Sequence record: NC_041972.1
Length of the DNA stretch: 64,000 nt
Reading direction: 5' to 3' (one strand)
Both the position numbers and the translations under genes were made by a program. Below are positions 1 to 64,000 of the stretch, piece by piece. Below the pieces are notes generated by a model. It worked only from the letters and a program-made list of their open reading frames with translations, searched no databases and was not told the DNA's origin. Numbering within the stretch: the first letter of the stretch is position 1; each line of letters starts with the position of its first letter.

Positions 1-996
1 ATGGCACATGATCATCAATTCAACGAAGCCTCAGACAGAGGGCTATTCGATTATGATGCTGACTGTAAAGTAAGTTACTTTATTAAGTCCGCACTCAAGA
101 CTCCGTTATTCATTCGACAGCGTACCGGATTGGATAATATCATCCCACCGAAGTTTTATGGTGGCGGGGTCATGGATCAGGTGGAAATCATGCTAGAGTT
201 TCAGATCAAGGAGCATGTATTTCTCGACATTAACAGTAAATCAATTGAGGAGCTACCACCCGAGTACGCCGTGATTGCCAAGGCAATTAATGTAATAAAA
301 GAAAAGCGTGTACGTGAACATGGCAACTATTATGTTGGTCGTGTTGTGTATACCTTTACCAGCGAATATTTCGAGCGCTGTAATGGTCAGTTCTATTTCT
401 CTGTGTTGGATATGGTCTTCTCCGTAAACAGCCCAGATGAGACAGACGAGCACCCGTATTGCATTAATGCGTTACAACAAACCATGGCCGCGAAATTAAA
501 GGACGATTATGCCGGCTTAGTGACCTATGCAGTTAAGCTGGTAGATTCGCAGACGCGACTAGGCCCAAAGTACATCAACATCGCTGGTGATGTCTTTGAA
601 GTCACACCCACCGAAGGGCAAGGGACCGAATCAGCTGACGGCCTCTATCTCATTGGTGATGCACCGATCCGCAGAGGGAAGAAAGAATCTACTGGGCGTA
701 CACGATTTACGCCACTCGACTCGATACTACAAAGCCCTGAGAAGTATGGATTATTTTCTACTATTGGGGAAGCAAAGCATCGGGGAGATAAACAGTTGGA
801 TGCGGCATTTAATGCATTAGACGCAGCTAACGCGAAGGAACGGAAAGCGCAGCAGAAGATCGCTCAGCTGGAGACTCAGCTGGAAGGGTTTAAAGCAAAA
901 GAGAAACAGGACAATGGACTGGTTCTCAACAAAGGGATAACGGAGCTCATCAAACTTATTACTGCCACTATAGGCATTGTTAAACTCTTGAGGTAA
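1..996 (+). CDS. Hypothetical protein (may be 5'-incomplete), C-terminal coiled coil and hydrophobic tail
   Basis: 331-aa ORF starting at base 1 and ending 4 nt before the RNAP subunit gene; no motif recognised. Confidence 0.75.
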   Translation: MAHDHQFNEASDRGLFDYDADCKVSYFIKSALKTPLFIRQRTGLDNIIPPKFYGGGVMDQVEIMLEFQIKEHVFLDINSKSIEELPPEYAVIAKAINVIKEKRVREHGNYYVGRVVYTFTSEYFERCNGQFYFSVLDMVFSVNSPDETDEHPYCINALQQTMAAKLKDDYAGLVTYAVKLVDSQTRLGPKYINIAGDVFEVTPTEGQGTESADGLYLIGDAPIRRGKKESTGRTRFTPLDSILQSPEKYGLFSTIGEAKHRGDKQLDAAFNALDAANAKERKAQQKIAQLETQLEGFKAKEKQDNGLVLNKGITELIKLITATIGIVKLLR

Positions 997-1000
997 CTCA

Positions 1001-2689
1001 ATGGACCCGTTGCTCGAAACAGCTATAAAAAATACCATACCAAAAATGAATCCAGATATCTCTAATGGATTTGTAAAGCGAGAGCTAGACAAAGCACTTG
1101 AATATCTCAACAACGTCTTTGCCAGCGCCTTTGGTAGTTTGGGTTCCAACATTAAGTACATCGGGTATCAGCGTTGTCGTCCCGATGAAGAGTACCGTTT
1201 CAGTTTAAAGCGTAATGGCGGGGCAACAGCTTCGAAGGCACGTTATGAGCTGGCCCGGTCTGATGTGTTTCTCACCAAGTTCAACTTCACGGTCGATGGA
1301 AAAGCAACCAAGCCACTGCTGCTCTATGTGCCGTACTGTGATGACACTGGACTAATGCACCTGCGTGGGACAGCACACACCATCTCGCCTGTCTTGGAAG
1401 ATCCAGGGATCTCTGTGACACGGGATGGTTGTTTCTTTCGCGTGACCTGTGACAAGATCGTGGTGAAACGTACTGGCCATACGGTCTGTCGTGATATCAT
1501 GGACATCACACAAAAGCGTAAGCGGGTGCAGAAGCACATCAACGTACCGTGGGCGAAGATCTACCGTGCTAAGCAACAGAAAGCGAACTCAGCGAAGACC
1601 GCACCGGTTACCTCGTTGCCGCACTATCTGTTTGCGAAGTATGGTGTCACGCACACCTTCAAGAAGTATGCCGGTATGGATGTGGTGTTCGGGACTGAGT
1701 TGGATATCACACCTCAGAACTATCCTGACAATGAGTGGACACGGTTCTATTCCGCTAAACAAACCCATCCTAACAACAAGCGTCCGTCCCAAGAGTGGGT
1801 GCCAACGGCTGCAGCGTTAGCTGTCAGAACCACCGCACCGTCTCAGTTGGTGGATATCTTGGTGGCAGGCTACTTCTATGTCGCTGATTGTTATACCCAT
1901 GAATTCAATCCGATTCACTCTGATGAGCCAGATCATTGGCGCCTGATGATGGGTAAGATGGTCTTTAACAAGACGGTCAAGTATGTGCAGATGACAGAAT
2001 ACCTGGCACCGCACTTTGCTTCACTTGATACGTACCTGGACGACATCGCCAAAGAGAACCTGGCCGAAGAAGGGGTGTTGTGTGAAGACGTGTATGAGCT
2101 GATGACTTACATCATTGCGAACCTGGATCACATGATCAACACCGTGAACCTGGCTAGCATGTACAACAAGAAACTCGTTGTATTGCCGTATGTGTTATCA
2201 CCGATCATTCACGGGATCTTCTATACCAAGTTTAACCTGATGCAACAATGCAAGAAGCGTGCTGTTGATACCACCACTGGTGAAGAGATCATGGTGTTCA
2301 CGGAAGACACGTTATTTGATGTTCTTGGACGTAACCTGAAGCCGGAAGCGATTAACAAAGTGAAAGGGCCAGACCATGGCATGATTAGCTCTGTTGCAGC
2401 CCCAGGCGACAATAAGATGTTTAAGATAAATAACAAGATTACACTACAGCAAAATGCAACACAATCAGGTGGGCGTCGTAATGAATCACCGATGACCGAT
2501 GATTCGAAAGGACTGGATGTCAGTATTGCAGACTGTGCATCGTATCTCCATATTACGAAACCCGATCCGACTGGCCGCTCTTTATTTAACCCCTTTAAGT
2601 TATTGGTACGTGATAAACTGCTTCCGTCCGTTAAATATGAAAAACTGTTTAGCGTAACGCAGGCGATTATCTATCGTCGCAATATTTAG
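1001..2689 (+). CDS. Phage non-virion RNA polymerase, beta-like N-terminal subunit (phiKZ gp123-like)
   Basis: 562 aa. HTISPVLEDPG segment and C-terminal SIADCASYLHITKPDPTGRSLFNPF match the recalled pattern of split beta subunits of phiKZ-like RNAPs (equivalent to bacterial beta GRICPIETPEG region). Size fits. Confidence 0.8.
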   Translation: MDPLLETAIKNTIPKMNPDISNGFVKRELDKALEYLNNVFASAFGSLGSNIKYIGYQRCRPDEEYRFSLKRNGGATASKARYELARSDVFLTKFNFTVDGKATKPLLLYVPYCDDTGLMHLRGTAHTISPVLEDPGISVTRDGCFFRVTCDKIVVKRTGHTVCRDIMDITQKRKRVQKHINVPWAKIYRAKQQKANSAKTAPVTSLPHYLFAKYGVTHTFKKYAGMDVVFGTELDITPQNYPDNEWTRFYSAKQTHPNNKRPSQEWVPTAAALAVRTTAPSQLVDILVAGYFYVADCYTHEFNPIHSDEPDHWRLMMGKMVFNKTVKYVQMTEYLAPHFASLDTYLDDIAKENLAEEGVLCEDVYELMTYIIANLDHMINTVNLASMYNKKLVVLPYVLSPIIHGIFYTKFNLMQQCKKRAVDTTTGEEIMVFTEDTLFDVLGRNLKPEAINKVKGPDHGMISSVAAPGDNKMFKINNKITLQQNATQSGGRRNESPMTDDSKGLDVSIADCASYLHITKPDPTGRSLFNPFKLLVRDKLLPSVKYEKLFSVTQAIIYRRNI

Positions 2690-2701
2690 TGAGCCTACAT
2701 C

Positions 2702-2878
2702 ATGAAACAGAACGCTGAGATCGATTCGTCTATTATTTCTACCGGTAATATCTTCCAGGCACAGAAGCCAGCCCCAGTTGGTCGTTGTGATCTGTCGGGT
2801 GAATCACAGAAACGCTCACAGAGCATGACAGAAGAAGATAAGGCGGCAGTAGCCAAACGTTTTGGTTTGACTAAATAA
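2702..2878 (+). CDS. Small hypothetical protein (58 aa, below ORF-track cutoff)
   Basis: ATG at 2702, open to TAA 2876-2878 (MKQNAEIDSS...KRFGLTK); fills the gap between two co-oriented genes; weak RBS. Confidence 0.45.
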   Translation: MKQNAEIDSSIISTGNIFQAQKPAPVGRCDLSGESQKRSQSMTEEDKAAVAKRFGLTK

Positions 2879-2925
2879 TTAACTTTTTGTAAGCAGATTG
2901 TTTTAGTCTGCAAAAGGAAACCGTT

Positions 2926-5415
2926 ATGAGCAATATGTACCCACCGCAGATGATGATGGCCCAAGGAGGGTTGTATCCTCAGCAAGGGATGTATCCGCAG
3001 CAACAGCAGCAGATGATGCAACCCCCGATGATGATGCAGCAACAAGCTCCACAAATCGATAAGCAAGCTTTAGCACAGGCTTTTGCAAAGTTTATCGATC
3101 AGGCGGCCACGCAGAACCAGAACCAGCTGACTGCCTATATCCACATGCGTTACACACAGAACCAGTATCAGAACCAGCAGTTCCAAACTGCGGTGAACAC
3201 GGTGCTGGCGATGTACATGTTGGCGCTGCAGACAGCCCCTGGTATGCCACCGCATCAACTGCAGGGTCAAGCGGTGGTTGATGCATACGAAATCCACGCC
3301 ATTCTGGAGTTGCAGCAGAACCCCCAGATGGTGCAGGCTTTGGCGCCGAATATCATTCAGGCGCTTGTGCAGAATATCCCGCGCTTACAGCAGCAGTTAA
3401 ATCAAAGCTTCCCGCAGCTGCAGTTGCAAGTACCACAGCTTAATGTTCCGGGTTATCAGCTGCAGAATACCATGCAGCCGCAGCAGCACATGTTGCCTGG
3501 TTATAATGCCATGATGCCACCGATGCAGGGTTATGCACCGGTACCGCAGCAGGGGATGTATCAGAACAGCATGATGCCTGGTCAGCCGTACAATGGTTAT
3601 AACGCGCAGACCAATGATAACCTTGGCATGAGCGATGCCCGTGCTCAGTTACCCGCACCGCCAGCCGATGGTAAGTATTACGGCCCGGCGAGCATCGGTA
3701 ACAACACCGACAACAAACCCGCCAATACCGTGCAGCCTATTGCGGTCGCGGGCTTTGAAGTCAGTGAAGCGCGTGTACCAATGCATGCGGTGGGTGTGTT
3801 GGAAGAGTACAGCACACCTAACCTGCAACAAGCGATGCAACAACAGCAAGACATGCCAATGCCGAGTAACATCGACTTTGACAGTGTGATGTCGCTGGAA
3901 GAGGAAGAGCACGAAGAACCGATGTTCAACATCCCGATGGCGGATGAAGAGCAACTGGTGCTGAATGCGGGTACAGATGCTGGCACGGATGACGAACCGT
4001 ATCAGAGTCCGTTCCCGTCATTCTCTCAGATCTTCGGTCAACCTGCCTCAGGTGCTAACATCAGTGCAGCAGCAGAAGCGGCGATGACACCACCTCCTGC
4101 TGAAGCGTTACTGTCTCAGCCGGTTGCAAACAAACCGACGGTGGTGGTAACCAAAGCTGCTGAAGTGTCACCAGACGGTCTGCCAGATGGCTGGATGTTC
4201 ACTGAGTCGCTGGAAGCCGGTGAGTTCCTGAAGCTGATCCGTGCTGCTAAACGCAATCGTAAGAATCCACTGCCGATTCATTACGACCGTACTTTCATGA
4301 CCCGCTTGTATCGCTATAACCAAGATGGTGCGATTGAGCAACGTATCGTAGGAGAAACCATGGACAGACTTCGTCACGACCTATCCTCACTGGACGAGGT
4401 AGATAACCAAGGGGCACGTGAGCAAGCAGCACTGTTCGCGCCACTGACCACTGCGACTATTGATGAAGTCAATAAGGTAGTGAAGGAAGCAGAGAAAGAC
4501 AGCGGGAAAGTGACTGAGAAGCTGAAAGAGAAAGACATCGTCGTTCTTAGCAAGCCAGTGACTGTATCGTGCCGTCAAGAAGCGGCTATCCTGGTGGCAG
4601 CCAAAGCTGGCGAGATTCAGAAACTCAACAGCAACAAACACGGTTATGAGTACTACTACCGTGAAGCGATGGTGCTGCAAACCACCAAGAACGTGGCAGC
4701 GTTGTTGGAGAACCCAACGGTTAAAGCGTTGTCTCAGCGTTCACAGGTGAACAACCTGGTTGAGCTGGCAGAAGCAATCCGTGCAGCGCGTGCAGAAGGT
4801 GCGTTAAGTCCACAGGCACTGACCAAGCTGACTGACCACATGATGGAAGTGTTTAACGACATGCTCACTCATGATTACGGTTATGCGGGCGAACTGGTGT
4901 TGACCGGTAGCGATGAAGACGGTAACAAAACCCAGCTGGAAGATGAGCTGATGGACTTCGTGGTCTACATGGACAGTAATGAAGATCATCGTGAAGTGCT
5001 CGATCTGATCCATAAGCGTTGGATTCCGCTGCGTGAGCGTCTGTGCATTATCTTAACGGATGGTGCCTTAACCTCCGCGCAACGTATCCTGGCCAAGCGT
5101 TACGGCTCCGACGATGACATGGATGCGATGGTTGATGCGACCAGTAACATGCTGATTGCAATGACCTCGGTTAGCGTAACCAACCTCAACAAAACCAGCC
5201 GTGAGCTGAAGCTTGATGACAAGGACCGTATCTTCGCTGTAAACGCGTCTGACAGCCCGTATCTGTACAGTGTGTTGAAAGGTATCACCGAGCGCACTAA
5301 ACAGCACACATCGCGTTACACGAAGCATCGCGTGGTAACTGCAGATGGTCGCTTCCTGAACTTCCGTCTCGGCGGATTAGGAGACGGCAGTGTCTTCATT
5401 GCCAACTTTGAGTAA
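2926..5415 (+). CDS. Large protein with Q/P/M-rich low-complexity N-terminus, acidic linker and globular C-terminal half
   Basis: 829-aa ORF, AAGGA RBS; polyQ/M/P tracts in the first ~240 aa. Confidence 0.85.
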   Translation: MSNMYPPQMMMAQGGLYPQQGMYPQQQQQMMQPPMMMQQQAPQIDKQALAQAFAKFIDQAATQNQNQLTAYIHMRYTQNQYQNQQFQTAVNTVLAMYMLALQTAPGMPPHQLQGQAVVDAYEIHAILELQQNPQMVQALAPNIIQALVQNIPRLQQQLNQSFPQLQLQVPQLNVPGYQLQNTMQPQQHMLPGYNAMMPPMQGYAPVPQQGMYQNSMMPGQPYNGYNAQTNDNLGMSDARAQLPAPPADGKYYGPASIGNNTDNKPANTVQPIAVAGFEVSEARVPMHAVGVLEEYSTPNLQQAMQQQQDMPMPSNIDFDSVMSLEEEEHEEPMFNIPMADEEQLVLNAGTDAGTDDEPYQSPFPSFSQIFGQPASGANISAAAEAAMTPPPAEALLSQPVANKPTVVVTKAAEVSPDGLPDGWMFTESLEAGEFLKLIRAAKRNRKNPLPIHYDRTFMTRLYRYNQDGAIEQRIVGETMDRLRHDLSSLDEVDNQGAREQAALFAPLTTATIDEVNKVVKEAEKDSGKVTEKLKEKDIVVLSKPVTVSCRQEAAILVAAKAGEIQKLNSNKHGYEYYYREAMVLQTTKNVAALLENPTVKALSQRSQVNNLVELAEAIRAARAEGALSPQALTKLTDHMMEVFNDMLTHDYGYAGELVLTGSDEDGNKTQLEDELMDFVVYMDSNEDHREVLDLIHKRWIPLRERLCIILTDGALTSAQRILAKRYGSDDDMDAMVDATSNMLIAMTSVSVTNLNKTSRELKLDDKDRIFAVNASDSPYLYSVLKGITERTKQHTSRYTKHRVVTADGRFLNFRLGGLGDGSVFIANFE

Positions 5416-5424
5416 CCCATAACA

Positions 5425-5452
5425 GGAGAGCTTCGGCTCTCCTTTATGCCGG
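5425..5452 (+). terminator. Hairpin + TTTATGCCGG element
   Basis: GGAGAGC-TTCG-GCTCTCC followed by TTTATGCCGG, 10 nt after a stop codon. Confidence 0.75.
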
Positions 5453-5687
5453 CCAGGTTTTCCACCCATCTCCTCTATCGGACAACAGATATAGATAGCG
5501 TCTGATCAACGTCATTGATTACACCTTATTCTACGACCCCAACGTAACCTGTCGACATTCATAAGGGAATGCCACACCGTTGTTTATGTCCGTTCTTATA
5601 AAAGAAGCGACCAAGCAAAAGACCAATAACCCGCAAGCCTTCTTTAAACTAAACCTGTTCTCTTTTCTTATTAATCTGGAGTGTTGT

Positions 5688-6020
5688 ATGGATTTCTCAT
5701 TTCTACTTGATCAAAACCCGTTGAGCTATTACAAAAACGAGTTACCGGCCTTAGTCCGTGAACTTAATCGCTCGATGGAAGATGATGCCCGTGTTTCCTG
5801 TGAAGACGCACTGAATGCGCTGGTGCATCTCTTTGCAACACCGGGTGAGCTCATCAGCCTTACTATTCAGCGCCACTGTAGCATCGCTGAGCAGAAGCTG
5901 CGTTATACGGCAAAGTTCATCAATGACACGGTGGTCACGGTCGAAGGACCTGAACCAATGGATCTGCGCTATGTGCTAGGGACTGCAGTATTTAACGCCA
6001 TTACCATTCCTATCAAATAA
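5688..6020 (+). CDS. Hypothetical protein (110 aa)
   Basis: ATG 5688 preceded by GGAG; track start at 5580 lacks an RBS. Confidence 0.65.
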   Translation: MDFSFLLDQNPLSYYKNELPALVRELNRSMEDDARVSCEDALNALVHLFATPGELISLTIQRHCSIAEQKLRYTAKFINDTVVTVEGPEPMDLRYVLGTAVFNAITIPIK

Positions 6021-6022
6021 AT

Positions 6023-6062
6023 CGGCATAAGAGGAGAGGCATTTGCCTCTCCTCTGTTATGC
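6023..6062. terminator. Bidirectional hairpin element between convergent genes
   Basis: CGGCATAA-GAGGAGAGGC-ATTT-GCCTCTCCTC-TGTTATGC followed by a T-run. Confidence 0.8.
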
Positions 6063-6080
6063 TACTTCTTTTTTTTTGGT

Positions 6081-8936
6081 TTAGAACGTGAACTTCGGGT
6101 TTTTCGAGTCGTCGTCGTTGAAGTCGTCATCCGTCGGATCTTCAAGACTCGGATCAACGGCATCATCATCCGGATTAGTGGTATCGTCCGGGTTCTGTGT
6201 GTCATCCGGGTTCTGCTCATCTACCGGAGGTTCGTCACCATCGGTCGGTGGTGTCGGCATGGCAAACGGGTCAGCTTCACCCTCATCCGGTGCAGCATTC
6301 GGATTAGCGGCGGTATCACCCAGCTGCTCATCTTCCTTCAGCTTATCGTATTTACTCTGCAGCTTCTCTTCGACTTTCTTCTTATCTTTCAGATACGTGA
6401 GAATGCCTTCCCAGACATTTTCATTGTAGCTGATGATTTCAGAAAGCAGGGCAGCGGTAGCGTTAGTGTCTTCACCCAGATCATTCAGGATTGCGTATTG
6501 CTGCGCATTACCGGAATCATCCATCCACTTACGCATGTACATTGCCACCAGAGACTGACGCCAGGTTTCCAGATCCTCTTCAGAGCCATCCAGGAACTTG
6601 CCCACCACGGCATCTGGGAAGCGGTCATTGATGACAGCCTCGGTGTGTTCACGACGTGTCTGGTAGGCACGGGTGATCTCTTCCAGGTCGGTGGTTTCAG
6701 GTTCAGGCAGGGTGACGATGATTGAGTTAATGAAGTTGGTCAGCAAACGGGCTGCAATCGCACCTTCATCCTTAGCAACATCCGGGTTATTGGCTTTGAA
6801 GTCCTCAAACATCTTCTTGCCTTTAGCAGAAGACGGGCTCCAGAGCTTCTTGTTGTTATGAATGATGTCGTACAGTTCATTCATCAAGTTACCGGACTTG
6901 GCAGTCAGTTTACGCACCAGGTCAGAGGCATGACCACACACCACACGCTGTGACACGGTGATCTCTTGCGAGTACAGCGCATCGTTGTTGATGTGTTCGA
7001 TGGCAAACTTAATGTCGTTCTGCGACGAGATGAGTTCAGGACGAATCCCCCACATCTGTGACAGGAACTCCATCAAGCGGTCATTCCACTCTGGATCAGG
7101 CGGAGTGATGTCACGCTTGCCGTGAGAGATATCTGCATCAATCGACGGGTAGTGATCGTTACCACTGGTCTTTACAATCACGCTGGCACTGTCGAGGATG
7201 TTACACACATCACGCGGGTTCTTGGCACCGATGATCGAGGAGAGACCCAGGGTGGAGTTCAAGTGCGTGGTGATCACATCTTCGATGGTGTTTTCTGGCT
7301 CTGGGTCATCCTCATCCAGCGGGATGTTCAGGGTGGTGATGTTCACCGAGTTCGCAACGTTAGCAAGCGTAGTCGCAATGATGTTGGTCATCGCCATGGA
7401 CGCATACAGACGTGAGCGGTCTAACAGAGAACGACCAATACCAAACCGGTTGTAGTCGAAAGCGAAGTAGGTCATCGCTTCTTCTGGCAGGTACAGGATA
7501 CGGGTCTGCAGGTTCCGGCACGTACGGGCAAACATGATACGCATGACTTCGTTGGTTAATCCCACGGTCATGGTCTGGCCATAGGTGCCATTAGCCAGGC
7601 GCTGCACCAGATCTTTCTCCACTTCTTCGACATACTTGTTGTAGAAGGCAGACGTATCAAAGGTACATTTATTACCCGACTTCATCTCCGCGGCCATGGC
7701 AATGATGCCTTTGGTGCTGTCGATGGCGCTGTTGGTATCCTGACGGTTCTTCATCTGATCTTGATAGAACTGATCATTCTGCGCCGTACGCACTGGGTTG
7801 CCGTGTTCATCCAACAGAACGAAGTAGCCAACGCGGTGTTTAAAGTCACCCGGGACGTGCACCGGGATCACACACTCTGAGGGCAGGTGCATCAGTAATG
7901 GCTGGCCAACGTTTTCTTTAGACAGCTCGTCGTCACGTCCAACCGTGATGTTATTGGTCGCTACGTAATCACGCTGTTTAAAGAGGTCGTTGTAGACATT
8001 GCTGTACTGCTCATCTGTTAACACCGGTGTCTGGGCAACTTTACTGTCTTTGTCCTTACCGCCTTTTGCTTTCGCCCCACCTTTATCTTCCAGTGCCTCC
8101 ATACCGGCACGGCGCAGACCTAACGGGATACGGTTCTTCTTCGACAGGTTGTGTCGCGCTAACGCCAGCTTAAAGCGCGGCAGACTTAACACCGCATCGT
8201 TATCGGTGATGGTCAGCCCCAACTCATTTTTATTATCACCATTCAGATGGTGCATGGTCATAATAGGCGTTTCGCCACTCATCAACGATTCGAGTGACGC
8301 GGTCATCAGCATATTAGAACTACCTGGGTTACCCAGATAGCCACGAGAGCGGAACTGTTGGGAGTGTGCGTCGTAGTCATCAGCAATCGCTTCCATACCA
8401 GAGCCACGGGTATAGCCGTTAATCACGTTATCCAGTGACGACTGGGAAAGCACTGCCCAGGCTGAGGAACCGGTCTTAAATAACATGTCCGGAACGATGT
8501 CAGCAAGTTTGTCAGTAATTTTATAGTTCTTTTCTATGTACTCCCGCACTGCGCTGATCAAAAGACTGTTAAGCTCTGTGTTCTTACCCTCATACGCTTC
8601 TGTGGTATAAGTCAGGGAGACCGTGCGTAAGTTACGCGGAGAGAGAATAGACGCCGTAAGGATCTTACACGCCTTTAAGGCTCCGGGTACACTTTCCATC
8701 AATTCGGTATTCGAGTCGATACTGGTACTGGTCAGTTTGGAGATGTTTTGGAGCATCCCTGCAGAAGGACCGCCATCCCGGTTGGAGCGCCCTGTACGTT
8801 TGGACGTATCCCGCGGTTTGTTGTCTTTCGGAACCAGTATGTCAATGATCGCTTTTGTCGCAGGATCTTTATTGAGTAAATTCAGTTTTGGCGTAGCAGC
8901 ACGGCTGTTACCTGCCAAGCGATTCGATTCGGCCAT
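6081..8936 (-). CDS. Probable portal protein (phiKZ gp129 / SPN3US gp81-like)
   Basis: 951 aa from ATG 8936 (GGAG RBS). Size, divergent position next to a structural gene, [SAG]-x-E motifs in the N-terminal third and core segments (LPSECVIPVHVPG, GYFVLLDEHGNP, YFAFDYNRFGIG) fit recalled phiKZ-like portals. Confidence 0.65.
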   Translation of the reverse strand: MAESNRLAGNSRAATPKLNLLNKDPATKAIIDILVPKDNKPRDTSKRTGRSNRDGGPSAGMLQNISKLTSTSIDSNTELMESVPGALKACKILTASILSPRNLRTVSLTYTTEAYEGKNTELNSLLISAVREYIEKNYKITDKLADIVPDMLFKTGSSAWAVLSQSSLDNVINGYTRGSGMEAIADDYDAHSQQFRSRGYLGNPGSSNMLMTASLESLMSGETPIMTMHHLNGDNKNELGLTITDNDAVLSLPRFKLALARHNLSKKNRIPLGLRRAGMEALEDKGGAKAKGGKDKDSKVAQTPVLTDEQYSNVYNDLFKQRDYVATNNITVGRDDELSKENVGQPLLMHLPSECVIPVHVPGDFKHRVGYFVLLDEHGNPVRTAQNDQFYQDQMKNRQDTNSAIDSTKGIIAMAAEMKSGNKCTFDTSAFYNKYVEEVEKDLVQRLANGTYGQTMTVGLTNEVMRIMFARTCRNLQTRILYLPEEAMTYFAFDYNRFGIGRSLLDRSRLYASMAMTNIIATTLANVANSVNITTLNIPLDEDDPEPENTIEDVITTHLNSTLGLSSIIGAKNPRDVCNILDSASVIVKTSGNDHYPSIDADISHGKRDITPPDPEWNDRLMEFLSQMWGIRPELISSQNDIKFAIEHINNDALYSQEITVSQRVVCGHASDLVRKLTAKSGNLMNELYDIIHNNKKLWSPSSAKGKKMFEDFKANNPDVAKDEGAIAARLLTNFINSIIVTLPEPETTDLEEITRAYQTRREHTEAVINDRFPDAVVGKFLDGSEEDLETWRQSLVAMYMRKWMDDSGNAQQYAILNDLGEDTNATAALLSEIISYNENVWEGILTYLKDKKKVEEKLQSKYDKLKEDEQLGDTAANPNAAPDEGEADPFAMPTPPTDGDEPPVDEQNPDDTQNPDDTTNPDDDAVDPSLEDPTDDDFNDDDSKNPKFTF

Positions 8937-8968
8937 TTTAAAGAGGCTCCTTGCAGTGGGAGAATAGC

Positions 8969-11344
8969 ATGAATTTAAATGTGGACTATACAATTTACGT
9001 GGATAACACCAAGAAGCTTATCCGCACAATGGTCATTAATTCGGCTCAATCAGCTAATATAATTAACGGCCGTATGGATGGCTTGGGGTACGGTCGTGAC
9101 ATCTACGACAAGAGTACCTGGAAGTACTACATGAACATGGCCGGGATCTACCATCCGTCCAATGACCGGATGCAGGTGAAGTCACTCGATAACGGTCAGC
9201 TCATCGACTTTACCCGTGAGAACATGGAGATCCATGTCAGCACCAAACGCAGCTACCAGTACGGCACCGACTATTATAAAGCCCTGGTTGCGCAGTACCC
9301 GTATCAGATTGCGTTGATCAAGGGGATCTTAAACCCGATTGATCTCAGTGTCTCAACCACCGCCGATGACTGGCAGATCCTCTATTACGATAAGACGCTG
9401 GTAGAAGACGGTGAAGAGAACCTGATCCCCCGTTTCCAGGAGTGGGTCAATACCCTGATCACCCAGACCTATCTACCGGACTACGTCTACATCACCGAAG
9501 ATCTGATGCACCACTTCTATCTTTCCTTAATTGGTGGTTTTGGTCCTGGTGTGATCATGGGGATTCGGTTAGAGAACATCAAGACCAACCGGGCACACAG
9601 TTTCCATATCTGGTCGCATATTCTGTCGCATGCTGATATTGAGCAGTATCGCCCGTACCTGAACCGCAAACAGATCCTCTATCTGTATCGCAACATTGTG
9701 TGGCATACCCGCAACCCAGGTGCACAATACTCCTTCCAGAAGATGATCGATGCCTTCTTAACGGAACGCCGCATCCCATTACAGTCGTACAACGCCCAGC
9801 ACAACACCTCGAGCATTCTGACCAAGATTAAACCCGAGGTGGAGTTCAAGCGTGAACTGCTGAACATGCAAGATGCGATCGCCAATGTGAACTATGTGCG
9901 TAGTACCCGTGAGATCCTGGAAGATGAAGTGCCGCTGGCGAAGAACAACGCCGACGTGTACGAAGACCGGATCGGGGAAGTCATTCAGGATGTCGGGACC
10001 AACCGCAACAGTAACCTCCCGACCAAAGTGCTGGAATCCAACATGCGGGATCTGTCTGACTCGCTGCCGTTCTCACACTCCCTGACATTACTGAACGAAT
10101 GGGTGCGGTTGTCCTCTACGGGCATGTATACCGCGGTGATCACCACTACCAACCCCAATACCGGGCTGACCATGACCATGACGGTAAAGGAAGCGTTTAT
10201 CCTTTATCTGTACGGTGTCTGGCAAAGTCACGGAGTTAACTTGGAGACGATCCCAACCTTCCGTGCCAACATGGTAATGAAGATCCCTCGGCCGCAGTTT
10301 GCGTTCTTAAAAGCCCAATACGGCTCGCAGCACGTCACCGACGAGTTCATCAAATACGCCCTGAATCTTTGTCCGGATATCCCGGCGATCATCTCGACAG
10401 AAACCTTCTATGCGAAGACGCTTGAGATTAATGCCGCGACCCAACTGCACCGGGATCTGTACAGCTACCGTAACCATTATCATGCGCGGGCAGAATTCGA
10501 AGCCCTGGCCTTTGGTTTCTACCAGGATCAGGATTGCGACATCAACTCCGGCATGACCTATAAGGAGTTCTTCAAACAGAAGGGGTGGGACTTCACTGAC
10601 TTACCGCCGGAAGAGTGGGTGGTGTTCGCCAACAAGGTCTCCTCGATTGCCACCGGGTTGGATACGGCTAACCAGCAGAAGCTCGCGGATATTCAGCAAG
10701 CCATGTTGGGCCTGACCATGCAGCTGTCCAGTTACACCATTCAAGTGATCAGGAAGATCAATGAAGAAGCGGTGGTGATGCTTGACTGGCCAACCTTGCG
10801 CGGGGGCGACATGCACATGAAGGTCTATCAGCAGTGGCACTTGGTGGATAACCCTGTGCGACCGATCGATACCCACATGCGTGAGAAGAAGACTTACAAC
10901 CTGATCCACGATTTCCCGAAAGGCCATAACTCGGTAGAGCGCAGCTGGCGCTTCTATATCGACACCGCACGGCAGTTAAGTAGTCAGGGGATCAACTCCC
11001 GTTACAACTATTTAAACGGCGCACGTATGCGGCTGTGGACGGCTGACGATGCGGCGGGTACCGAGAACGAGTTTGACCAGCAGATGGCCGTGAAAGATCT
11101 GCAAGGTCTCTGGATTGACCCGTACGGCGATGCCCGTCCGCCGGCTGACTTCAGTGCAGAAGTGTTGAACGGATTGTGGACTGATCCGTTACCCGGGATT
11201 GCACCAATCGTTAGTAGCTTGGGTGGGTTGTGGATCGATGGTCCAAAGAGCAGTGGTTTTGATGAGGATCTCAACGGACTGCATGCTGAAGTACCTGCGG
11301 CATTACAAGCCTTACGCAATACCCCGGGTGATAGCGCCACGTAA
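8969..11344 (+). CDS. Virion structural protein (phiKZ gp128-like, possibly baseplate)
   Basis: 791 aa from ATG 8969 (GGGAG RBS); divergent from portal; heads a run of structural genes. Confidence 0.6.
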   Translation: MNLNVDYTIYVDNTKKLIRTMVINSAQSANIINGRMDGLGYGRDIYDKSTWKYYMNMAGIYHPSNDRMQVKSLDNGQLIDFTRENMEIHVSTKRSYQYGTDYYKALVAQYPYQIALIKGILNPIDLSVSTTADDWQILYYDKTLVEDGEENLIPRFQEWVNTLITQTYLPDYVYITEDLMHHFYLSLIGGFGPGVIMGIRLENIKTNRAHSFHIWSHILSHADIEQYRPYLNRKQILYLYRNIVWHTRNPGAQYSFQKMIDAFLTERRIPLQSYNAQHNTSSILTKIKPEVEFKRELLNMQDAIANVNYVRSTREILEDEVPLAKNNADVYEDRIGEVIQDVGTNRNSNLPTKVLESNMRDLSDSLPFSHSLTLLNEWVRLSSTGMYTAVITTTNPNTGLTMTMTVKEAFILYLYGVWQSHGVNLETIPTFRANMVMKIPRPQFAFLKAQYGSQHVTDEFIKYALNLCPDIPAIISTETFYAKTLEINAATQLHRDLYSYRNHYHARAEFEALAFGFYQDQDCDINSGMTYKEFFKQKGWDFTDLPPEEWVVFANKVSSIATGLDTANQQKLADIQQAMLGLTMQLSSYTIQVIRKINEEAVVMLDWPTLRGGDMHMKVYQQWHLVDNPVRPIDTHMREKKTYNLIHDFPKGHNSVERSWRFYIDTARQLSSQGINSRYNYLNGARMRLWTADDAAGTENEFDQQMAVKDLQGLWIDPYGDARPPADFSAEVLNGLWTDPLPGIAPIVSSLGGLWIDGPKSSGFDEDLNGLHAEVPAALQALRNTPGDSAT

Positions 11345-11377
11345 CCGGCATAATGAGGGGTCGTCACTGACCCCTCA
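11345..11377 (-). terminator. Hairpin element with TATGCCGG tail on the minus strand only
   Basis: CCGGCATAA-TGAGGGGTC-GTCACT-GACCCCTCA. Confidence 0.6.
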
Positions 11378-11423
11378 AAAGTAATCCTATGTTTACACCA
11401 CCTCTACGCCTAAGGAGAACCAC

Positions 11424-12299
11424 GTGCCTGCTAATCAGCCGATTCACGGTGAGGGTGACTATGTCGTAGACGTCGCATTGAGCTCTGCTGAGTTAGTGTA
11501 TGGTTTGATTAACCATGACAACAACACAGACTACACCTCATTGACGTTACGGTTAGGAACCCCGACTGTAAATACCAATGCACAGCACGATCGTAATACC
11601 CGTATCTTTGCCCAAACTCGTCCAGGCGCGCCGAAGCAGGGGTCAACGTATTTCTATTATGATCGTATTTCGCTGGCCTACTATCTGCAAAACTACCCTG
11701 ACCTGGAAGTCGACATCACCGATGACATGCTCACCATGCGTGATCTGATTCCGTGGATGAACCAGACCTTTGGATTAGGGTTGGTTGCTGAAGATGTCCG
11801 GGCCGATTTAATTGACCGTAGCCCGAACGCTGAAAACCGCTTTGCGATGTCAGCTGCCTCCCTGGCCTGGCAGGATTCGATCGTCTTAAAGATCAACGTC
11901 CCACCGGTGGATATTGCCACCTTGACCGGTGACTCGGTCTTTGATGCCATCGAAGTGGTGTCAGAACACCCACGCACTTACGGTCAGCTGTATGGCTACC
12001 AGGTTGACACCGCTGGTATGGCGGCGTTACTGACCGGTCTGCCAATTGGTAAGCTGAGTAATCTCAATGGTGAGAACCTCACGCAAGCATTGTCCACTGC
12101 TACTTCTGACTATTGGGCTTTCGATGCAACTCCAGTCGTCCGTAACCTCTATGGCGCTACTGTGCGCTTTAATGGTCGCAGTACTGACCAGGCCGTGTAC
12201 CCCACTAAACCAGACAACGCGTACATGGTAATCGTGGATATTGTTGAGAGTGAATGCCTGGAGTTCGAAGGCCCGTTGGTTCTCTACTACACCCGTTAA
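11424..12299 (+). CDS. Putative baseplate/tail structural protein, paralog 1
   Basis: GTG start with AAGGAG; YYDRISL motif and C-terminal YG.A.V.FNG...LVLYY shared with 12315 and 14045. Confidence 0.6.
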   Translation: MPANQPIHGEGDYVVDVALSSAELVYGLINHDNNTDYTSLTLRLGTPTVNTNAQHDRNTRIFAQTRPGAPKQGSTYFYYDRISLAYYLQNYPDLEVDITDDMLTMRDLIPWMNQTFGLGLVAEDVRADLIDRSPNAENRFAMSAASLAWQDSIVLKINVPPVDIATLTGDSVFDAIEVVSEHPRTYGQLYGYQVDTAGMAALLTGLPIGKLSNLNGENLTQALSTATSDYWAFDATPVVRNLYGATVRFNGRSTDQAVYPTKPDNAYMVIVDIVESECLEFEGPLVLYYTR

Positions 12300-12314
12300 C
12301 CGAGGAATCGCATT

Positions 12315-13133
12315 ATGTTACAACGCATTCTGCAAAAGACGGCTAACGAGATTATCGTTGAACCGTTTAACCTGGCTTTTAACACCAACTTAAAAGCTGC
12401 CAATTTTGAGTTGAAGGATGTCAGCTCTGCAACCGGTGGAAAAGATACCCAGGCCACCTTGTCAGTGATCGACACCACCTCCGGGTATAAAGGTGAGCGT
12501 CCGTTCACGTATAACCGCCTGGATGCCACAGAACTCTTTTACGGTGTGCCGAAGTTCTTCCCAATGGGCTCGGCTGACATTGATGAATACTCTGTCGTTG
12601 GGATGCTGGCCTTACGTTATGGTCTGAAGCTTGACATCAACCATATCGCTAACGTCGCCATCACTGCCGGTAAAGCCGTGGTGACTTTCGCAGATTCATC
12701 CCCGATCATCAAAGGCAGTGTGCAGTTTGACTTCTACGATGAAGCCATCGACTTGGAAGAACTGATTGCTGATCCAGAAATCGGTGTGCTGGAGATGCCA
12801 GAGCGTACTGAGAAGCCGAACGTGACGTATTACAGTTACGCGCACGACATGACGTACTGCAAAGCGTTTGTTCCGGGTATGGCGGTGGGTTCACTGGCAA
12901 CACAGGAACTGGCCGATGCCGTAGCGAACATCACCGGTGATCCGTGGGTGCTGGCAGACGGCACGACCACCGAATACAACCTGGCCGGTGCTGAGCTTGT
13001 CTACAACGGTAACACCACCACTGCGAATGCCCAGGGCTATCCCGTCAATGACGAATACGCCATGGTGGCTTTGTTTAAATTAACAGATTCATGTAATAAT
13101 TTTAGTGGTCTGCTAATGGTTAACATGAACTAA
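12315..13133 (+). CDS. Putative baseplate/tail structural protein, paralog 2
   Basis: GAGG RBS; TYNRLDA motif, LRYGLKL, YNLAGAELVYNG. Confidence 0.6.
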   Translation: MLQRILQKTANEIIVEPFNLAFNTNLKAANFELKDVSSATGGKDTQATLSVIDTTSGYKGERPFTYNRLDATELFYGVPKFFPMGSADIDEYSVVGMLALRYGLKLDINHIANVAITAGKAVVTFADSSPIIKGSVQFDFYDEAIDLEELIADPEIGVLEMPERTEKPNVTYYSYAHDMTYCKAFVPGMAVGSLATQELADAVANITGDPWVLADGTTTEYNLAGAELVYNGNTTTANAQGYPVNDEYAMVALFKLTDSCNNFSGLLMVNMN

Positions 13134-13153
13134 TCTGTTGAAAAGGAACAATA

Positions 13154-14029
13154 ATGAAACGTAATGTCAGATCGCATGCAGGGAACATGTTGCAGGTCGC
13201 CCAGATGTTGGGGATTGCACATGTGGTTCAGGAGCACACCACGCTGAATGAAAAGTTCAATGTGCTGCCTGATCAGATCCCGCAGACCGGTCGCCCTAAT
13301 ATGCAGTACTTCTGCATCGGCTTTGGCGGGCACAAAGGTATTCTCGGTAAGAACAATACTTTCCTGTCCACATCGATCGACCACTACCCGGATCATGCGG
13401 CGCTCTATAAACACATCCCGTTTGTGTTGCGTGAGATCGGTAATGACCTCACTGCAGATCAGCGCGCGAAGTATCGTCTGCGCAGCATCATCACGCTGGA
13501 TGACGGCAGTCGCTATATCGCCTACTACCTAAAGAAGATCGAACTCAGTAATGTGGTGGTGCGTTCTCAAAAGAACACACGCGATGAAGCCGGTTTAATC
13601 ACCACCTCTGACTACGTGCCGGATGCCTCGGTACTGAACCCACAACAACCTGAACTCAACACCAACAACATCGACCAGGTAGTCACCTCCACGACCTTCT
13701 TGTCAGCCAACGCTGAACTGGATCTGTCGCTGAATGAGCTTGACTGTTCAGAGCTGCTCGATGTCGCCCGCATCCTTTATAAAGATGAAGCGTATGCCCT
13801 GGTGTCGGAGTACGGTTTGGTGGCGGGTATCGATGTCCCTGCCCAGGGTTCAACCGGTGCTGGCGGAACCATTCAGTATACTGAAGTGGTGGCGGCACAG
13901 ATCGTGGACTTCATGACCAACCGTGGCTCAGGTGCGGATGATGACGATAAAGGCATCACCTGTCTGGTCAACTACGGTGCTACTGAGCCGCTGTTAGCTG
14001 ACAGTGGTGCAAACGCAACAACCGTCTAA
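13154..14029 (+). CDS. Conserved phiKZ-like virion structural protein
   Basis: 291 aa; TLNEKF, YFCIGFGGH, LYKHIPFVLR, YIAYYLKKI recalled from phiKZ-like structural proteins. Confidence 0.6.
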   Translation: MKRNVRSHAGNMLQVAQMLGIAHVVQEHTTLNEKFNVLPDQIPQTGRPNMQYFCIGFGGHKGILGKNNTFLSTSIDHYPDHAALYKHIPFVLREIGNDLTADQRAKYRLRSIITLDDGSRYIAYYLKKIELSNVVVRSQKNTRDEAGLITTSDYVPDASVLNPQQPELNTNNIDQVVTSTTFLSANAELDLSLNELDCSELLDVARILYKDEAYALVSEYGLVAGIDVPAQGSTGAGGTIQYTEVVAAQIVDFMTNRGSGADDDDKGITCLVNYGATEPLLADSGANATTV

Positions 14030-14044
14030 TGACACGGGGGTGAC

Positions 14045-14914
14045 ATGAACATTCTGGGTAAAGATCCACAACAGTTGATCAAAGAACTCGCTGCCGGTCA
14101 CAACAATGTCACGTTGGTGCCAGGGGCGACGAAAGTGGTTAACTTTCAAAACCTGGCTGGTACGGTTGGTATTGACGCACAGGCGGATATTGTCCCGGCT
14201 GACCCGACCGTCTATTACCGTAAGAAGACCATCCAGTTTGGCAAGATCGATCTGTCCAAGCATTGGTTGAATCAGCGTCTGACGATCCCATTGCAGGCGA
14301 ACTCAACCAGCCACAGCATCTTACCGCAACTGATCAAACGTTATGGTCTGAAACTGTCCACCGACGATTTGGTGTTGACCACGGTAGACACCAGTAAAGA
14401 TATCTGGGAATTACCGATTCGGGTGAAAGCCACCTCGTGGGTCTTTAAGAACACGCTGGACAACATTATCGTCTACGCCACCGATGTCAGCACTGATCTG
14501 CAGTATGTGATCAAACGCCCATCGTTGACTGGGCTGGCGTATCCTTCTGCCGATACCACCAAGATGCAAGGCCCGCTGTTAAGCTACGGTATGCATTACA
14601 GTGTGTATACCGGACAGAACGAAGCTCTCCGCAATGCGAAGGTCGGTTACAAGATGATTGTGGCCTCTGACGATGACTGGGCGATTGCGGATCTGCTGTC
14701 GGACTATACGGGTCTGGCATGGTCGTTTAAACAGACTGGACCAAGCCTGTACAATGCCGAAGTGATGTATAATGGTGTTGCAACGAATGTACCGAGCACC
14801 TATTCCCATCTTGATCGCAATAGCGCCACGAACTTCTTAATTCTGAAGCTCAGTGGTGTTGGTGATGTGGGCGGGTATGTTGCTATTGGTTACACAATCG
14901 AAGTTGATCCGTAG
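14045..14914 (+). CDS. Putative baseplate/tail structural protein, paralog 3
   Basis: FGKIDL, KRYGLKL, LYNAEVMYNG motifs shared with 11424 and 12315. Confidence 0.6.
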   Translation: MNILGKDPQQLIKELAAGHNNVTLVPGATKVVNFQNLAGTVGIDAQADIVPADPTVYYRKKTIQFGKIDLSKHWLNQRLTIPLQANSTSHSILPQLIKRYGLKLSTDDLVLTTVDTSKDIWELPIRVKATSWVFKNTLDNIIVYATDVSTDLQYVIKRPSLTGLAYPSADTTKMQGPLLSYGMHYSVYTGQNEALRNAKVGYKMIVASDDDWAIADLLSDYTGLAWSFKQTGPSLYNAEVMYNGVATNVPSTYSHLDRNSATNFLILKLSGVGDVGGYVAIGYTIEVDP

Positions 14915-14927
14915 CAGTGTATAAATG

Positions 14928-14953
14928 AAGGGTGGGGCTTCGGCTCTGCCCTT
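14928..14953 (+). terminator. Hairpin between structural gene and ruvC
   Basis: AAGGGTGGGGC-TTCG-GCTCTGCCCTT; no U-tract, followed directly by the next RBS. Confidence 0.5.
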
Positions 14954-14963
14954 AGGGAGTCTT

Positions 14964-15569
14964 ATGATGGTGTTGCAAGATGGACGCCCGGTGGAAGAGT
15001 TACTGCAGGTCTCCATTGACCCCGGAACCGATACCGTCGGTGTTACGTTATTGGGATTGCATCCGATCACCCTTGAGATGACCTGGAAGGAATCCTTTAC
15101 GTTGTATGGATCATTGCTTAATTACCGCTCAGAGCTCGTGTTCCAGGAAGACCGGAATCGTGATGCACGTTTAAAGGGCCTCACTGATGCCCTGCTGCGT
15201 TATCTCTGTACGGTACGGCCTCACGTAGTGGTGTTTGAAGATAACTTCTTACGTCACTCCCCACAGGCCTTTAAAGCACTGATCGAATCGGTGGAAGCCA
15301 TTAAGCGTGCAGTCTGGGGGTATAACCCATACTTACCGTTCTATGAGATCTCGCCGATGCAGGCGAAAGGTGCCGTGAACGCGATTGCTCCTCGCGGACA
15401 AAAACATGATAAGGAGCTAGTGCGTAAGGGACTGATGAACTATCCACGTTTACAAATCCCTCATGCTGTTTTGCAGACACTCTCTGAGCACGCAGTTGAC
15501 TCCGTCGCCATCGGCATCTACGGCCTGGAACAATTGTCGCTCGCATTGAGTGCTGCTCATTGGAGATAA
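14964..15569 (+). CDS. ruvC: RuvC-like Holliday junction resolvase
   Basis: SIDPGT (Asp), VVFEDNF (Glu), EHAVDSVAIG (His/Asp) catalytic pattern; GGGAG RBS before ATG 14964. Confidence 0.85.
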   Translation: MMVLQDGRPVEELLQVSIDPGTDTVGVTLLGLHPITLEMTWKESFTLYGSLLNYRSELVFQEDRNRDARLKGLTDALLRYLCTVRPHVVVFEDNFLRHSPQAFKALIESVEAIKRAVWGYNPYLPFYEISPMQAKGAVNAIAPRGQKHDKELVRKGLMNYPRLQIPHAVLQTLSEHAVDSVAIGIYGLEQLSLALSAAHWR

Positions 15570-15570
15570 A

Positions 15571-16080
15571 ATGACTACGCAGGCTACTGAAGAAGAGAAG
15601 GTGGAAGTGCCGGCATCGAGTCTGGTTGAACCAGTGATCGAGTCGGTACACCCGCCGGTTGTCCGGGCAATGAACTTCGCCGGGGTATTGGCTGTCCTCA
15701 CCACCTGTTTGTGTGCCATTGCTTTCTTTGCCAACATGTCAATCCATGTCTGGCGAAACGGGTCATGGCCGCCGAACGTGGGGGCGGTGATCGTGGCAGT
15801 GGTGTTGATCGGTCCTGTCTTAACCGCCTGGCAGTTCATGGGTGTGCGCAAAATCCTAACCTCATTACTTTCAAACGAGAATGGCCTGGGGTTAGGCGGA
15901 ATTGCGAAAGAGGTCGTGGCACGGCGTATGGGGTTTCAATACCAGCCGACCCAGCCAATGACCAGCCAGCAGGTGCAGCAAAACTACCCGTCACATCAAC
16001 CGCCGGTGGAATACCCCACGCCACCCGAGGGTTATGCACAGAACGTCCCACCCGTACCACCCGGTGAGAATGCACGATGA
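15571..16080 (+). CDS. Two-TM membrane protein, holin candidate
   Basis: GGAG RBS; two hydrophobic helices (FAGVLAVLTTCLCAIAFFA; VGAVIVAVVLIGPVLTAW), Pro/Gln-rich tail; adjacent to spanins. Confidence 0.45.
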   Translation: MTTQATEEEKVEVPASSLVEPVIESVHPPVVRAMNFAGVLAVLTTCLCAIAFFANMSIHVWRNGSWPPNVGAVIVAVVLIGPVLTAWQFMGVRKILTSLLSNENGLGLGGIAKEVVARRMGFQYQPTQPMTSQQVQQNYPSHQPPVEYPTPPEGYAQNVPPVPPGENAR

Positions 16081-16101
16081 ATAGCACCGAACTGATTTAA
16101 T

Positions 16102-16155
16102 CAGCATAAAGACAGAGAGCTTCCTTGCGGAGGCCCTCTGTCTTGTTTATGCCGG
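16102..16155. terminator. Bidirectional hairpin element between convergent genes
   Basis: CAGCATAAA-GACAGAG...CTCTGTC-TTGTTTATGCCGG. Confidence 0.75.
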
Positions 16156-16161
16156 TTAAGG

Positions 16162-16665
16162 TTATTTCGTCGATCCGGTAGGGGGATTGACTTTCAGGTT
16201 GTTCAACTGTTTTATTGCAGTGAGCAGACCGGTGGTGTATTCCTGGAGTTTGGTCAGACGACGAGCAGTGTCATCCGCTTCTGCCCCAATGTTGATCAAG
16301 AACTGACTGTCTTCAGGTGGAAAGTACAGGTACTCATCATCTTCGAGCACACTGGTGACTTTATAGTTTACATCAGGCAAAGGTGCAATCGCTGCCGTTG
16401 AGGTAGCTGGAGCACCCGCTGGAACACCTACAGTTGCAGGCATGACAGCATCACTCGTACTACCAAAGCGGTCAATGATTCGCTTTTGCACCGTCGGAGC
16501 CGCGGGTCGCATCAGGGGAGCTGGCGGCTCCTGGACTTGCAATACCGTTTGCTCCAGCAACGTTCCGGTAAGGGATGGTGACGGGGGCGCTTGGTTTCTT
16601 GATCCGCAACCGGAAAGAACCATCACTAACAGCCCCAAGCAAGTTCCCAGTAGTAGCTTGCGCAT
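16162..16665 (-). CDS. o-spanin (outer-membrane lipoprotein, Rz1-like)
   Basis: AAGGAG RBS inside the i-spanin gene; MRKLLLGTCLGLLVMVLSGC lipobox; Pro/Ala-rich linker; C-terminal amphipathic helix. Confidence 0.8.
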   Translation of the reverse strand: MRKLLLGTCLGLLVMVLSGCGSRNQAPPSPSLTGTLLEQTVLQVQEPPAPLMRPAAPTVQKRIIDRFGSTSDAVMPATVGVPAGAPATSTAAIAPLPDVNYKVTSVLEDDEYLYFPPEDSQFLINIGAEADDTARRLTKLQEYTTGLLTAIKQLNNLKVNPPTGSTK

Positions 16666-16936
16666 CCTGTGACTCCTTATCATATTCAGAACTGATTCGT
16701 TGAGTCAGCGCCATCTGTTGTTGCTGGATGTCTCTCGTCTGCTCCCCGAGGACCTTTAGTTGATTAACAGATTCGCCTATCGATTCAATCTGTTTCGACA
16801 TTTGTTTCTGTTGTTCACCAAGCGTGGCAACCGACGTCGCTGTTGACCACAGAAAATAGACAACGAAGCCTACCACTGCGATGACAAGTACGACTTTGAA
16901 GTTTTTAAGAAATAGTTCTTTCAGCAGAATCCACAT
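16472..16936 (-). CDS. i-spanin (inner-membrane, Rz-like)
   Basis: N-terminal TM helix, coiled coil, GSFRLRI segment typical of Rz; overlaps a lipoprotein gene in another frame. Confidence 0.8.
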   Translation of the reverse strand: MWILLKELFLKNFKVVLVIAVVGFVVYFLWSTATSVATLGEQQKQMSKQIESIGESVNQLKVLGEQTRDIQQQQMALTQRISSEYDKESQDAQATTGNLLGAVSDGSFRLRIKKPSAPVTIPYRNVAGANGIASPGAASSPDATRGSDGAKANH

Positions 16937-16945
16937 AAGTCGACC

Positions 16946-18175
16946 TTAATAGGTAGAGATCTTCAACCACCAGGCTTTGGCAAAGACCCAGGGTTTGGGC
17001 ATCAGCCCATAGTCTGTGACAATGTCCTCGTTACGGTACTGGATGGTTGTGTTAAGGGCGAATCGCCGACGATGGTGTAAGGTAAGTAACCGAGAGCGTC
17101 CCTCGCCCGGGCGTAGCAAAGGCTCCGCCATCACCCCGTTGTTCAGCTGAATGGGGATACGAGTGTTATCGGGCACGGTGAACATACCAGGCCATTTATG
17201 TGTCTCCAGGGGAATCTGCTCCACTTCTAAGAGCGGATTGTCAAACACCACCCAAAAACTGGTAGATAAGAGCAGCCAGGCTTTATAGAAGTCATCCTTC
17301 TGGTAATCACCCTTGCTCATGATCCGAGGCGAGTCAGGATTGATATTGGCCGGAATGCTAGATAGGTCTATGAATTCGCGGTCATAGAAATAGCGATCAA
17401 CCCAGTCAATATACACCGTTGACAAACTGACCAGGCCTTCTCCGAGGATAGAGATGACTTCATCCTGCCAATAGAAGATCCCACCGATCACAATCCCGAC
17501 GGATTTACCCTGGGTGCTAAACGGCGGCGACATCAAGATCTTCTGCCGATAGGGGTTCAGTTCATCTGAAGGCTGGAGCTGGTCCGCGGTGATGGAGTAA
17601 CACTTCAGGGTGCTGACATTATGGAAGCTCAATACGCCTGATTTCACATCGTTGCTGACTTTGGCATTTTTACACGCATCTAACAGATAGATGCCGTCAT
17701 CGGATAGCGAGCTGCGGTGCAGGTAGCCGTTCACGGTAAACAATGCACAGTTAAATAATGTCGGGTAGTCCACTCCTTCTTTCATTAAGATGACATCATT
17801 AGCGTCCGCATAGCTAAAGTCACGTTTCAGGGATGAGGTGATGTTGGTTGGTTTTTGGGTAAACCACCATTCATTGAGATTGTTAAATAGCGCAGACTTC
17901 TTGGTGAGATTAGGCAGCGTCGTTGAGGTGGTCAACGCCCGGTTACCGAGCGAGGCTAACCACTGCACCAACGTGCCGTTGAAAGCACTCACTTCATTAT
18001 AATAATCCTGCAGAACCAGGCAGACGTTCTTCTTTAGAAAGGGTGACGATAATATGACCCGGTTTTCAGAATAGGTCTGCAACACCGTTTTGAGCTGCAT
18101 GGATGAAATATCGTCAGCAACTAACTTCGGGCGCTTGCCCACGGTTTTGGAAATACAGGCAACGTAGTTATACAT
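16946..18175 (-). CDS. Putative virion structural protein
   Basis: 409-aa ORF in the structural block, co-oriented with spanins; no specific motif. Confidence 0.5.
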   Translation of the reverse strand: MYNYVACISKTVGKRPKLVADDISSMQLKTVLQTYSENRVILSSPFLKKNVCLVLQDYYNEVSAFNGTLVQWLASLGNRALTTSTTLPNLTKKSALFNNLNEWWFTQKPTNITSSLKRDFSYADANDVILMKEGVDYPTLFNCALFTVNGYLHRSSLSDDGIYLLDACKNAKVSNDVKSGVLSFHNVSTLKCYSITADQLQPSDELNPYRQKILMSPPFSTQGKSVGIVIGGIFYWQDEVISILGEGLVSLSTVYIDWVDRYFYDREFIDLSSIPANINPDSPRIMSKGDYQKDDFYKAWLLLSTSFWVVFDNPLLEVEQIPLETHKWPGMFTVPDNTRIPIQLNNGVMAEPLLRPGEGRSRLLTLHHRRRFALNTTIQYRNEDIVTDYGLMPKPWVFAKAWWLKISTY

Positions 18176-18260
18176 GCGCTCCGCCCTTAGTTTGAAAAAT
18201 CAATCATATGTGCTCGTTACTTAAACATACCTAAGCTATAAAATTACTTTGGAGACCGAC

Positions 18261-19235
18261 ATGGCTCAGCAGATCAGCGTGAACGACGTAGTTTATCCGT
18301 TCAACCCCCTTAATACCGTGGCCGGTGCCAAAGGCATTGTGGAGTCCCATACACTTACGCCAGCCAACGGTGTGAACTATGTGACTTTCGTTCCACGCGC
18401 AGCCCCTTTCTTTCGCCGCACCTTAGTACTCAAGAACAAAGCCAACAACCAGGTGTTAGTCGAAGGCCAGCATTATACCCTGGCGTATTTCTTTGCCCCA
18501 TTCACCCAGCTGGTCTATAAAGGTGTCTACGGCGGTATTACAGTCAATGAACTGGATGCGCCAATTGAAATCGAAGTGACCTATGATACCATCGGCGGGG
18601 ATTTTGTTCTGGACAGCACTGGTTATGCACAGCTGGCTGCTAACCTGGTAAACAACCCGCGTGAACTGGACTGGACACAGATCGCTGATACCCCAGATAC
18701 GTACCCACCGATCGACCATACCCATCCGGCTGACCAAACCCTAAACTACATGGATTACGTTGAGCAACTGCAGGCCATGCAGGCACTGGTCGCCAGCGCC
18801 ATCGGCGGGTATGTGGCCTCCCTCAACACCCACATCGACACCCAAGGTAATGCCCATGGCATGAAGCCGATCGATATCGGACTGGGTAATGTGATGAACT
18901 GGGCACCGGCTACGACCGAAGATATCCCAGGGGGCGGGACAACGCTGTATACTTCACTGGCGATTGTGAAACAAGCCTTCCAGTACATGTACGGCGGCTT
19001 AACCACCCCGGCATTGAAGAGTGCGATTCTCAATGACTACCTGTCAGCAGAATCCGTGGTCCGTACCTTAACGGTGCTGAATGAAGGCGCGTTACTGAAC
19101 ACCGATGAAGTGGCGAACTTTGGTTTGTGGAAAACCTATCGGGCACAGATGTTGATCAAAGCGTCAACCGGCAATACTACCGTGCTCACTCCGCCAGCGG
19201 TAAATGGAGCGTTCTCACGACTGTTAGGAGTCTAA
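18261..19235 (+). CDS. Tail fibre/baseplate-associated family protein (N-module only)
   Basis: GGAG RBS; RAAPFF, Y...GGDF, DWTQIADTPDTYPPIDHTHP, HIDTQGNAHGM..DIGLGNVMN motifs shared with the next three genes. Confidence 0.65.
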   Translation: MAQQISVNDVVYPFNPLNTVAGAKGIVESHTLTPANGVNYVTFVPRAAPFFRRTLVLKNKANNQVLVEGQHYTLAYFFAPFTQLVYKGVYGGITVNELDAPIEIEVTYDTIGGDFVLDSTGYAQLAANLVNNPRELDWTQIADTPDTYPPIDHTHPADQTLNYMDYVEQLQAMQALVASAIGGYVASLNTHIDTQGNAHGMKPIDIGLGNVMNWAPATTEDIPGGGTTLYTSLAIVKQAFQYMYGGLTTPALKSAILNDYLSAESVVRTLTVLNEGALLNTDEVANFGLWKTYRAQMLIKASTGNTTVLTPPAVNGAFSRLLGV

Positions 19236-19236
19236 C

Positions 19237-20499
19237 ATGAGCAGTACTTTATTTCCTGATGTACGTCGGTTGGAGTTTGACCGCTCAGGCGTTAGCGCTG
19301 ACAATCACATCACGGACGATTACATTGATCTGCCTGTGGCGGGATCAAACCGGGCGATCGTGTTAAAGCATGGGGCGTTCTATACCGACTCATTGATATT
19401 GAAAGATGATAGCGGTAATATCCTGGAGAAATGGGTGGATTACCAACCTGTCTATCCTTATAACCGCCCTGAGCTCAATATCACTGAGATGACCGGCAAG
19501 GACAACGCGGCGTTTATCATGATCCTCAATGCCAGTCTGACTGGACGGGTGATCGCTGATTATCAGGCAGTGGGAATTCCAAGCGGGATCGCTAACCGGG
19601 ACTTGATCGATATCCTGGACGCTATTGCCAAAGATGCCCGTAAGTATTACTGGGATGATATCTTTGATAAGCCCGATAAGTTCCCACCGTCACCGCACCC
19701 ATTGGATATCAAAGACACCTACAACTGGGCGCCGATGACAGAAGCCATGGCACGGTTCGTGGATTGTTTGAAACACCTTGATCGTCTGCCAACCATTCAG
19801 GATTACATCGATCAGATCGACACGGTGTATAAGGACACGTTACCAAAACTCAATGCAGTTTATAGCGCGTTCCTAGCCCACCGACGTAACTACAGTAACC
19901 CGCATCTTGATGTGAAGACCACAGTAGTTAATCTGAACAATGTGGATGATTTTGATATGGCGACCTTGGCAGAGGTCATTGCCGGCACCTCCAGTGTTAA
20001 GTTCATGTCACCGTACACCGGCTCGCAAGCGGCTTACAATACCCTGCTGAAGAATGACACCTCGTTAGTGCACGTTAACCGTGTGCCGATGGTGCAGTTC
20101 GGGGATCTGAGTACCACCGCGATTCCGTATACGATCGCAGGCTTCGTACTGACCATCACCGCTGACGTGCCGGCGATGTTGGCATCACGGGAGTTCACCC
20201 TGAAGAAAGGGGCGATCGACCTGACCAAGTTTGTTAGTGCCCCGGCGAACAAGACCCTCTTCCTCTATGTGCGTATCCGTAATGGACAAGCAAGCTATGA
20301 GGTCGCGAGTGCAGCATCACCTGAGACCACCACGTATATCAACGTAGGACGCATTGTAACCGGTGCATCTGCTATCACGTCTGTTACGATCAATAAGATC
20401 TCCGGACTCGGTACCGTGCGTGTCAGTGAGGCTCAGATTGGTTCTGCGATTGCAGTGACATCTGGTCTGCCATCCCAATCGGCGAATTTGAACTGGTAA
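19237..20499 (+). CDS. Tail fibre/baseplate-associated family protein (N- and C-modules, no central insert)
   Basis: HGAFY, WDDIFDKPDKFPPSPHP, NPH motif, C-terminal IAVTSGLP...LNW. Confidence 0.65.
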   Translation: MSSTLFPDVRRLEFDRSGVSADNHITDDYIDLPVAGSNRAIVLKHGAFYTDSLILKDDSGNILEKWVDYQPVYPYNRPELNITEMTGKDNAAFIMILNASLTGRVIADYQAVGIPSGIANRDLIDILDAIAKDARKYYWDDIFDKPDKFPPSPHPLDIKDTYNWAPMTEAMARFVDCLKHLDRLPTIQDYIDQIDTVYKDTLPKLNAVYSAFLAHRRNYSNPHLDVKTTVVNLNNVDDFDMATLAEVIAGTSSVKFMSPYTGSQAAYNTLLKNDTSLVHVNRVPMVQFGDLSTTAIPYTIAGFVLTITADVPAMLASREFTLKKGAIDLTKFVSAPANKTLFLYVRIRNGQASYEVASAASPETTTYINVGRIVTGASAITSVTINKISGLGTVRVSEAQIGSAIAVTSGLPSQSANLNW

Positions 20500-20524
20500 G
20501 GGTGAGTGGGTGATCCCCTCACCC
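20500..20524 (+). terminator. Intergenic hairpin
   Basis: GGGTGAG-T-GGG-TGAT-CCC-CTCACCC immediately after a stop codon; no U-tract. Confidence 0.45.
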
Positions 20525-20552
20525 ACTTCCCTATGACCCAGGAGAGGTTTCG

Positions 20553-23500
20553 ATGAACACCCCGATTTTAACGAAGTATAAATTTGACCCCACGGGGAAA
20601 GATCCCGAGAACCTGATTGGTGGCGAACGCCACACTGTTGCGGCGGGCCCAAAGAACAAAATCATCGCCGTGTTTGAAGGTCCCTTTTTCTCAGCCAGTG
20701 CCAAAGTGCGCTTGCTTGACGGCAGCTACCTGGAACCCTGGGTAGACTTCCAACCCGTGCACCATTTCCCTGAAGCCTCCAAACGCACCGGGAAGTCCTG
20801 TACGTGCTTTATCAAGATCCTCAATGAATCGGTCAATGGGGATGTCTTTATTGAGTACCAGGTGGTGGGGGGTGAGTTCACCTTCAACAGTATCACGCTT
20901 GAGAACCTGTTGTGGGCGATCATTAATGATGAGCGTTCGGTCCTGTGGGATAACGTCAACAACCGTCCCGCTACTTACCCGCCGTCGTATCATACCCATG
21001 ACATCTTCAATGACACGTATGGTTGGGATGATCGCATCGCTTTTAGTAACTGGATCTCGGATTACCTGATCCTTGGTGGCGAGCGCTTGAACTACGAAGG
21101 CTTTACTAACAAGGTCAATGTGGTACTGGATGAGATCACCACCATTCAGGCGAACATCTTAGCCCAAGTTGCTGAGCACGAAGCCGATCACACCAATCCG
21201 CATGCCGATACGGCAAAAGCCTTGGGTTACAACAAACTGCAGAACCTGGCCACTGCGAACGAAGTGCAGGCACTGGAAGGTCAGCGTACCGATCTGCGTC
21301 TTACCGTGAAGACGGCTGAGAGCATTCTGGCGGATGCAGTAAAAGGCTATTCGGTCAACCTGATTCATCAGGGGATTATTCCGGTCAGTCGCTTTGGTAA
21401 CCTGAACTTCTTACAGCCAGGGATCATCGGGTCGTTTGAAGGGGCGTCAATGGTTGATGCGCATGACCATTATGCCCAGGTGGTTGAGAATGACGGCACC
21501 TATATCCGTCTTCGTCCCGGGACCAACGGCGAATCCATTGCGCTGTATTACGACTACGCTACCAACATCCACCGTAATATCAACACCTTTACGATCACCA
21601 ACACCAACAACAAATATGCACCCGCCGGGTTAGACCAAGCATATATTCCGGCCCGTCTGTTTGATTGCCAAGGTGATGTGATTGCAGGGATCATGTACAA
21701 CAAGGCAGCGTTACCGGCAACCAGTGATTACAAATATTGGATTGCCTTGACGAACGGTACACTGGACAGCACCAAACATAACTGTGCGCAGATTGGTAAT
21801 GCCTTCTTCACCATGGATGACGGCTCAACCCAAGGGTTCAGTCCATCATGGACCCAGTTGTGTATGGTAGGTTCGCGGATCTACGTGATTCATCAGAACC
21901 CTAACGTGGCCACTACCATGGAAGTCGGCGGCGCAATCAGTGGTAACGCCATCCCGCAGATCTATCTCGGGTACATCAACGTTGCGGATATTGTCGCCGG
22001 TGGATCAGTCACGTTTACGCAGATCACAGGCTGGACTACCACGTTCCTCGGTCAAGCCCGTGCTGCTGCCCGCAGCATGCAGATCTGTGATCAGGTAATT
22101 GGTCGCTCTAACCAACATGTACTGGTGCGCTATGACGGGAATCAATACGTCAGAGCTCAGTATCGCTCATGGCCAGGTGGCTATGGTAAGATGGTGGCGA
22201 ATAGCGATGGTACGTTAACGATGTTAGTGGACTTCACCATTAACGTTGATGGTCGTAACAACTCCAATATTTCAGTGTACCCCATCCGCTTTATTATTGA
22301 TGTTAATGCCAAGACTGCCAGACCCGCCGATAACATGAACCCGTTTACCGTGGTTGATGACACCGCCAGTACATTGAAGATGACGGTAGTGACCAATGGT
22401 TCTAACCTCAACTACTTTAAACTGCGCGGCGTCAACGATGGTACTGCGGCACTGAGTGGCGATTACCATGGCAGTCGGTTGATCACCAAGAAAGGGTTCT
22501 CAATCTGCACCAGTCGGCAACAGGCATCTAACGTGGGTATGCGCATTGATATCCAACAGATCCCGAACTTTGTTGATATCGATACATATTGGCGGAATCC
22601 CGCCGCCTACACCAATCTCCTGTTTCGGACCATTGGTGATGGTACGTCCTACGGGTCAGAAGCGAAAGGTAACTTGCGTTGCCCGATCCTCTTCCCGAAT
22701 AACCGTCTGGGTTTCTGGGCGTTTGATGGCACGAACACCTTCTTTGCTTCACAGCCGTTAGTGGGTAATGGTGATTTCGTTTATAAGCTGATTGGGCTTG
22801 GTACAGTTCCGGGTTTCCAGCCTTCGAATGATCGCGTTAGAGCGACCGTTGCTCGTCCTGAGCGAGAGATCATCACGGAGATCAATGGCAACTCGGTGGT
22901 GACACACTGTCGTGCAATCTCTGATGATGCACCGACCGGTGCGGCAAATATCGATTCATCCCTGAACACCTCGGGATCCATCAGCACCGACGTGAACTAC
23001 CTGCGTGCCCAGGGTCAGCGCGTACTCAATCAACTGGGTATCACGGCAACTAAGTTTCGTTGTATTCTGTTCGTCCCAACGGATGGCGGAATGTCATTGA
23101 TGCTTAAGATCGTGGGCTTCACTCCGGCACAGGCTAATGGTATCACTGACATGATCACGGTGATCGCTACCGTGACCTACAATGGTGCACGTGACGGTGT
23201 ACTGGCTGGCTGGACCGCTAACCTCGATGACATCGTCAGTAAACCACAATCAGTTGGTACCACTGATATCTCCCGTATCCTAACCACCTTCGGGCTGCTG
23301 ACATATAAGGTGGGTGGCGAATACATCATTGCGATGGGTGGGTTCTATTGTCCGTACACTGTTGGGCCAGCGAACAACCTGCCGTTGGTGTACATGAAAA
23401 TGACCAATGGTCGTCTTTCAGGCAACCCGTCGAATATGTACCTTGTCTCACCGTATGTTGACTTGTTATCAAACACACCGTTTGCCCTTCCAGGTAAGGG

Positions 23501-24044
23501 GTTGTTTGTTACATATTCAGATAACAACTATACCGTACCGGTGACCCCGAGTGCACAGTCAGCGGTAGGGCCGTGTGCGATCGTGTTAGCGGCGCAGGGT
23601 GAGAACTTTGATACGATTCGTCAGTGGACTATTCCGGGTAACGGCACTTCGGTACTGATCTCACAAACGGTAGAACAAGGCTGGATCTTGTACTTTGCTG
23701 AAGAGATCCCGGTGATTCTGAATGGGCGGGAATACACCTTACCGATCACCAGTATCGATCTGCGTAATGTGAAAGCTAACCCGGCTAGCACCACCTTCTT
23801 TGTCTACATTGAAGCTGTGGATGCAACCACCGCGAAGTACACCATCTCGGCCACGGAGTTGGCGGCAGCGACCACACGGATGTTTATTGGCACGGTAGCA
23901 ACCAATACGTCACAGATCAACACGATCAACGTGACCAAGCGATCGGGTCTGAATAAGTACCAGATCTCTGCGGTGAAAGCCGGATCGTCTATTCCGGTGT
24001 CAACCGGGTTGCCGTTCCAACGCGGTAACTGGAGTCAGGAATAA
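20553..24044 (+). CDS. Large putative tail fibre protein
   Basis: 1163 aa; family N-module, NPH repeat, ~740-aa G/T/N-rich beta-type central region, C-terminal IPVSTGLP...GNW. Confidence 0.65.
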   Translation: MNTPILTKYKFDPTGKDPENLIGGERHTVAAGPKNKIIAVFEGPFFSASAKVRLLDGSYLEPWVDFQPVHHFPEASKRTGKSCTCFIKILNESVNGDVFIEYQVVGGEFTFNSITLENLLWAIINDERSVLWDNVNNRPATYPPSYHTHDIFNDTYGWDDRIAFSNWISDYLILGGERLNYEGFTNKVNVVLDEITTIQANILAQVAEHEADHTNPHADTAKALGYNKLQNLATANEVQALEGQRTDLRLTVKTAESILADAVKGYSVNLIHQGIIPVSRFGNLNFLQPGIIGSFEGASMVDAHDHYAQVVENDGTYIRLRPGTNGESIALYYDYATNIHRNINTFTITNTNNKYAPAGLDQAYIPARLFDCQGDVIAGIMYNKAALPATSDYKYWIALTNGTLDSTKHNCAQIGNAFFTMDDGSTQGFSPSWTQLCMVGSRIYVIHQNPNVATTMEVGGAISGNAIPQIYLGYINVADIVAGGSVTFTQITGWTTTFLGQARAAARSMQICDQVIGRSNQHVLVRYDGNQYVRAQYRSWPGGYGKMVANSDGTLTMLVDFTINVDGRNNSNISVYPIRFIIDVNAKTARPADNMNPFTVVDDTASTLKMTVVTNGSNLNYFKLRGVNDGTAALSGDYHGSRLITKKGFSICTSRQQASNVGMRIDIQQIPNFVDIDTYWRNPAAYTNLLFRTIGDGTSYGSEAKGNLRCPILFPNNRLGFWAFDGTNTFFASQPLVGNGDFVYKLIGLGTVPGFQPSNDRVRATVARPEREIITEINGNSVVTHCRAISDDAPTGAANIDSSLNTSGSISTDVNYLRAQGQRVLNQLGITATKFRCILFVPTDGGMSLMLKIVGFTPAQANGITDMITVIATVTYNGARDGVLAGWTANLDDIVSKPQSVGTTDISRILTTFGLLTYKVGGEYIIAMGGFYCPYTVGPANNLPLVYMKMTNGRLSGNPSNMYLVSPYVDLLSNTPFALPGKGLFVTYSDNNYTVPVTPSAQSAVGPCAIVLAAQGENFDTIRQWTIPGNGTSVLISQTVEQGWILYFAEEIPVILNGREYTLPITSIDLRNVKANPASTTFFVYIEAVDATTAKYTISATELAAATTRMFIGTVATNTSQINTINVTKRSGLNKYQISAVKAGSSIPVSTGLPFQRGNWSQE

Positions 24045-24051
24045 CCAGCAC

Positions 24052-24077
24052 GGGGGAGGCGACTCCCCCTTTCTTTA
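24052..24077 (+). terminator. Rho-independent-type terminator
   Basis: GGGGGAG-GCGA-CTCCCCC followed by TTTCTTT. Confidence 0.7.
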
Positions 24078-24092
24078 TTGAAAGGAGTTGCC

Positions 24093-27000
24093 ATGAGCAG
24101 CAACCTTGTGGTCGAGCCAGGTAGTTGGGGCGAGTTCTATGCCTCGATTGAAGCTTTGACCTGGAAGTTACAAAACTCACGTTATTCTCAGTATGATCTG
24201 GCTTCCACGGTGATGGTCAACTTTGAAAACGATGTTGATGATCTGGTAACCAGTGCACAGACCCTTTTGGCCAGCCACCAGGCACGTCGGGATAATGTCC
24301 ATCAGGTGAACGCCGAACAGTTAGGGTTTGGGTTAGTCGATAACTTTAAAACCGCAACCGTGGCACAGGCCGGTGAAGGCGGACATCCCGAGCTCTTTGT
24401 TACCCCACAGGGTTTTAATGCCCTGGCGAGTAAAGTGTTTGCAGATTTCGGTTCATCACTTCATCATCAAGGGATCAACCCAATCTCGTCGTTCGGTTCG
24501 CTGTCTTTCCTCCCCCCTGACGTCTCCGGTTCTTTTGAAGGTTCAGGTCAGGTATCGGGAAACTCAGCCAGTCCAATGATTATTGAAGACGATGGAACGT
24601 TAGTGGGGTTGCGCTACGGCACAACCGGCACCACCGAAGGACTGTACTACTTCTACTTACCGACCGCTGAAGACCGTATTGATAACGCGTCTGTTATTCG
24701 CACCAACTTTAAGTATGCACCTGCAAACTTACCGGCCGGGGCCTATTGCACCGATGTTTACAATACCGAGTCGGATGTGCTACTGGGGAATATCAAAGGG
24801 TCATCAAGCTACAATTGGTTTATCTCCATTACCAACGGAACGTTTGACGCCACCAAACACAACACCGCTTACTTCACCATCAACGGTGACCCGGACCTTG
24901 CTTACCTGGGCAAGTATTCCACGGCGCTGGTTGTCAATGGCTATGTTTATATTTTCGGCATGTTGGATGACGGCTTTACCACCAACCGACCTATTGGTGG
25001 TGAGTTGAAAAACACCAACCCCATTGACATGGTGGTGTGGCGGGTAGCAGTGAGCAGCATCATTAATAACAATGCGGTGACCCTTGAAAAGATCAGTACC
25101 TGGTCTACCAAAGATATCTGGGGTGATACAACCAGCAATCCCCGTATTCAGCTCAGTAAAATGGCGATCAGTGAGAATGCAGCTGACAAACCGTATGTAC
25201 AGGTGAATGGCGCACTGGTACGATCGGTGATTGTTCGCAATGCCCAGCGTCGTCTGTTTGCCGTGGTTGACCCAAGCAACCCCAACCGTATTCGGTTGGC
25301 GGTTAACCACACCTTTTATGCGCAGCTCTCAACCGGCAGCAGTTATAACGGCAGTTGTGCGTTGAGCCTGTTGCTGGATCTGACTGCAAAGACCGCAGTG
25401 GTGGAAGATAACGCCAACCGTATCCTGGTCGGTGTAAGTGGCCAGACGGTTACTGTGACCGGCAATACCGTACTGACTGATAATCTGTTAACAGGCTCGG
25501 CACTAGGGGGTAACTGGCATCCGAACGTCATGTTGACCTCACGCGGGTATTTGTTCTGTCGCACCTCGGGTAACCAACCTGATGAGAACCCACGGTTCAG
25601 TAAAGGACTGATCACCAACTTTACTACCCGGTTTGAAGCGATGCGGATTCGGTCACGTCAAGTGCGTCAGATAACCCTGGTTACCGACCCACTGGTTACC
25701 GGTACGGCACTGACCAACAACTTCATGAAGCCACAGTACCTGGCCGGTAATGCGCTGTTGCTCACCAGTAACCCGTACAAGACGCCCGGGTATTACGCTT
25801 ACGGCACAACTAAACGGGTATTGCTTACCGGATCACCTACCTTTAACTACACGCTGAACTCTGGTGTGACGTTACAGGGCTGGGCGCCTAACAGCAACCG
25901 TTATGAAATCACCGATGCCAACAACCCACCCCGCAATCGCTTTTACCACATCATCACCCAGGTTGACAGTGCCGGTAATGTGACCTCCAGTCCGTCAGTG
26001 TTGTCAGATGGTAGTTCTGCACAAGTGGGCACTTCCATTGACGCTAACCTGAACATCACCGGCTCGATCACTTTTAACCAGGCTGAACTGAACACCGTGG
26101 CGAAAGCGGCGTGTCAGACTGCCTTGGGGGCTGCGCCGTCGTTGTGGCGTGGTTTGATCTATGTCCCGCAGGATACCGCGGTGCCGTTGATCATGGTGTG
26201 TACCGGTGAAGTACTGCGCAGTGACGGTAACGGTTATCGGGTGAATCACTCGTTGGTTGAGTTAACGTACACCGGTGCGCGTTCAGGGAACATTACTGGC
26301 TATACCGTGAAGCGGGTACTCGACTCACAGCTCAATGACCAGCAGCCAACCGGCGTGCCGTTAGAGCTGGCGTGTAACGGTGGGTTGAACATCTACAAAA
26401 CAGCGGCCGGTGATTATCTGCTGGGGATTGGTGAACCTACCTTCCATCAGACCTACGGTGGGATCTACGGTTATGTCTGGTATGCGGCGATCAAAGCAGG
26501 CACAGGCACCATTGAAGACAGTTCGTTAAAAACCTTTAACCATGGCTATTATCCGACGTCCGTTAACCCAACCCCGGTTGTGGTGCCGGGTTATGGTTTG
26601 TGTGTAATGGATTATCAGACGCAGCAGGCTAACGCCAACGCCTTGATGATCGTGGATGTGATGGCGGCAACCTACGCCGAGTTTGTTGCCTGGACGTCCA
26701 AGCGTAAGCTGGTCTTAACCGCACAGCAGGTAGAGCAAGGGTATCTTGTTTACTTCACGGCACCCACTCAGGTGTTCATGGCTGGTAACGAATACACCCT
26801 GCCTGCGGGTAACATTGACCTGCGTACCATCACTGCCAATCCTGCCAGTAAGACGTTCTATGTTTACGTGCAGTTAGTCGACGAGCAGGTACAATACCTG
26901 ATCACCCTCGATCAACTCGCCCCAACCATAACGTTGATGTACATTGGCAAGATTACCACCAACACCACGCAAATCAGTAGCATTGCTGTTGATAAACGTA

Positions 27001-27548
27001 TCCGCATCGAAACCTTCGAATTGTCAGCTACCCACATCGGGTCGGGTATTCCGATCACGACAGGCGTGCCGTCAACCGCGGGTAACTTTGCATGGCGTAA
27101 TGGTTACTTGAAACTGATGAGCTTTGCAATGCAGCTGGACTATAATGGTATTGTGACAGTGAATCTGAGAACGGGTGCGGTAACCATTGAAATGAGTGTC
27201 TCTGGTACACCACCAGATTCTGTGAGCAGAACAAGAACACAGACTGTCTGGTCTACTGGTGAGACCTGGGTGCCTGGTCTGGTGACGGTGGGGACCGAAG
27301 CATCAGGGGCAAGCGATGCATTCAATACGTACGCGAGTACATCGAAAACCTTCCCAGCTCTGGCGAGGTCAGATATCGCAAACAGTACTGGGCTTGCAGT
27401 TATGATGGGTAACGAAAGTAACCCAACTAACAAAGGCGTCTTTACTCAGCAGCCAAGTGCAGCCAATGACTATACCCTTAAGTGGAAAGTCACTGATACA
27501 CCGGGTGGCGCTGGCGAATACACCTTTGATCTGTATGTGAAATACTAA
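24093..27548 (+). CDS. Large putative tail fibre protein with extra C-terminal domain
   Basis: AAAGGAG RBS; paralog of 20553 (FGSLSFLPP vs FGNLNFLQP; TNGTFDATKHN vs TNGTLDSTKHN); continues ~150 aa past the family terminal Trp. Confidence 0.65.
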   Translation: MSSNLVVEPGSWGEFYASIEALTWKLQNSRYSQYDLASTVMVNFENDVDDLVTSAQTLLASHQARRDNVHQVNAEQLGFGLVDNFKTATVAQAGEGGHPELFVTPQGFNALASKVFADFGSSLHHQGINPISSFGSLSFLPPDVSGSFEGSGQVSGNSASPMIIEDDGTLVGLRYGTTGTTEGLYYFYLPTAEDRIDNASVIRTNFKYAPANLPAGAYCTDVYNTESDVLLGNIKGSSSYNWFISITNGTFDATKHNTAYFTINGDPDLAYLGKYSTALVVNGYVYIFGMLDDGFTTNRPIGGELKNTNPIDMVVWRVAVSSIINNNAVTLEKISTWSTKDIWGDTTSNPRIQLSKMAISENAADKPYVQVNGALVRSVIVRNAQRRLFAVVDPSNPNRIRLAVNHTFYAQLSTGSSYNGSCALSLLLDLTAKTAVVEDNANRILVGVSGQTVTVTGNTVLTDNLLTGSALGGNWHPNVMLTSRGYLFCRTSGNQPDENPRFSKGLITNFTTRFEAMRIRSRQVRQITLVTDPLVTGTALTNNFMKPQYLAGNALLLTSNPYKTPGYYAYGTTKRVLLTGSPTFNYTLNSGVTLQGWAPNSNRYEITDANNPPRNRFYHIITQVDSAGNVTSSPSVLSDGSSAQVGTSIDANLNITGSITFNQAELNTVAKAACQTALGAAPSLWRGLIYVPQDTAVPLIMVCTGEVLRSDGNGYRVNHSLVELTYTGARSGNITGYTVKRVLDSQLNDQQPTGVPLELACNGGLNIYKTAAGDYLLGIGEPTFHQTYGGIYGYVWYAAIKAGTGTIEDSSLKTFNHGYYPTSVNPTPVVVPGYGLCVMDYQTQQANANALMIVDVMAATYAEFVAWTSKRKLVLTAQQVEQGYLVYFTAPTQVFMAGNEYTLPAGNIDLRTITANPASKTFYVYVQLVDEQVQYLITLDQLAPTITLMYIGKITTNTTQISSIAVDKRIRIETFELSATHIGSGIPITTGVPSTAGNFAWRNGYLKLMSFAMQLDYNGIVTVNLRTGAVTIEMSVSGTPPDSVSRTRTQTVWSTGETWVPGLVTVGTEASGASDAFNTYASTSKTFPALARSDIANSTGLAVMMGNESNPTNKGVFTQQPSAANDYTLKWKVTDTPGGAGEYTFDLYVKY

Positions 27549-27598
27549 ATCGGCATAGAGGGAGAGGTGTTAGCCTCTCCCTCGTGCTTTATGCCGAT
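27549..27598. terminator. Bidirectional hairpin element between convergent genes
   Basis: ATCGGCATA ... TATGCCGAT perfect 9-bp inverted repeat flanking AGGGAGAGG-TGTTAG-CCTCTCCCT. Confidence 0.8.
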
Positions 27599-28536
27599 TA
27601 AACAGGACCACCAGTTTCTGAACCGCCTTTCTGTACCCCGCCGTGCAGGTGACCGGTTAGTGAAATCCCGGCTGCGACAACATCCGCTGGGGTGTTTAAA
27701 CCACCAGAGGTCTCAATGTGGCCGGTATGGTCGATATCACCAATCATACTGATCCCGCCTGGGGAGTTAATCGTGGTTTTATTAGTAATAAGCTCGAAGG
27801 ATTCATTAGCCGTGATCTTCATGGTTTTGCACAACATGGAAATCAGTTCTTGGGCTGTGAGATTAAAGTTCTCTTGCGCAATGATTTCAATGTTCTTTTT
27901 GCTCATGGTGATCAGGCACTTGTCGGTATTGGTGATCTGCCATAACGCCTCAAGCGAGTTCAGGACCAGGTTGTTGTCCAGATCATCCGCCAATGAGAAG
28001 ATCGCTTCGCCGTAATCCGCCTTGATGACATACTGGACTTGTTCGCCATTCATCTTCGAGTTGGACATCATGAAGTGTTTTTTATGAGAGGACCATTCAA
28101 TGAAGTACCAGTCCCCTTCACCGATGTTCTTGTCTTCGGTGGTGGCAGGTGACCCACTCAAGGCAATGATGATGGTCTCTAAACGTCGCAGATCATCATC
28201 CAGACCCGTTTCCGTCCAGTAGTACTTGTCCTCGTCACCAATCTGCCAGATCACAACACGTTCACCTTTGACCACATCGGGTGCCGTGACACGGTTAGAA
28301 CGGAACGGGAACCAGATTGCTGCGATAGTGGAGTCCGTTACCACTTTGTCTTGGGTGCTATCACCCGACGAGGTCTTGCCATTATGGGTGATGACCTGTG
28401 GGTTCACTTCAGCTTCACCCGACATCATCGGTGCAGTTTCACGGGGAATAACTTGAATCTCTTTGCTGTTGGTGCTCTTGACTGCAGCCACCACACCCAT
28501 AGAGTAAAATTTAAGAACCGATACGTTACTGGCCAT
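27598..28536 (-). CDS. Baseplate central spike protein (P2 gpV / phiKZ gp164-like)
   Basis: N-terminal OB-like region (TAPDVVKGERVVIWQ), beta-repeat middle, C-terminal GISLTGHLHGGV apex with HxH metal motif. Confidence 0.8.
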   Translation of the reverse strand: MASNVSVLKFYSMGVVAAVKSTNSKEIQVIPRETAPMMSGEAEVNPQVITHNGKTSSGDSTQDKVVTDSTIAAIWFPFRSNRVTAPDVVKGERVVIWQIGDEDKYYWTETGLDDDLRRLETIIIALSGSPATTEDKNIGEGDWYFIEWSSHKKHFMMSNSKMNGEQVQYVIKADYGEAIFSLADDLDNNLVLNSLEALWQITNTDKCLITMSKKNIEIIAQENFNLTAQELISMLCKTMKITANESFELITNKTTINSPGGISMIGDIDHTGHIETSGGLNTPADVVAAGISLTGHLHGGVQKGGSETGGPV

Positions 28537-28609
28537 AGCTAACCCTAATGTTATTTTTTACGTAACCCGACCATTCTATAAACCAGATCGAATTAATAGG
28601 AATCGATAA

Positions 28610-28801
28610 ATGAACCAAGTCTTCTTTATTGAGGCAGCGCCTCAGCGTTTACCGCAGTGGCTCAACCAAGCGATTCTTGACGGCCGTGTTCTTGTGCGCG
28701 GTGACTCCGTAGTAGACTACCCGTTTTACGTGGTCGACGGACAGGTCGCAACAGTCGGCCAGAGCCTGGTCTTTGACGGGCAAACCATCACCATCAACTA
28801 G
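28610..28801 (+). CDS. Small hypothetical protein
   Basis: 63 aa with AGGA RBS, directly upstream of sbcC. Confidence 0.6.
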   Translation: MNQVFFIEAAPQRLPQWLNQAILDGRVLVRGDSVVDYPFYVVDGQVATVGQSLVFDGQTITIN

Positions 28802-28812
28802 CGGCGCACATC

Positions 28813-31305
28813 ATGCTGATTAAATTTATTGAGCTATACAATTATCAGCGATTGAAGAACAAAGGCATCAATCGCATCACCATGACCTTCAGTGAAGTGG
28901 TGCAAGTTATTCTGGGTAAGAACGGCAGTGGTAAGTCATCGCTGATTCGCGAGCTCTCACCACTGCCACCTGCGAATGACGAGTATGATAAAGACGGGTA
29001 CAAACATATCGTCATCGAACACAAAGGCGCGGAGTATGAGTTGTACTCCCAGCCTGGCTCGCCATCACGTCACACCTTTAAGCGTAATGGCGAAGACCTG
29101 AACGAAAGCATGACCATGAATGCGCAGAAGATCTTAGTGAAAGAACACTTTGGGTATACTGCCGAAATCCATGAAGTCTTGCTGGGGATGGTGAATGGGG
29201 TTTCCTTTACTTCCATGACCCCACAGAAACGCCGCGAGTGGTTCACCTTACTGCACCCAACTGACCTGTCGTATGTCATTGAATTGCATCAGGTATTAAA
29301 GGTGATGTTGCGTGACGCCAAAGGCGGGATCAAAACCAGCAACCAGCACTTGACAGACCTGTACGGCCAGCGTCAGGAAGGGGTCACGGTTGAAGCACAA
29401 CAAAGTCAACTGGACGATATCCAACACCGCCGTGATCGCATTGCACGGTTTATCTCGGATGAGTTAGCCGGGAAGAACTTCAAGCAAGAGCTCGATAACG
29501 ACATGTACCGGTTGAAAGATATCGGTGAGCGTTTCCAAGCCAACCCGCCATTACTGTCACGCGACTATCGGTCACGGGAAGATATCTTAACCGAGCTGGA
29601 GAACTGCCGGGCTGAACTGGGTAAGCTGGAGTATGCCCACAAGACCCACAGCAACGAACTGGCTGAGCTTTCAAAGAACGAGATCTTTACCAGTGGCGAT
29701 GCTGAGAAAGACAAAGCAGAACTGGAAGCCTCTAAGCTTGCCATTGCCGAGCATCTTGAACAAAGCCGGGCAGCCCATGCGGATGCGATGAACCGTTTAG
29801 GGGATAACCCTTTATGGCAAAAAATGTACAGTATGCCGTTTGAGCAGGTACGGGTGGTGTTATCGCAGGTGGAGAACCTGATCGATCACCTGTTGCGTAT
29901 GGTGCCGATGGATGAGCGCAAGAACACCTTGATGTTCTATGACCGTGCCCGTCGCAGTCAGTATGATCTGCAGGTGATGATTGAAGGGTTAGAGCAAGAA
30001 GACAAGAAGTACAGTCATCAGCTCTCCCATTTCAATTCAGCCGATAAGACCGAGTGTCCGTCGTGTCACCATCGCTGGGTACCGGGAGTGTCTGAGCGGC
30101 AGATGGAAGAAGTCAAGCAGAAGCACAATGCGGTGAACGTGGAACTCACCACAGCCCGGGAGCGACTGGGTCGGTGTAATGCCTACCTTGAAGCCAATGA
30201 GACTTGGTATCAGGCAGCCAGTGCGTATATCCGCTATACCGAAACCATGCCAGAGTGTCGGGATGTGTTTGAGTGGATGCTGGCGAATGATGTCCTCTAT
30301 ATGGCTAACCGGGAATTCGCGGCTATTCTGCCGACCATCAAGCACGGTATCTTAAGTCGTGAAGCGTTGGCGAACGATGAGCAGCGTCTGGTGCAGATTG
30401 ACAATAAGCTGAAGCTCTTTACCAACGATGCCATTGAGTGGCATACCCGCCGTTACAACGAGCATGAGACAGCTTTAAGTCAGGTAATCAGTCAGACCCA
30501 AGCAATCAATCACACCATGGCGGTGCTAAAGAAAGATCTGCGTCTGGTCGATGACAGTCTGATGATGGCAGAAGTCGCACGGGTCTCAATGGAAGGGGTG
30601 CGGGCCAATACCGGTAACCTGGCTAAGCAGGCGATTGCCAATACGGCCAATGACGAATACCGGATGTTGGGGGATCAACACAAATCCATCACTGCAGGGC
30701 TCTATAACGCACGCTCACTGGAGTCAACCATTCTCAGCACTGAATCCCACGTGCAGTCAATGAAAGCCTCTAAGGACGCGCTGGAGCTCTTGGTGAAGGC
30801 GACCTCACCAACCGAAGGCATTCCGGCTGAACAGTTGTCTGAGTTCATTGAAACCTTTGTCGGTAACATGAACGCGATCATCTCCGATATTTGGGGTGAC
30901 AATCTGCAGATCAAACCGTGTAACATGGAAAACGGTGATCTCTCCTTTAAGTTCCCGTTAATCTCAGGTGACTTTGAAGGCGGAGCGAAAGATGTCTCTG
31001 ACTCCTCAACCGGGGAAGCACAGATCATCAACTACGTCTTCCGGTTAGTGGTGATGCAGTACCTCGGCTTTGAGCAGTATCCGTTGGTCATGGATGAAGC
31101 GGGCGCGAACTTCGATGAAGCACACCGTCCGGCATTAATGAACTACATCAAACGCGCCTCAGAGTCTGGGGTCTATTCGCAGATCTTTTTGATCTCTCAC
31201 TATATCGCACAGCACGGTGTATTAACCCATGCAGAAGTCTGCGCTTTGTCTAACGATGGTGTCGCGCTGCCTGAGACATACAACGACCATGTTGTTATCG
31301 AGTAA
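28813..31305 (+). CDS. sbcC: SbcC/Rad50-like SMC ATPase
   Basis: Walker A GKNGSGKSS, long coiled coils, CPSC zinc hook, variant signature SSTGE, Walker B LVMDE, H-loop LISH. Confidence 0.9.
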   Translation: MLIKFIELYNYQRLKNKGINRITMTFSEVVQVILGKNGSGKSSLIRELSPLPPANDEYDKDGYKHIVIEHKGAEYELYSQPGSPSRHTFKRNGEDLNESMTMNAQKILVKEHFGYTAEIHEVLLGMVNGVSFTSMTPQKRREWFTLLHPTDLSYVIELHQVLKVMLRDAKGGIKTSNQHLTDLYGQRQEGVTVEAQQSQLDDIQHRRDRIARFISDELAGKNFKQELDNDMYRLKDIGERFQANPPLLSRDYRSREDILTELENCRAELGKLEYAHKTHSNELAELSKNEIFTSGDAEKDKAELEASKLAIAEHLEQSRAAHADAMNRLGDNPLWQKMYSMPFEQVRVVLSQVENLIDHLLRMVPMDERKNTLMFYDRARRSQYDLQVMIEGLEQEDKKYSHQLSHFNSADKTECPSCHHRWVPGVSERQMEEVKQKHNAVNVELTTARERLGRCNAYLEANETWYQAASAYIRYTETMPECRDVFEWMLANDVLYMANREFAAILPTIKHGILSREALANDEQRLVQIDNKLKLFTNDAIEWHTRRYNEHETALSQVISQTQAINHTMAVLKKDLRLVDDSLMMAEVARVSMEGVRANTGNLAKQAIANTANDEYRMLGDQHKSITAGLYNARSLESTILSTESHVQSMKASKDALELLVKATSPTEGIPAEQLSEFIETFVGNMNAIISDIWGDNLQIKPCNMENGDLSFKFPLISGDFEGGAKDVSDSSTGEAQIINYVFRLVVMQYLGFEQYPLVMDEAGANFDEAHRPALMNYIKRASESGVYSQIFLISHYIAQHGVLTHAEVCALSNDGVALPETYNDHVVIE

Positions 31306-31325
31306 CTAGGCTTAAGGAGTCTATT

Positions 31326-32726
31326 GTGTCGGCTATTCCTGCTAATCTGTATTACGGTCCTGAGGTTCCGGTCGACGCATTGCCTGGTGCAGTGTTTAAC
31401 GACGGCACATGTTTGTATCGCGGAGGTGAACACGGCTGGTTGTATATGTGTCATCTCCACACAGTTTTAAACACTCTCGATTCGCCTTTGGCGATGTATG
31501 CTGCTGAACCGAACAACGGCACGATCGCCGAGCTTAATGAACCGTTTGCGGTTTACCATCAAGGTAACTGGTTGGAATTGGACAAAGACGCTGCACCAGA
31601 CTTGAATGCGACCGTGGTCTTCAAAGATGAACATGTGGGCGCAATCGCCGCCGACAGCAATAGAACCTGTTTGGTGTTTATGGTCGGCGACATCGTAGCA
31701 CAGGTGGCTTTCAAGGTAACACTGTACCTTTGCCATAAAGGCGAAGTGGTGGGGCTTGGTGACTACGACTACGTTAGCGCCGATAATCTACCGCAGCTGC
31801 AGAGAATGATGTTCGGTAACCGGGGAGGGGGTATGGTTGAATACATGGAACTAGACATCACATCACGGTTTATCGTGAACAAAGGGCATTTGCCGGAAGT
31901 GGGCGATACCTGGATCGATAACGAGTTCAACGAATACGTGTACAGTGCGACACGGCTGTGGGATCGTATTGGTAAGCTTGCCTTTGTGTATAAAGGCAGT
32001 CTGGCTTCCGGTATCGATGCCTTGCGTCACCCCGGCCCGCATAACACCGGCGACACGTACTTGGTTGACAATTTTGCGTATGTCTATAACAAAATCGTGA
32101 ACCGCTTTGTGGTGTTGCAAGTTGATCCGGGTAACGATAACACACCGTTTGATCTCTATCCTGATGGTGCACTCGAACCCATTCCAATGCAGGGGATCTA
32201 TCGCCGCAGCACTGATGCCTTGCCTAGTGAACCCAATGGCTGTGGGTATGTCGTGATCGAGCAGGATGGCAGTCATGTCATCTACAATCAGTACGGGTTG
32301 CGTATTGACTGCGATGTGGTGGAGACCACCGAGCGCACCGAGTCCCGCACACCGATGGTGGTGATCGGCGATAACGCGTTGCTGAGGCTTTATTACGAAG
32401 CCAATGGCATGGACCCTTGTGAAGGGGATGTCTGGGTGAATGATAAACAGCTCATGACCTTCTTTGCTGGCGAATGGACGCTATTGCCCGTGGGTCGCCT
32501 CTACACTGAACGACACCAACCGCTGCGTGATAAAGTTCAGGCATTGCGTGAACTGATTGACAGTGGTCGGTTCAAAAGTGTGATCGACAAAGCCCGAGAG
32601 CAGGAGTTTGAACGCGAGCTGGCCGAATACGACGCTGCCCTCAAACAACCCCAGCTAGAACAAGAACCCAAAGACACCTCTTTCTTTGCACCGATCAAAG
32701 CCTTCTTTAAGCGTTTGATACAGTAA
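31326..32726 (+). CDS. Hypothetical protein with degenerate GDx[WY] repeats
   Basis: GTG start with AAGGAG; 466 aa. Confidence 0.7.
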   Translation: MSAIPANLYYGPEVPVDALPGAVFNDGTCLYRGGEHGWLYMCHLHTVLNTLDSPLAMYAAEPNNGTIAELNEPFAVYHQGNWLELDKDAAPDLNATVVFKDEHVGAIAADSNRTCLVFMVGDIVAQVAFKVTLYLCHKGEVVGLGDYDYVSADNLPQLQRMMFGNRGGGMVEYMELDITSRFIVNKGHLPEVGDTWIDNEFNEYVYSATRLWDRIGKLAFVYKGSLASGIDALRHPGPHNTGDTYLVDNFAYVYNKIVNRFVVLQVDPGNDNTPFDLYPDGALEPIPMQGIYRRSTDALPSEPNGCGYVVIEQDGSHVIYNQYGLRIDCDVVETTERTESRTPMVVIGDNALLRLYYEANGMDPCEGDVWVNDKQLMTFFAGEWTLLPVGRLYTERHQPLRDKVQALRELIDSGRFKSVIDKAREQEFERELAEYDAALKQPQLEQEPKDTSFFAPIKAFFKRLIQ

Positions 32727-32739
32727 AGATCGTAGATCA

Positions 32740-32764
32740 TTTTATTCCTACATTACCAGATTGG
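32740..32764 (+). promoter_or_regulatory. Candidate phage early promoter (CCTACATTAC core)
   Basis: TACATTAC is one mismatch from the phiKZ early core TATATTAC; lies at the head of a small-gene array. Confidence 0.5.
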
Positions 32765-32783
32765 TATAGTCATCGAGGTCATC

Positions 32784-33128
32784 ATGTTAGTGATACTACC
32801 CCTCGGTAATTTGGCCGCACGGATTGATCGTGCGCTCCAGGTTACTGATTACGTGTTCTCTGCTGAAGAGATTGCCGAAGCTGCGGTTCATTACATCAAC
32901 GGAGATGTGGACTGTGCGCTAGATCAGCTCTTTCGCAAGATCAACGCTTTAGATGAGACCTTTGTTGACTTGCCGTATAACACCCCTTCTGACCAAGTAC
33001 TGAAAAAAGTGATTGGTCAGGTAGGGCGTGAAATCAATACCAATCTATTTAACCTCTATCACGACGTCTGTATCCCGCACTTTGTAAGCGCAGGAGAACA
33101 TCAAGTCGTGCTAACTGTCGATATGTAG
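32784..33128 (+). CDS. Hypothetical protein
   Basis: 114 aa, GAGG RBS. Confidence 0.7.
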   Translation: MLVILPLGNLAARIDRALQVTDYVFSAEEIAEAAVHYINGDVDCALDQLFRKINALDETFVDLPYNTPSDQVLKKVIGQVGREINTNLFNLYHDVCIPHFVSAGEHQVVLTVDM

Positions 33129-33137
33129 GAGTTACCC

Positions 33138-33626
33138 ATGAGCAGTATTCATCGCGTCTTTTCCACGGACTTACAAACTATCAAAGACACTCCCGCACCG
33201 GAGCTCGAAGATAGTGTTACGGTCGCCCGGAGGATTGCCATGCAGCAACAGCATCAAACGAGTTTCCTGATACTTTTCAAAGAGCGTGCACGTCAATGCA
33301 CCGATGGCTTTGATAAGTGGCGGATGGATAAAACCAACAACCCTCTGTTTGAACAGACGGCACGCCAGCGTTTAGCGGGCATTGCCATCAACATCTACCA
33401 GGAAGTCACCGGTGAAGTGGTCAACAGCGACACCAGGCACCAGTTGATTAAATGGGCAGAAGACAACAAAGTGATCATCATCAACCATGTGGTCGGCATG
33501 CAGCTGTGGCACCGCATGGTGAACAACACCCCGGCGGAAACCCAGCTCCAGGTGTTCAGTGGTGGTCGGCAAGCCCTGATGTTCTCTTTCAAAATCCCCG
33601 GGGCGAAGCATCCTTATCTTATATAA
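33138..33626 (+). CDS. Hypothetical protein
   Basis: 162 aa, AGGAG RBS. Confidence 0.7.
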   Translation: MSSIHRVFSTDLQTIKDTPAPELEDSVTVARRIAMQQQHQTSFLILFKERARQCTDGFDKWRMDKTNNPLFEQTARQRLAGIAINIYQEVTGEVVNSDTRHQLIKWAEDNKVIIINHVVGMQLWHRMVNNTPAETQLQVFSGGRQALMFSFKIPGAKHPYLI

Positions 33627-33632
33627 GGTGTC

Positions 33633-33965
33633 GTGATGAAGCTGCAATATCATGCTATCATCCCTATCCCCTCTATGCCGGCTATTTGTCAACAGTACGG
33701 TATTTCGCATGAAGGGCTCGTGCGAATGGTATTGGAATACCTGGAGGGGAATGAGTATCAGATGATGAGACGCATCCAAGAACTGCCTGCTGTGACTGAC
33801 CCTGACATGACTGAAGCGGTTGTAGCCGCCGTTTCACGTGCCATGTTGGAGTTCCTGGATTCGTTGCCTGAGGTTAGTACAGGCCAACATATTCGGGATA
33901 TCTATTTGATAGCAGCCCATTCATTAACCGCCCATGTCGGATTCGCTGTGTGCGATGACGAGTAG
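33633..33965 (+). CDS. Hypothetical protein
   Basis: 110 aa, AAGG RBS, tight packing. Confidence 0.65.
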   Translation: MMKLQYHAIIPIPSMPAICQQYGISHEGLVRMVLEYLEGNEYQMMRRIQELPAVTDPDMTEAVVAAVSRAMLEFLDSLPEVSTGQHIRDIYLIAAHSLTAHVGFAVCDDE

Positions 33966-33971
33966 ATTCCC

Positions 33972-34382
33972 ATGACCCTTTATAAAGAACATGTGGTGTT
34001 GTGTATTGTCCAATCTGATGCAGCCACCGAAGCCTGGGCCGAGCTATCGCAGCTAGTTTTCGATAACCCGACTTTGATGTTTGATCAGGAAGACTTTACC
34101 CGCCTCCTTAATTTAGCGTTGGCCGATGACCGGGATGAGATGATCAAATACATCCGCACCGCACTCACGATCGACCTAAATATTGAGCTCATTAATTGGC
34201 TCACAGACAGCATGCTTGACATCGCTTATGCTCTTCGCAAATCGTTACCGGTGTTAACACCCACACAACCCGGAGTTGTGGCCAAGTGTGAGTACCTGTC
34301 CCATTGCAGGCGCAACGTCGTACTAAAAGCTACCATCCTCGAACCATTACCTAAGGAGCATTTGACAGTTATTCACTTCTGA
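33972..34382 (+). CDS. Hypothetical protein
   Basis: 136 aa, tight packing. Confidence 0.65.
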   Translation: MTLYKEHVVLCIVQSDAATEAWAELSQLVFDNPTLMFDQEDFTRLLNLALADDRDEMIKYIRTALTIDLNIELINWLTDSMLDIAYALRKSLPVLTPTQPGVVAKCEYLSHCRRNVVLKATILEPLPKEHLTVIHF

Positions 34383-34456
34383 CTTTGGGAGAAGTGACCA
34401 AGGCCGTGGGGGTATAAGCCTCCACTTAAAGAACCACGACTTCGGTAAAAACCAAA

Positions 34457-35224
34457 ATGAAAAAGATCAACGCGATCCTTCACACCCTCGTGCTGTTTGC
34501 ACTTGTTTTCGTTGCACAATCCTCACTGGTCCACGCTTCGACATCAACTGGAAAAGCTGCCGTCCAGTTTAATCAAGCAGGGTGGGATAAATACAAATCC
34601 ACATTAACCCGAGCCTCGTTAGCATCCGGTGTACCGGTCACTGAGCTCGTGATCTTTACCTCTATTGAGTCTGACTTCAAAGCCAAGGCCCGCAACACGG
34701 CCGGGAGCAATGCAGGCGGACTGACCCAGTTCATTCCAAGTACTTGGCGATCGATGGTGCGAACCCACCACAAAAAGTACGGGTTAAGTAAAAACGTGTC
34801 TCGTTTTAATGCCTATGCCAACGCGGCCATGACCGCAGAGTATATTAAGCAGAACAGGAGCCTTCTACAACAGGCACTAAAACGGGAGATCACCACTGCC
34901 GATGTCTATATGGCTCACTTCCTTGGTCCGGGTACTGCAATTCAAGTCCTGAAGGCCAAAGGCAACCGCTCGATCACATCTGTTGTAAAGGCGACAAAAG
35001 GAAATGCCCGCTTGTTTTACAACAAAGGTCGACCATTAACGGTTGCGCAGTTTAAAGCCAATATGGCCCGCAAAGTGGCTAACCACCGCCAGGTCTATAA
35101 ACCCGTTGCCGTAAAGTACGCTGTACGCTACGAGGAAAACCAACGCCTCGATGCACTTATCGCCAAAGTCAATGATAAGCCAGTCCGCGTCGGGTTTAGC
35201 ACCGCATACGTCAGGGAAATGTAA
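34457..35224 (+). CDS. Lytic transglycosylase (SLT family) with N-terminal signal peptide; candidate endolysin
   Basis: FTSIESDF catalytic Glu, AGGLTQFIPSTW, YMAHFLGPG motifs; MKK + hydrophobic core + VHA cleavage-like site. Confidence 0.85.
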   Translation: MKKINAILHTLVLFALVFVAQSSLVHASTSTGKAAVQFNQAGWDKYKSTLTRASLASGVPVTELVIFTSIESDFKAKARNTAGSNAGGLTQFIPSTWRSMVRTHHKKYGLSKNVSRFNAYANAAMTAEYIKQNRSLLQQALKREITTADVYMAHFLGPGTAIQVLKAKGNRSITSVVKATKGNARLFYNKGRPLTVAQFKANMARKVANHRQVYKPVAVKYAVRYEENQRLDALIAKVNDKPVRVGFSTAYVREM

Positions 35225-35255
35225 AAGTTAACATACCTGCACGATAATATACATT

Positions 35256-35287
35256 GGGAGGGGCGCAGGCCTCTCCCTTTTATGCCG
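35256..35287 (+). terminator. Hairpin + TTTTATGCCG element
   Basis: GGGAGGGGC-GCAG-GCCTCTCCC-TTTTATGCCG. Confidence 0.75.
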
Positions 35288-35318
35288 TTTGAATTTATTA
35301 ACCCCAAGGAGGTTGTGT

Positions 35319-35732
35319 ATGCCTGCGTTATTGCGTGCCGCCAATACCAGTTGTAACACCATTGGCCATGAGTATCACTCCCCGTTAAACGAACAGGTCA
35401 TCATGATTAGCGATAACCAAATGAAAATGTTAATAGCCATGCCTGCGAGCAAACTGAATCTATTAACACGTAATCCGGTCTACGCTGACAATGGTATCGA
35501 ATCGGTGTTCGTGCATCCCCGGTTCATTGAGCTGGCTGGCCTGATCTAGTTAAGTGCCTATGCCAAAGACCCCGCATGGCAGCAACATGACCTCAGTAGC
35601 ATGATGGTCTACGTTGGGATGGTTGGGCGTAACAATGTTCGTCTGGTTGAAGTAAACGCCCACCTGGCCAGTTGCGGCATGCTCACGTTGCGCCGTAGTG
35701 CCCTTGAGTTTGCCAAACCCGTTATGTCTTAA
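35319..35732 (+). pseudogene. ORF interrupted by a single in-frame TAG (35547-35549)
   Basis: AAGGAGG RBS, 76 codons, TAG, then 60 further sense codons in the same frame to TAA 35730-35732. Confidence 0.55.
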
Positions 35733-35777
35733 TGGACAAACACTTACTATTATCTGTTAATTAATCTGGAGTGCCTT

Positions 35778-36224
35778 ATGATTCAACCTATTAACGTTCC
35801 CGGGATGGTGATCAATCCCGAAGTCTCCCGTGAAGTGATCTTAATGACCAGTGAACAACTGGACCGTTTCTCGATTGCTGCCTTCGACATGCTGGCGCTG
35901 GGCAATACCGTGTTCAGTGGCGAGTTCGGCAGTTATGTTACACCGTCACGTGACGAGTTCATGCAGGCTTACCTGCGTCCACTGCAAGCCCCTGACTCGG
36001 TACGCCGTTACAATGAGATCGATCAAACCCAAGTGGCTTGTCTAGTCGATTCAATTACCCGTAACGAAAAAGGTGATCTGATTGGGCGGGTGATCCCGCA
36101 TGGTCCGAATGGCCCGAAACTTGAGAAGCTGTTTAAAGAAAAGAAACAGAAGTTCAAAGTCTTTCCACGACTCAAGTGGGAAAATGGCTGGAAGTTCGTG
36201 GCCTTTGATGTGGGGTATAAGTAA
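35778..36224 (+). CDS. Prohead-protease (T4 gp21/S80)-fold paralog, catalytic motifs degenerate
   Basis: GEFG..IDQTQVACLVDSIT..GDLIGRVIPHGPNGPKLEKLF..KVFPR parallels T4 gp21 GELNHP..VDPMQAAIIIEDM..DVYGRA..GPGDKLAA..GVSSR (recalled). Confidence 0.55.
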   Translation: MIQPINVPGMVINPEVSREVILMTSEQLDRFSIAAFDMLALGNTVFSGEFGSYVTPSRDEFMQAYLRPLQAPDSVRRYNEIDQTQVACLVDSITRNEKGDLIGRVIPHGPNGPKLEKLFKEKKQKFKVFPRLKWENGWKFVAFDVGYK

Positions 36225-36545
36225 ATGGTACGCGCCGATACAACCATCGCAACAAAAGGAAAGGTTGTACGCTTGAGTGTCACCGGCTACGGGGTGATGA
36301 GCATGGATGGGGTTATGGTGGATGATCCTAAGCAGCGCGTGAACATGCGCACTGCCCACCCCAGCCAAAGTTGTTACCCACTACCGGGTGAAAAGAAATG
36401 GTACGAAGTTAAACGGGTAGAACAGACAGCCAATGGTTGGTGTTATCCGGTGGTCGGGTTATTTAAGTATCCCGGTGATGCCACAAACTTTATTCAATCC
36501 CTTATTCAGAAATACAAACTCGATCAGGAAAAACCTCATGAGTGA
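36225..36545 (+). CDS. Hypothetical protein
   Basis: 106 aa, abuts upstream stop. Confidence 0.6.
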   Translation: MVRADTTIATKGKVVRLSVTGYGVMSMDGVMVDDPKQRVNMRTAHPSQSCYPLPGEKKWYEVKRVEQTANGWCYPVVGLFKYPGDATNFIQSLIQKYKLDQEKPHE

Positions 36546-37017
36546 AATTACCGTAAAAGTTGTTGGCCCAATTCAAGCGGGTAAAACTGCAATCGCCTCT
36601 TTATTGGACAATGCCCTGCGTGCCAATGGTATCACGGCAAAGATCCAGTCCGACTCAGCGCTGTCCTATCTGCGTGAAGCCAAGAACCACGTCCCAACCA
36701 ATGTCAGTGTCACGATCATTGACGGTACCGCTGACGGGGTGCGTGAATTTGGTAACAGTGATGATGTCATTCCAATCCGCGGTCGCATCATGGGTATCGA
36801 AGTCCAACCGGTCAAATACACCCCCGCTGAAGCGACAGTGGTTGCACTGGCCGATGCTAACGCCTTTGCCGTGTATCGCCGTGAATGGCTGAACAATGCT
36901 TCGCTGGCCGTCTGGGTGGGTGACTTCCACGTTGAGAGCGATGCCATTGACTGCGCCAACACCCTGGCTGAGAAATACGGCACCGCCGCTGACTTCCTTT
37001 ACAAGGCAGGTTTGTAA
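36538..37017 (+). CDS. Hypothetical protein with N-terminal P-loop-like motif
   Basis: ATG 36538 overlaps upstream gene end; VVGPIQAGKT. Confidence 0.65.
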   Translation: MSEITVKVVGPIQAGKTAIASLLDNALRANGITAKIQSDSALSYLREAKNHVPTNVSVTIIDGTADGVREFGNSDDVIPIRGRIMGIEVQPVKYTPAEATVVALADANAFAVYRREWLNNASLAVWVGDFHVESDAIDCANTLAEKYGTAADFLYKAGL

Positions 37018-37019
37018 CC

Positions 37020-37289
37020 ATGCGTCAGTTTACTCCTGAGATGAAAGAAACGTTAAACGAACTCGAGCGTGAGTTAGCCCACATTCGTTTAACGCAACCG
37101 AACCGGATTAACACACTGATCAAAACCAAGTGTTTTAGCCTGGCCCGGAAAACAAAGTCACCGCACGTCAAACGGGTTCTGCAGTCAATTACCGCTACCC
37201 CGTTGTCGGTTGTAAAGTTAGAAGAAGTTCTGAAGCTTTACCATGAAGTGGATAGTGGTGAAGTGGAACTCTCTATCCAACAGGTTTGA
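37020..37289 (+). CDS. Hypothetical helical protein
   Basis: 89 aa, tight packing. Confidence 0.6.
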   Translation: MRQFTPEMKETLNELERELAHIRLTQPNRINTLIKTKCFSLARKTKSPHVKRVLQSITATPLSVVKLEEVLKLYHEVDSGEVELSIQQV

Positions 37290-37762
37290 GGGGGGTAGAA
37301 TGGCGTTGGCTTTCGATTCTTAACGAGTCGGACTTCAACGCAATGACTTTCCTCGCGGTGAAACAATACCACGCTCAGTCTATCTACTGGAAACGACTGG
37401 GTGTGGATTGGAACACCCCTAAGCCTGAGACTGTCCACAAGTTTATGGCGACCTATGTGAAGAATGCCCCGATCAAACTGATGATCCGTAACGCGGATGC
37501 GGTGATGATTGGGTTTGCACTACTCAGTACCGAACGCACGGATAAAGGACTTGTCTGTCACATCGACGAGGTGTTTATCGACGAACCCTATCGTAATAAG
37601 GGCATTGGTAAGAAAACGCTTATTAGGATTAAACGGCACGCCGAAAAACAGAAGATCGCTGCATTGACCTTGAACGTCAGTGCTGCCAATCCCGTTCGCG
37701 CACTTTATGAACGTATGGGGTTTGAGCCAGTGCAGGTGAAATACCAGATGCGGCTGGGCTGA
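37286..37762 (+). CDS. GNAT-family acetyltransferase (start uncertain)
   Basis: HIDEVFIDEPYRNKGIGKK (motif A, R/QxxGxG) and LNVSAANPVRALYERMGF (motif B). Confidence 0.85.
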   Translation: MRGVEWRWLSILNESDFNAMTFLAVKQYHAQSIYWKRLGVDWNTPKPETVHKFMATYVKNAPIKLMIRNADAVMIGFALLSTERTDKGLVCHIDEVFIDEPYRNKGIGKKTLIRIKRHAEKQKIAALTLNVSAANPVRALYERMGFEPVQVKYQMRLG

Positions 37763-37780
37763 CCTAGTGAGGAGTTTGTC

Positions 37781-38335
37781 GTGTCTATCTATCGCATTGA
37801 AATCCACCCGAACGCCACCAGTGGTCTTACGGTACTTGTCAGCACGGCTGAAGGTATACGGCGGTTGGCATTAGTGGAAGGGTGTTCGGAACAGGGAGCG
37901 TTTGTAGTTATACGGGATAAGGTTATACGGTTCTATCATTGGGATGTACGACGGGAAGAAGACCGGGCGTTGTTCAATGCAGACGGTTTGGCACGGAACA
38001 CACTGGTTGGGATCGAAGCCTTGTTGTGCAAGAACAAAGATTGGGGGTTTGGTGGGACACGCTTCCTGGCGTTTATGACAGGGTGCTTAAAACACCGCTG
38101 GAACGAGTACAGCAACACGCGGGGGTTTATCCGAGCAGAACATCATCATTTGGTGCACACGCGCGTAGATCGCCGTGAGGAGCGTGTATTCGTGACATTA
38201 GGGGACTGGGCGCAACACGCACCGTGGAACTTGCGCCTGGACCGTAAAACCCCCTATTCAACGAAATTCAGAGAGGTGGTTGAACGCCTCGTCCGTCAGG
38301 AGTTCGACTTACCGACGGTCTTTGACATTAATTAA
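37781..38335 (+). CDS. Hypothetical protein
   Basis: GTG start, GAGGAG RBS. Confidence 0.65.
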   Translation: MSIYRIEIHPNATSGLTVLVSTAEGIRRLALVEGCSEQGAFVVIRDKVIRFYHWDVRREEDRALFNADGLARNTLVGIEALLCKNKDWGFGGTRFLAFMTGCLKHRWNEYSNTRGFIRAEHHHLVHTRVDRREERVFVTLGDWAQHAPWNLRLDRKTPYSTKFREVVERLVRQEFDLPTVFDIN

Positions 38336-38349
38336 CCTAAGGTGCTTTC

Positions 38350-38847
38350 ATGGACATTCAACAGTACCAACCCTCTGCACAGATCCTGCATCTCGCTAAT
38401 CTGTTCTGCGACTACTTCAACCAATCGCCGAATTATTATAACTTGGATTTGGGTAACCGGATCTTTGTCGAGACCAGCATCTATCCCATTACCGGGGTCG
38501 TTGATATAACACCACAGCGGATCGAACGTCTGCAAGCGTCACACATGACAGGTCAGCTGGCCACTGTGGTCGATGAGCTGTTAAAACTATTTCCTAACAT
38601 GCGCTATGTATCAGATGAGTGTGATGGGCTGTTATCCTTGCTGTGTAACGGACGGGCAATTGAGATGACAACCGCCAAGGGTCTCTGTCGGGGTATTGTC
38701 ACATTACGGGGTGTGGTCTGGTTAGATCGCTTTGATCACGACTACCTCAATCCTGATGCGGCGCATTATGAAGAGATGGCCCGGCTGATCAATGTCCACC
38801 TGGCGCTGATTAAATTCCAAGGCACCATCCTAAAAAGATTTCTTTAA
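38350..38847 (+). CDS. Hypothetical protein
   Basis: 165 aa, AAGG RBS. Confidence 0.65.
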   Translation: MDIQQYQPSAQILHLANLFCDYFNQSPNYYNLDLGNRIFVETSIYPITGVVDITPQRIERLQASHMTGQLATVVDELLKLFPNMRYVSDECDGLLSLLCNGRAIEMTTAKGLCRGIVTLRGVVWLDRFDHDYLNPDAAHYEEMARLINVHLALIKFQGTILKRFL

Positions 38848-38873
38848 CACAAGTATACGTAGCGAGGTCATGA

Positions 38874-39458
38874 ATGAACTACATCTACCGGGCAAACGGC
38901 CATTTATTTGTGTTGCTCTACCACATCCCAGTTCTTGATGTCGATCCAAATAAAATGACCCATTGGGAACGGGTATTGCATTACCGTCCCTTAACGATTG
39001 CCCTCGGGGCTGAAGAAACAGCGGCGGTCGCATTCATGCCCGTTCATCTCGAACTGAGCGGCTGGTCAATGACAACCGATGAAGGTGATTTCTACGACGG
39101 CATCTATGTGATCTGGGAGGGTAAACTCTATCTAACACAGAACGATGAAATGTGTTTGATAGAAGAAATCCCTACCCTGTTTCACAACCTGATGCCAAGT
39201 GCTTATCATCAGCAGATGGTGCGCTACACCCAGCCGTTTGAGTTCATCAACGGACTCGACCATCGTAAGTTACGCTCGCTAAAAGCGACAGCCGAAACCG
39301 CCAACAGTTTCCTGCGTATGATGGATCGGTTTGAACAAGCGGTTGAGTGCCATTACATCAATGAACGCACCAACCTCATGGCGTCCACCGAGATGCCCTT
39401 GAGCTTTATTCCGCGCCAACGCGGCGCTGCTATTAACGAACCTATTGTCTTACATTAA
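38874..39458 (+). CDS. Hypothetical protein
   Basis: 194 aa, GAGG RBS. Confidence 0.65.
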   Translation: MNYIYRANGHLFVLLYHIPVLDVDPNKMTHWERVLHYRPLTIALGAEETAAVAFMPVHLELSGWSMTTDEGDFYDGIYVIWEGKLYLTQNDEMCLIEEIPTLFHNLMPSAYHQQMVRYTQPFEFINGLDHRKLRSLKATAETANSFLRMMDRFEQAVECHYINERTNLMASTEMPLSFIPRQRGAAINEPIVLH

Positions 39459-39469
39459 CGGAGCCAGTC

Positions 39470-39922
39470 ATGTCAGAACAAAAACCCCTTATCCCCTTTC
39501 TCCACTTCCAGATCGATGCATTCCGTAATTACCTGGTCGCTAATGATCTGACCCCGTACGCCGTCTTTACCTTACCTAAAGGTCTGGACCCGGTACTGGA
39601 TCGCTACGCCGACCCTGCCAGCGGTCAACTGATCCTTAACCTCAGCCCTAACTCCTGTGGTCACTACGAGATCACCGATGATGGTTATATGGTTCTGCAT
39701 CAGCGTTTCTCGGGTAAAGCCCACGAAGCGTTCCTGCCGGTCCAACACCTGCTGGCCATGTATGCGCGTGAACGTCAAGACCAGGCCATGGTCTTTGCCG
39801 ACATCGAGCACACCTGCGATGATGATGTGAAATTTGTTGAAGATGAGACTGTGCCGGAAGTGGATGACACTAACGTAACAGCCCTGCCCTTCAAGAAACC
39901 CACATTAACGGTAGTCAAGTAA
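39470..39922 (+). CDS. sspB: ClpXP adaptor SspB homolog
   Basis: LTPY, GQLILNLSP, QRFSG, LAMYARE core motifs, acidic linker and C-terminal KPTLTVVK equivalent to the ClpX-binding RPALRVVK tail. Confidence 0.9.
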   Translation: MSEQKPLIPFLHFQIDAFRNYLVANDLTPYAVFTLPKGLDPVLDRYADPASGQLILNLSPNSCGHYEITDDGYMVLHQRFSGKAHEAFLPVQHLLAMYARERQDQAMVFADIEHTCDDDVKFVEDETVPEVDDTNVTALPFKKPTLTVVK

Positions 39923-40040
39923 ATTCTATGACTGCGGTTGCGTTCGGTGAGCTTGCCTTTGTACGGTATTGAAGTTCAGCAGTCGGGTGGCATTTGCCAC
40001 CCTTCTATACACAGCTTCTTTATTTTTTGTCGAAAAATAA

Positions 40041-40057
40041 TCAGACCTACATTACGT
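40041..40057 (+). promoter_or_regulatory. Candidate phage early promoter TCAGACCTACATTACGT
   Basis: 15/17 identical to 58004-58020; contains TACATTAC. Confidence 0.6.
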
Positions 40058-40108
40058 ATAGGCTACAGCTAGTCTGTTGTAATTCGCATCACTAAGGCTA
40101 GGTTTACT

Positions 40109-40405
40109 ATGTCACTCATTTGCGTTGATCATCTTGTGGCGGCTTGCGCTACATTTGTTCTGCTGTTGGTGCTGGAGCGCATCATTCACAGAGACGAACC
40201 CGACCACACCCTGATTGAACTGCTCCTTACCGCCTTCGGCATTTCAATCAGCATTCCCATCACTGTCGGTATGATTATGCTGACTTACGTGATTCTATTG
40301 ATCCGTAAGCAACCCAACGCCTTAACCAGGGCGAGCTATTTCCCGGTGGAGATCCTGCGTCTTATTACCCGCAATCGCTTCAGGCGAAAACCCTCTATTC
40401 TCTAA
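40109..40405 (+). CDS. Small two-TM membrane protein
   Basis: Two hydrophobic segments, basic C-terminus. Confidence 0.55.
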   Translation: MSLICVDHLVAACATFVLLLVLERIIHRDEPDHTLIELLLTAFGISISIPITVGMIMLTYVILLIRKQPNALTRASYFPVEILRLITRNRFRRKPSIL

Positions 40406-40414
40406 CTTACTTCT

Positions 40415-40446
40415 GGGGTGAGTGAAAACTCACCCTTTATGCCGGC
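40415..40446 (+). terminator. Hairpin + TTTATGCCGG element
   Basis: GGGGTGAGT-GAAA-ACTCACCC then TTTATGCCGG. Confidence 0.75.
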
Positions 40447-40506
40447 GTGTTTAAAACAACTAAACTGCGCCATTATTTAGACACCGTTAATTAAAGGAAT
40501 ACTGTT

Positions 40507-41058
40507 ATGTCTGTTGTCGACAAATTCAAGAACTGGAAAGCGAACAAGCGTATCGCGTTGCTCGAAGAACTGCTCGAGGTTCACTACTCAATCGGCGATG
40601 TGGTGAGTTACCCAGATCCACCGGCGTTCGAAGTCTGCTGGCATGACACACCGGACTCGATCCACCGGGCACGCTGGACAGGTGTGGCTGAAACCACCGG
40701 CATGACGTATGACGATTTCTTCAAAGCCACTCGCGTAGGTCAGCTGCACGATACCTCAAACGTTGAAATCACCGGTGAACAAGAAGTTGCGGATATGCAA
40801 ACCCAGGGTTGCTATGCCTTCTGTAACTGGCTGACGAATGAGATCCACATCTGGCTGGGTGATCTGCCGTATGATGACCCACGCACGGAAGAAATCCTGC
40901 ACACCATGATCGCCAGTGAGATCGCGCACCTCACCCCCAACCGTCATCGTAATGAACAGCTGGAAATGTACCGGGCGATGCAGTATGCCGTGGTAGCGCG
41001 TTCTGCCAAAGCGGTATTGGTTGATGCACTGGGTCTGCTGAAAGGAAAACAGGTATGA
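40507..41058 (+). CDS. Hypothetical protein with degenerate zincin-like SExxH motif
   Basis: GCYAF...EIHIW...MIASEIAHL; AAAGGA RBS. Confidence 0.65.
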   Translation: MSVVDKFKNWKANKRIALLEELLEVHYSIGDVVSYPDPPAFEVCWHDTPDSIHRARWTGVAETTGMTYDDFFKATRVGQLHDTSNVEITGEQEVADMQTQGCYAFCNWLTNEIHIWLGDLPYDDPRTEEILHTMIASEIAHLTPNRHRNEQLEMYRAMQYAVVARSAKAVLVDALGLLKGKQV

Positions 41059-41372
41059 AGAAGGAACTCTTCACGGTTGTTACCATTGCGGGTGAAGTTA
41101 AAACCCCGATCACGGTGTTTGTTCCGGAGCACGACTACGACATCAATCAACGGGTAGATCTGGTGGCTGCGTGTTATGACCGTCGCCACAAACAAACACC
41201 CATCAGCAAAGAACACAAAGCATTGGTTACTGACTTACTGGCGCAGATGCGCGAGAAGCTTAACACCGCGATTACACTCGGGGAAGATGTTGTGCTGGTC
41301 TCAGGCGATGTCTCATTGAAGTACCGGGTTTACCTCAGTACTTTTAAAGGAACGACCTATGTTGAGACATGA
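41055..41372 (+). CDS. Hypothetical protein, tandem paralog A
   Basis: ATGA overlap with upstream stop; similar to 41359. Confidence 0.65.
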   Translation: MKKELFTVVTIAGEVKTPITVFVPEHDYDINQRVDLVAACYDRRHKQTPISKEHKALVTDLLAQMREKLNTAITLGEDVVLVSGDVSLKYRVYLSTFKGTTYVET

Positions 41373-41673
41373 GTTGATTACTTCAGTAGCAGTCAACGGC
41401 AAGGAGTATTCGCCGATTGTCTGTCCACTGGCTAAAGGACCGGATTACAGCCGGGCGTTTGGTGCGTTGCATAAAGCGTATCGGGATGCTGCGACTTACG
41501 GCAGTCAGATCATCACGGAGCCGTATGTCAAAACCATTTGCGGGTTGATCGATCAAATCCAAACTGATCTGGCATCTGGTGTAGAGTTCACCGAGACCCG
41601 TAAAGTCAGCGACGGTGATGTGGCAATCAGCTATCAGATCACTGTTCGTACGCTCCCGCGCCACGGCAGTTAA
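41359..41673 (+). CDS. Hypothetical protein, tandem paralog B
   Basis: AAGGA RBS; similar to 41055. Confidence 0.65.
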   Translation: MLRHELITSVAVNGKEYSPIVCPLAKGPDYSRAFGALHKAYRDAATYGSQIITEPYVKTICGLIDQIQTDLASGVEFTETRKVSDGDVAISYQITVRTLPRHGS

Positions 41674-41680
41674 TGACCTC

Positions 41681-41712
41681 ACCCAATCAGTGCAGCCGCT
41701 GGTTGGGTTTTC
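41681..41712 (+). terminator. Rho-independent-type terminator
   Basis: ACCCAATCAG...CTGGTTGGGT followed by TTTT. Confidence 0.55.
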
Positions 41713-41739
41713 TTACGCTTCATTATAAAGGAAGACATC

Positions 41740-42369
41740 ATGGGTTGGTTTAATAAACAGAAAGCTACACCGGTAGCTGAAGACACTCCCACGACAGACA
41801 AGCAAGACAGTGCCGACTACCCGTGGGGTGCAACGTATCGCCAACGGCTAATGACACATGCTCGTTCACTATTGACCGTTGATGAACAACAACCCCTGCG
41901 TTCTGGCGAAGCCGGTAAGTTGATCGTTTTTAACGGCGTGGGTTTCTTGATCCAGGGTGAATCGGCCAACATTCCTGATTTGGCTTACATGCACTATCTG
42001 GAAGAAATGTGGAACTGGTTGTTGCGCTGTAATGGAATCGAGCAAAAGCACGGTGGTGTCGTGCCTCGGGCTGAGGTGATTCGCCGTTACGATATCGGCG
42101 GGGTAGCTGAAGGGTGTGGCTATACCGTTGGGTCGCTGGAACCAATCGTACCGGCCTATACTGCCAGTAGCCTGCGTCACCGTAATGCTGCAGACGGTCT
42201 GCATTTACTCAAAACCCTGCAGGACGTGATTCCGGTCACGGACATGCTGATGATTAGTGAACATGAGAAAGAGCTGATCCGCAATATAGAGAACTTGGGG
42301 ATGAAATTGGTTTCAACTCCACTCAGTCACGCCGGTCAGATATTTAGCCGAATCCGCTTTAAGGACTGA
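41740..42369 (+). CDS. Hypothetical protein
   Basis: 209 aa, AAGGA RBS. Confidence 0.7.
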   Translation: MGWFNKQKATPVAEDTPTTDKQDSADYPWGATYRQRLMTHARSLLTVDEQQPLRSGEAGKLIVFNGVGFLIQGESANIPDLAYMHYLEEMWNWLLRCNGIEQKHGGVVPRAEVIRRYDIGGVAEGCGYTVGSLEPIVPAYTASSLRHRNAADGLHLLKTLQDVIPVTDMLMISEHEKELIRNIENLGMKLVSTPLSHAGQIFSRIRFKD

Positions 42370-42374
42370 CACCG

Positions 42375-43484
42375 ATGATCTATCTGGTCTGGATTCTGAT
42401 TCCATCCTTGCTACTGGTGCTGTTGTCCAAAGCCGTGTTCCCGCATCACATCACCTTTAAAGAGTGGTCGCTGCAGGGCGTGGCAGTTGTAGTGGGGACG
42501 GCGTTGTCTGTCTTGATACTCTATATCACTACAACGGGGATGAGTATCGATCATGAAGTCTGGAATGGCTCTGTGATCTCCAAAGCGCCGGTGCACGTCT
42601 CCTGTACACACGAACACCAATGTGGCGAGACGTGTTCTACCGACAGTAAAGGTAAGAAACACTGTACGCCGATCTATTGTCCGGACCATGCCTTTGATGT
42701 TGATTGGGATGTCAAGACAACAGTCGGAACGTTTACCATTGATCGCGTGGCGTTTGACCGTCAGGGATTACGGGAACCTAAGCGCTTTACGGCGGTACAG
42801 ATTGGCGAACCGGCAGCAGCAGAGAAGTACACCCGCAATTACCTGTTGCTCGACAGTGACCGCTTTAAAGCCTCAGAAGGGGTGATGGAGAAGTATAAAG
42901 GACGGATACCGGATTATCCCTCCACTTATGACTATTACCGTTTTAACCGGGTAGTCAACACCACCAAGGATGATTTCAATTACATCAACGATTACCTGAA
43001 TAAGGAACTGATTACACTCGGCGCACAAAAACAACTCAACATTGTCGTGGTAATAACCGACAAGAGTAAAGACTTCTATGAAGCCCTCCGTGAATCCTGG
43101 GACGGTGCCCGTAAAAACGATGTGATACTCGTCTACGGCATTGACAAGGAACATCATGTGAACTGGTTTAAAGCCGATGCGTTTGCAGACGGGCAGTCAA
43201 ATATGTCGATGATCAAAACACTGAACTCGACCGCCCTTGACCGCACCCTTGATGCTGACCTTGTGCATGAACAACTTCACGTGATCCAGGAGCGTTTTAC
43301 TAGACTGCCTAATAAAACCTTCGAATACCTTAATGAAGATTTCACCCCACCGATGTGGGCGATCATCATGACGGTACTCATTAACCTGCTACTCAATATT
43401 GGCGTGACCTGGTTCATGGTAAAAAATGAAATGGGCGAATACGCATTCATGAATGATAAAGGAAGAAGAAATGCAAGATGGTAA
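42375..43484 (+). CDS. Membrane protein with Cys-rich periplasmic segment and TPM-like domain
   Basis: Two N-terminal TMs, C-x-H-x-H-x-C..C..HC..IYC motif, LNIVVVIT/ESWDGARKNDVILVYGID alpha-beta domain, one C-terminal TM. Confidence 0.55.
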   Translation: MIYLVWILIPSLLLVLLSKAVFPHHITFKEWSLQGVAVVVGTALSVLILYITTTGMSIDHEVWNGSVISKAPVHVSCTHEHQCGETCSTDSKGKKHCTPIYCPDHAFDVDWDVKTTVGTFTIDRVAFDRQGLREPKRFTAVQIGEPAAAEKYTRNYLLLDSDRFKASEGVMEKYKGRIPDYPSTYDYYRFNRVVNTTKDDFNYINDYLNKELITLGAQKQLNIVVVITDKSKDFYEALRESWDGARKNDVILVYGIDKEHHVNWFKADAFADGQSNMSMIKTLNSTALDRTLDADLVHEQLHVIQERFTRLPNKTFEYLNEDFTPPMWAIIMTVLINLLLNIGVTWFMVKNEMGEYAFMNDKGRRNARW

Positions 43485-44061
43485 GAAAGGCCTATCTACT
43501 GGTGCTCTTGTGGGTATCGTCGCTGTTGGTTTCCTGGTATTGGTCCTGGCCATAGCCGGTTCGATCTTTATGGGTTATGTCTCGGCATCGAATGAAGGGG
43601 TGCGATCTGAAAGCCGCATTGAGCAGCTGAACAAAGACTCCGAGAACGTGCTGAGCACCTCAACGATCAAGATCAAGAACATGGCTCAGATTCCGGGCAT
43701 GTATGTGAAAGATCTTAAAGAGGTGATCAGGGCGACCTTTGAAGGGCGTTATGGTAAAGACGGGTCGAAAGCCGTAGTGCAGTTTATTCAGGAACAAAAC
43801 CAGCAGGTCGATTCCAAACTGTACCTGAACATTCAAAATGAGATGGCGGCTGGTCAGGATGAGTTTCGTATTGCGCAGAGCAACAAGCTTGCAGCATGTC
43901 GTAATTATGAAAACAGCCTGGGTTATTTCTGGAAAGGCATGTTCTTGAAGTGGGCGGGTTATCCGAAGAAAGACCTGAGCAAACTCTGCCAGGTGGTGTC
44001 GGATGATCAAACGCAAGAAGCGTTTAAGACCGGCAAGCAAAAGACCATCGAGCTGAACTAA
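43471..44061 (+). CDS. LemA-like single-pass membrane protein
   Basis: N-terminal TM then long amphipathic helices ending in Y..SLGYFWKGMFLKWAGYP; overlaps upstream gene. Confidence 0.45.
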   Translation: MQDGKKGLSTGALVGIVAVGFLVLVLAIAGSIFMGYVSASNEGVRSESRIEQLNKDSENVLSTSTIKIKNMAQIPGMYVKDLKEVIRATFEGRYGKDGSKAVVQFIQEQNQQVDSKLYLNIQNEMAAGQDEFRIAQSNKLAACRNYENSLGYFWKGMFLKWAGYPKKDLSKLCQVVSDDQTQEAFKTGKQKTIELN

Positions 44062-44089
44062 CTCACCATCGGACAGGGATGTCCTTTTA

Positions 44090-44446
44090 ATGGAGGTCGT
44101 CATGCCTTTTATTCGATTCAAAGCAAAAGAGATTAAACATACTGCGGAAGCCGTAACAAGCCTTAAGCGGTTCTTTGGTCTGATTGATAAAAACATTGAT
44201 GCCGTTAAGATTGTCCAGGCATTTCAAACGGTCGATACCCGCAACGAACCCCTGCTGGAAAACTCGTTGTTGATTATCACACGGATGCCGGACGGGACAA
44301 AACGTCACACTCATATCTGGAACTCGAAGTTCAAAGAAGAACTCGCTGCATTTAAACCTGAATTGGTTGGTGAAGTCCGATCGTTCAGACTCGATTATCA
44401 GTTGTATATGGACGGCGACGAGGATAACCCCCTTAAGCGGTTCTAA
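44090..44446 (+). CDS. Hypothetical protein
   Basis: 118 aa; ATG 44102 has a GGAGG RBS and may be the real start. Confidence 0.6.
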   Translation: MEVVMPFIRFKAKEIKHTAEAVTSLKRFFGLIDKNIDAVKIVQAFQTVDTRNEPLLENSLLIITRMPDGTKRHTHIWNSKFKEELAAFKPELVGEVRSFRLDYQLYMDGDEDNPLKRF

Positions 44447-44456
44447 GGAATTTAAA

Positions 44457-44979
44457 ATGAAAGGTACGTTGGTTGAGCATCTTGCCAGTCGTGGCTATGA
44501 TGTTGCACGGTATAAAACGCAGTGGTTGACAGACACCCAGTTGACTGTTCCATTGTTCGACTTCGATCACAAACTCAAAGGGTATCAGGTTTATACACCT
44601 GATGCACCTAAGCATGCTACTAACCCAAAAGAAGCACGTTACTTTACACGTGGGCTAGGTAAGCAGTTGGTGTGGGGTCTGGAGTTGGAAATTAGTATTA
44701 ACAACCAACAGATTACCAACCGTATTCTTAACTGAATCGGTTTTCAAGGCCTGTGCACTACATCGCTTAGGATTGAACGCCTGGTCTGTTTTAGGTTCTA
44801 CGGTATCTGACCCACTCTATCACCAGCTTCGCTTATTACCTGTTGACTTAGTTTGTTGCGGGGATGATGACAAAGCAGGGAAAGTATTCTCAGAAACCTT
44901 TGGTCGAGGTTTTGTGTCGCACGATCTGGATGAATTATCCCCGAAAGAATTACTCTACTTAACTGCACCGTTTTTATAA
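44457..44979 (+). pseudogene. Frameshifted Toprim/primase-like gene
   Basis: Frame 1 (44457-44735) gives HLASRG..TVPLF..GYQVY..RYFT..VWGLE; the +1 frame continues TVFLTESVFKACALHRLG..VLG..VCCGDDDKAG to 44979 (Toprim E and DxD motifs). Confidence 0.7.
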
Positions 44980-44990
44980 AGGTAGTTATC

Positions 44991-46229
44991 ATGTCAAACA
45001 TTATTGAATTAGAAGGCAAGCAGGTTCCCATCAAGATGTGGACGAAGTTTGTTCCGGTAGAAGAACGTGCTCAACAGCAATTACTAAACTTGAGTGAGTT
45101 ACCTTTCATCTTCAAACACCTCGCCGTGATGCCTGATGTGCACTGGGGAATGGGTGCGACCATTGGTTCGGTTATTGCGACTAAAGGTGCGATTATTCCT
45201 GCTGCTGTGGGTGTTGATATTGGTTGTGGGATGATTGCCCAACAAACCTCGCTGGTTGCTGCTGACCTACCCGATAACCTCAGTGCTTTGCGCAGTCGTA
45301 TTGAAGCAGGCATCCCGCATGGCCGTACCGATAACGGCGGTGCAAACGATCGCGGTGCTTGGGGTGATGAGTTCGCCATGGGCTTAGACGATGTGCACCG
45401 TGAAGCATTGCTGGTTCTTCAGCAACGTTTAGTGGCTATTGTGGCTAAGCACCCGAAGCTCACCAAAGCAGCCAGTAAGTTCACCAAACATACTGGCACA
45501 CTGGGTAGCGGTAACCACTTCGTTGAAATCTGTTTAGACGAAGAGCAACGCGTTTGGGTAATGTTGCATTCAGGTTCACGTGGCATCGGTAACACCATCG
45601 GTAAATACTTCATCGAGAAAGCCAAAGAAGAGATGAACCGTTTCTTCGTCCATTTAGTTGACCAAGATCTGGCGTATCTCCCAGAAGGCTCTCAGTATTA
45701 CGATGACTACCTGCAAGCGGTGCAATGGGCACAAGACTTTGCAGCGCTCAATCGTGCGGTGATGCTGAGTGCGACACTGAAGGCATTGCACAGTGCCGTG
45801 GCTAAGCCATTCACTGAAAGCACCATTGCGGTTAACTGTCACCACAACTATGTCGCAATGGAAAACCATTTTGATACCAATGTCCTGGTCACCCGTAAAG
45901 GTGCAGTGCGGGCGCGTGTAGGTGATTTGGCGATTATCCCGGGTAGTATGGGTGCAAAGTCGTTTATTGTCGAAGGGCTGGGTAACCAGGAAAGCTTCTG
46001 TTCGTGCTCGCATGGTGCTGGTCGTTTACTGTCGCGCTCAGCAGCGGTGAAACAATTTAGTCTGGAAGACCATATCCGTGATACCGAGGGTGTGGAATGT
46101 CGTAAAGATAAAGACGTCCTTGATGAAACACCGAAGGCGTATAAGTCGATTGAAGACGTGATGCGTTCACAAGACGATTTGGTGAAAATCAAATATACCC
46201 TGAAACAGATCCTTTGTGTAAAAGGTTAA
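44991..46229 (+). CDS. rtcB: RtcB RNA 3'-phosphate/5'-OH ligase
   Basis: VMPDVH, PAAVGVDIGCGM, GTLGSGNHFVE, HSGSRG, CHHNY, IPGSMG, HGAGR, DETPKAYK. Confidence 0.97.
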   Translation: MSNIIELEGKQVPIKMWTKFVPVEERAQQQLLNLSELPFIFKHLAVMPDVHWGMGATIGSVIATKGAIIPAAVGVDIGCGMIAQQTSLVAADLPDNLSALRSRIEAGIPHGRTDNGGANDRGAWGDEFAMGLDDVHREALLVLQQRLVAIVAKHPKLTKAASKFTKHTGTLGSGNHFVEICLDEEQRVWVMLHSGSRGIGNTIGKYFIEKAKEEMNRFFVHLVDQDLAYLPEGSQYYDDYLQAVQWAQDFAALNRAVMLSATLKALHSAVAKPFTESTIAVNCHHNYVAMENHFDTNVLVTRKGAVRARVGDLAIIPGSMGAKSFIVEGLGNQESFCSCSHGAGRLLSRSAAVKQFSLEDHIRDTEGVECRKDKDVLDETPKAYKSIEDVMRSQDDLVKIKYTLKQILCVKG

Positions 46230-46231
46230 TT

Positions 46232-46552
46232 ATGAACAAGAAAAAGCAAGTTACGATCTTCGTGGCGGGTGATGTCAATTCAGCTAAGACCACGGTCATT
46301 GCCATTATTGAAAAGGCGCTGAAAGAAGCGGGTCTGGATGCCAAACTGCTTGCGCATGCAGCGGCGGATGCGGAATATTTCGTTGGCGTAAAAAGCGCGT
46401 TAGAATATATTCCAGAGATCAGCGATAAGGTCGAGGTCTCCATTGAAGAACTCACCCGCCCAGCACCGACCAACGATGATGGCTCGCGCCCTGAGAGTTA
46501 TGTGGCGATCACACATAGCGCCGGCATCAAGATCCTTCCCCGTAACAGCTAG
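46232..46552 (+). CDS. Small protein with degenerate P-loop-like N-terminus
   Basis: VTIFVAGDVNSAKTT; similar to the N-terminus of 36538. Confidence 0.6.
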   Translation: MNKKKQVTIFVAGDVNSAKTTVIAIIEKALKEAGLDAKLLAHAAADAEYFVGVKSALEYIPEISDKVEVSIEELTRPAPTNDDGSRPESYVAITHSAGIKILPRNS

Positions 46553-46557
46553 CTTCT

Positions 46558-46587
46558 AAGAGGACTTCGGTCCTCTTTTATGCCCGG
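46558..46587 (+). terminator. Hairpin + TTATGCCCGG element
   Basis: AAGAGGAC-TTCG-GTCCTCTT-TTATGCCC. Confidence 0.75.
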
Positions 46588-46630
46588 TTTAATTGTATAT
46601 AGACACAGTACACATCAACCGAGGGCCATC

Positions 46631-47569
46631 ATGTTAGAGTTACTGATGTTAGGACACACCACCCAAAGCGCGGGGGGTAAGCAGGAAGACATCAAGACTG
46701 ACGTCTCGGGACTCATTGCAAAATATAGCAATGCAGGATCTATCAGCGCCTTAAATATCACCGTTGGCGCCAGCGCCGGCCTTGCAGTATATGACAACCA
46801 ATTAATCCTCATTAATCCGGGTTCGATGAGCTATTATGACATCAACACCTTTGCATTAAAGAAGAGCACAACCAACAACGTCAATATCAGCGTTAGTTTT
46901 AACAGTGTTGCGCATCAGTCAGGCAAACATTGGTGGTTTGGTCAGGATCGTACTACCGCAGTAATTTACCATGCGGATTTAGAAACTGGGGTCATTACCA
47001 AATACCCTACGCCACCGGTTAAGAAAGGTATGTTCTTTGCTTATAACGGCAGGCTCTGGTTAGTAGGTGGCTGGGTGGGTAGTGTTAGTAATACCACGAC
47101 CATCTACAGCATCGACTACAGCAACCCCGTGAGTTGGAGTAGCCAGCCTTTAAACACTCCATTACCTCGTCAGTTAGCGGGTGCCTCAGCCTATTTCACT
47201 ACAAATGGTTTAGTGGCGTTTGTCGGTGGCGGAGCGGTAGGTAGTTCCGGAGATACTGATGGTACAGGCTATACCAGTGTCATGCTCTTCAATCCCGATA
47301 CGTTAACCTTCACAGGCAAGACGATCTCCACACCAATGGGTGGCGGATACCACAACCCGAACTTTGTCTTCAATGATACCGCGTACCAATTTAAATACAC
47401 CAACACCGGGCAGCGTTGGGCGTTAGGCGATGCCAGTCGGGAATCTAGCCTCAGTCCTGCGCCGATCATTGGCGGTTACCATAACGCATTCACCATTGCA
47501 GGTCGCGTTGCTTTCTACGGGAACAGTTACTCTACCAGTCCTGTTTATCTCTACGTTTTACCAGATTAA
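46631..47569 (+). CDS. Kelch-like beta-propeller protein (possibly virion-associated)
   Basis: GAGGG RBS; MLELLMLG start; repeats YNGRLWLVGGW, NGLVAFVGGG, IAGRVAFYG. Confidence 0.6.
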   Translation: MLELLMLGHTTQSAGGKQEDIKTDVSGLIAKYSNAGSISALNITVGASAGLAVYDNQLILINPGSMSYYDINTFALKKSTTNNVNISVSFNSVAHQSGKHWWFGQDRTTAVIYHADLETGVITKYPTPPVKKGMFFAYNGRLWLVGGWVGSVSNTTTIYSIDYSNPVSWSSQPLNTPLPRQLAGASAYFTTNGLVAFVGGGAVGSSGDTDGTGYTSVMLFNPDTLTFTGKTISTPMGGGYHNPNFVFNDTAYQFKYTNTGQRWALGDASRESSLSPAPIIGGYHNAFTIAGRVAFYGNSYSTSPVYLYVLPD

Positions 47570-47574
47570 GAACC

Positions 47575-47604
47575 GGAGAGGCGCATAGCCTCTCTCTTAT
47601 GCCG
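47575..47604 (+). terminator. Hairpin + TTATGCCG element
   Basis: GGAGAGGC-GCATA-GCCTCTCT-CTTATGCCG. Confidence 0.75.
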
Positions 47605-47621
47605 TCAAAAGGAAATTAACC

Positions 47622-48032
47622 ATGCGTACACTTGTTGTTGTTTTAACTGAACCGGCTGAGAACCAATCGATTGCTCTGACTATCCGTGACCCGTATCACG
47701 AGCTTACCTTTGACAAGATCGCAGGCTGGATCGAGTCAGCCACCGGTGACAGTGTATTTCGTGACAAATTCGATTTATTGTGTAACGAACACACCCTGGA
47801 AGTTTTGGTCGATGTAGTTGATGACGGCGACACGCCAACGGTGCATTTCGTCTACAGCAATACCCAGTGGAAAGATTGGGTAAAGTCAGTGGCAAAAGCT
47901 TTTGTTTACAATGACCCGCATTCTCGTAACTTCTGCACGGTGAAGGCCGCAGCCGCTTTACTGACCCGTGCGAAACCAACCCTTAGTGACCAACACAGCG
48001 ATCTGCGTGGCATTGCCTACGTCGAGGAGTAA
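47622..48032 (+). CDS. Hypothetical protein
   Basis: 136 aa, AAGGA RBS. Confidence 0.7.
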   Translation: MRTLVVVLTEPAENQSIALTIRDPYHELTFDKIAGWIESATGDSVFRDKFDLLCNEHTLEVLVDVVDDGDTPTVHFVYSNTQWKDWVKSVAKAFVYNDPHSRNFCTVKAAAALLTRAKPTLSDQHSDLRGIAYVEE

Positions 48033-48034
48033 TC

Positions 48035-48466
48035 ATGGACAACAAGATTCAAGTCGTTATCTTATCGGATGATTCGTATCAGCAACGCTTCCTGTTCCTG
48101 GAAGTCCCTGCGCTCGTGAACAACACCGATACCGACATCACCGTCCGCAAGCTTATTAATGAAGCGACCGCAAAAGGACGCCCTGATTTTAACGTCTCTC
48201 TGATCAGTGCAGGGATCGGTATGATTGCCGGCTCCAATAATGTTACCATGGAATACCAGATCAAAGCGAACTGCTCAGGTGCCGCTGGTGAGATCGCTGA
48301 GTATATCCGCACCGTAGGTAACTACGAGCGGGTACAGGTAGCAACTAAACCCCACATCGCTCTGGCAATGCTACACAACGAAGACTGGGTAGGTAAGCAA
48401 ACCATCGATCTGATGGATGCAACGCCATTCCTGACCATCACTCCAGTTACTGAAGAGACCTGCTAA
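48035..48466 (+). CDS. Hypothetical protein
   Basis: 143 aa, GAGGAG RBS. Confidence 0.7.
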   Translation: MDNKIQVVILSDDSYQQRFLFLEVPALVNNTDTDITVRKLINEATAKGRPDFNVSLISAGIGMIAGSNNVTMEYQIKANCSGAAGEIAEYIRTVGNYERVQVATKPHIALAMLHNEDWVGKQTIDLMDATPFLTITPVTEETC

Positions 48467-48467
48467 C

Positions 48468-49421
48468 ATGGCTGAAGTCATTAAACGCTCGCCGGGGATG
48501 AATCACCATCCGGCACACCCTGGTATCTGGGTGCCCTTCGAAAGCTATCGTCTGAAAGACTACTACGACATCAAACTGAAAACCGGTGAGGTGTATAAGT
48601 GCTGGTACCCGAACGCCACCGCCTGGTCACCCCGGGGTGAATTGGTCGAAGGTCAGCCGGGTCGGGTAGAAGATGATGACGTGGTGGAGATCCGCCTGTT
48701 ACCCGATGAAGAGATCACTGACCGTTATTGGTTCAAAGGCGAAGATCGTCTGAAGCGCAATATCGATTTCTTTGGCGATGTGTTGCCGGAAGTGATCACC
48801 GCAGAAGATGGCACGGTAACCTTTAAACCGATCACCCGTCGCGTGTTTGATGAGTTGGTGACCAGTAGTTGGGATGGCGAGAAAGCGATCTGGCTACGGG
48901 AGGATGAGTTATCCGTCGAGGAGCTCAAGACCAGGCTCTGGAGTGAGAAGGGTGACATCGATCCTGATTCGATACTGGGTCGGTCATTCACCACTTATCT
49001 GACACTACTCTGCACCCAGGCCAAGTACGAGCTTGAGTTGCTGGAAGTGCCGTGGAAGGGCAGTACGTTCTACATGAACCTGATGAGCGCCACTGACTAT
49101 CAGCGTGAAGCGTGTCTGAATGCAGTGGTCAAACTTGAAGAGTTGGCCGCACAGAAGCAGGCTGAGGGGCGTTTACCTTCTACGCCTTGTCGTGGCGTTG
49201 TTCCTCATCTGCGTAAACAGCGTGCGGCGGTCACAGCAGCGGTGCATACATTGGTATCTGCCTTGGATCGTAAAGCGATAGCTGGCGCCAAGCACATGAA
49301 AGGTGATCGCTTTGTCACCAAAGGCGAAGCACGGGTAGTCGATGGTCAGAAACTGACCGGGAAGCAATTACGTAAACTGCAGAAGAAACAACGGAGGGCT
49401 GAACGTGGAACAGTCGAATGA
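48468..49421 (+). CDS. Hypothetical protein with basic C-terminal helix
   Basis: 317 aa; ends GKQLRKLQKKQRRAERG. Confidence 0.7.
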   Translation: MAEVIKRSPGMNHHPAHPGIWVPFESYRLKDYYDIKLKTGEVYKCWYPNATAWSPRGELVEGQPGRVEDDDVVEIRLLPDEEITDRYWFKGEDRLKRNIDFFGDVLPEVITAEDGTVTFKPITRRVFDELVTSSWDGEKAIWLREDELSVEELKTRLWSEKGDIDPDSILGRSFTTYLTLLCTQAKYELELLEVPWKGSTFYMNLMSATDYQREACLNAVVKLEELAAQKQAEGRLPSTPCRGVVPHLRKQRAAVTAAVHTLVSALDRKAIAGAKHMKGDRFVTKGEARVVDGQKLTGKQLRKLQKKQRRAERGTVE

Positions 49422-49713
49422 AGAAATCAAACTGATCAGTGGTGATGAAGAACGTGGCGAAGCTTCGTATTTAGTCGAAAGTGAATACGAAGCCCGTGAC
49501 GCGTATCAACATTTCATTGAGCACTATACTGGCGATTCAATCACCGATGGCGAAGATCAGTGGCACACGGTTGCCAGTGAAGGATTCCTCAGTGACCTTG
49601 ACTATCCGGTGATTGTGATCTTCTACATCAACTGGGATCATGCTGACCGTCACGAAGTGAAGTCCGTTCCCGTCAATGGTTTGAGTGCGCTTGCGCCTCA
49701 TCTGTTCAAATAA
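49405..49713 (+). CDS. Small acidic hypothetical protein
   Basis: GTG start with GGAGG RBS. Confidence 0.6.
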   Translation: MEQSNEEIKLISGDEERGEASYLVESEYEARDAYQHFIEHYTGDSITDGEDQWHTVASEGFLSDLDYPVIVIFYINWDHADRHEVKSVPVNGLSALAPHLFK

Positions 49714-49738
49714 GTTCCATTAACCCAAAGAGGTAATT

Positions 49739-50032
49739 ATGTCGTTCACACTGTCAAAGAAACTCGTTCCTGTTCTGCTCACCGCGAAAGACGGCCGTAA
49801 GTACGCCGTTGTTAATGGCGGTAACCGCGCCAAGCTGACCCTCGGCTTTGATGACGGGATCAGTCAGGAGGTTGCTGTGCCTTCTGAGCAGATTCCTGAA
49901 GAAGCGCGCACCAACGGCACCAAACTGTATTTCGATGCAGAAGGTGCGGTGACGGGCTGGGATGCAGCACCGGGTGGAAAGACGAAGTCAAGCACGACTG
50001 CCGGATCAATGACCATGCGTCGTCCTGGCTAA
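49739..50032 (+). CDS. Small hypothetical protein
   Basis: 97 aa, GAGG RBS. Confidence 0.7.
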   Translation: MSFTLSKKLVPVLLTAKDGRKYAVVNGGNRAKLTLGFDDGISQEVAVPSEQIPEEARTNGTKLYFDAEGAVTGWDAAPGGKTKSSTTAGSMTMRRPG

Positions 50033-50040
50033 ACCATCAG

Positions 50041-50066
50041 GGGGAGGGAAACCTCCCCTTATGCCG
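50041..50066 (+). terminator. Hairpin + TTATGCCG element
   Basis: GGGGAGG-GAAA-CCTCCCC-TTATGCCG. Confidence 0.75.
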
Positions 50067-50078
50067 TATGGAGGGGTT

Positions 50079-50609
50079 ATGAGTTTATTGATCTACACTG
50101 ACGGGCTGTTAATCGGTGATCGTCGGGGAACACGTAATGCAGAGCATGAGCGATTCATCCGTGACATGAAGAAGACCCATGTTTCGAAATGCAAACGCTT
50201 AGCGTTAGGGGTGGTAGGGGAAGAGATTCATCCAACAGATCTGCCAAAGGTGATGACCTTCTTTATTAACTCGCTGACCGATCACTATCACCGTGAGCAT
50301 GATGTGGGCTATGCCCACAGTTATAGCGAAGAAGAGTCATTGGTAGCTGGCCTTGAGAATCGTCGTTTTATCCTGATGACAGCTGACCGGGCGTTTATCA
50401 TTAACTTCGGCTCTTTGACTGAGATCACTCACGAGCCCTGGTATTGCTCAGGTAACGGAATGGCGATGGCCGATGTCTTTCTGACTGCAGGGATGTCGCC
50501 AGGGAAAGTAATTGAAGCGGTAGCCAAACTCAATCTGGAAGTGGGGCATTCATTTACCCGTGTCGAACAGTCTCGCTTAAAACCCTTGATTAAGAAGGTG
50601 GAAGAATGA
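50079..50609 (+). CDS. Ntn-hydrolase/HslV-like fold protein (putative)
   Basis: GGAGGGG RBS; MSLLIYTDGLLIGDRR N-terminal strands and CSGNGMAMA..AGMSPGKVIEAVAK resemble HslV-like AIGSG..A.GA..AVE.A. Confidence 0.45.
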   Translation: MSLLIYTDGLLIGDRRGTRNAEHERFIRDMKKTHVSKCKRLALGVVGEEIHPTDLPKVMTFFINSLTDHYHREHDVGYAHSYSEEESLVAGLENRRFILMTADRAFIINFGSLTEITHEPWYCSGNGMAMADVFLTAGMSPGKVIEAVAKLNLEVGHSFTRVEQSRLKPLIKKVEE

Positions 50610-51124
50610 GTGGCATATTCGCAGCCCAAGGACGTAACCTGGTGTTTCCTACTCAACTGGAGAAAAGGAGTGGGCTTTACTACACCCCGCCTCCTGAAGC
50701 GTGCTGGATGCCCTGGGGGCGTTACTTCCCACTGTCAGCAACCAGCTTCAATATCCTCGAGCATTTCATGACCGGAGAAGATCTGCCACGGGAGAGTTCA
50801 TACTCGACGCACGTGCTCGGTATTCTGGTCACACCAAACGGACTGATCTACGAATACATCAATACCGTTGAAGGGATTAGACGGCGGGTTGTTCCTTTGG
50901 GTAAAGGTGCAGTGTATTGTCGCTCCGATGATCCATTGCTGGAAGAAGCTATGACAGCAGCGATGGTAGTCCATGACCAGCTGGTTGACGCCATTACACT
51001 GGTAGGGAAGTCCCGCAAACTGATGACCCATCAGTACAAATATACAACACTGGACAAAGTATATGCGGAAATAAAGGAACGTAAAATTGTCCTGCAACCG
51101 CCCACGAGGAATAATCTAATTTAA
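50606..51124 (+). CDS. Hypothetical protein, possible distant partner/paralog of 50079
   Basis: ATGA coupling; similar size and secondary-structure pattern. Confidence 0.55.
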   Translation: MSGIFAAQGRNLVFPTQLEKRSGLYYTPPPEACWMPWGRYFPLSATSFNILEHFMTGEDLPRESSYSTHVLGILVTPNGLIYEYINTVEGIRRRVVPLGKGAVYCRSDDPLLEEAMTAAMVVHDQLVDAITLVGKSRKLMTHQYKYTTLDKVYAEIKERKIVLQPPTRNNLI

Positions 51125-51149
51125 CCCCTGTTTATATAGAAAGGAAAAT

Positions 51150-51596
51150 ATGAACAACTTTATTAACGATGCTTTAGATATCATTGAACTTAACGAAAGT
51201 AGTGCACGTACTGAACTCTGCCGCAAGCAGGAAGCTTCGTTACCGGCCTATATTCTCAAACTGGCGACCCGACTGGCCAAGAAGATTGCCTATGCAGTTC
51301 GCTTAATGGAGAAACGCGATGAAGGGTATGTTCGTCTTGGTACTTATAGCGATCGCTGGTTACTCTGTTTTGGTGACCGCATCAGCCGTTATGGCATGCA
51401 TACGTCGGGTAAGCATGCGCTCTATCTTACCTTGGATTGGGCTACTTTTATCCGTGACCATAAGTTATTTGACGTGGCAAATCACCTACTTCAATTGGCT
51501 CTGGGCAAGTTGCTTCCTGGGCATTGTGTGTTACTGGGCGGTGAAACACCCAAACACGAATTCGAGTTCGTGATCTGCAAACAAACAATAAAATAA
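51150..51596 (+). CDS. Hypothetical protein
   Basis: 148 aa, AAAGGA RBS. Confidence 0.65.
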   Translation: MNNFINDALDIIELNESSARTELCRKQEASLPAYILKLATRLAKKIAYAVRLMEKRDEGYVRLGTYSDRWLLCFGDRISRYGMHTSGKHALYLTLDWATFIRDHKLFDVANHLLQLALGKLLPGHCVLLGGETPKHEFEFVICKQTIK

Positions 51597-51607
51597 GAGA
51601 GGGCGCC

Positions 51608-52027
51608 ATGCCACAGCGTGGTACAACACCGAGCTTTGCAGAATTCACACAGCAAGAACTGGCAGAGAAGGTAATCCCGATACTGCCAGACTACTGTAAC
51701 CGTCTTTGTGGGGTCATGATCAGCACATGCTTTGCACATCGCGTTGGGCTTACTGACAAATCTGTACTGCGTTTTGCTGAGTATCACTTCAACCCCACGC
51801 CCGACCTAGCGCGACAAACAGACTGGTCGGTGGAAGTGCGAAGTGAGCAGTGTGTGGTTTATGAGCTCAACATCCCCAAGTTTGTCCACGAGGCTGGATT
51901 GGTAAAGCAGTTTTTAGATATCCTCTCCAGCCATCTTGAACTTTATTTCACTGACAGCAAGGTACTCCTCGGTCATGTACTCCCGCCGTGCTTCCTTACT
52001 ATCCGCATTGAGAAAACAACACCATGA
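51608..52027 (+). CDS. Hypothetical protein
   Basis: 139 aa, GAGGG RBS. Confidence 0.65.
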   Translation: MPQRGTTPSFAEFTQQELAEKVIPILPDYCNRLCGVMISTCFAHRVGLTDKSVLRFAEYHFNPTPDLARQTDWSVEVRSEQCVVYELNIPKFVHEAGLVKQFLDILSSHLELYFTDSKVLLGHVLPPCFLTIRIEKTTP

Positions 52028-52791
52028 ATCTTTATCTCGTCTCTGACAGTCGTTATACCCCGCCAGGTGATTTCTACAACAACTGGCTAGTCCACGCTAA
52101 TAGTCGTGACAATGCCGCGATGTTGTGTAATTCACGTTGTCTGGTTGATACCTTTGAGATCGGTAGCCTGAACTACAACAACGGCGAACTGATCATGATG
52201 CACAAGACCGTCCAGCACACGGATGAACCGCGTCTGAAGCAGAAAGTTGGTGATGCACTGTATTATCCTTTAACGGTATCACCTGACAGCAGTGCCTTTG
52301 ACCGTATCATTGGTGAGATCGTGAACAAAGCCGCCTCTCCGTTACCGGAAGGTGTCTCTGTCGATCGCCTTCTCATCAATGCTGACAGTCCTGAAGCGCT
52401 GTTCTTTATCTCGCGCCATGACTTTGGTAGTTCGCGTTGTTACTACAAAATCCCCAGTGAACTCGACAGCCAGATCTCTAAACTGCTGGACTTCAATAAA
52501 GGCGAGCGTATTCCCCGTACGTCCCACGAACCGGTTGCGCTCTCCTGGCGCAGTCGGCTCTCCCTCATGATCGCGCGTCAGCATGATGATGCGTACAACC
52601 ATGAGAAGCTGGAGATCTACCGTAAAATGGCATTTGATCTGGTAGCTGCTGCGACTGACCACGAGAACGCTGCACTCGCGATACTGGACCCGGACCAACC
52701 CGAATTCAAAGTCTGGATGCCGGGAATTGATGAAGAGAAGATCCATCAAGCGCTGGATGCGTTTGGCGCACCACGTCAGTTAGGGGAATAG
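52024..52791 (+). CDS. Hypothetical protein
   Basis: 255 aa, ATGA coupling. Confidence 0.7.
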   Translation: MNLYLVSDSRYTPPGDFYNNWLVHANSRDNAAMLCNSRCLVDTFEIGSLNYNNGELIMMHKTVQHTDEPRLKQKVGDALYYPLTVSPDSSAFDRIIGEIVNKAASPLPEGVSVDRLLINADSPEALFFISRHDFGSSRCYYKIPSELDSQISKLLDFNKGERIPRTSHEPVALSWRSRLSLMIARQHDDAYNHEKLEIYRKMAFDLVAAATDHENAALAILDPDQPEFKVWMPGIDEEKIHQALDAFGAPRQLGE

Positions 52792-52802
52792 CCTATTATA
52801 TA

Positions 52803-52916
52803 GGTTGTAACTCAATGGGATGGTGATCACATCTTCCGCGGGTGAGGGTTAGAACCCGGCTGTGGCCGCATAGCCAAAGTCGGTTAATCAAAGTCGACGG
52901 ATTTGGATTACCCGGC
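52803..52916 (+). ncRNA. Degenerate tRNA-like remnant(s); not a canonical tRNA
   Basis: D-loop-like TAACTCAATGG, imperfect CACAT-CTTCCGC-GGGTG arm, T-arm-like GGGTTAGAACCC, then second D-loop-like TAGCCAAAGTCGGTTAA; stems are broken. Confidence 0.25.
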
Positions 52917-52976
52917 GTGACTTGTCATTGTTTCACTTTGTTCTACTACACAAACAGCTCAACTCTCTCATAATTC

Positions 52977-53007
52977 AAGGGGTGGGGTAACTCACCCCTT
53001 TATGCCG
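52977..53007 (+). terminator. Hairpin + TATGCCG element
   Basis: AAGGGGTGGG-GTAA-CTCACCCCTT-TATGCCG. Confidence 0.75.
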
Positions 53008-53022
53008 CAAGGATCTATTATC

Positions 53023-53355
53023 ATGCAAGAACTCTTTAAAAACTACGGTCCGTACATTTTCGATGTGCTCATTTTCGTCATGGTGTTCGCCTGGTGCTTC
53101 TGTGGCAGTGGCGGTACGCGTGATGCTAAGACCAAGAAGGCACGTTACGGTATTCCTACTGCTGTAGCGCTGGCGGTGGTGCTGGTGATCCATGGGTTGG
53201 GTCGTTTTGACGCCTATCTGGAGAAAGGCACTTGTGATGACTTACCGCCCGGCACTGGTGTGATGATCCATGACAAGTGTTACAAGCAAATCGACGGGTC
53301 AGGGTACGTGCCGGTAAATACTACGGTGTATAGAAAGGACGGTGAACATGGATGA
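53023..53355 (+). CDS. Small two-TM membrane protein
   Basis: AAGGA RBS; two hydrophobic helices and a C-terminal Cys pair. Confidence 0.65.
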   Translation: MQELFKNYGPYIFDVLIFVMVFAWCFCGSGGTRDAKTKKARYGIPTAVALAVVLVIHGLGRFDAYLEKGTCDDLPPGTGVMIHDKCYKQIDGSGYVPVNTTVYRKDGEHG

Positions 53356-53551
53356 TCTGTGGCTGTACATTTCAATCTTTATCCTCTGTTACGTCTGGGC
53401 GCTGTTCAAACTACCACCTACAGGTAATAAAAGAAAGTATTACCTGTACCCTGGTATCGTCTCGTTAGCGTTCTGCTTAGGGGTAACTGCCATAAAACAT
53501 TGCAGTGATTCAACCGCCCAATACCAATCGCTTTACGCGACACGACAATAA
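53348..53551 (+). CDS. Small two-TM membrane protein
   Basis: Overlaps upstream stop; two hydrophobic helices. Confidence 0.6.
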   Translation: MDDLWLYISIFILCYVWALFKLPPTGNKRKYYLYPGIVSLAFCLGVTAIKHCSDSTAQYQSLYATRQ

Positions 53552-53554
53552 CGG

Positions 53555-53582
53555 GAGGAGGCTTTGGCCTCCTCTTATGCCG
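53555..53582 (+). terminator. Hairpin + TTATGCCG element
   Basis: GAGGAGGC-TTTG-GCCTCCTC-TTATGCCG. Confidence 0.75.
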
Positions 53583-53652
53583 ACTATTCTTTTTTGGTTA
53601 TTTCCTACATCTACCCGCAAATCATTTAGCCCATTATACGCTGGAGTTATTC

Positions 53653-54204
53653 ATGGAAAAGATTACGAGTGATACGATCCTTGCTAAGTTACGTGAGGTG
53701 GCAGAAACAAACAAAGAAAACCAACATCGGAAACTCCGCTCAATAAGCCAAACCATGGCGTACAACATTGAAGCGATCGTCGAGTTGATTGCGTTATCGG
53801 GTGAGATGTACCTTGATCTGCTTGATCGACACAAGGTTGATGAGATTATAGAACCGCATTACAAAGGCAATCAACGGGCTTACAGTCGATTGAGCCATAC
53901 CGCCTCTATTCACACGGGCATGGAGTACCTTGCCGGCAACGCGCACATCTACACCAACGATGAGGGTAAAGAAGCAGTACGAATCGTCTGCACCTTTAAG
54001 TTTAAGCGCGACTTCCTGCAACCTAGCTTATTACCTAAGGTACTTCACTACTGTCTGCAGGAGCTTAAGCCGCAACTTGGTGACAGTGGTGTTGTCCACT
54101 TCCGCACACAGGGTGAGCTGGAACCCCCTCATCTTAAAGCCATTCCGGGCTGGCACGTCGACGCTAACGTCCGTGATAACTCCATTGTCATTAGTTTACG
54201 TTAA
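53653..54204 (+). CDS. Hypothetical protein
   Basis: 183 aa, GGAG RBS. Confidence 0.7.
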   Translation: MEKITSDTILAKLREVAETNKENQHRKLRSISQTMAYNIEAIVELIALSGEMYLDLLDRHKVDEIIEPHYKGNQRAYSRLSHTASIHTGMEYLAGNAHIYTNDEGKEAVRIVCTFKFKRDFLQPSLLPKVLHYCLQELKPQLGDSGVVHFRTQGELEPPHLKAIPGWHVDANVRDNSIVISLR

Positions 54205-54214
54205 GGAACCAAAC

Positions 54215-54925
54215 ATGATCGTTGTTGTTGTTGATACTGAATCGACTGCTTTGGATGAGCTCGCGGGTATTCTGAGTTTGTCCGCTATTCGCACTAACGT
54301 GGCTGACATGAGTTGCATTAAGCACCTGATCGGCGTGCACCAAGCCGGCAAGACGCATGACGACATCTTCCATGCCGTATTGAACCTCAATGAACAATAC
54401 GTGATGGGTCGTACCTTCTTGCAAAGCACGCAGGATTGGTGGATGAAGAAAACCACCCCGGCGGCGAAGGCTTCAGTAACCGGACCAACGCAGTCTGCAA
54501 AAGATGCTTTGACAGCATTTGTGGTTTTCATCGAAAAGGCCATTGAGGCGACGATTAACGAACGCGGGGAGAAAGCGAAGGTCCAGCTGTACTACCGTGG
54601 CGACTTCGATGCTAAAGCCATTGCGTCCCTGGCAAAAGCGGTGGGTGTTGAACTCCCGTATATTTTCAATCAGAACAAAGAAATCCGCACATATATCGAT
54701 GCCAAGCTGGACACGGATATCGGTTATATCCCGTGGCTCGGTTACCCAGAAGGACTGGGGCGCCATAGCTCACTCGATGATGTTCTAATCGATGGCTTCG
54801 AGATGGCGGTGGCCTATCGCATCAATCACCTCGAAAAGTTCGATAAAAAGTCGGTGCCGGGCGAGATCGCCAAACTGAAAGAAACGTACCCTGTTCCGGA
54901 GAAAACCCATGCAAAATCTAAATGA
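54215..54925 (+). CDS. DEDDh 3'-5' exonuclease (T4 DexA-like)
   Basis: AAGGA RBS at ATG 54215; VVVDTEST (ExoI), GDFDAKAI (ExoII), EIRTY, HSSLDD (ExoIII). Confidence 0.8.
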   Translation: MIVVVVDTESTALDELAGILSLSAIRTNVADMSCIKHLIGVHQAGKTHDDIFHAVLNLNEQYVMGRTFLQSTQDWWMKKTTPAAKASVTGPTQSAKDALTAFVVFIEKAIEATINERGEKAKVQLYYRGDFDAKAIASLAKAVGVELPYIFNQNKEIRTYIDAKLDTDIGYIPWLGYPEGLGRHSSLDDVLIDGFEMAVAYRINHLEKFDKKSVPGEIAKLKETYPVPEKTHAKSK

Positions 54926-55631
54926 CCGTATCTTTGCCAATTATGATGGTTACATTGAAGCTATTGATGCACATTTTAAACCTACCTATCAACTGCAGCT
55001 GGCTGAGCAAGTCATCCCGGTTGAGCAGATGGACAAGCTTGTAACCTGGATGGACCACAACGCCCATGTCAAGGGCACAACCGTCTACCTGATGGAGTTG
55101 GTGCCTGATCTCGATAAACCGCATCCTGCACAATCAGAGATGCGTGTGTTTATTGCACTCGGTATGTTTAATCGTGAAGTCAACCCTGATTTGCCTTACT
55201 GGTGTCATGTACATCGCCATTACCCGGTTAACCTCGCTGTCGACTTGATTGTTACTGACCTGCAGGGCGTTCCTGTAACCCATGCCGTTCTGACTGCGTT
55301 TAAGTCATTTGATCGAGCGCGTACCTACAGGGATAATCTCGGCGGCAAAGGTGGGCATCAACCGCATCACGAAATCCATACTGGCATTATTGACCAAAGT
55401 GGTAAGGTGATCTTCGAAACCTACGGGAATATCAACTGGTATACCAAGAATGCCATTCGCCTGCTGGCTGAACGACAGATCTTGCAGGAAGACACTGAAC
55501 TGTCGGCAATCTGGTTACTGGCTGGTTTAAAAGCGGGTGTTAACTGGAAAGTCGAAGACCATGTTGACATCATGAAAGCAATCGATACTTTCCGTCCGAG
55601 GAATACCCATGATTTTAACGGCTATGTTTAA
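54909..55631 (+). CDS. Hypothetical protein
   Basis: 240 aa, overlaps upstream gene end. Confidence 0.65.
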   Translation: MQNLNDRIFANYDGYIEAIDAHFKPTYQLQLAEQVIPVEQMDKLVTWMDHNAHVKGTTVYLMELVPDLDKPHPAQSEMRVFIALGMFNREVNPDLPYWCHVHRHYPVNLAVDLIVTDLQGVPVTHAVLTAFKSFDRARTYRDNLGGKGGHQPHHEIHTGIIDQSGKVIFETYGNINWYTKNAIRLLAERQILQEDTELSAIWLLAGLKAGVNWKVEDHVDIMKAIDTFRPRNTHDFNGYV

Positions 55632-56373
55632 GAAGTGCTTTGGCGCGTCGTCTGTCTATAAAGAAGATGATGGCAGTACACGCATTACCGCTGACCAGTA
55701 TGAACTTACGCTGGGTCGATCCTACCATCCTAAGCTCAAGCGTAAGGTGGGTCGGGGATTTGGCTTCTATGTCGAAAATGGCGAGAAGCTCGAGTTCGTC
55801 TTGCGGGGTTACTGGTTTGTGTTGATCGCCTGGAGCAAGAAGCGCAAATCACTCAAGTGGGACGAAGCGGAGAATGCACCGACCTACGGCTTCAATGTTG
55901 TTGACTCTGACTTAGCGATCTATCTCGGCAACGAATCCGCTAAGTCAGACAAACACATCAGCATGCGTAGTCGCAGCAAATACATCCCCCTGCCCTGGGC
56001 CTGGACCTTCCATAAGCGTGAAGTGTTAACCACCCGTGACACCTGGGCTGATGTCAAAGAAGGTGCGTTGTCTCAAGAGTGGTCGTTCCCCGCCACATAC
56101 GTCACCAAGCACAATGAAGTGCAAGAGATGATGATCGAAGCGAAGATGGAGCGCATGACCTGGCGCCTGGCATGGCTCCCTTGGTTCGTACCGGTTACCA
56201 AGAAAGACCGCTCGGCGAGTTACAAGTACCACGGGAACGGTGGTAACGGGGTTGGTCACGACGCCAGTGGCTGGAAAGGCGGGGTCATCGGTGGCGGGGT
56301 CATCATGCGAGACAATGAACACAACCCGAAAGAAACATTCGACCGTTTAATTAAAGAGCAGCATTACGGCTAA
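55624..56373 (+). CDS. Hypothetical phage protein
   Basis: Trp-rich; C-terminal SGWKGGVIGGG motif. Confidence 0.65.
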   Translation: MFKKCFGASSVYKEDDGSTRITADQYELTLGRSYHPKLKRKVGRGFGFYVENGEKLEFVLRGYWFVLIAWSKKRKSLKWDEAENAPTYGFNVVDSDLAIYLGNESAKSDKHISMRSRSKYIPLPWAWTFHKREVLTTRDTWADVKEGALSQEWSFPATYVTKHNEVQEMMIEAKMERMTWRLAWLPWFVPVTKKDRSASYKYHGNGGNGVGHDASGWKGGVIGGGVIMRDNEHNPKETFDRLIKEQHYG

Positions 56374-56385
56374 GAAGGAAAACAC

Positions 56386-57537
56386 ATGCGTCAGTATTTG
56401 GATGGGATTCGTTACATCTTTGAGAACGGGTCACAACGAGGGGATCGCACCGGGGTAGGTACGTTGTCGGTGTTCTCGATGAAGCAGACTTACGATCTGC
56501 GTCTGGGATTCCCACTGGTCACCAGTAAGAAAGTGCGTATCGATTTTATTATCGAAGAGCTCATCTCCTTCCTGTCGGGTAATCCCGATATGCCGGGTGT
56601 GGGTATCTGGGATGATTGGCGTGTTAAAGACGAAGTCTCTCGTGAAGTCCCGTTAGAGAACCACGAGCGTTTAAAACTCTGGGTTGAGAAGTCGGACCTG
56701 AAGTATAACGTTGCTTACCTTCAACTCAATGCGATGGGTTCTGTCGAAGCGGGTCATCGTTTCCTGGATGAGCAAGGGATTCCACGTAACAGAAAAGAAG
56801 TACTGGTAGCAGAAGGTGCACTCAATGCACCCTATGGGCCAGCGTGGCGTGCGTGGAAAGGTCGTCTGGGCGAAGTGCATGATCAGATCGGTTATCTGCT
56901 CAAGTTGCTTAAAAACAATCCTACGAGCCGTCGTATGCTATTGTCTGCCTGGGACCCAGCGAACATGCCGGATGAGTCTATCAGCCCGCAGGATAACATC
57001 ATTGATGGCAAGCCACCTCTGACTCCGTGTCATTGGGCGTTTGAGCTGTACACTGACGAAATCCTGGCAGAGGAACGCCTTGATTGGGTCGAAGCTAACG
57101 CACCTAGCCTCTGGGAAGACTACAATGATCGTTCAGGACGTGGTCAATGGTTAGGCGACACAGACAGTAAGCGCCTTCATGAATTCCTGGACGAAGCCGG
57201 CGTACCGAAGTATTACCTGGATATGAAGTATCACCAACGTTCCTGTGACTATATGGTTGGCGTGCCGTATAACATCGCCAGCTATGCGGTGTTGCAGCAC
57301 ATGTTCGCCGCCACCTGTAACATGATCCCGCGGATACTGGAAGCGGATATGACTAACATCCATATCTACAACTTCCACAAAACCAATGCGGTCATGCAGG
57401 CCAGTCGCAGCCCACGCGCACTACCCACTCTGAAGGTACTCGCCGCTCACGATAAGTTGGAAGACTATACGTTGGAAGACTTTGAACTCGAAGGTTATGA
57501 TCCGCATCCTTTTATTAAATATGAAAGAGCGGTCTGA
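56386..57537 (+). CDS. thyA: Thymidylate synthase with two insertions
   Basis: DRTGVGT, FPLVTSKK, IWDDW, SRRMLLSAW, PCH (catalytic Cys), HQRSCD, VPYNIASY (Asn, dUMP-specific), HIYNFH. Confidence 0.97.
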   Translation: MRQYLDGIRYIFENGSQRGDRTGVGTLSVFSMKQTYDLRLGFPLVTSKKVRIDFIIEELISFLSGNPDMPGVGIWDDWRVKDEVSREVPLENHERLKLWVEKSDLKYNVAYLQLNAMGSVEAGHRFLDEQGIPRNRKEVLVAEGALNAPYGPAWRAWKGRLGEVHDQIGYLLKLLKNNPTSRRMLLSAWDPANMPDESISPQDNIIDGKPPLTPCHWAFELYTDEILAEERLDWVEANAPSLWEDYNDRSGRGQWLGDTDSKRLHEFLDEAGVPKYYLDMKYHQRSCDYMVGVPYNIASYAVLQHMFAATCNMIPRILEADMTNIHIYNFHKTNAVMQASRSPRALPTLKVLAAHDKLEDYTLEDFELEGYDPHPFIKYERAV

Positions 57538-57569
57538 TCCATTGGTGCGTTGAAGGGAGCACAACGGTA

Positions 57570-57935
57570 ATGAAGAGAGAGTCCAGTTACACCCTGGTCT
57601 TTGGGGAAGGTAGTACTGAAGAAGATGTCAATACCCTGCGTGAGATGGTGTCACACATGCGGGGGTTGACCGGGTTGTCGCAGCTGGGGGCGTTTGAGGT
57701 GTTCGTTACCCATTATGAATTGCAACGTAAAGACGCAGGGCTGATCATCAGTGATCTTCCAGTGAATGCACAGTCGTTGTTTGATGTCAGTGATCGACAG
57801 AACTGGCTGACACCGCTGTTCACTTCCCGGGGGTTAGTGGCGTGTGACTTGTTGTTGCTGTTGAAGCAAGGCAAATGGGCCGGAGAACACCTCAAGGTGA
57901 CCTTTCGGGTAAAGGGTATCAGGGCGAAAGCATAA
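57570..57935 (+). CDS. Hypothetical protein
   Basis: 121 aa, GGGAG RBS. Confidence 0.65.
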   Translation: MKRESSYTLVFGEGSTEEDVNTLREMVSHMRGLTGLSQLGAFEVFVTHYELQRKDAGLIISDLPVNAQSLFDVSDRQNWLTPLFTSRGLVACDLLLLLKQGKWAGEHLKVTFRVKGIRAKA

Positions 57936-57936
57936 C

Positions 57937-57969
57937 GCATACGGAGGGGTCATTCCCTCCGCTATGCCG
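57937..57969 (+). terminator. Hairpin + CTATGCCG element
   Basis: GCATA-CGGAGGG-GTCATT-CCCTCCG-CTATGCCG. Confidence 0.7.
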
Positions 57970-58003
57970 ATTAAGTTTTTAACAAAGTTTACTGCAGATC
58001 TTT

Positions 58004-58020
58004 TCAGACCTATATCACGT
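58004..58020 (+). promoter_or_regulatory. Candidate phage early promoter TCAGACCTATATCACGT
   Basis: 15/17 identical to 40041-40057; TATATCAC is one mismatch from phiKZ TATATTAC. Confidence 0.6.
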
Positions 58021-58067
58021 CGGTGAATAACCTTTCACTAATTAACCAATCCGTAAGGAGTTTTATC

Positions 58068-59444
58068 ATGGCTGCATTAAAATCTAAAGTTGAACTGTTT
58101 CACTGGTATCAGGAACTGAAAACTGAATTTAAAACCGGCAAGATTACCGTGTTCGAATTTGAGCGGCAAGTGCTCAGCGAAATTCTTTCCCTGACCGATA
58201 CTGGTAAAACACCATCTACTGCCAAAATCAGTCTGGTAGTGGACATCCTTAATTCTGTGGTTTTTGATCATGTGTTTACCGCAGACGGTATCATTGACCT
58301 GGACAACATGCTCGCTCGTGAACACGTACGCAACATTTCGGAATTGACGGCAGCACGCAATAACTTTATTACCATACAAGCCCAGGCCCGTCTGAACAAA
58401 GAAAAGGAACAGACTGCGAAACCAGCAGAGCAGAAGGCGTTTGCCAAGTTTCCAACGAAAGAAGAGCTCGAATATTGGGTTAATGCCAGAAAGCTATTCC
58501 GTTATGGTAACCCCAATACGCTCGGCACTGAAGCATACCAGGAGGTTGTCAAATACTGGCATCTGGTCGATAAATATCTGGGTACATTAAAACTGGAACT
58601 GGATCACACCGACCCTAACTACGTCGATAACATCCTGTTGATTGACTACTTTGTATCGTTGGTCGCCAAGCAAGAGGTTCCTGAGGAAGAACGCAGGCAT
58701 CTGAAAGACACACTTAGCAGTCTATATGCGTGCCCCATTAAAACCCCACACATCGATGCATTTGTCGAACGTGACCAACACCCCCTTCCAGTTAAGCCAA
58801 AACAACCACCCATCGCGCAACAAGCCATCGACCGCGCTATTGCCTGGCGTGAAGAGGAAACCAAAACAAACCATCAGCAAAAAGACATATTACGAGAATT
58901 CGCCGATCAATACTGTCCGGTAATGGTGGCCAAGCAACATGCCACTCAGCAGTTGTTTGATTTCGTTGCTCGTGCGGTGAAACGTGTCTTGACCGCCATT
59001 GCTCAGCCAAACAACCCGGAAGACGCCGAGATGCTGGCAAAAGGTCATGCCATCAACATTCTCAATGTTAAGCATGGTGTAATTGGTGTCAGTACCACGA
59101 TTACCAGAAACGGTCTGGTCAAGTTACGCATCTTCGCTGAACGTGAACTATGTAACGAGGACTACGGTATTCCGACTCTGTCGTATAATCAAGTCCGTCA
59201 ATCACCTCATGCAACGTTCAGCATACCAATGCCGGCACTGATAGATGGGTTCATTAACATGTGGGATATCCCTAATCAGGCCCCTCGCCATATGCATAAT
59301 AGCGTAGGCGGTATGTTGGGTAATCCCTATCCGTTACAGCAGCTTGATGGTTTGATGTCAGCTATTGCAAGAGAAACAGCCGAGTACGGCGTTACGCCTA
59401 CTTATGGCATGATCGAAGACAGCATGATTGTTGTGCTGCATTAA
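58068..59444 (+). CDS. Hypothetical multi-domain protein; shares helical modules with 59508
   Basis: AAGGAG RBS at ATG 58068; 458 aa. Confidence 0.7.
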   Translation: MAALKSKVELFHWYQELKTEFKTGKITVFEFERQVLSEILSLTDTGKTPSTAKISLVVDILNSVVFDHVFTADGIIDLDNMLAREHVRNISELTAARNNFITIQAQARLNKEKEQTAKPAEQKAFAKFPTKEELEYWVNARKLFRYGNPNTLGTEAYQEVVKYWHLVDKYLGTLKLELDHTDPNYVDNILLIDYFVSLVAKQEVPEEERRHLKDTLSSLYACPIKTPHIDAFVERDQHPLPVKPKQPPIAQQAIDRAIAWREEETKTNHQQKDILREFADQYCPVMVAKQHATQQLFDFVARAVKRVLTAIAQPNNPEDAEMLAKGHAINILNVKHGVIGVSTTITRNGLVKLRIFAERELCNEDYGIPTLSYNQVRQSPHATFSIPMPALIDGFINMWDIPNQAPRHMHNSVGGMLGNPYPLQQLDGLMSAIARETAEYGVTPTYGMIEDSMIVVLH

Positions 59445-59451
59445 TTCACAC

Positions 59452-59480
59452 GGGGAGGTTTCCCTCCCCCTTTTATTTTT
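59452..59480 (+). terminator. Rho-independent-type terminator
   Basis: GGGGAGG-TTTC-CCTCCCC followed by CTTTTATTTTT. Confidence 0.75.
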
Positions 59481-59507
59481 TAATTAACCTACTGTGAGAA
59501 TTTAACC

Positions 59508-60209
59508 ATGAACAAAGAAACTTATACTACCTGGTACAATGGATTAAAAGAAAGATTGGCGACTGGGCACATTAATCAAGAACACTACGAGACACTTATT
59601 GTTGACAATCTAAGTTCATTGATTACTCATTTCTTCAATAGTCGATACGACGATGGTCATATGTCTCTGGAGGAGCATTTTGCGTTAGTTAATCATTATT
59701 TCGAACTGGTTGCTGATGCAGAAATATCAGAACGCAGTGCCATGCTCATGGTACGTTCTGTAGCTAGCAGTATTCAAAAGCTACCAGCGGCTAAAGCCTT
59801 CGCAGAGAAACATAACACTCCGGCGCCGTCAATTAAAGAAATTCTTGGTAGTCGACCTGGTTTACTGCGTAAGCATGCTGCCAGCACGACCGAGAAGATG
59901 ATAGGGTGTCCGGTGATCACCCAGGCCAACGAACCTGAGAACGAAGTAACCATTGACTTACCCTGGAAATTGGCATTGCACGTTTACAAAGGGTTCCTGG
60001 TAAAGGCGCTGATGTCAAAGCACGGATATAAATACAGTGATGCGTATAACTACATTACTGATCATCAGAACAAATACGACGAACTCTTGGCAGAAGTCCT
60101 CAACAACATTATTGCTAATGAGGAATCGCATCTGGTGTCGGTAGGTGGCGGCATCACTGCAGCGGGTACTGGTCTGGTGGTAAGCGGGATTATTAAGCCG
60201 GAGGAGTGA
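59508..60209 (+). CDS. Chimeric protein: helical N-module plus RNAP beta'-like fragment (aa ~108-203)
   Basis: SIKEILGSRPGLLRKH..GCPVIT..IDLPWKLALHVYK.FLVKALM parallels beta' [38 protein letters not shown]. Confidence 0.6.
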   Translation: MNKETYTTWYNGLKERLATGHINQEHYETLIVDNLSSLITHFFNSRYDDGHMSLEEHFALVNHYFELVADAEISERSAMLMVRSVASSIQKLPAAKAFAEKHNTPAPSIKEILGSRPGLLRKHAASTTEKMIGCPVITQANEPENEVTIDLPWKLALHVYKGFLVKALMSKHGYKYSDAYNYITDHQNKYDELLAEVLNNIIANEESHLVSVGGGITAAGTGLVVSGIIKPEE

Positions 60210-60769
60210 TGAAAGGAGAGATAGAGACACGCTTCAGAAGACACTACGGCAACCACATTAAACGGGGTAGTGATATCGCAGTGCCTTTATACCACATTAG
60301 TCTACAGAATGACTTGGAGGGGCTATGGCGACCTAAAGCCCCTGACTCGCCATTTGATATTCCGAAGAAACCCAACATCATTACTGAAATGCCGCTCCCG
60401 CGTATCTGTGTAGCACCATCTATCGAACAGTGCTTCTGGGCAATCTATCCCAATATCTCTAAGCTCTTTGAAGAGGAAGAATACGCAGCGGTTTGTTTTG
60501 CGGTTTATCAACCGATTCTGCATGCCGGTATTGCTGTCGTGGATACCAGTACGTTAACGCAATGCCGACTAGTGCACGATGCACATATTACCGGCGAGCA
60601 TTGGTTACTTAGTGATACCACCATGTGTGTGATCGACTTTATTCAGGTTAATAACACCTCACACGGCGAGTTCGTAAAGTTCCATCCGTTTAATACCCCG
60701 GTTGGTAACGAATGGGAGCTCGCCCCTAAAAATGTTGTTTATCATTCACTTAAATTAACGGAGTTGTAA
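60206..60769 (+). CDS. Hypothetical protein, possible ADP-ribosyltransferase-like fold
   Basis: LYHIS, RICVAPS, DAHITGEHW. Confidence 0.5.
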   Translation: MMKGEIETRFRRHYGNHIKRGSDIAVPLYHISLQNDLEGLWRPKAPDSPFDIPKKPNIITEMPLPRICVAPSIEQCFWAIYPNISKLFEEEEYAAVCFAVYQPILHAGIAVVDTSTLTQCRLVHDAHITGEHWLLSDTTMCVIDFIQVNNTSHGEFVKFHPFNTPVGNEWELAPKNVVYHSLKLTEL

Positions 60770-60773
60770 ATCC

Positions 60774-61418
60774 ATGGTAACTGCTAGAAAAGCTAATAAG
60801 ACCTTAGGTGAGCACGCAGTGGCTCATGAGGCAGTAACACGCTTAGGTAGCAACAAGAAAGTCAAACCAGTTAAACCGCTTTGGACACTGGAGAACATCG
60901 AGGACAATCTGGTTGGTCAAGGCATCCTTGCCTACTTGAAACGCCACACGTCGTTATCGATCCGTGATATCAACACCGCGGCTAACCGCCTGACGAAGAT
61001 TGCTGATTCAGATATAAAGGAAGGGAAAGCGCGTGATTACGTGGCACGAGTTATTGGGTACAACAATTACGACGCTCTCAACGTCACCGTTCGTGCAGCG
61101 GTACCTGTGCGCAATCATGTACAACGTCGTAAAGCAAATCAGCCGGTCACAGAGTTGTTGATAGAAGACGAAGAACTGCCGCCGGTAACACGTACTGAAA
61201 TCAACCCCTTGGTGATGTTAGCCCTACAGCGTGAGATCTCTAAACGCGGCTTTCGTCTACTGGGTAAGAACTACCGGGCTTTCGTTAACAAGGATAACCC
61301 CGAGCACACCTTTACGTTGATGCAGGCGTATAACTACCTTGCCAAACAACTGGGTTATCCGGATTATCACTCTATGCCCCGTCAATACCCAATCATTAAC
61401 TTGCGCTACGTCGATTAA
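60774..61418 (+). CDS. Hypothetical protein with two copies of a small helical domain
   Basis: ARDYVARVIGYNNYDAL and AYNYLAKQLGYPDYHSM; GGAG RBS. Confidence 0.65.
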   Translation: MVTARKANKTLGEHAVAHEAVTRLGSNKKVKPVKPLWTLENIEDNLVGQGILAYLKRHTSLSIRDINTAANRLTKIADSDIKEGKARDYVARVIGYNNYDALNVTVRAAVPVRNHVQRRKANQPVTELLIEDEELPPVTRTEINPLVMLALQREISKRGFRLLGKNYRAFVNKDNPEHTFTLMQAYNYLAKQLGYPDYHSMPRQYPIINLRYVD

Positions 61419-61440
61419 CCTATTGTAAGGAATAAAGAAC

Positions 61441-62190
61441 ATGACAACGACTTTCCCGAAAGAGATGAATGCTGCTTTCCATCCTGATAACGAACAAACC
61501 ACCCAGCTGTGCAAAACGATCCAGCAGATCAGCGGGGTGGAGATCAAACGTGTACATGTGGTGATGGCGATCCACCATTACAAACAAAACGATGCGGCAC
61601 ATCAGCCTGACCACATGCTGGCGGTCTTAGCAGAAGCAGCCCACATCATCCAGTCGTTTCCTGACCTGGAGAAATGGCGCACCCAGATCATGTTAGGGTG
61701 TCTGTTCCATGACACCCACTGTCACATCGATCGGGATATGCACCACCTGCTAGGCGCCGAACATGCTCAAGAGGCATTACTGGAGTATGCGTGTGGTTAT
61801 GGGATGTCACGTGCGGATGTCTACCTGATCAGTCAGGCCGTGCTGGAGCATCGGGCTTCCTGGAAGTACCCGCGTATTAACCCTGTATCCAACGCTGTGG
61901 CGTCTGCAGATCGTGGCTACCCTGATCTAAAGAAATACATCCGTCGTGCTGTACAGTACCGTTACAAGCGCACGGCAGTCATCAACATGAACACCATCAT
62001 CGATGAGTCGATCGAGCACATGGTAGAGAAGTTCGGGGATGGCGGTTATGCCTGGGAGAGCTACCCGACATATGCGGCAGTGATGCACGGTGATGCGATC
62101 CAACAAGTGAAGCAACAACTGCGCAGTAAAGAAGGAAAGGCGCAACTCAAAGAGTACGCTGAACTCCACTTTGATGAGTGGGTAGAGTAA
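61441..62190 (+). CDS. HD-domain phosphohydrolase
   Basis: DHMLAV, CLFHD, HHLLGA, EHRAS, SADRG metal-binding pattern. Confidence 0.8.
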   Translation: MTTTFPKEMNAAFHPDNEQTTQLCKTIQQISGVEIKRVHVVMAIHHYKQNDAAHQPDHMLAVLAEAAHIIQSFPDLEKWRTQIMLGCLFHDTHCHIDRDMHHLLGAEHAQEALLEYACGYGMSRADVYLISQAVLEHRASWKYPRINPVSNAVASADRGYPDLKKYIRRAVQYRYKRTAVINMNTIIDESIEHMVEKFGDGGYAWESYPTYAAVMHGDAIQQVKQQLRSKEGKAQLKEYAELHFDEWVE

Positions 62191-62198
62191 GCTACGTG

Positions 62199-62227
62199 GC
62201 CGGAGGATTACCTCCGGCTGTTATGCC
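62199..62227 (+). terminator. Hairpin + TGTTATGCC element
   Basis: GCCGGAGG-ATTA-CCTCCGGC-TGTTATGCC. Confidence 0.7.
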
Positions 62228-62350
62228 TGTTCTTTCTTCTTTGTAATTCCCAACACATTCGGTCTTTGTTATACAAAGGCTATAATCTTTGTCCCGAGCT
62301 AAGGGTAACGTGAACAGTTATGCTGGCTTACTTTTTAAAGGTATCTTTTC

Positions 62351-62881
62351 ATGGATGGTTTATTTAATCTCTCCTCATGGCAATCGCTTTTACTTGTGGT
62401 GGTCGTACTCCTACTGTGGTTGTATTACCAACGACTTCAACACCTGCGTCGTAAGTATCATCGTCGTAATGAACGCATGATGGCGCAGAGCGTGGTCATG
62501 ACATCCCGGCTGTTACTGAGTACCTTCTCGGAGATTGTGGAACGTGCTAAGGAAGAGGACATCTACCAGCGTGATCCTAACTCCCCGATTGCGGCAGACC
62601 GGGCCAGTGCGATGGCCTGCTCCTCCATCTTCAGTGGGTTGTATAACCTGGTTGTGGTGCCCGTCACCACCCTTGATCCGGTGTTCAACGATTTATTGAT
62701 TACCGGTACTGAGCGGGAAGATGTTGAGGAAGGGGTCTTTGTGTCGTTTTATTTGGGTGAACAGCGTAATGATGTGGTTAGGCATTTTATACCCGACCGG
62801 TCGTTACAGGCCTTTATCACCCAAACGCGTGCCTTCAGTGCTTACCTGCGACAGGCTGCGAATACAAAACCACCACAATGA
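62351..62881 (+). CDS. Single-pass membrane protein
   Basis: N-terminal TM followed by basic stretch. Confidence 0.65.
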   Translation: MDGLFNLSSWQSLLLVVVVLLLWLYYQRLQHLRRKYHRRNERMMAQSVVMTSRLLLSTFSEIVERAKEEDIYQRDPNSPIAADRASAMACSSIFSGLYNLVVVPVTTLDPVFNDLLITGTEREDVEEGVFVSFYLGEQRNDVVRHFIPDRSLQAFITQTRAFSAYLRQAANTKPPQ

Positions 62882-62889
62882 GGTGACAC

Positions 62890-63420
62890 ATGACCAATTA
62901 TGGTTTTCTGCTGAACACAGTACTTCTGGCTTTTCTTATTTGGTTTGGTTACCGACTGCACAAGTTGGTGAACAACAGCGAGAAAGCCACCCTCGCCGCT
63001 GATCATAACGCCAAGCTGCGCTTCCTGACCTATGCGGCCCGGCAGATAATGAGTGACTTGTATACGTCGCTCAATCTTCCGACGCTCACTGGGTGTGCGA
63101 AGATGTATCTACGCGATGACGGCAAGCTTGATAATATTGAAGTCATTATGCGACTCTTCATGAAAACCCATAATGAGATTATTACCAAGCTCTCCGAGGG
63201 ATTGGTGTCAGACCATTTGAAGATCACCGATGTTAAAGTTACCCATGATCTGGTGACCAACGAAGTGCTCATCACACTCTTGTATCCGAATAAAGTCACT
63301 GACATCCTGGTCTTCCATCATAACCACCTGGCGCAGGCGATCTACCAACTGGATCGTTTGCAGCATCGGCTCTCAACGTTCCACAAAGCGGTGCCGAACC
63401 GCGACCTGTACCAACTCTAA
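62890..63420 (+). CDS. Single-pass membrane protein
   Basis: GAGG RBS; N-terminal TM; same length (176 aa) as upstream gene. Confidence 0.65.
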   Translation: MTNYGFLLNTVLLAFLIWFGYRLHKLVNNSEKATLAADHNAKLRFLTYAARQIMSDLYTSLNLPTLTGCAKMYLRDDGKLDNIEVIMRLFMKTHNEIITKLSEGLVSDHLKITDVKVTHDLVTNEVLITLLYPNKVTDILVFHHNHLAQAIYQLDRLQHRLSTFHKAVPNRDLYQL

Positions 63421-63423
63421 ATC

Positions 63424-63452
63424 AAGGGAGGGCTTCGGCTCTCCCTTATGCC
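63424..63452 (+). terminator. Hairpin + TTATGCC element
   Basis: AAGGGAGGGC-TTCG-GCTCTCCCTT-ATGCC. Confidence 0.75.
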
Positions 63453-63540
63453 ATCCGTTCTTCTTTTTTGGTTATTACTATGAATTGCAAGATTCACCAC
63501 GTAGTTCGTTTCACTTATTAACCCCTAAAGAGGAATAGTC

Positions 63541-64000
63541 ATGACAGATAGCACTACAGCGCAGAGCCCGACCGTGACGTTAGACCAAGTCATCGCGTCA
63601 GGCGGCCAGATTGTCTTCCTGGACAATGGCGAACTGAAAAGCTTTCCTGTCTCTCAGATCACTGACTTACTGAAAAGCGGCATGTCTACTGACGTGTTGG
63701 GTCAGGCTGATTCTCTGAGTATGTTTGGTCAGGTGGAGTCGTTCGAGGCTCTACGTAAGCTTAAGCCACAGAAAGAAGGTGCACGCATCTCTCTTCGTGG
63801 CTGGAACAAAGGCAGTTGTCTGGGTGGTGGTGAGTTCATTGGTCACCTCGTCACCAAAGAGCTTAAAGCCCGTCCAGATGATGGCGGTATGATTGCAGCC
63901 GGTAGCGGGTTCTTCTGGGAACGTGTGTGCTCAGATTGCGGGCAAATGAACGTCACTCACTTCGGTGCGCTTCCTGGCGCAACTGCAGCGACTGATTGCG
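63541..64000 (+). CDS. Tailspike/depolymerase-like protein, N-terminal part (runs off window; not in ORF track)
   Basis: GAGG RBS; my translation gives VESFEALRKLKP..GARISLRGW..GGGEF..DDGGMIA..FWERV..NVTHFGA, the usual tailspike N-terminal domain leading into a beta-helix. Confidence 0.7.
   Translation, partial: MTDSTTAQSPTVTLDQVIASGGQIVFLDNGELKSFPVSQITDLLKSGMSTDVLGQADSLSMFGQVESFEALRKLKPQKEGARISLRGWNKGSCLGGGEFIGHLVTKELKARPDDGGMIAAGSGFFWERVCSDCGQMNVTHFGALPGATAATDC

Follow-up and report, generated by a model that had tools for sequence, protein, structure and literature searches.

Hairpins with a fixed TATGCC tail in Erwinia phage Deimos-Minion are probably transcription terminators of the chimallivirus type

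Results

Hairpin-tail elements in the first 64 kb of the genome

Erwinia phage vB_EamM_Deimos-Minion (genus Agricanvirus) is a giant phage of the phiKZ-like, nucleus-forming jumbo phages. We analysed bases 1–64000 of its genome (the window, 64,000 nt) and extended the counts to the whole genome where indicated. A first-pass annotation of the window had listed 15 intergenic sites at which a GC-rich hairpin precedes one to four T and a conserved TATGCC(G). All 15 are present, each with a GC-rich hairpin, a short spacer and TATGCC (Table 1). The linker is indeed short and T-rich, but measures 0–3 bases, mostly T. TATGCC is constant and the final G is not, as three tails end in CCC, CCT or CCA. 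Fourteen of the 15 sites fold as a single dominant hairpin (-11.7 to -24.3 kcal/mol, z -2.6 to -6.7); 11 of these 14 folded copies leave the tail unpaired. At the site listed at 11345, hairpin and TATGCCG are both there, but it is no co-oriented terminator: the minus-strand tail is antisense to both neighbours. A search of the window against Rfam matched no family.

Table 1. Predicted terminators and related hairpins in the window
Predicted feature	Coordinates	Strand	Remarks
Terminator after gp4	5424..5451	+	8-bp stem, TTCG loop, T, TATGCCG; AH06 orthologue tail identical
Terminator after gp6, convergent junction gp5/gp6	6023..6055	-	11-bp stem, TATGCCG; two compensatory stem changes in AH06
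gp6 hairpin read from the other strand, after gp5	6030..6064	+	Near-copy tail TATGCTA, then T-run
Exceptional hairpin with TATGCCG	11346..11377	-	Neighbours gp7 (+) and gp8 (+), antisense to both; tail not conserved in AH06
Terminator after gp13, convergent junction gp13/gp14	16109..16154	+	Long interrupted stem, GTT, TATGCCG
gp13/gp14 hairpin, other strand, after gp14	16102..16144	-	Near-copy tail TATGCTG
Terminator after gp20, convergent junction gp20/gp21	27552..27596	+	Tail TATGCCG
gp20/gp21 hairpin, other strand, after gp21	27551..27583	-	Tail TATGCCG
Terminator after gp29 (lytic transglycosylase)	35256..35287	+	9-bp stem, TTT, TATGCCG; compensatory G-C to A-T in AH06
Terminator after gp41	40415..40444	+	Hairpin and TATGCC, folded
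Terminator after gp52	46558..46585	+	Tail TATGCCC; tail ATG annotated as gp53 start
Terminator after gp53	47575..47604	+	Stem entirely different in AH06, tail identical
Terminator after gp58	50040..50066	+	Tail ATG annotated as gp59 start
Terminator 186 nt past gp63	52977..53007	+	Tail ATG annotated as gp64 start
Terminator after gp65	53554..53582	+	Stem replaced in AH06, tail identical
Terminator after gp71	57942..57969	+	Tail CTATGCCG; minus-strand near copy 57928-57967 with TATGCTT
Terminator after gp76	62198..62228	+	Tail TATGCCT
Terminator after gp78	63425..63453	+	Tail TATGCCA; TATGCCG in AH06
T-rich terminator after gp19	24052..24080	+	Tail contains TTTAT
T-rich terminator after gp72	59452..59481	+	Tail contains TTTTAT, then T-run

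The motif is enriched after hairpins

TATGCC by itself is only mildly enriched in the window (37 occurrences for 27.9 expected). The longer TTATGCCG occurs 12 times for 1.8 expected, and hairpin-linked TATGCC 16 times, for 1.21 +/- 1.13 and a maximum of 5 in 100 dinucleotide shuffles. The whole-genome motif scan proposed with the first-pass annotation gave the predicted enrichment: TATGCC lies within 5 nt of 41 of the 1036 perfect-stem hairpins, when 1.3 were expected (Poisson p 5e-46). A search anchored on TATGC yielded 81 hairpin-linked copies genome-wide, with a spacer of 0–3 nt and a T before TAT in 63 of them; the base after TATGC is C in 54 and T in 19, and the following base is G in 53. 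TATG is present in every copy. TATG-Y-Y-G is linked to a hairpin in 61 copies, 44 of which end in CCG. When sequence logos were built on every TAT downstream of a fold of -13 kcal/mol or lower, chance structures in coding DNA diluted them, and they were used only qualitatively.

Relation to U-tract terminators

In the window tails, the 8 nt next to the stem contain 3–4 T, fewer than the five U of a canonical U-tract. Accordingly, a scan of 44–64 kb for five T in 8 nt found the T-rich site at 59452 and none of the plus-strand TATGCC-tailed elements of that interval. The elements had been described as a second class beside classic U-tract terminators, which is correct only in part: TTAT is common to both kinds, and no more than 4 of 88 post-stop hairpins have a pure T-tract. 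A further 14 post-stop hairpins carry TTAT without the GC. Even the sites at 24052 and 59452 do not form a cleanly separate class, since both contain TTTAT.

The elements lie at the ends of genes

Genome-wide, 40 of the 41 perfect-stem elements are intergenic in the GenBank annotation, and 39 come after a stop codon of the same orientation. The tail, or a near copy, had been reported on both sides of the convergent junctions at 6.0, 16.1 and 27.5 kb, and this is true of all three. The pattern extends to the whole genome, where the tail is found at 17 of the 18 convergent and at most one of the 18 divergent junctions (Fisher p 7e-8). Two-sided elements, in which a reverse-complement tail lies upstream of the hairpin, make up 18 of the 29 at convergent junctions and 6 of the 52 elsewhere. 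Since convergent junctions carry the motif and divergent ones hardly ever do, the elements appear to mark transcript ends.

This distribution also bears on the proposal that the tail ends one transcript and starts the next at its G, its TATG being a working late promoter of the non-virion RNA polymerase. TATG, with +1 at G, is the core of phiKZ late promoters and is needed in vitro (PMC4666361), and gp123 of phiKZ binds it in the non-template strand, as single-stranded DNA (PMC12809450). Deimos-Minion encodes a homologue of gp123 within the window (gp2, 26% identity, E 3e-52). Most tails lie 15–135 nt upstream of the next start codon, and coupling of terminators to promoters has been reported in bacteria. 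Yet convergent junctions need no promoter and divergent ones must have one, so re-initiation of late transcription at the tail is unsupported; the motif sits at sites where transcription would only stop and not at start sites. Further observations count against it. The best-studied late promoter, P119L, lies in a divergent region and has no hairpin before its TATG. The bases after TATG are conserved here but not in phiKZ late promoters (PMC4666361). The tail is common in the 33–100 kb block of small non-structural genes, and six tails have a separate early-type promoter motif 20–35 nt downstream. Finally, the mapped RNA 3' ends of phage 201phi2-1 lie 2–3 nt beyond the would-be start. We thus regard a late promoter within the tail as unlikely.

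Promoters were also sought directly. Of the 23 early-type motifs, one lies directly before a terminator hairpin and, apart from the six just mentioned, the rest are separate from the elements. The late-promoter consensus CCTATG has 45 occurrences, mostly coding, and is not enriched; no enrichment of sigma-70 promoters was found. Late promoters could not be defined from sequence, in agreement with the literature.

When the ATG of the tail is taken as a start codon, the reading frames are short and random, except for three that run into the next gene. These are gp53, gp59 and gp64, whose annotated starts were probably set on an ATG within a terminator tail.

The tail is conserved while stems turn over

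In 15 pairs of orthologous elements of Deimos-Minion and AH06, the tail is identical at 117 of 120 positions (97.5%), and the next 10 nt at only 96 of 150 (p 9e-13 against the tail). The stems of the same pairs show drift, compensatory change or whole replacement. The variation of stems between copies noted in the first-pass annotation proved to be structured: in a loop-anchored alignment of 29 copies, all nine stem pairs change on both sides, i.e., they covary, and 97.3% of the cells are paired, in a set that was itself selected by folding. A tail-anchored MAFFT alignment put the stems out of register and was dropped in favour of the loop-anchored one. The earlier suggestion that the tail is under sequence selection is thus backed by its position, orientation and conservation, and by the 3'-end maps published for relatives.

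Some features recall a dispersed repeat used in recombination or module shuffling, for which transcription would be secondary, as in the promoter/stem-loop repeats (PeSL) of T4-like phages (cited in PMC5348500). Identical copies of hairpin and tail occur at distant sites (e.g., 96812, 172677 and 272610), some stems of Deimos-Minion have an entirely different counterpart in AH06, and six tails adjoin an early-type promoter motif. However, only 8 nt are common to all copies, too little for homologous exchange. Their consistent placement past stop codons and in line with the gene upstream speaks for transcription, and the MEME/FIMO repeat search of the genus paper gave nothing significant. A role as a recombination repeat therefore seems very remote.

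Relatives have mapped terminators of the same form

In phiKZ, ONT-cappable-seq identified 61 terminators in which TTAT-K-Y-Y-G-T comes after a stem-loop (Putzeys et al. 2024, PMC10914365). The stated accuracy of ONT 5' ends is only ~2 nt, we assume the 3' ends to be no better, and such 3' ends do not distinguish termination from trimming or processing. Motif A of 201phi2-1, mapped by RNA sequencing, is a similar terminator with a hairpin and TTAT (PMC11512511). Each of the eight termination sites printed in that paper lies in the pyrimidine pair that precedes the conserved G (seven at its second base, one at its first), 7–8 nt after the stem at the one site that we counted base by base. Since the 3' ends fall before the conserved G, the tail is transcribed and occupies the place of the U-tract. 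The eight terminators terminate in vivo in a reporter assay, and in uninfected cells the host polymerase, too, halts at 201phi2-1 terminators of this kind (PMC11512511), which makes it doubtful that the elements are specific to a phage RNA polymerase, as had been suggested.

The reporter data also bear on the possibility that the elements act in RNA processing or stability only, i.e., that the polymerase reads through, a nuclease cleaves within the single-stranded UUAUG and the resulting 3' end is shielded by the hairpin. The tail is unpaired, A/U-rich and beside a stable hairpin, and 3'-end maps are equally compatible with such a cut. But in vivo such elements lower the expression of a downstream reporter to the same extent as lambda T0, two-sided copies are specific to convergent junctions, and the mapped 3' end falls short of the conserved G. 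We consider processing alone quite improbable.

We found the same tail in the DNA of phiKZ, 201phi2-1, Goslar and pEa_SNUABM_48, with TTTATGCCG exact at three of the eight printed 201phi2-1 sites. Capsid proteins are only ~27% identical between genera having the tail. SPN3US-like phages keep TTAT, but their tails continue with T's (TTATTT) and lack the G, so the G-Y-Y-G part is not universal. In IMG/VR, most matches to a 14-base gapped pattern were due to chance and only ~16 of 119 had a true hairpin; among those on contigs of readable size, most were on contigs of 218–310 kb.

Stem polarity differs between phages. In the logo published for phiKZ (PMC10914365), C predominates in the 5' arm and G in the 3' arm, whereas in Deimos-Minion purines prevail in the 5' arm and pyrimidines in the 3' arm. 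The purine fraction of the 5' arm is 0.68 in Deimos-Minion and 0.76 in AH06, against 0.19 in phiKZ, 0.23 in 201phi2-1 and 0.24 in Goslar. Arm polarity is best treated as descriptive and not as defining, because pEa_SNUABM_48 mixes both polarities and one of ten phiKZ copies is purine-first.

Discussion

The hairpin and TATGCC(G) elements of Deimos-Minion are probably factor-independent transcription terminators of the chimallivirus (phiKZ-like) type, to which we give a probability of about 0.8. They have the features of the published motif: a stable GC-rich stem-loop, TTAT directly 3' of it, G/T-Y-Y-G, and an orientation after genes that becomes two-sided at convergent junctions. Their anatomy, position, orientation, conservation and match to that motif were observed in Deimos-Minion itself; the RNA 3' ends at the motif and the termination of reporters are those of relatives. 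From this homology we infer that Deimos-Minion transcripts end at the elements, which are best read as further members of a known terminator class, their own stem polarity being reversed. The literature that we searched contained no earlier description of such terminators in Agricanvirus, and no Agricanvirus transcriptome.

Termination could proceed as follows. The nascent RNA would fold the GC-rich hairpin just 3' of the stop codon. The next 7–9 nt, 0–3 spacer bases and then UUAUGCC, would form the last RNA:DNA hybrid and replace the U-tract. The polymerase would then halt after adding a pyrimidine to the RNA 3' end, with the conserved G next to be copied. Close to the stem, the U-rich half would give a weak hybrid that the hairpin can disrupt, and the G-pyrimidine-pyrimidine/G half most likely makes the polymerase pause and keeps it at the proper distance.

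Alternatively, the tail may mimic a promoter. The beta-lobe pocket that reads TATG at promoters would re-capture non-template TATG during elongation, the anchored polymerase would stall 2–3 nt further on, and the stall would let the hairpin release a transcript lacking a U-tract. This would fit the reading of the same four bases by gp123 in single-stranded non-template DNA (PMC12809450), the presence of gp2, the position of the 201phi2-1 3' ends 2–3 nt past the G, and a tail that is conserved across genera while stem polarity flips. It fits less well with the activity of 201phi2-1 terminators with host polymerase in uninfected cells (PMC11512511), with tails at the ends of putative early operons, which the virion polymerase would read, and with the SPN3US-like tails that lack the G. 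We find this mechanism rather unlikely; some mechanistic link between the TATG of the tail and the TATG-binding pocket of the polymerase may exist. If promoter mimicry is true, one protein-DNA contact would set both late starts and transcript stops, in place of the U-tract.

If the elements are terminators, the hairpin-tail rule offers a simple and testable way to delimit transcription units in Deimos-Minion (about 60–80 such stops in 273 kb) and, more widely, in other Agricanvirus genomes. The comparison also shows the 8-nt tail, and not the sequence of the hairpin, to be the deeply conserved part of chimallivirus terminators, common to phages of Pseudomonas, Escherichia and Erwinia in spite of their distant capsids. 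Mapped 3' ends lie at a fixed place in the tail, and the tail contains the late-promoter core; therefore termination lacking a U-tract can be addressed with existing transcriptome tables and structures.

Comparison with known systems

The closest counterparts are the terminators of phiKZ and 201phi2-1. All three phages have multisubunit RNA polymerases of their own, and in all three a GC-rich stem-loop runs directly into TTAT, G/T, two pyrimidines, G and, in most cases, T; the element stands after genes and, where genes converge, is two-sided. The tail of Deimos-Minion is more uniform (CCG in 44 of 61), its arm polarity is opposite, and host and genus are others; transcript ends were mapped in the two relatives, whereas the Deimos-Minion element is known from its sequence.

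Canonical Rho-independent terminators share the GC-rich hairpin followed by a U-containing stretch, and the elements of relatives resemble them in working with a bacterial polymerase and in a 3' end 7–9 nt past the stem. Deimos-Minion differs in having only 3–4 U in the 8 nt after the stem and a distal half made of a fixed G-C-C and then G. T7 RNA polymerase is a single-subunit enzyme whose class II termination signal needs no hairpin. A short sequence of fixed composition has a part in stopping this phage polymerase, as it would in Deimos-Minion, but the Deimos-Minion elements always come with a hairpin.

The tail also resembles the consensus elemental pause element (G-10, Y-1, G+1; PMC6062546), with a pyrimidine at the RNA 3' end mapped in relatives and G as the next base. 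In Deimos-Minion the C/T-rich 3' arm leaves no G at -10, and pausing at the tail is a presumed role. The phiKZ late promoter shares the four bases TATG and a homologue of the subunit that reads them. It differs in that the Deimos-Minion tails are distributed as transcript ends and not as starts, and in that a preceding hairpin and conserved bases past the G are not promoter features. Finally, the PeSL of T4-like phages (Comeau et al. 2014, cited in PMC5348500) are likewise dispersed intergenic stem-loops; some elements of Deimos-Minion also stand beside an early-type promoter. In PeSL, however, the promoter is inside the repeat, whereas here a tail is adjacent to only 6 of the 23 early-type motifs and the copies have 8 nt in common.

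The hairpin-and-tail elements of Deimos-Minion are, judging from sequence, probably terminators of the known chimallivirus class (roughly 80% probability). This favours the non-canonical terminator among the readings of the first-pass annotation, and is supported by the pattern at gene junctions, the conservation of the tail, and the identity with the motif published for phiKZ and 201phi2-1.

Genomic context

The window is 100% identical to bases 1-64000 of KU886225.1 (273,501 bp; Erwinia phage vB_EamM_Deimos-Minion, genus Agricanvirus), and we assessed the motif on this complete genome rather than on the window alone. Deimos-Minion is a phiKZ-like jumbo phage annotated as encoding split multisubunit RNA polymerases; its capsid protein is ~27% identical to counterparts in phiKZ-like phages and 201phi2-1. 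Sigma-70-type promoter matches were not enriched in window 44001-64000 (22 vs 24.4 expected), a chance-level count consistent with transcription independent of the host polymerase. The thymidylate synthase gp70 is a single ORF, unlike its counterpart in the related phage AH06, annotated as two pieces flanking an HNH homing endonuclease, where an intron- or intein-type insertion probably accounts for the split.

Anatomy and enrichment of the element

At every site listed in the first-pass annotation, a GC-rich hairpin is separated from TATGCC by 0-3 bases. In 14 copies a single hairpin dominates the fold (-11.7 to -24.3 kcal/mol, z -2.6 to -6.7), with the tail unpaired in 11. In the window, TATGCC alone is barely above chance (37 vs 27.9 expected), TTATGCCG is enriched (12 vs 1.8), and TATGCC with a hairpin occurs 16 times, against 1.21 +/- 1.13 in 100 dinucleotide shuffles. 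We extended the scan to the whole genome and to relatives, as had been proposed: TATGCC lies <=5 nt from 41 of the 1036 perfect-stem hairpins (1.3 expected), and the tail recurs in relatives. By GenBank annotation 40 of these 41 elements are intergenic, and 39 have a co-oriented stop codon just upstream.

The looser anchor TATGC gave 81 hairpin-linked copies, preceded by T in 63 and followed by C (54) or T (19), then by G (53); copies lacking a hairpin showed flat composition after TATGC. The tails of the 88 hairpins after a stop codon include TATGC (46), other TTAT tails (14) and plain T-tracts (4). The elements had been described as a second class beside classic U-tract terminators; this is only partly right, as plain T-tracts are rare and the two terminators cited as classic hold TTTAT too. 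An unbiased count of 5-mers after hairpins ranked TATGC and TTATG highest in Deimos-Minion and AH06; in phiKZ and 201phi2-1 the leaders were TTATG and TATGT. Some identical or nearly identical copies occupy far-apart sites (Table), which may have arisen by duplication or gene conversion, or by convergence on a favoured stem.

The annotated starts of gp53, gp59 and gp64 are tail-internal ATGs. A better Shine-Dalgarno and ATG lie downstream (e.g., at 50075), and in AH06 the annotated starts of the gp53 and gp64 orthologues are also downstream. These three starts are likely over-extended.

Table. Coordinates of the features discussed
Feature	Position	Strand	Remark
gp2	window 1001-2689	+	homologue of phiKZ gp123 (26% identity, E 3e-52)
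CCTATGT-bearing stretch	window 11380-11396		~30 nt upstream of gp8 (virion protein)
TTTAT-containing terminators	window 24052, 59452		previously called classic
CCTA-Y-ATTA-Y	window 32748	+	
CCTA-Y-ATTA-Y	window 40047	+	
CCTA-Y-ATTA-Y	window 60050	+	inside gp73
CCTA-Y-ATTA-Y	79653	+	directly precedes terminator hairpin
gp53, gp59, gp64 annotated starts	window 46580, 50061, 53002		
186-nt stretch without annotated gene	window 52792-52976		between gp63 and hairpin at 52977
(Near-)identical copies	L002 46812, L004 22677, L006 22610 (genome pieces)		genome 96812, 172677, 272610
(Near-)identical pair	L004 6068, L006 4096		
(Near-)identical pair	window 5445, L005 24898		
Split thymidylate synthase	L009 7027-9021 (AH06 piece)		

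Conservation of tail and stem

We compared 15 orthologous pairs of Deimos-Minion and AH06, phages with ~77% overall identity. Across the eight positions of the tail, 117 of 120 cases were identical, compared with 96 of 150 for the ten bases past the tail (p 9e-13); identity in the hairpin region was 75%. Stem pairs underwent compensatory changes at 6.03 and 35.26 kb, and the stem was wholly replaced at 47.6, 53.6 and 57.9 kb. Nine of nine stem pairs vary on both sides among 29 tetraloop copies, which shows only that stem sequences differ, since copies were picked by folding and their pairing percentage is circular. The earlier view of differing stems and a tail fixed by sequence selection is thus upheld.

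Gene junctions and the late-promoter reading

The annotation contains 18 gene junctions of each type, convergent and divergent. Exact TATGCC was present on at least one strand at 17 convergent junctions, the opposite strand usually carrying a copy with one or two mismatches, ending in CT; the 18th has zero spacer between genes. Only one divergent junction had a tail copy, at its extreme edge (Fisher p 7e-8). Two-sided elements, with a reverse-complement tail upstream of the hairpin, made up 18 of 29 at convergent junctions vs 6 of 52 elsewhere (background rate 0.8%). The two-sided arrangement first noted at three convergent junctions therefore extends genome-wide. As a promoter is pointless at convergent junctions and obligatory at divergent ones, this pattern is exactly that of a terminator.

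It had also been suggested that the element re-initiates late transcription, its TATG being a working late promoter. The phiKZ late-promoter core does consist of TATG with transcription starting at the G (PMC4666361), and the non-virion RNA polymerase subunit gp123, the homologue of gp2, is reported to bind it in the non-template strand (PMC4666361; PMC12809450). However, the junction statistics are opposite to promoter expectation, the divergent region that holds the model late promoter P119L contains only one TATG and no hairpin, the bases after G are unconserved in phiKZ late promoters (PMC4666361), and a separate promoter-like motif, CCTA-Y-ATTA-Y, follows six TTATGCCG tails by 20-35 nt. 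Re-initiation is thus improbable, being unneeded and poorly supported. Somewhat less improbable, but still unlikely, is a mechanistic echo of promoter reading, in which a TATG pocket would cause a pause at terminators: elements of this kind also stop the host polymerase, putative early operons end in them too, and SPN3US-like tails lack the G.

The genome has 23 copies of CCTA-Y-ATTA-Y, every one on the plus strand and, with few exceptions, in intergenic DNA upstream of genes. The motif probably serves as an early (virion RNAP) promoter, fitting the AT-rich early-promoter class described for such phages (PMC7598289). The copy at a terminator hairpin may belong to an attenuator or a short 5'-UTR RNA. 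A candidate late promoter of the TATG type is the CCTATGT-bearing stretch, which AH06 shares unchanged and pEa_SNUABM_48 in similar form, with differing flanks. The hairpin beside it bears TTATGCCG on the opposite strand.

RNA ends in 201phi2-1

We read the DNA at the eight 201phi2-1 TTS coordinates printed in PMC11512511. All eight fall on the pyrimidine pair preceding the conserved G (second pyrimidine in seven, first in one), with TTTATGCCG, as in Deimos-Minion, at three. At 132,419, the sole site counted base by base, the TTS is 7-8 nt past the stem. Hence, the tail is transcribed and stands where a U-tract would, G being the next base added. The consensus elemental pause includes a pyrimidine at -1 and G at +1 (PMC6062546), and we infer that the distal tail is a pause signal. 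ONT 5' ends are stated to be accurate to only ~2 nt (PMC11512511), and we assumed 3' ends to be no more precise. The mapped 3' ends could also stem from RNA processing; a processing-only role for the element is very improbable.

Comparison with known terminators

Putzeys et al. 2024 placed 133 termination regions on the phiKZ genome and report a shared arrangement in 61 intrinsic terminators: a stem-loop, a TTAT region, then G/T, two pyrimidines, G, and T (PMC10914365). In 201phi2-1, 59 terminators have a closely similar motif, a second motif lengthens the stem, and eight terminators are active in uninfected Pseudomonas cells (PMC11512511). We counted hairpins with TATG-Y-Y-G in phiKZ (10 in 50 kb), 201phi2-1 (15 in 60 kb), Goslar (7 in 50 kb), pEa_SNUABM_48 (12 in 50 kb) and AH06 (21 in 70 kb); in an SPN3US-like phage, T's rather than G come after TTAT. 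The Erwinia phage genus paper obtained no significant MEME/FIMO result and left terminators and promoters undescribed (PMC6690015); these probable chimallivirus-class terminators are, among the papers searched, newly seen in Agricanvirus. Their tail in Deimos-Minion is more uniform than the known motif, and stem polarity in Agricanvirus is reversed relative to phiKZ, 201phi2-1 and Goslar (5'-arm purine fraction 0.68-0.76 vs 0.19-0.24; a mixed 0.48 in pEa_SNUABM_48), a trait that we regard as descriptive rather than class-defining.

Follow-up and report, generated by a model that had tools for sequence, protein, structure and literature searches.

Nucleus-forming jumbo phages possess split, sigma-embedded RNA polymerases, and the assembly, import, and regulation of these enzymes are only now being worked out. 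A close known relative of the protein reported here is phiKZ gp55, the nvRNAP beta'N subunit (spliced gp55/gp56.1; PDB 7OGP and 8QUE), in which residues 1-291 constitute the clamp and residues 417-421 the DFDGD motif (PMC7618050). The AR9/PBS1-type nvRNAP beta' N-terminal subunit (PDB 7S00 and 7S01) is a full catalytic subunit as well, and the bacterial counterpart of the region concerned is the part of beta' (rpoC, E. coli residues ~330-420) that covers switch 2, the DPBB start, and the dock. RAY is a chimallivirus that serves as a model and for which microscopy tools have been published; both its gp223 and its gp070 were listed as homologous to phiKZ gp055 (Prichard et al. 2023, PMC10299810, Fig. 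2 legend).

The window analysed in this study is the whole stretch of 64,000 nucleotides from Erwinia phage Deimos-Minion (Agricanvirus; nucleus-forming jumbo phage; NC_041972.1). It contains gp73 (59508..60209, + strand; 233 aa), which is supported by the ORF list and the GenBank annotation, carries the label 'hypothetical protein', and corresponds to RAY gp070 with 100% identity. The ORF was as placed in an earlier reading made from the letters alone (hereafter the sequence-only reading), with residue 108 beginning at base 59829. The family of gp73 and RAY gp070 is phrog_11276, which matched residues 1-233 with an E of 8e-160, so that the N-terminal module, the beta' segment, and the tail were all covered at full length. 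AH06 gp78 is 55% identical to gp73 and is annotated 'RNA polymerase subunit beta prime'. The sequence-only reading was not aware of any description of such a protein; the homology had in fact been noted, both in the legend cited above and in the AH06 gp78 label. However, the existing records of RAY gp070, AH06 gp78, and phrog_11276 give homology only, with no truncation, fusion architecture, invariant tail, or function, and the truncated, fused, non-catalytic make-up of gp73 is undescribed so far.

The beta'N-homologous segment and the true subunit gp228

The beta'N-homologous segment of gp73 covers aa 108-206 (59829..60125, + strand), as delimited by hhalign, the beta'N HMM, and the match to phiKZ gp55, in which residues 290-385 are homologous to it. 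Common to both proteins are a switch-2-like stretch, the first DPBB strands and helix (PVIT...LPWKLALHVY, including 'PW'), and an nvRNAP-specific helical insert, which is of the phage nvRNAP type and not the bacterial dock (Iyer et al. 2021, PMC7824862). The beta' similarity proposed in the sequence-only reading was confirmed, far above chance, by the PHROG scan, phmmer, profile search, hhalign, and HMM. In the PHROG scan, gp73 aa 54-205 were aligned to positions 226-368 of 478 of phrog_2987 ('RNA polymerase beta subunit', phiKZ gp55 family) with an E of 4.1e-17. Against the PDB, phmmer of gp73 detected phiKZ gp55 (7ogp_A; E 1.6e-5, aa 111-204 against 292-385), and the gp73-family profile detected both phiKZ gp55 (E 6e-10, gp55 residues 290-385) and the AR9 nvRNAP beta' (E 8e-5, aa 53-209), whereas cellular beta' proteins were matched marginally (E 0.16 for cyanobacterial gamma and 0.53 for a bacterial beta', the latter with aa 113-203 aligned to 339-429). 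The phiKZ-type match was accordingly the better one, as had been expected, and the register proposed for the bacterial alignment was recovered in the last, marginal match; homology to bacterial beta' is transitive via the phage beta'N family. Comparison of the gp73 family with 69 full-length beta'N proteins by hhalign gave a probability of 99.5% (E 7.7e-23, 96 columns), with gp73 111-205 against gp228 290-385, and the HMM from these 69 proteins scored gp73 at 88 bits. In a profile search of 1.8 billion representative proteins, 228 matches were obtained at E<=1e-3, most of which were proteins of 420-510 aa aligned near residues 260-370.

The homology breaks off sharply at aa 206. Since gp73 matches gp55 residues 290-385, the edges of the fragment coincide with structural boundaries of gp55; the piece begins at the end of the clamp and stops ahead of the catalytic DFDGD loop. 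The sequence-only reading had assigned the fragment to the switch-2/clamp region, and the second half of this assignment has to be withdrawn, as the clamp is absent from gp73 and the piece kept is post-clamp according to the boundaries in PMC7618050. Conservation within the gp73 family peaks in the DPBB strands, helix, and insert (PVIT, LPW.ALHVY.GFLVK.L..KH), with G118, R121, P135-V136-I137, and L151-P152-W153 invariant, and is lowest, with indels, in the nucleic-acid-contacting switch-2 loop, which fits a kept protein-protein surface rather than DNA binding. The invariant Arg of beta' 'GR.VIT' is Arg in 8 of the 12 aligned sequences, AH06 included, Cys in Deimos-Minion gp73, P0001, and P0003, and Gln in P0004. 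The basic residues equivalent to GKRVD have been lost, as earlier remarked, with STTEK in their place. The AF2 model of gp73 had a pLDDT of 70.8, with aa 116-150 below 50, and Foldseek of this model against the PDB gave no significant match; the phiKZ and AR9 beta' chains were returned at E 0.24-1.3, with probabilities for phiKZ gp55 up to 0.8-0.99.

Examination of the sequence, hhalign, and the beta'N HMM revealed no Zn ribbon, clamp, RNPSL motif, or NADFDGD in gp73, and the sequence and the family alignment agreed with the previous remark that NADFDGD does not follow the matched segment. In the beta'N alignment, C72, C74, C87, and C90 are invariant or nearly so, and the same applies to R396, N397, P398, N433, D435, D437, and G438, which are present in gp228; gp73 has one Cys and is unaligned to positions 1-250 of the beta'N HMM. 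In comparison with the phiKZ gp55 family (~490-510 aa), gp73 thus is without the Zn ribbon, the clamp (1-291), RNPSL, and DFDGD, and has another N-terminal domain and a unique invariant tail; likewise, in comparison with the AR9/PBS1-type subunit, it is a fragment. gp73 cannot polymerise RNA. The 'beta prime subunit' label on AH06 gp78 overstates what the protein can be, and is better read as 'beta-prime-like fragment, non-catalytic'.

The true subunit is gp228, a full-length catalytic nvRNAP beta'N of 495 aa that matches phiKZ gp55 with an E of 1.6e-67 and has both the Zn ribbon and NADFDGD; its RAY orthologue, gp223, localises to the phage nucleus (PMC10299810). gp228 comes directly after the shell gene gp227, whereas gp73 sits in the accessory region and has neither the length (~420-510 aa) nor the adjoining chimallin shell gene that are traits of the beta'N family. 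The proposal of a stand-alone non-catalytic beta' fragment was therefore borne out, with a separate, intact catalytic subunit elsewhere in the genome. Over the shared segment gp73 and gp228 are 22% identical, which ranks gp228 63rd among the 69 beta'N proteins, and most foreign beta'N proteins resemble gp73 more closely than gp228 does. The near-universal 'PW' of beta'N is retained in gp73 and is 'PR' in gp228. A recent in-genome duplication of gp228 was unsupported, given the identity of 22% and the position of the gp73 clade apart on a long branch in a FastTree tree of 100 columns, for which the true origin is beyond resolution.

Several candidates for further parts or analogues were rejected. 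gp72 as the missing clamp or Zn-ribbon part had an hhalign E of 0.22 and no Zn-binding Cys pattern, and gp74 as the second half of the barrel, suggested by the visual likeness of 'VHDAHITGEHW' to 'NADFDGDQM', had an hhalign probability of 0.1% and an E of 0.41. Among the short profile-search matches, those of which the sequences were read (P0013, P0016, P0018, and P0041; 214-309 aa) all retain RNPSL and are not analogues of gp73 in other phages; P0013, P0018, and P0041 break at or near 'NAD', as expected of intron-split or contig-truncated real subunits.

The sequence-only reading had also considered a swap-in piece, that is, a subunit that would take the place of part of beta'N in a working polymerase when one stage gives way to the next. 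The RNAPs of jumbo phages are in any case divided among several polypeptides (PMC7598289), but an enzyme using gp73 would have no catalytic loop. Because everything that catalysis needs is missing from gp73, this role is very unlikely, to the point of being negligible.

Distribution, selection, and allele replacement

Homologues of gp73, which came from Erwinia phages and from contigs reaching 288 kb, formed eleven clusters (55-98% identical), and the family was confined to Agricanvirus-like phages in the searches run here. Twelve distinct sequences of the family, with 55-100% identity, have 66 invariant columns. The ORF was intact in every one of the 17 phage records, as it was in some ten relatives from metagenomes, and omega was 0.13-0.45. 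gp73 is under purifying selection across Agricanvirus-like phages, and neither the neutral evolution nor the absence in relatives that the sequence-only reading had named as contrary signs was seen. The most constrained part of the protein is a near-invariant Gly-rich C-terminal tail, SHLVSVGGGITAAGTGLVVSGIIKPEE (aa 207-233; 60126..60206, + strand), which emerged from the family alignment and codon comparison. Nearly all of its 27 residues are identical across the family despite third codon positions that differ in 21 of the 27 codons among five sequences compared, indicating constraint at the protein level.

These data bear on whether gp73 is a decaying, functionless remnant of a second beta'N gene, as its fragmentary nature and the loss of catalytic and nucleic-acid-binding residues could imply. 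The 66 invariant columns, the omega of 0.13-0.45, and the tail fixed despite synonymous change show that it is not a relic; moreover, omega is well below 1 even in a synonymously saturated patch (see below), the ORF is intact throughout, and a whole-genome scan with the beta'N HMM found no other beta'N pieces close to gp73. The remnant explanation retains a very slight chance and is effectively refuted by the selection data.

The patch comprises aa 11-135 (59538..59912, + strand), where Special G and Ea35-70 have a divergent allele relative to Deimos-Minion. Its dS was 1.5-2.3 and its omega 0.13-0.38, against a dS of ~0.1 in the remaining gp73 and of 0.02-0.13 in the flanking genes. Positive selection was rejected as the cause of the 72.5% identity of gp73 to Special G and Ea35-70, since dS in the patch is also saturated and omega is below 0.4. 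The divergent patch is an allele replacement by recombination between near-identical genomes, not in-place adaptive change.

gp73 lies three genes downstream of the Acb3 CBASS inhibitor, in a variable accessory region that also has other takeover or counter-defence genes; such a site, together with a recombined divergent allele, is typical of conflict-related genes. The same location, the alleles swapped between near-identical genomes, and the conservation of surface helices rather than catalytic residues could be accommodated by a defence decoy, which the sequence-only reading had listed beside a dominant-negative inhibitor and in which gp73 would imitate nvRNAP beta' so that a host immune sensor or effector engages it instead. 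However, with ~22% identity across the segment that the two have in common, gp73 is a poor mimic of the resident beta'N, gp228; no defence-related family was matched in Pfam or NCBIfam, and we know of no defence system that targets jumbo-phage RNAP. We consider the decoy distinctly improbable.

Proposed subunit mimicry of nvRNAP beta'N

As the preferred but tentative explanation, held with somewhat less than even confidence, we infer that gp73 is a neofunctionalised, non-catalytic paralogue of nvRNAP beta'N that acts by subunit mimicry. The retained core piece would dock on whichever partner this part of beta'N usually touches, candidates being the beta-like DPBB subunit, beta'C, or the sigma-like fifth subunit, while a further activity or a further contact would come from the N-terminal module and tail. 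gp73 would in this way control whether a multisubunit phage RNA polymerase is assembled, imported, or active. The favoured effect would be inhibitory and dominant-negative against polymerases with a canonical beta'N surface, such as those of co-infecting chimalliviruses; alternatively, gp73 may exert timing control over the phage's own enzyme. It is guesswork whether gp73 would inhibit or help, and whether it would act on self or non-self.

Mimicry is supported by the secure homology of aa 108-206 and the presence of the intact real subunit gp228 elsewhere, and we also count in its favour that gp73 has 'PW' where gp228 has 'PR' and is closer to foreign beta'N proteins. Also in line with it are the edges of the fragment at gp55 structural boundaries, the signs of selection, the peak of conservation outside the switch-2 loop, and the setting in the accessory region with a recombined allele. 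The nvRNAP is assembled prior to import, which uses lineage-specific cofactors (bioRxiv 10.64898/2026.09.21.753271), and assembly before import means that a cytoplasmic step exists where a mimic could act. Small phage-encoded RNAP-binding regulators and lineage-specific nvRNAP cofactors, such as phiKZ Imp7, resemble the proposed mode of gp73, being small accessory proteins limited to one phage lineage that govern how a multisubunit RNAP is assembled, imported, or run (bioRxiv 10.64898/2026.09.21.753271); they have no sequence relation to gp73 and are not derived from a polymerase subunit, and the interaction of gp73 with RNAP is putative. On the other hand, mimicry is weakened because a partial DPBB may not fold alone, and because AF2 models the beta' segment with no more than partial confidence and the Foldseek E values are non-significant. 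A further point against it is the small size, 446 A^2, of the interface between gp68 and gp55 in phiKZ (supplement of PMC8287921). Furthermore, the essential activity may lie outside the beta' segment, because the tail, which is the most constrained part, is not beta'-derived.

A narrower form, in which gp73 is a dominant-negative mimic that inserts into or sequesters an nvRNAP subunit of rival nucleus-forming phages, or serves as a timing brake on the phage's own enzyme, is unlikely. In this case gp228 would owe its immunity to divergence (PW to PR) of the surface that is mimicked. If true, a fragment of a subunit would have evolved in nature into a poison of multisubunit RNA polymerase for use in virus-virus competition.

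gp73 is a conserved, selected, non-catalytic protein from the beta' core, and offers a testable route into the control of polymerase assembly or phage-phage interference; RAY carries it as gp070 (PMC10299810). Binding to a polymerase partner would make gp73 a rare natural case of regulation by a subunit fragment; if it binds none, it would be an exaptation of half a double-psi beta-barrel module for a new role.

N-terminal module, gp74, and C-terminal tail

The 'carrier' module to which the sequence-only reading saw the fragment fused was upheld as a separate helical domain of ~105 aa (aa 1-105; 59508..59822, + strand) by AF2, hhalign, and HMM. AF2 predicted aa 1-110 to be all-helical, with a pLDDT mostly of 76-94. 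The domain is common to AH06 gp76 (hhalign against the gp73 family, probability 93%, E 2.6e-7, aa 1-87; module HMM, 7e-8) and to the N-termini of gp72 orthologues in four genomes (module HMM, 3e-6 to 6.5e-3), with the value of 3e-6 obtained for the L012 orthologue over HMM positions 3-79. In the window, the upstream gene gp72 (58023..59444, + strand) bears a copy of the module at its N-terminus (gp72 aa 24-57 against gp73 aa 5-38, E ~1e-3 by hmmsearch and hhalign) and had no relation to beta'N by hhalign. Because the PHROG and AR9 alignments begin at aa 53-54, residues 54-105 of gp73 may, weakly, be collinear with the beta'N helices upstream of switch 2.

Between gp72 and gp73, a terminator-like GC hairpin with a T-run (59452..59479, + strand), in which a stem of seven pairs, 6 of them GC, precedes CTTTTATTTT, suggests that gp73 opens a transcription unit separate from gp72. 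The order thymidylate synthase - gp71 - gp72 - gp73 is kept in Special G, AH06, L012, and L013. Downstream, gp74 (60209..60769, + strand) overlaps gp73 by TGATG, and a GGAGGAG at the end of gp73 stands just upstream of the gp74 ATG; by this arrangement, gp74 is translationally coupled to gp73. Special G, AH06, and L012 keep the adjacency and the TGATG overlap; L013 comes close, with a 105-aa ORF lying between the two counterparts. gp72, gp74, and gp75 had no informative matches in Pfam, NCBIfam, or PHROG, and gp74 showed no relation to beta'N by hhalign. The AF2 model of gp74 was confident (pLDDT 87), alpha/beta, and enzyme-like, and represents a phage-specific fold family with BFVD matches to 2e-16 (Eowyn, Noxifer, and others). 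In the PDB, the best Foldseek matches were ART-fold chains (E 0.087-0.7, TM ~0.3-0.4, non-significant), a weak resemblance to R-S-E-type ADP-ribosyltransferase folds; R65, S84, and E130 as well as an HDAH motif are invariant in the gp74 family.

This arrangement raises the possibility, which we regard as rather doubtful, that the beta' scaffold was reused without an RNAP role, the function residing in the N-terminal module and tail and gp73 being a partner, regulator, or adaptor of gp74. It would account for the conserved coupling with gp74 and for the best conserved part, the tail, being, like the N-terminal module, not beta'-derived; the module paralogues gp72 and AH06 gp76 bear other C-terminal parts, and the confident fold, the invariant residues, and the weak ART-like matches of gp74 also agree with it. 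Yet the two genes are parted by the 105-aa ORF in L013, Eowyn and Noxifer have the gp74 fold without a stand-alone gp73-like fragment in the searches run, the ART likeness is non-significant (E 0.087) with no Pfam match, and the beta' segment is itself strongly conserved within the gp73 family.

The Gly/Ala/Val-rich tail might also be a small-xxx-small transmembrane helix that anchors gp73 in the membrane of the cell or of the early-infection vesicle. It is hydrophobic, stands at the extreme C-terminus, and has a small-xxx-small repeat (G214, A218, G222, and S226). However, its maximum Kyte-Doolittle hydropathy over 19 aa is 1.48, below the customary 19-residue cut-off of ~1.6, AF2 predicts no helix there (pLDDT below 30), and P0007 has 30 extra, partly charged residues beyond the tail. 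Such an anchor is highly improbable.

Switching off all filters still gave no alignment of the tail to the beta'N HMM. A reading of the tail as a DPBB strand pair diverged from 'RNPSL...ITKVK' is unsupported, as is one of the '...PDFDGA...' of the P0007 extension, likewise unaligned, as a relic of the catalytic loop; both were eyeball likenesses only. P0012, which shares the tail only, is not an independent use of it, since its gene model proved to overlie phage DNA that has decayed within a large contig of non-phage origin. The tail itself is a feature that the sequence-only reading had overlooked.

Similarity of gp73 to the beta' subunit of the non-virion polymerase

Over 58000-62200, the sequence was 100% identical to Erwinia phage vB_EamM_Deimos-Minion (NC_041972.1) with matching coordinates, so positions given for the window are also genome positions. 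Deimos-Minion gp73 (59508..60209, + strand; 233 aa, annotated 'hypothetical protein') was assigned in the PHROG scan to its own family, phrog_11276 (E 8e-160). It also matched phrog_2987 'RNA polymerase beta subunit' (E 4.1e-17), the family matched end to end (E 1.2e-197) by gp228, the resident N-terminal beta' subunit (beta'N) of the non-virion RNA polymerase (nvRNAP). The single gp73 sequence matched residues 292-385 of phiKZ gp55 (E 1.6e-5), and a profile of the 12 family members matched phiKZ gp55 with E 6e-10 and AR9 beta' with E about 8e-5. When the gp73 family was compared with 69 full-length beta'N proteins by hhalign, a probability of 99.5% was obtained (E 7.7e-23, 96 columns), pairing gp73 111-205 with gp228 290-385; in the reverse search, the beta'N HMM gave gp73 88 bits. 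An exhaustive search of 1.8 billion representative proteins with the gp73 profile returned 228 matches at E<=1e-3, the majority being 420-510-aa proteins matched around residues 260-370. The beta' similarity noticed in the sequence-only reading is thus real and statistically solid. The register proposed there against bacterial beta' was recovered with the same 12-member profile, although the matches to cellular beta' subunits were marginal (E 0.16-0.53), and family alignments confirmed that gp73 has no NADFDGD motif and has lost the basic residues equivalent to GKRVD.

In phiKZ gp55, the clamp comprises residues 1-291 and the catalytic DFDGD residues 417-421 (PMC7618050). The gp73 match (gp55 290-385) begins exactly past the clamp and ends about 30 residues short of the catalytic loop, covering the stretch of switch 2, the beginning of the beta' double-psi beta-barrel (DPBB) with its first strands and helix (PVIT ... 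LPWKLALHVY), and a helical insert specific to nvRNAP beta' (Iyer et al., PMC7824862). The earlier label 'switch-2/clamp' therefore needs adjusting, since switch 2 is present and the clamp itself is missing. The Trp of the 'PW' motif occurs in every gp73 family member and is near-universal in beta'N, whereas gp228 has 'PR': residue 334 of gp228 (L004, the stretch carrying it, 35519-37006) is Arg, where 90% or more of the 69 beta'N sequences in the comparison have Trp. That this non-catalytic core piece serves as a swap-in subunit ranks lower than binding to an RNAP partner or scaffolding for gp74, both weighed below.

Deimos-Minion is a 273.5-kb Agricanvirus infecting Erwinia amylovora, and its nuclear shell protein (gp227) and PhuZ tubulin (gp215) place it in the nucleus-forming Chimalliviridae. 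The genome carries a full split-polymerase gene set (gp2, gp159, gp169, gp170, gp228, gp254, gp255, gp276), in which gp228 is the phiKZ gp55 orthologue (E 1.6e-67 to PDB 7OGP chain A, in an alignment that includes NADFDGD). Scanning all stop-to-stop ORFs of the whole genome with the beta'N HMM detected gp228 (513 bits), gp73 and, weakly, gp169 (12.6 bits), and nothing beyond these; the neighbours gp72 and gp74 showed no relationship to beta'N. Consequently, gp73 is not a piece of a gene that broke up at this locus, and its description as a stand-alone fragment holds. In the related phage RAY, the nvRNAP subunits gp002, gp248, gp223, and gp249 localise to the phage nucleus (PMC10299810). Deimos-Minion gp2 (1001-2689, +), annotated only as 'polymerase' and without a match in Pfam, seems from position and number alone to correspond to RAY gp002, which is assigned as nvRNAP beta subunit 1 and localises to the nucleus (Prichard et al. 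2023).

The homology is already on record: a figure legend of Prichard et al. 2023 (PMC10299810) gives Goslar gp188 and phiKZ gp055 as homologous to RAY gp223 and gp070, the latter identical to gp73, and AH06 gp78 carries a beta' subunit annotation. A truncated extra beta' paralogue is not described in Sokolova et al. 2020 or Iyer et al. 2021 (PMC7824862), and literature searches found no description. What these sources do not record is that gp73 is a fragment, that it is fused to other parts, and that it carries the tail. Because of this record and the confinement of the family to one phage genus, we consider the novelty moderate.

Parts, family and origin of gp73

gp73 consists of a locus-specific N-module (residues 1-105), the post-clamp beta'N core piece (108-206), and a tail (207-233; SHLVSVGGGITAAGTGLVVSGIIKPEE). 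The N-module is confidently helical (AF2 pLDDT mostly 76-94 over residues 1-110) and paralogous to the N-terminus of AH06 gp76 (hhalign 93%, E 2.6e-7) and to those of gp72 orthologues in four genomes (E 3e-6 to 6.5e-3), which supports the proposed 'carrier module'. Its second half may, weakly, be collinear with the beta'N helices upstream of switch 2, since the PHROG and AR9 alignments begin at gp73 residues 53-54. The tail did not align with beta'N. It is nearly invariant across the family, with third positions varying in 21 of its 27 codons among five sequences compared. With a KD(19) of 1.48 and no helix predicted by AF2, it is not clearly a transmembrane helix, and a membrane-anchor role ranks below the partner and scaffold readings. 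One protein, P0007 (L012, a locus on a 288-kb Logan contig, SRR18087984; 6001-6813), runs 30 residues past the usual family end ('...IKPAIPDFDGAAVSDEEMLAILNKVNKTGE'); its 'DFDG' is reminiscent of the polymerase catalytic motif, and the extension did not align to the beta'N HMM.

Twelve distinct sequences with 55-100% identity make up the family. All are from genomes of Erwinia Agricanvirus phages or from metagenomic contigs resembling them (longest 225-290 kb), and at 50% identity they fall into one cluster of the representative library. Synteny is kept (thymidylate synthase, gp71, gp72, gp73). Residues of the DPBB and insert are best conserved, and variation is greatest, with indels, in the switch-2 loop. 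Between Deimos-Minion and Special G, gp73 shows 72.5% identity and its neighbours 97-99%. The divergence is limited to codons 11-135 (59538-59912; Special G locus L007, 3031-3405), in which dS has reached saturation (1.5-2.3) with omega at 0.13-0.38, against a dS of about 0.1 in the remainder. This pattern indicates an old allele that arrived by recombination and evolves under purifying selection, and not positive selection acting in place. The breakpoints of this swapped, anciently diverged allele, in genomes with 97-99% identity elsewhere, lie close to codon 10 and to where the conserved PVIT strand begins. gp73 is a conserved, selected, non-catalytic protein, and its being a relic is again a lower-ranked reading.

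In a 100-column tree, the gp73 clade sat on a long branch separate from gp228, and the 22% identity between gp73 and gp228 ranked 63 of 69 beta'N sequences, so the fragment is not a recent copy of gp228.

Decayed Agricanvirus-like DNA was also observed in a 4.7-Mb, 41% GC contig with retroelement genes (locus L010; GCA_054859325.1, JBTAPL010000082.1, 10620-28064 reversed). At L010 positions 9290-10036 and 14857-15076, it holds the last 51 gp73 codons (69% identity), a gp75 with a frameshift, and the gp76 start, interrupted by an RVT_1/Phage_integrase element; a multi-exon gene model, P0012, runs across the gp73 tail. Either phage DNA was transferred horizontally to a non-phage genome here, or the contig is an artefact of assembly.

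Gene context and possible role

A strong terminator-like hairpin with a T-run (59452-59479, +; GC-rich GGGGAGG-TTTC-CCTCCCC) directly follows gp72, suggesting that gp73-gp76 form a separate transcription unit. gp73 and gp74 (60209-60769, +) overlap by TGATG, with the terminal GGAGGAG of gp73 just upstream of the gp74 start, and are co-translated. gp74 has a confident fold (pLDDT 87) of a phage-specific, uncharacterised family widespread in jumbo phages (BFVD matches in Eowyn, Noxifer, Ea35-70, and SL2), with invariant R65, S84, E130, and 'LVHDAH.T.E'. It had no match in Pfam, and its best PDB matches, ADP-ribosyltransferase-fold chains, were below significance. One family member is fused to an acetyltransferase.

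The evolutionary part of the sequence-only reading was largely right. As to function, the core piece may be kept as a surface for binding protein, imitating beta'N before one of the partners of that subunit; gp73 would then modulate assembly, import, or activity of a multisubunit phage polymerase. For import, nvRNAP is recognised once assembled, fully or in part, and lineage-specific cofactors are used (bioRxiv 10.64898/2026.09.21.753271), so that there is a cytoplasmic step at which such a mimic could act. We hold binding to an RNAP partner only tentatively, and favour, with modest confidence, inhibition of polymerases bearing the canonical surface. The main rival, in which the beta' piece would serve only as scaffold and gp73 would work with the co-translated gp74, seems to us somewhat less likely.

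The surrounding block is a variable accessory region. It includes gp67 (54173-54925), an Rv2179c-like 3'-5' exoribonuclease, and gp69 (55609-56373, +; annotated 'hypothetical protein'), a full-length homologue of the CBASS inhibitor Acb3 (PF25187, E 6.6e-63). A role of gp73 as a decoy for defence ranks lower than partner binding or the gp74 scaffold. gp69 sits three genes upstream of gp72. In the AH06 locus L008, an HNH homing endonuclease splits the thymidylate synthase gene (775-2769; AH06_70, AH06_72, AH06_73), and the order differs at 4702-5960, where the N-module paralogue gp76 and the gp75 homologue gp77 lie between the gp72 and gp73 homologues.
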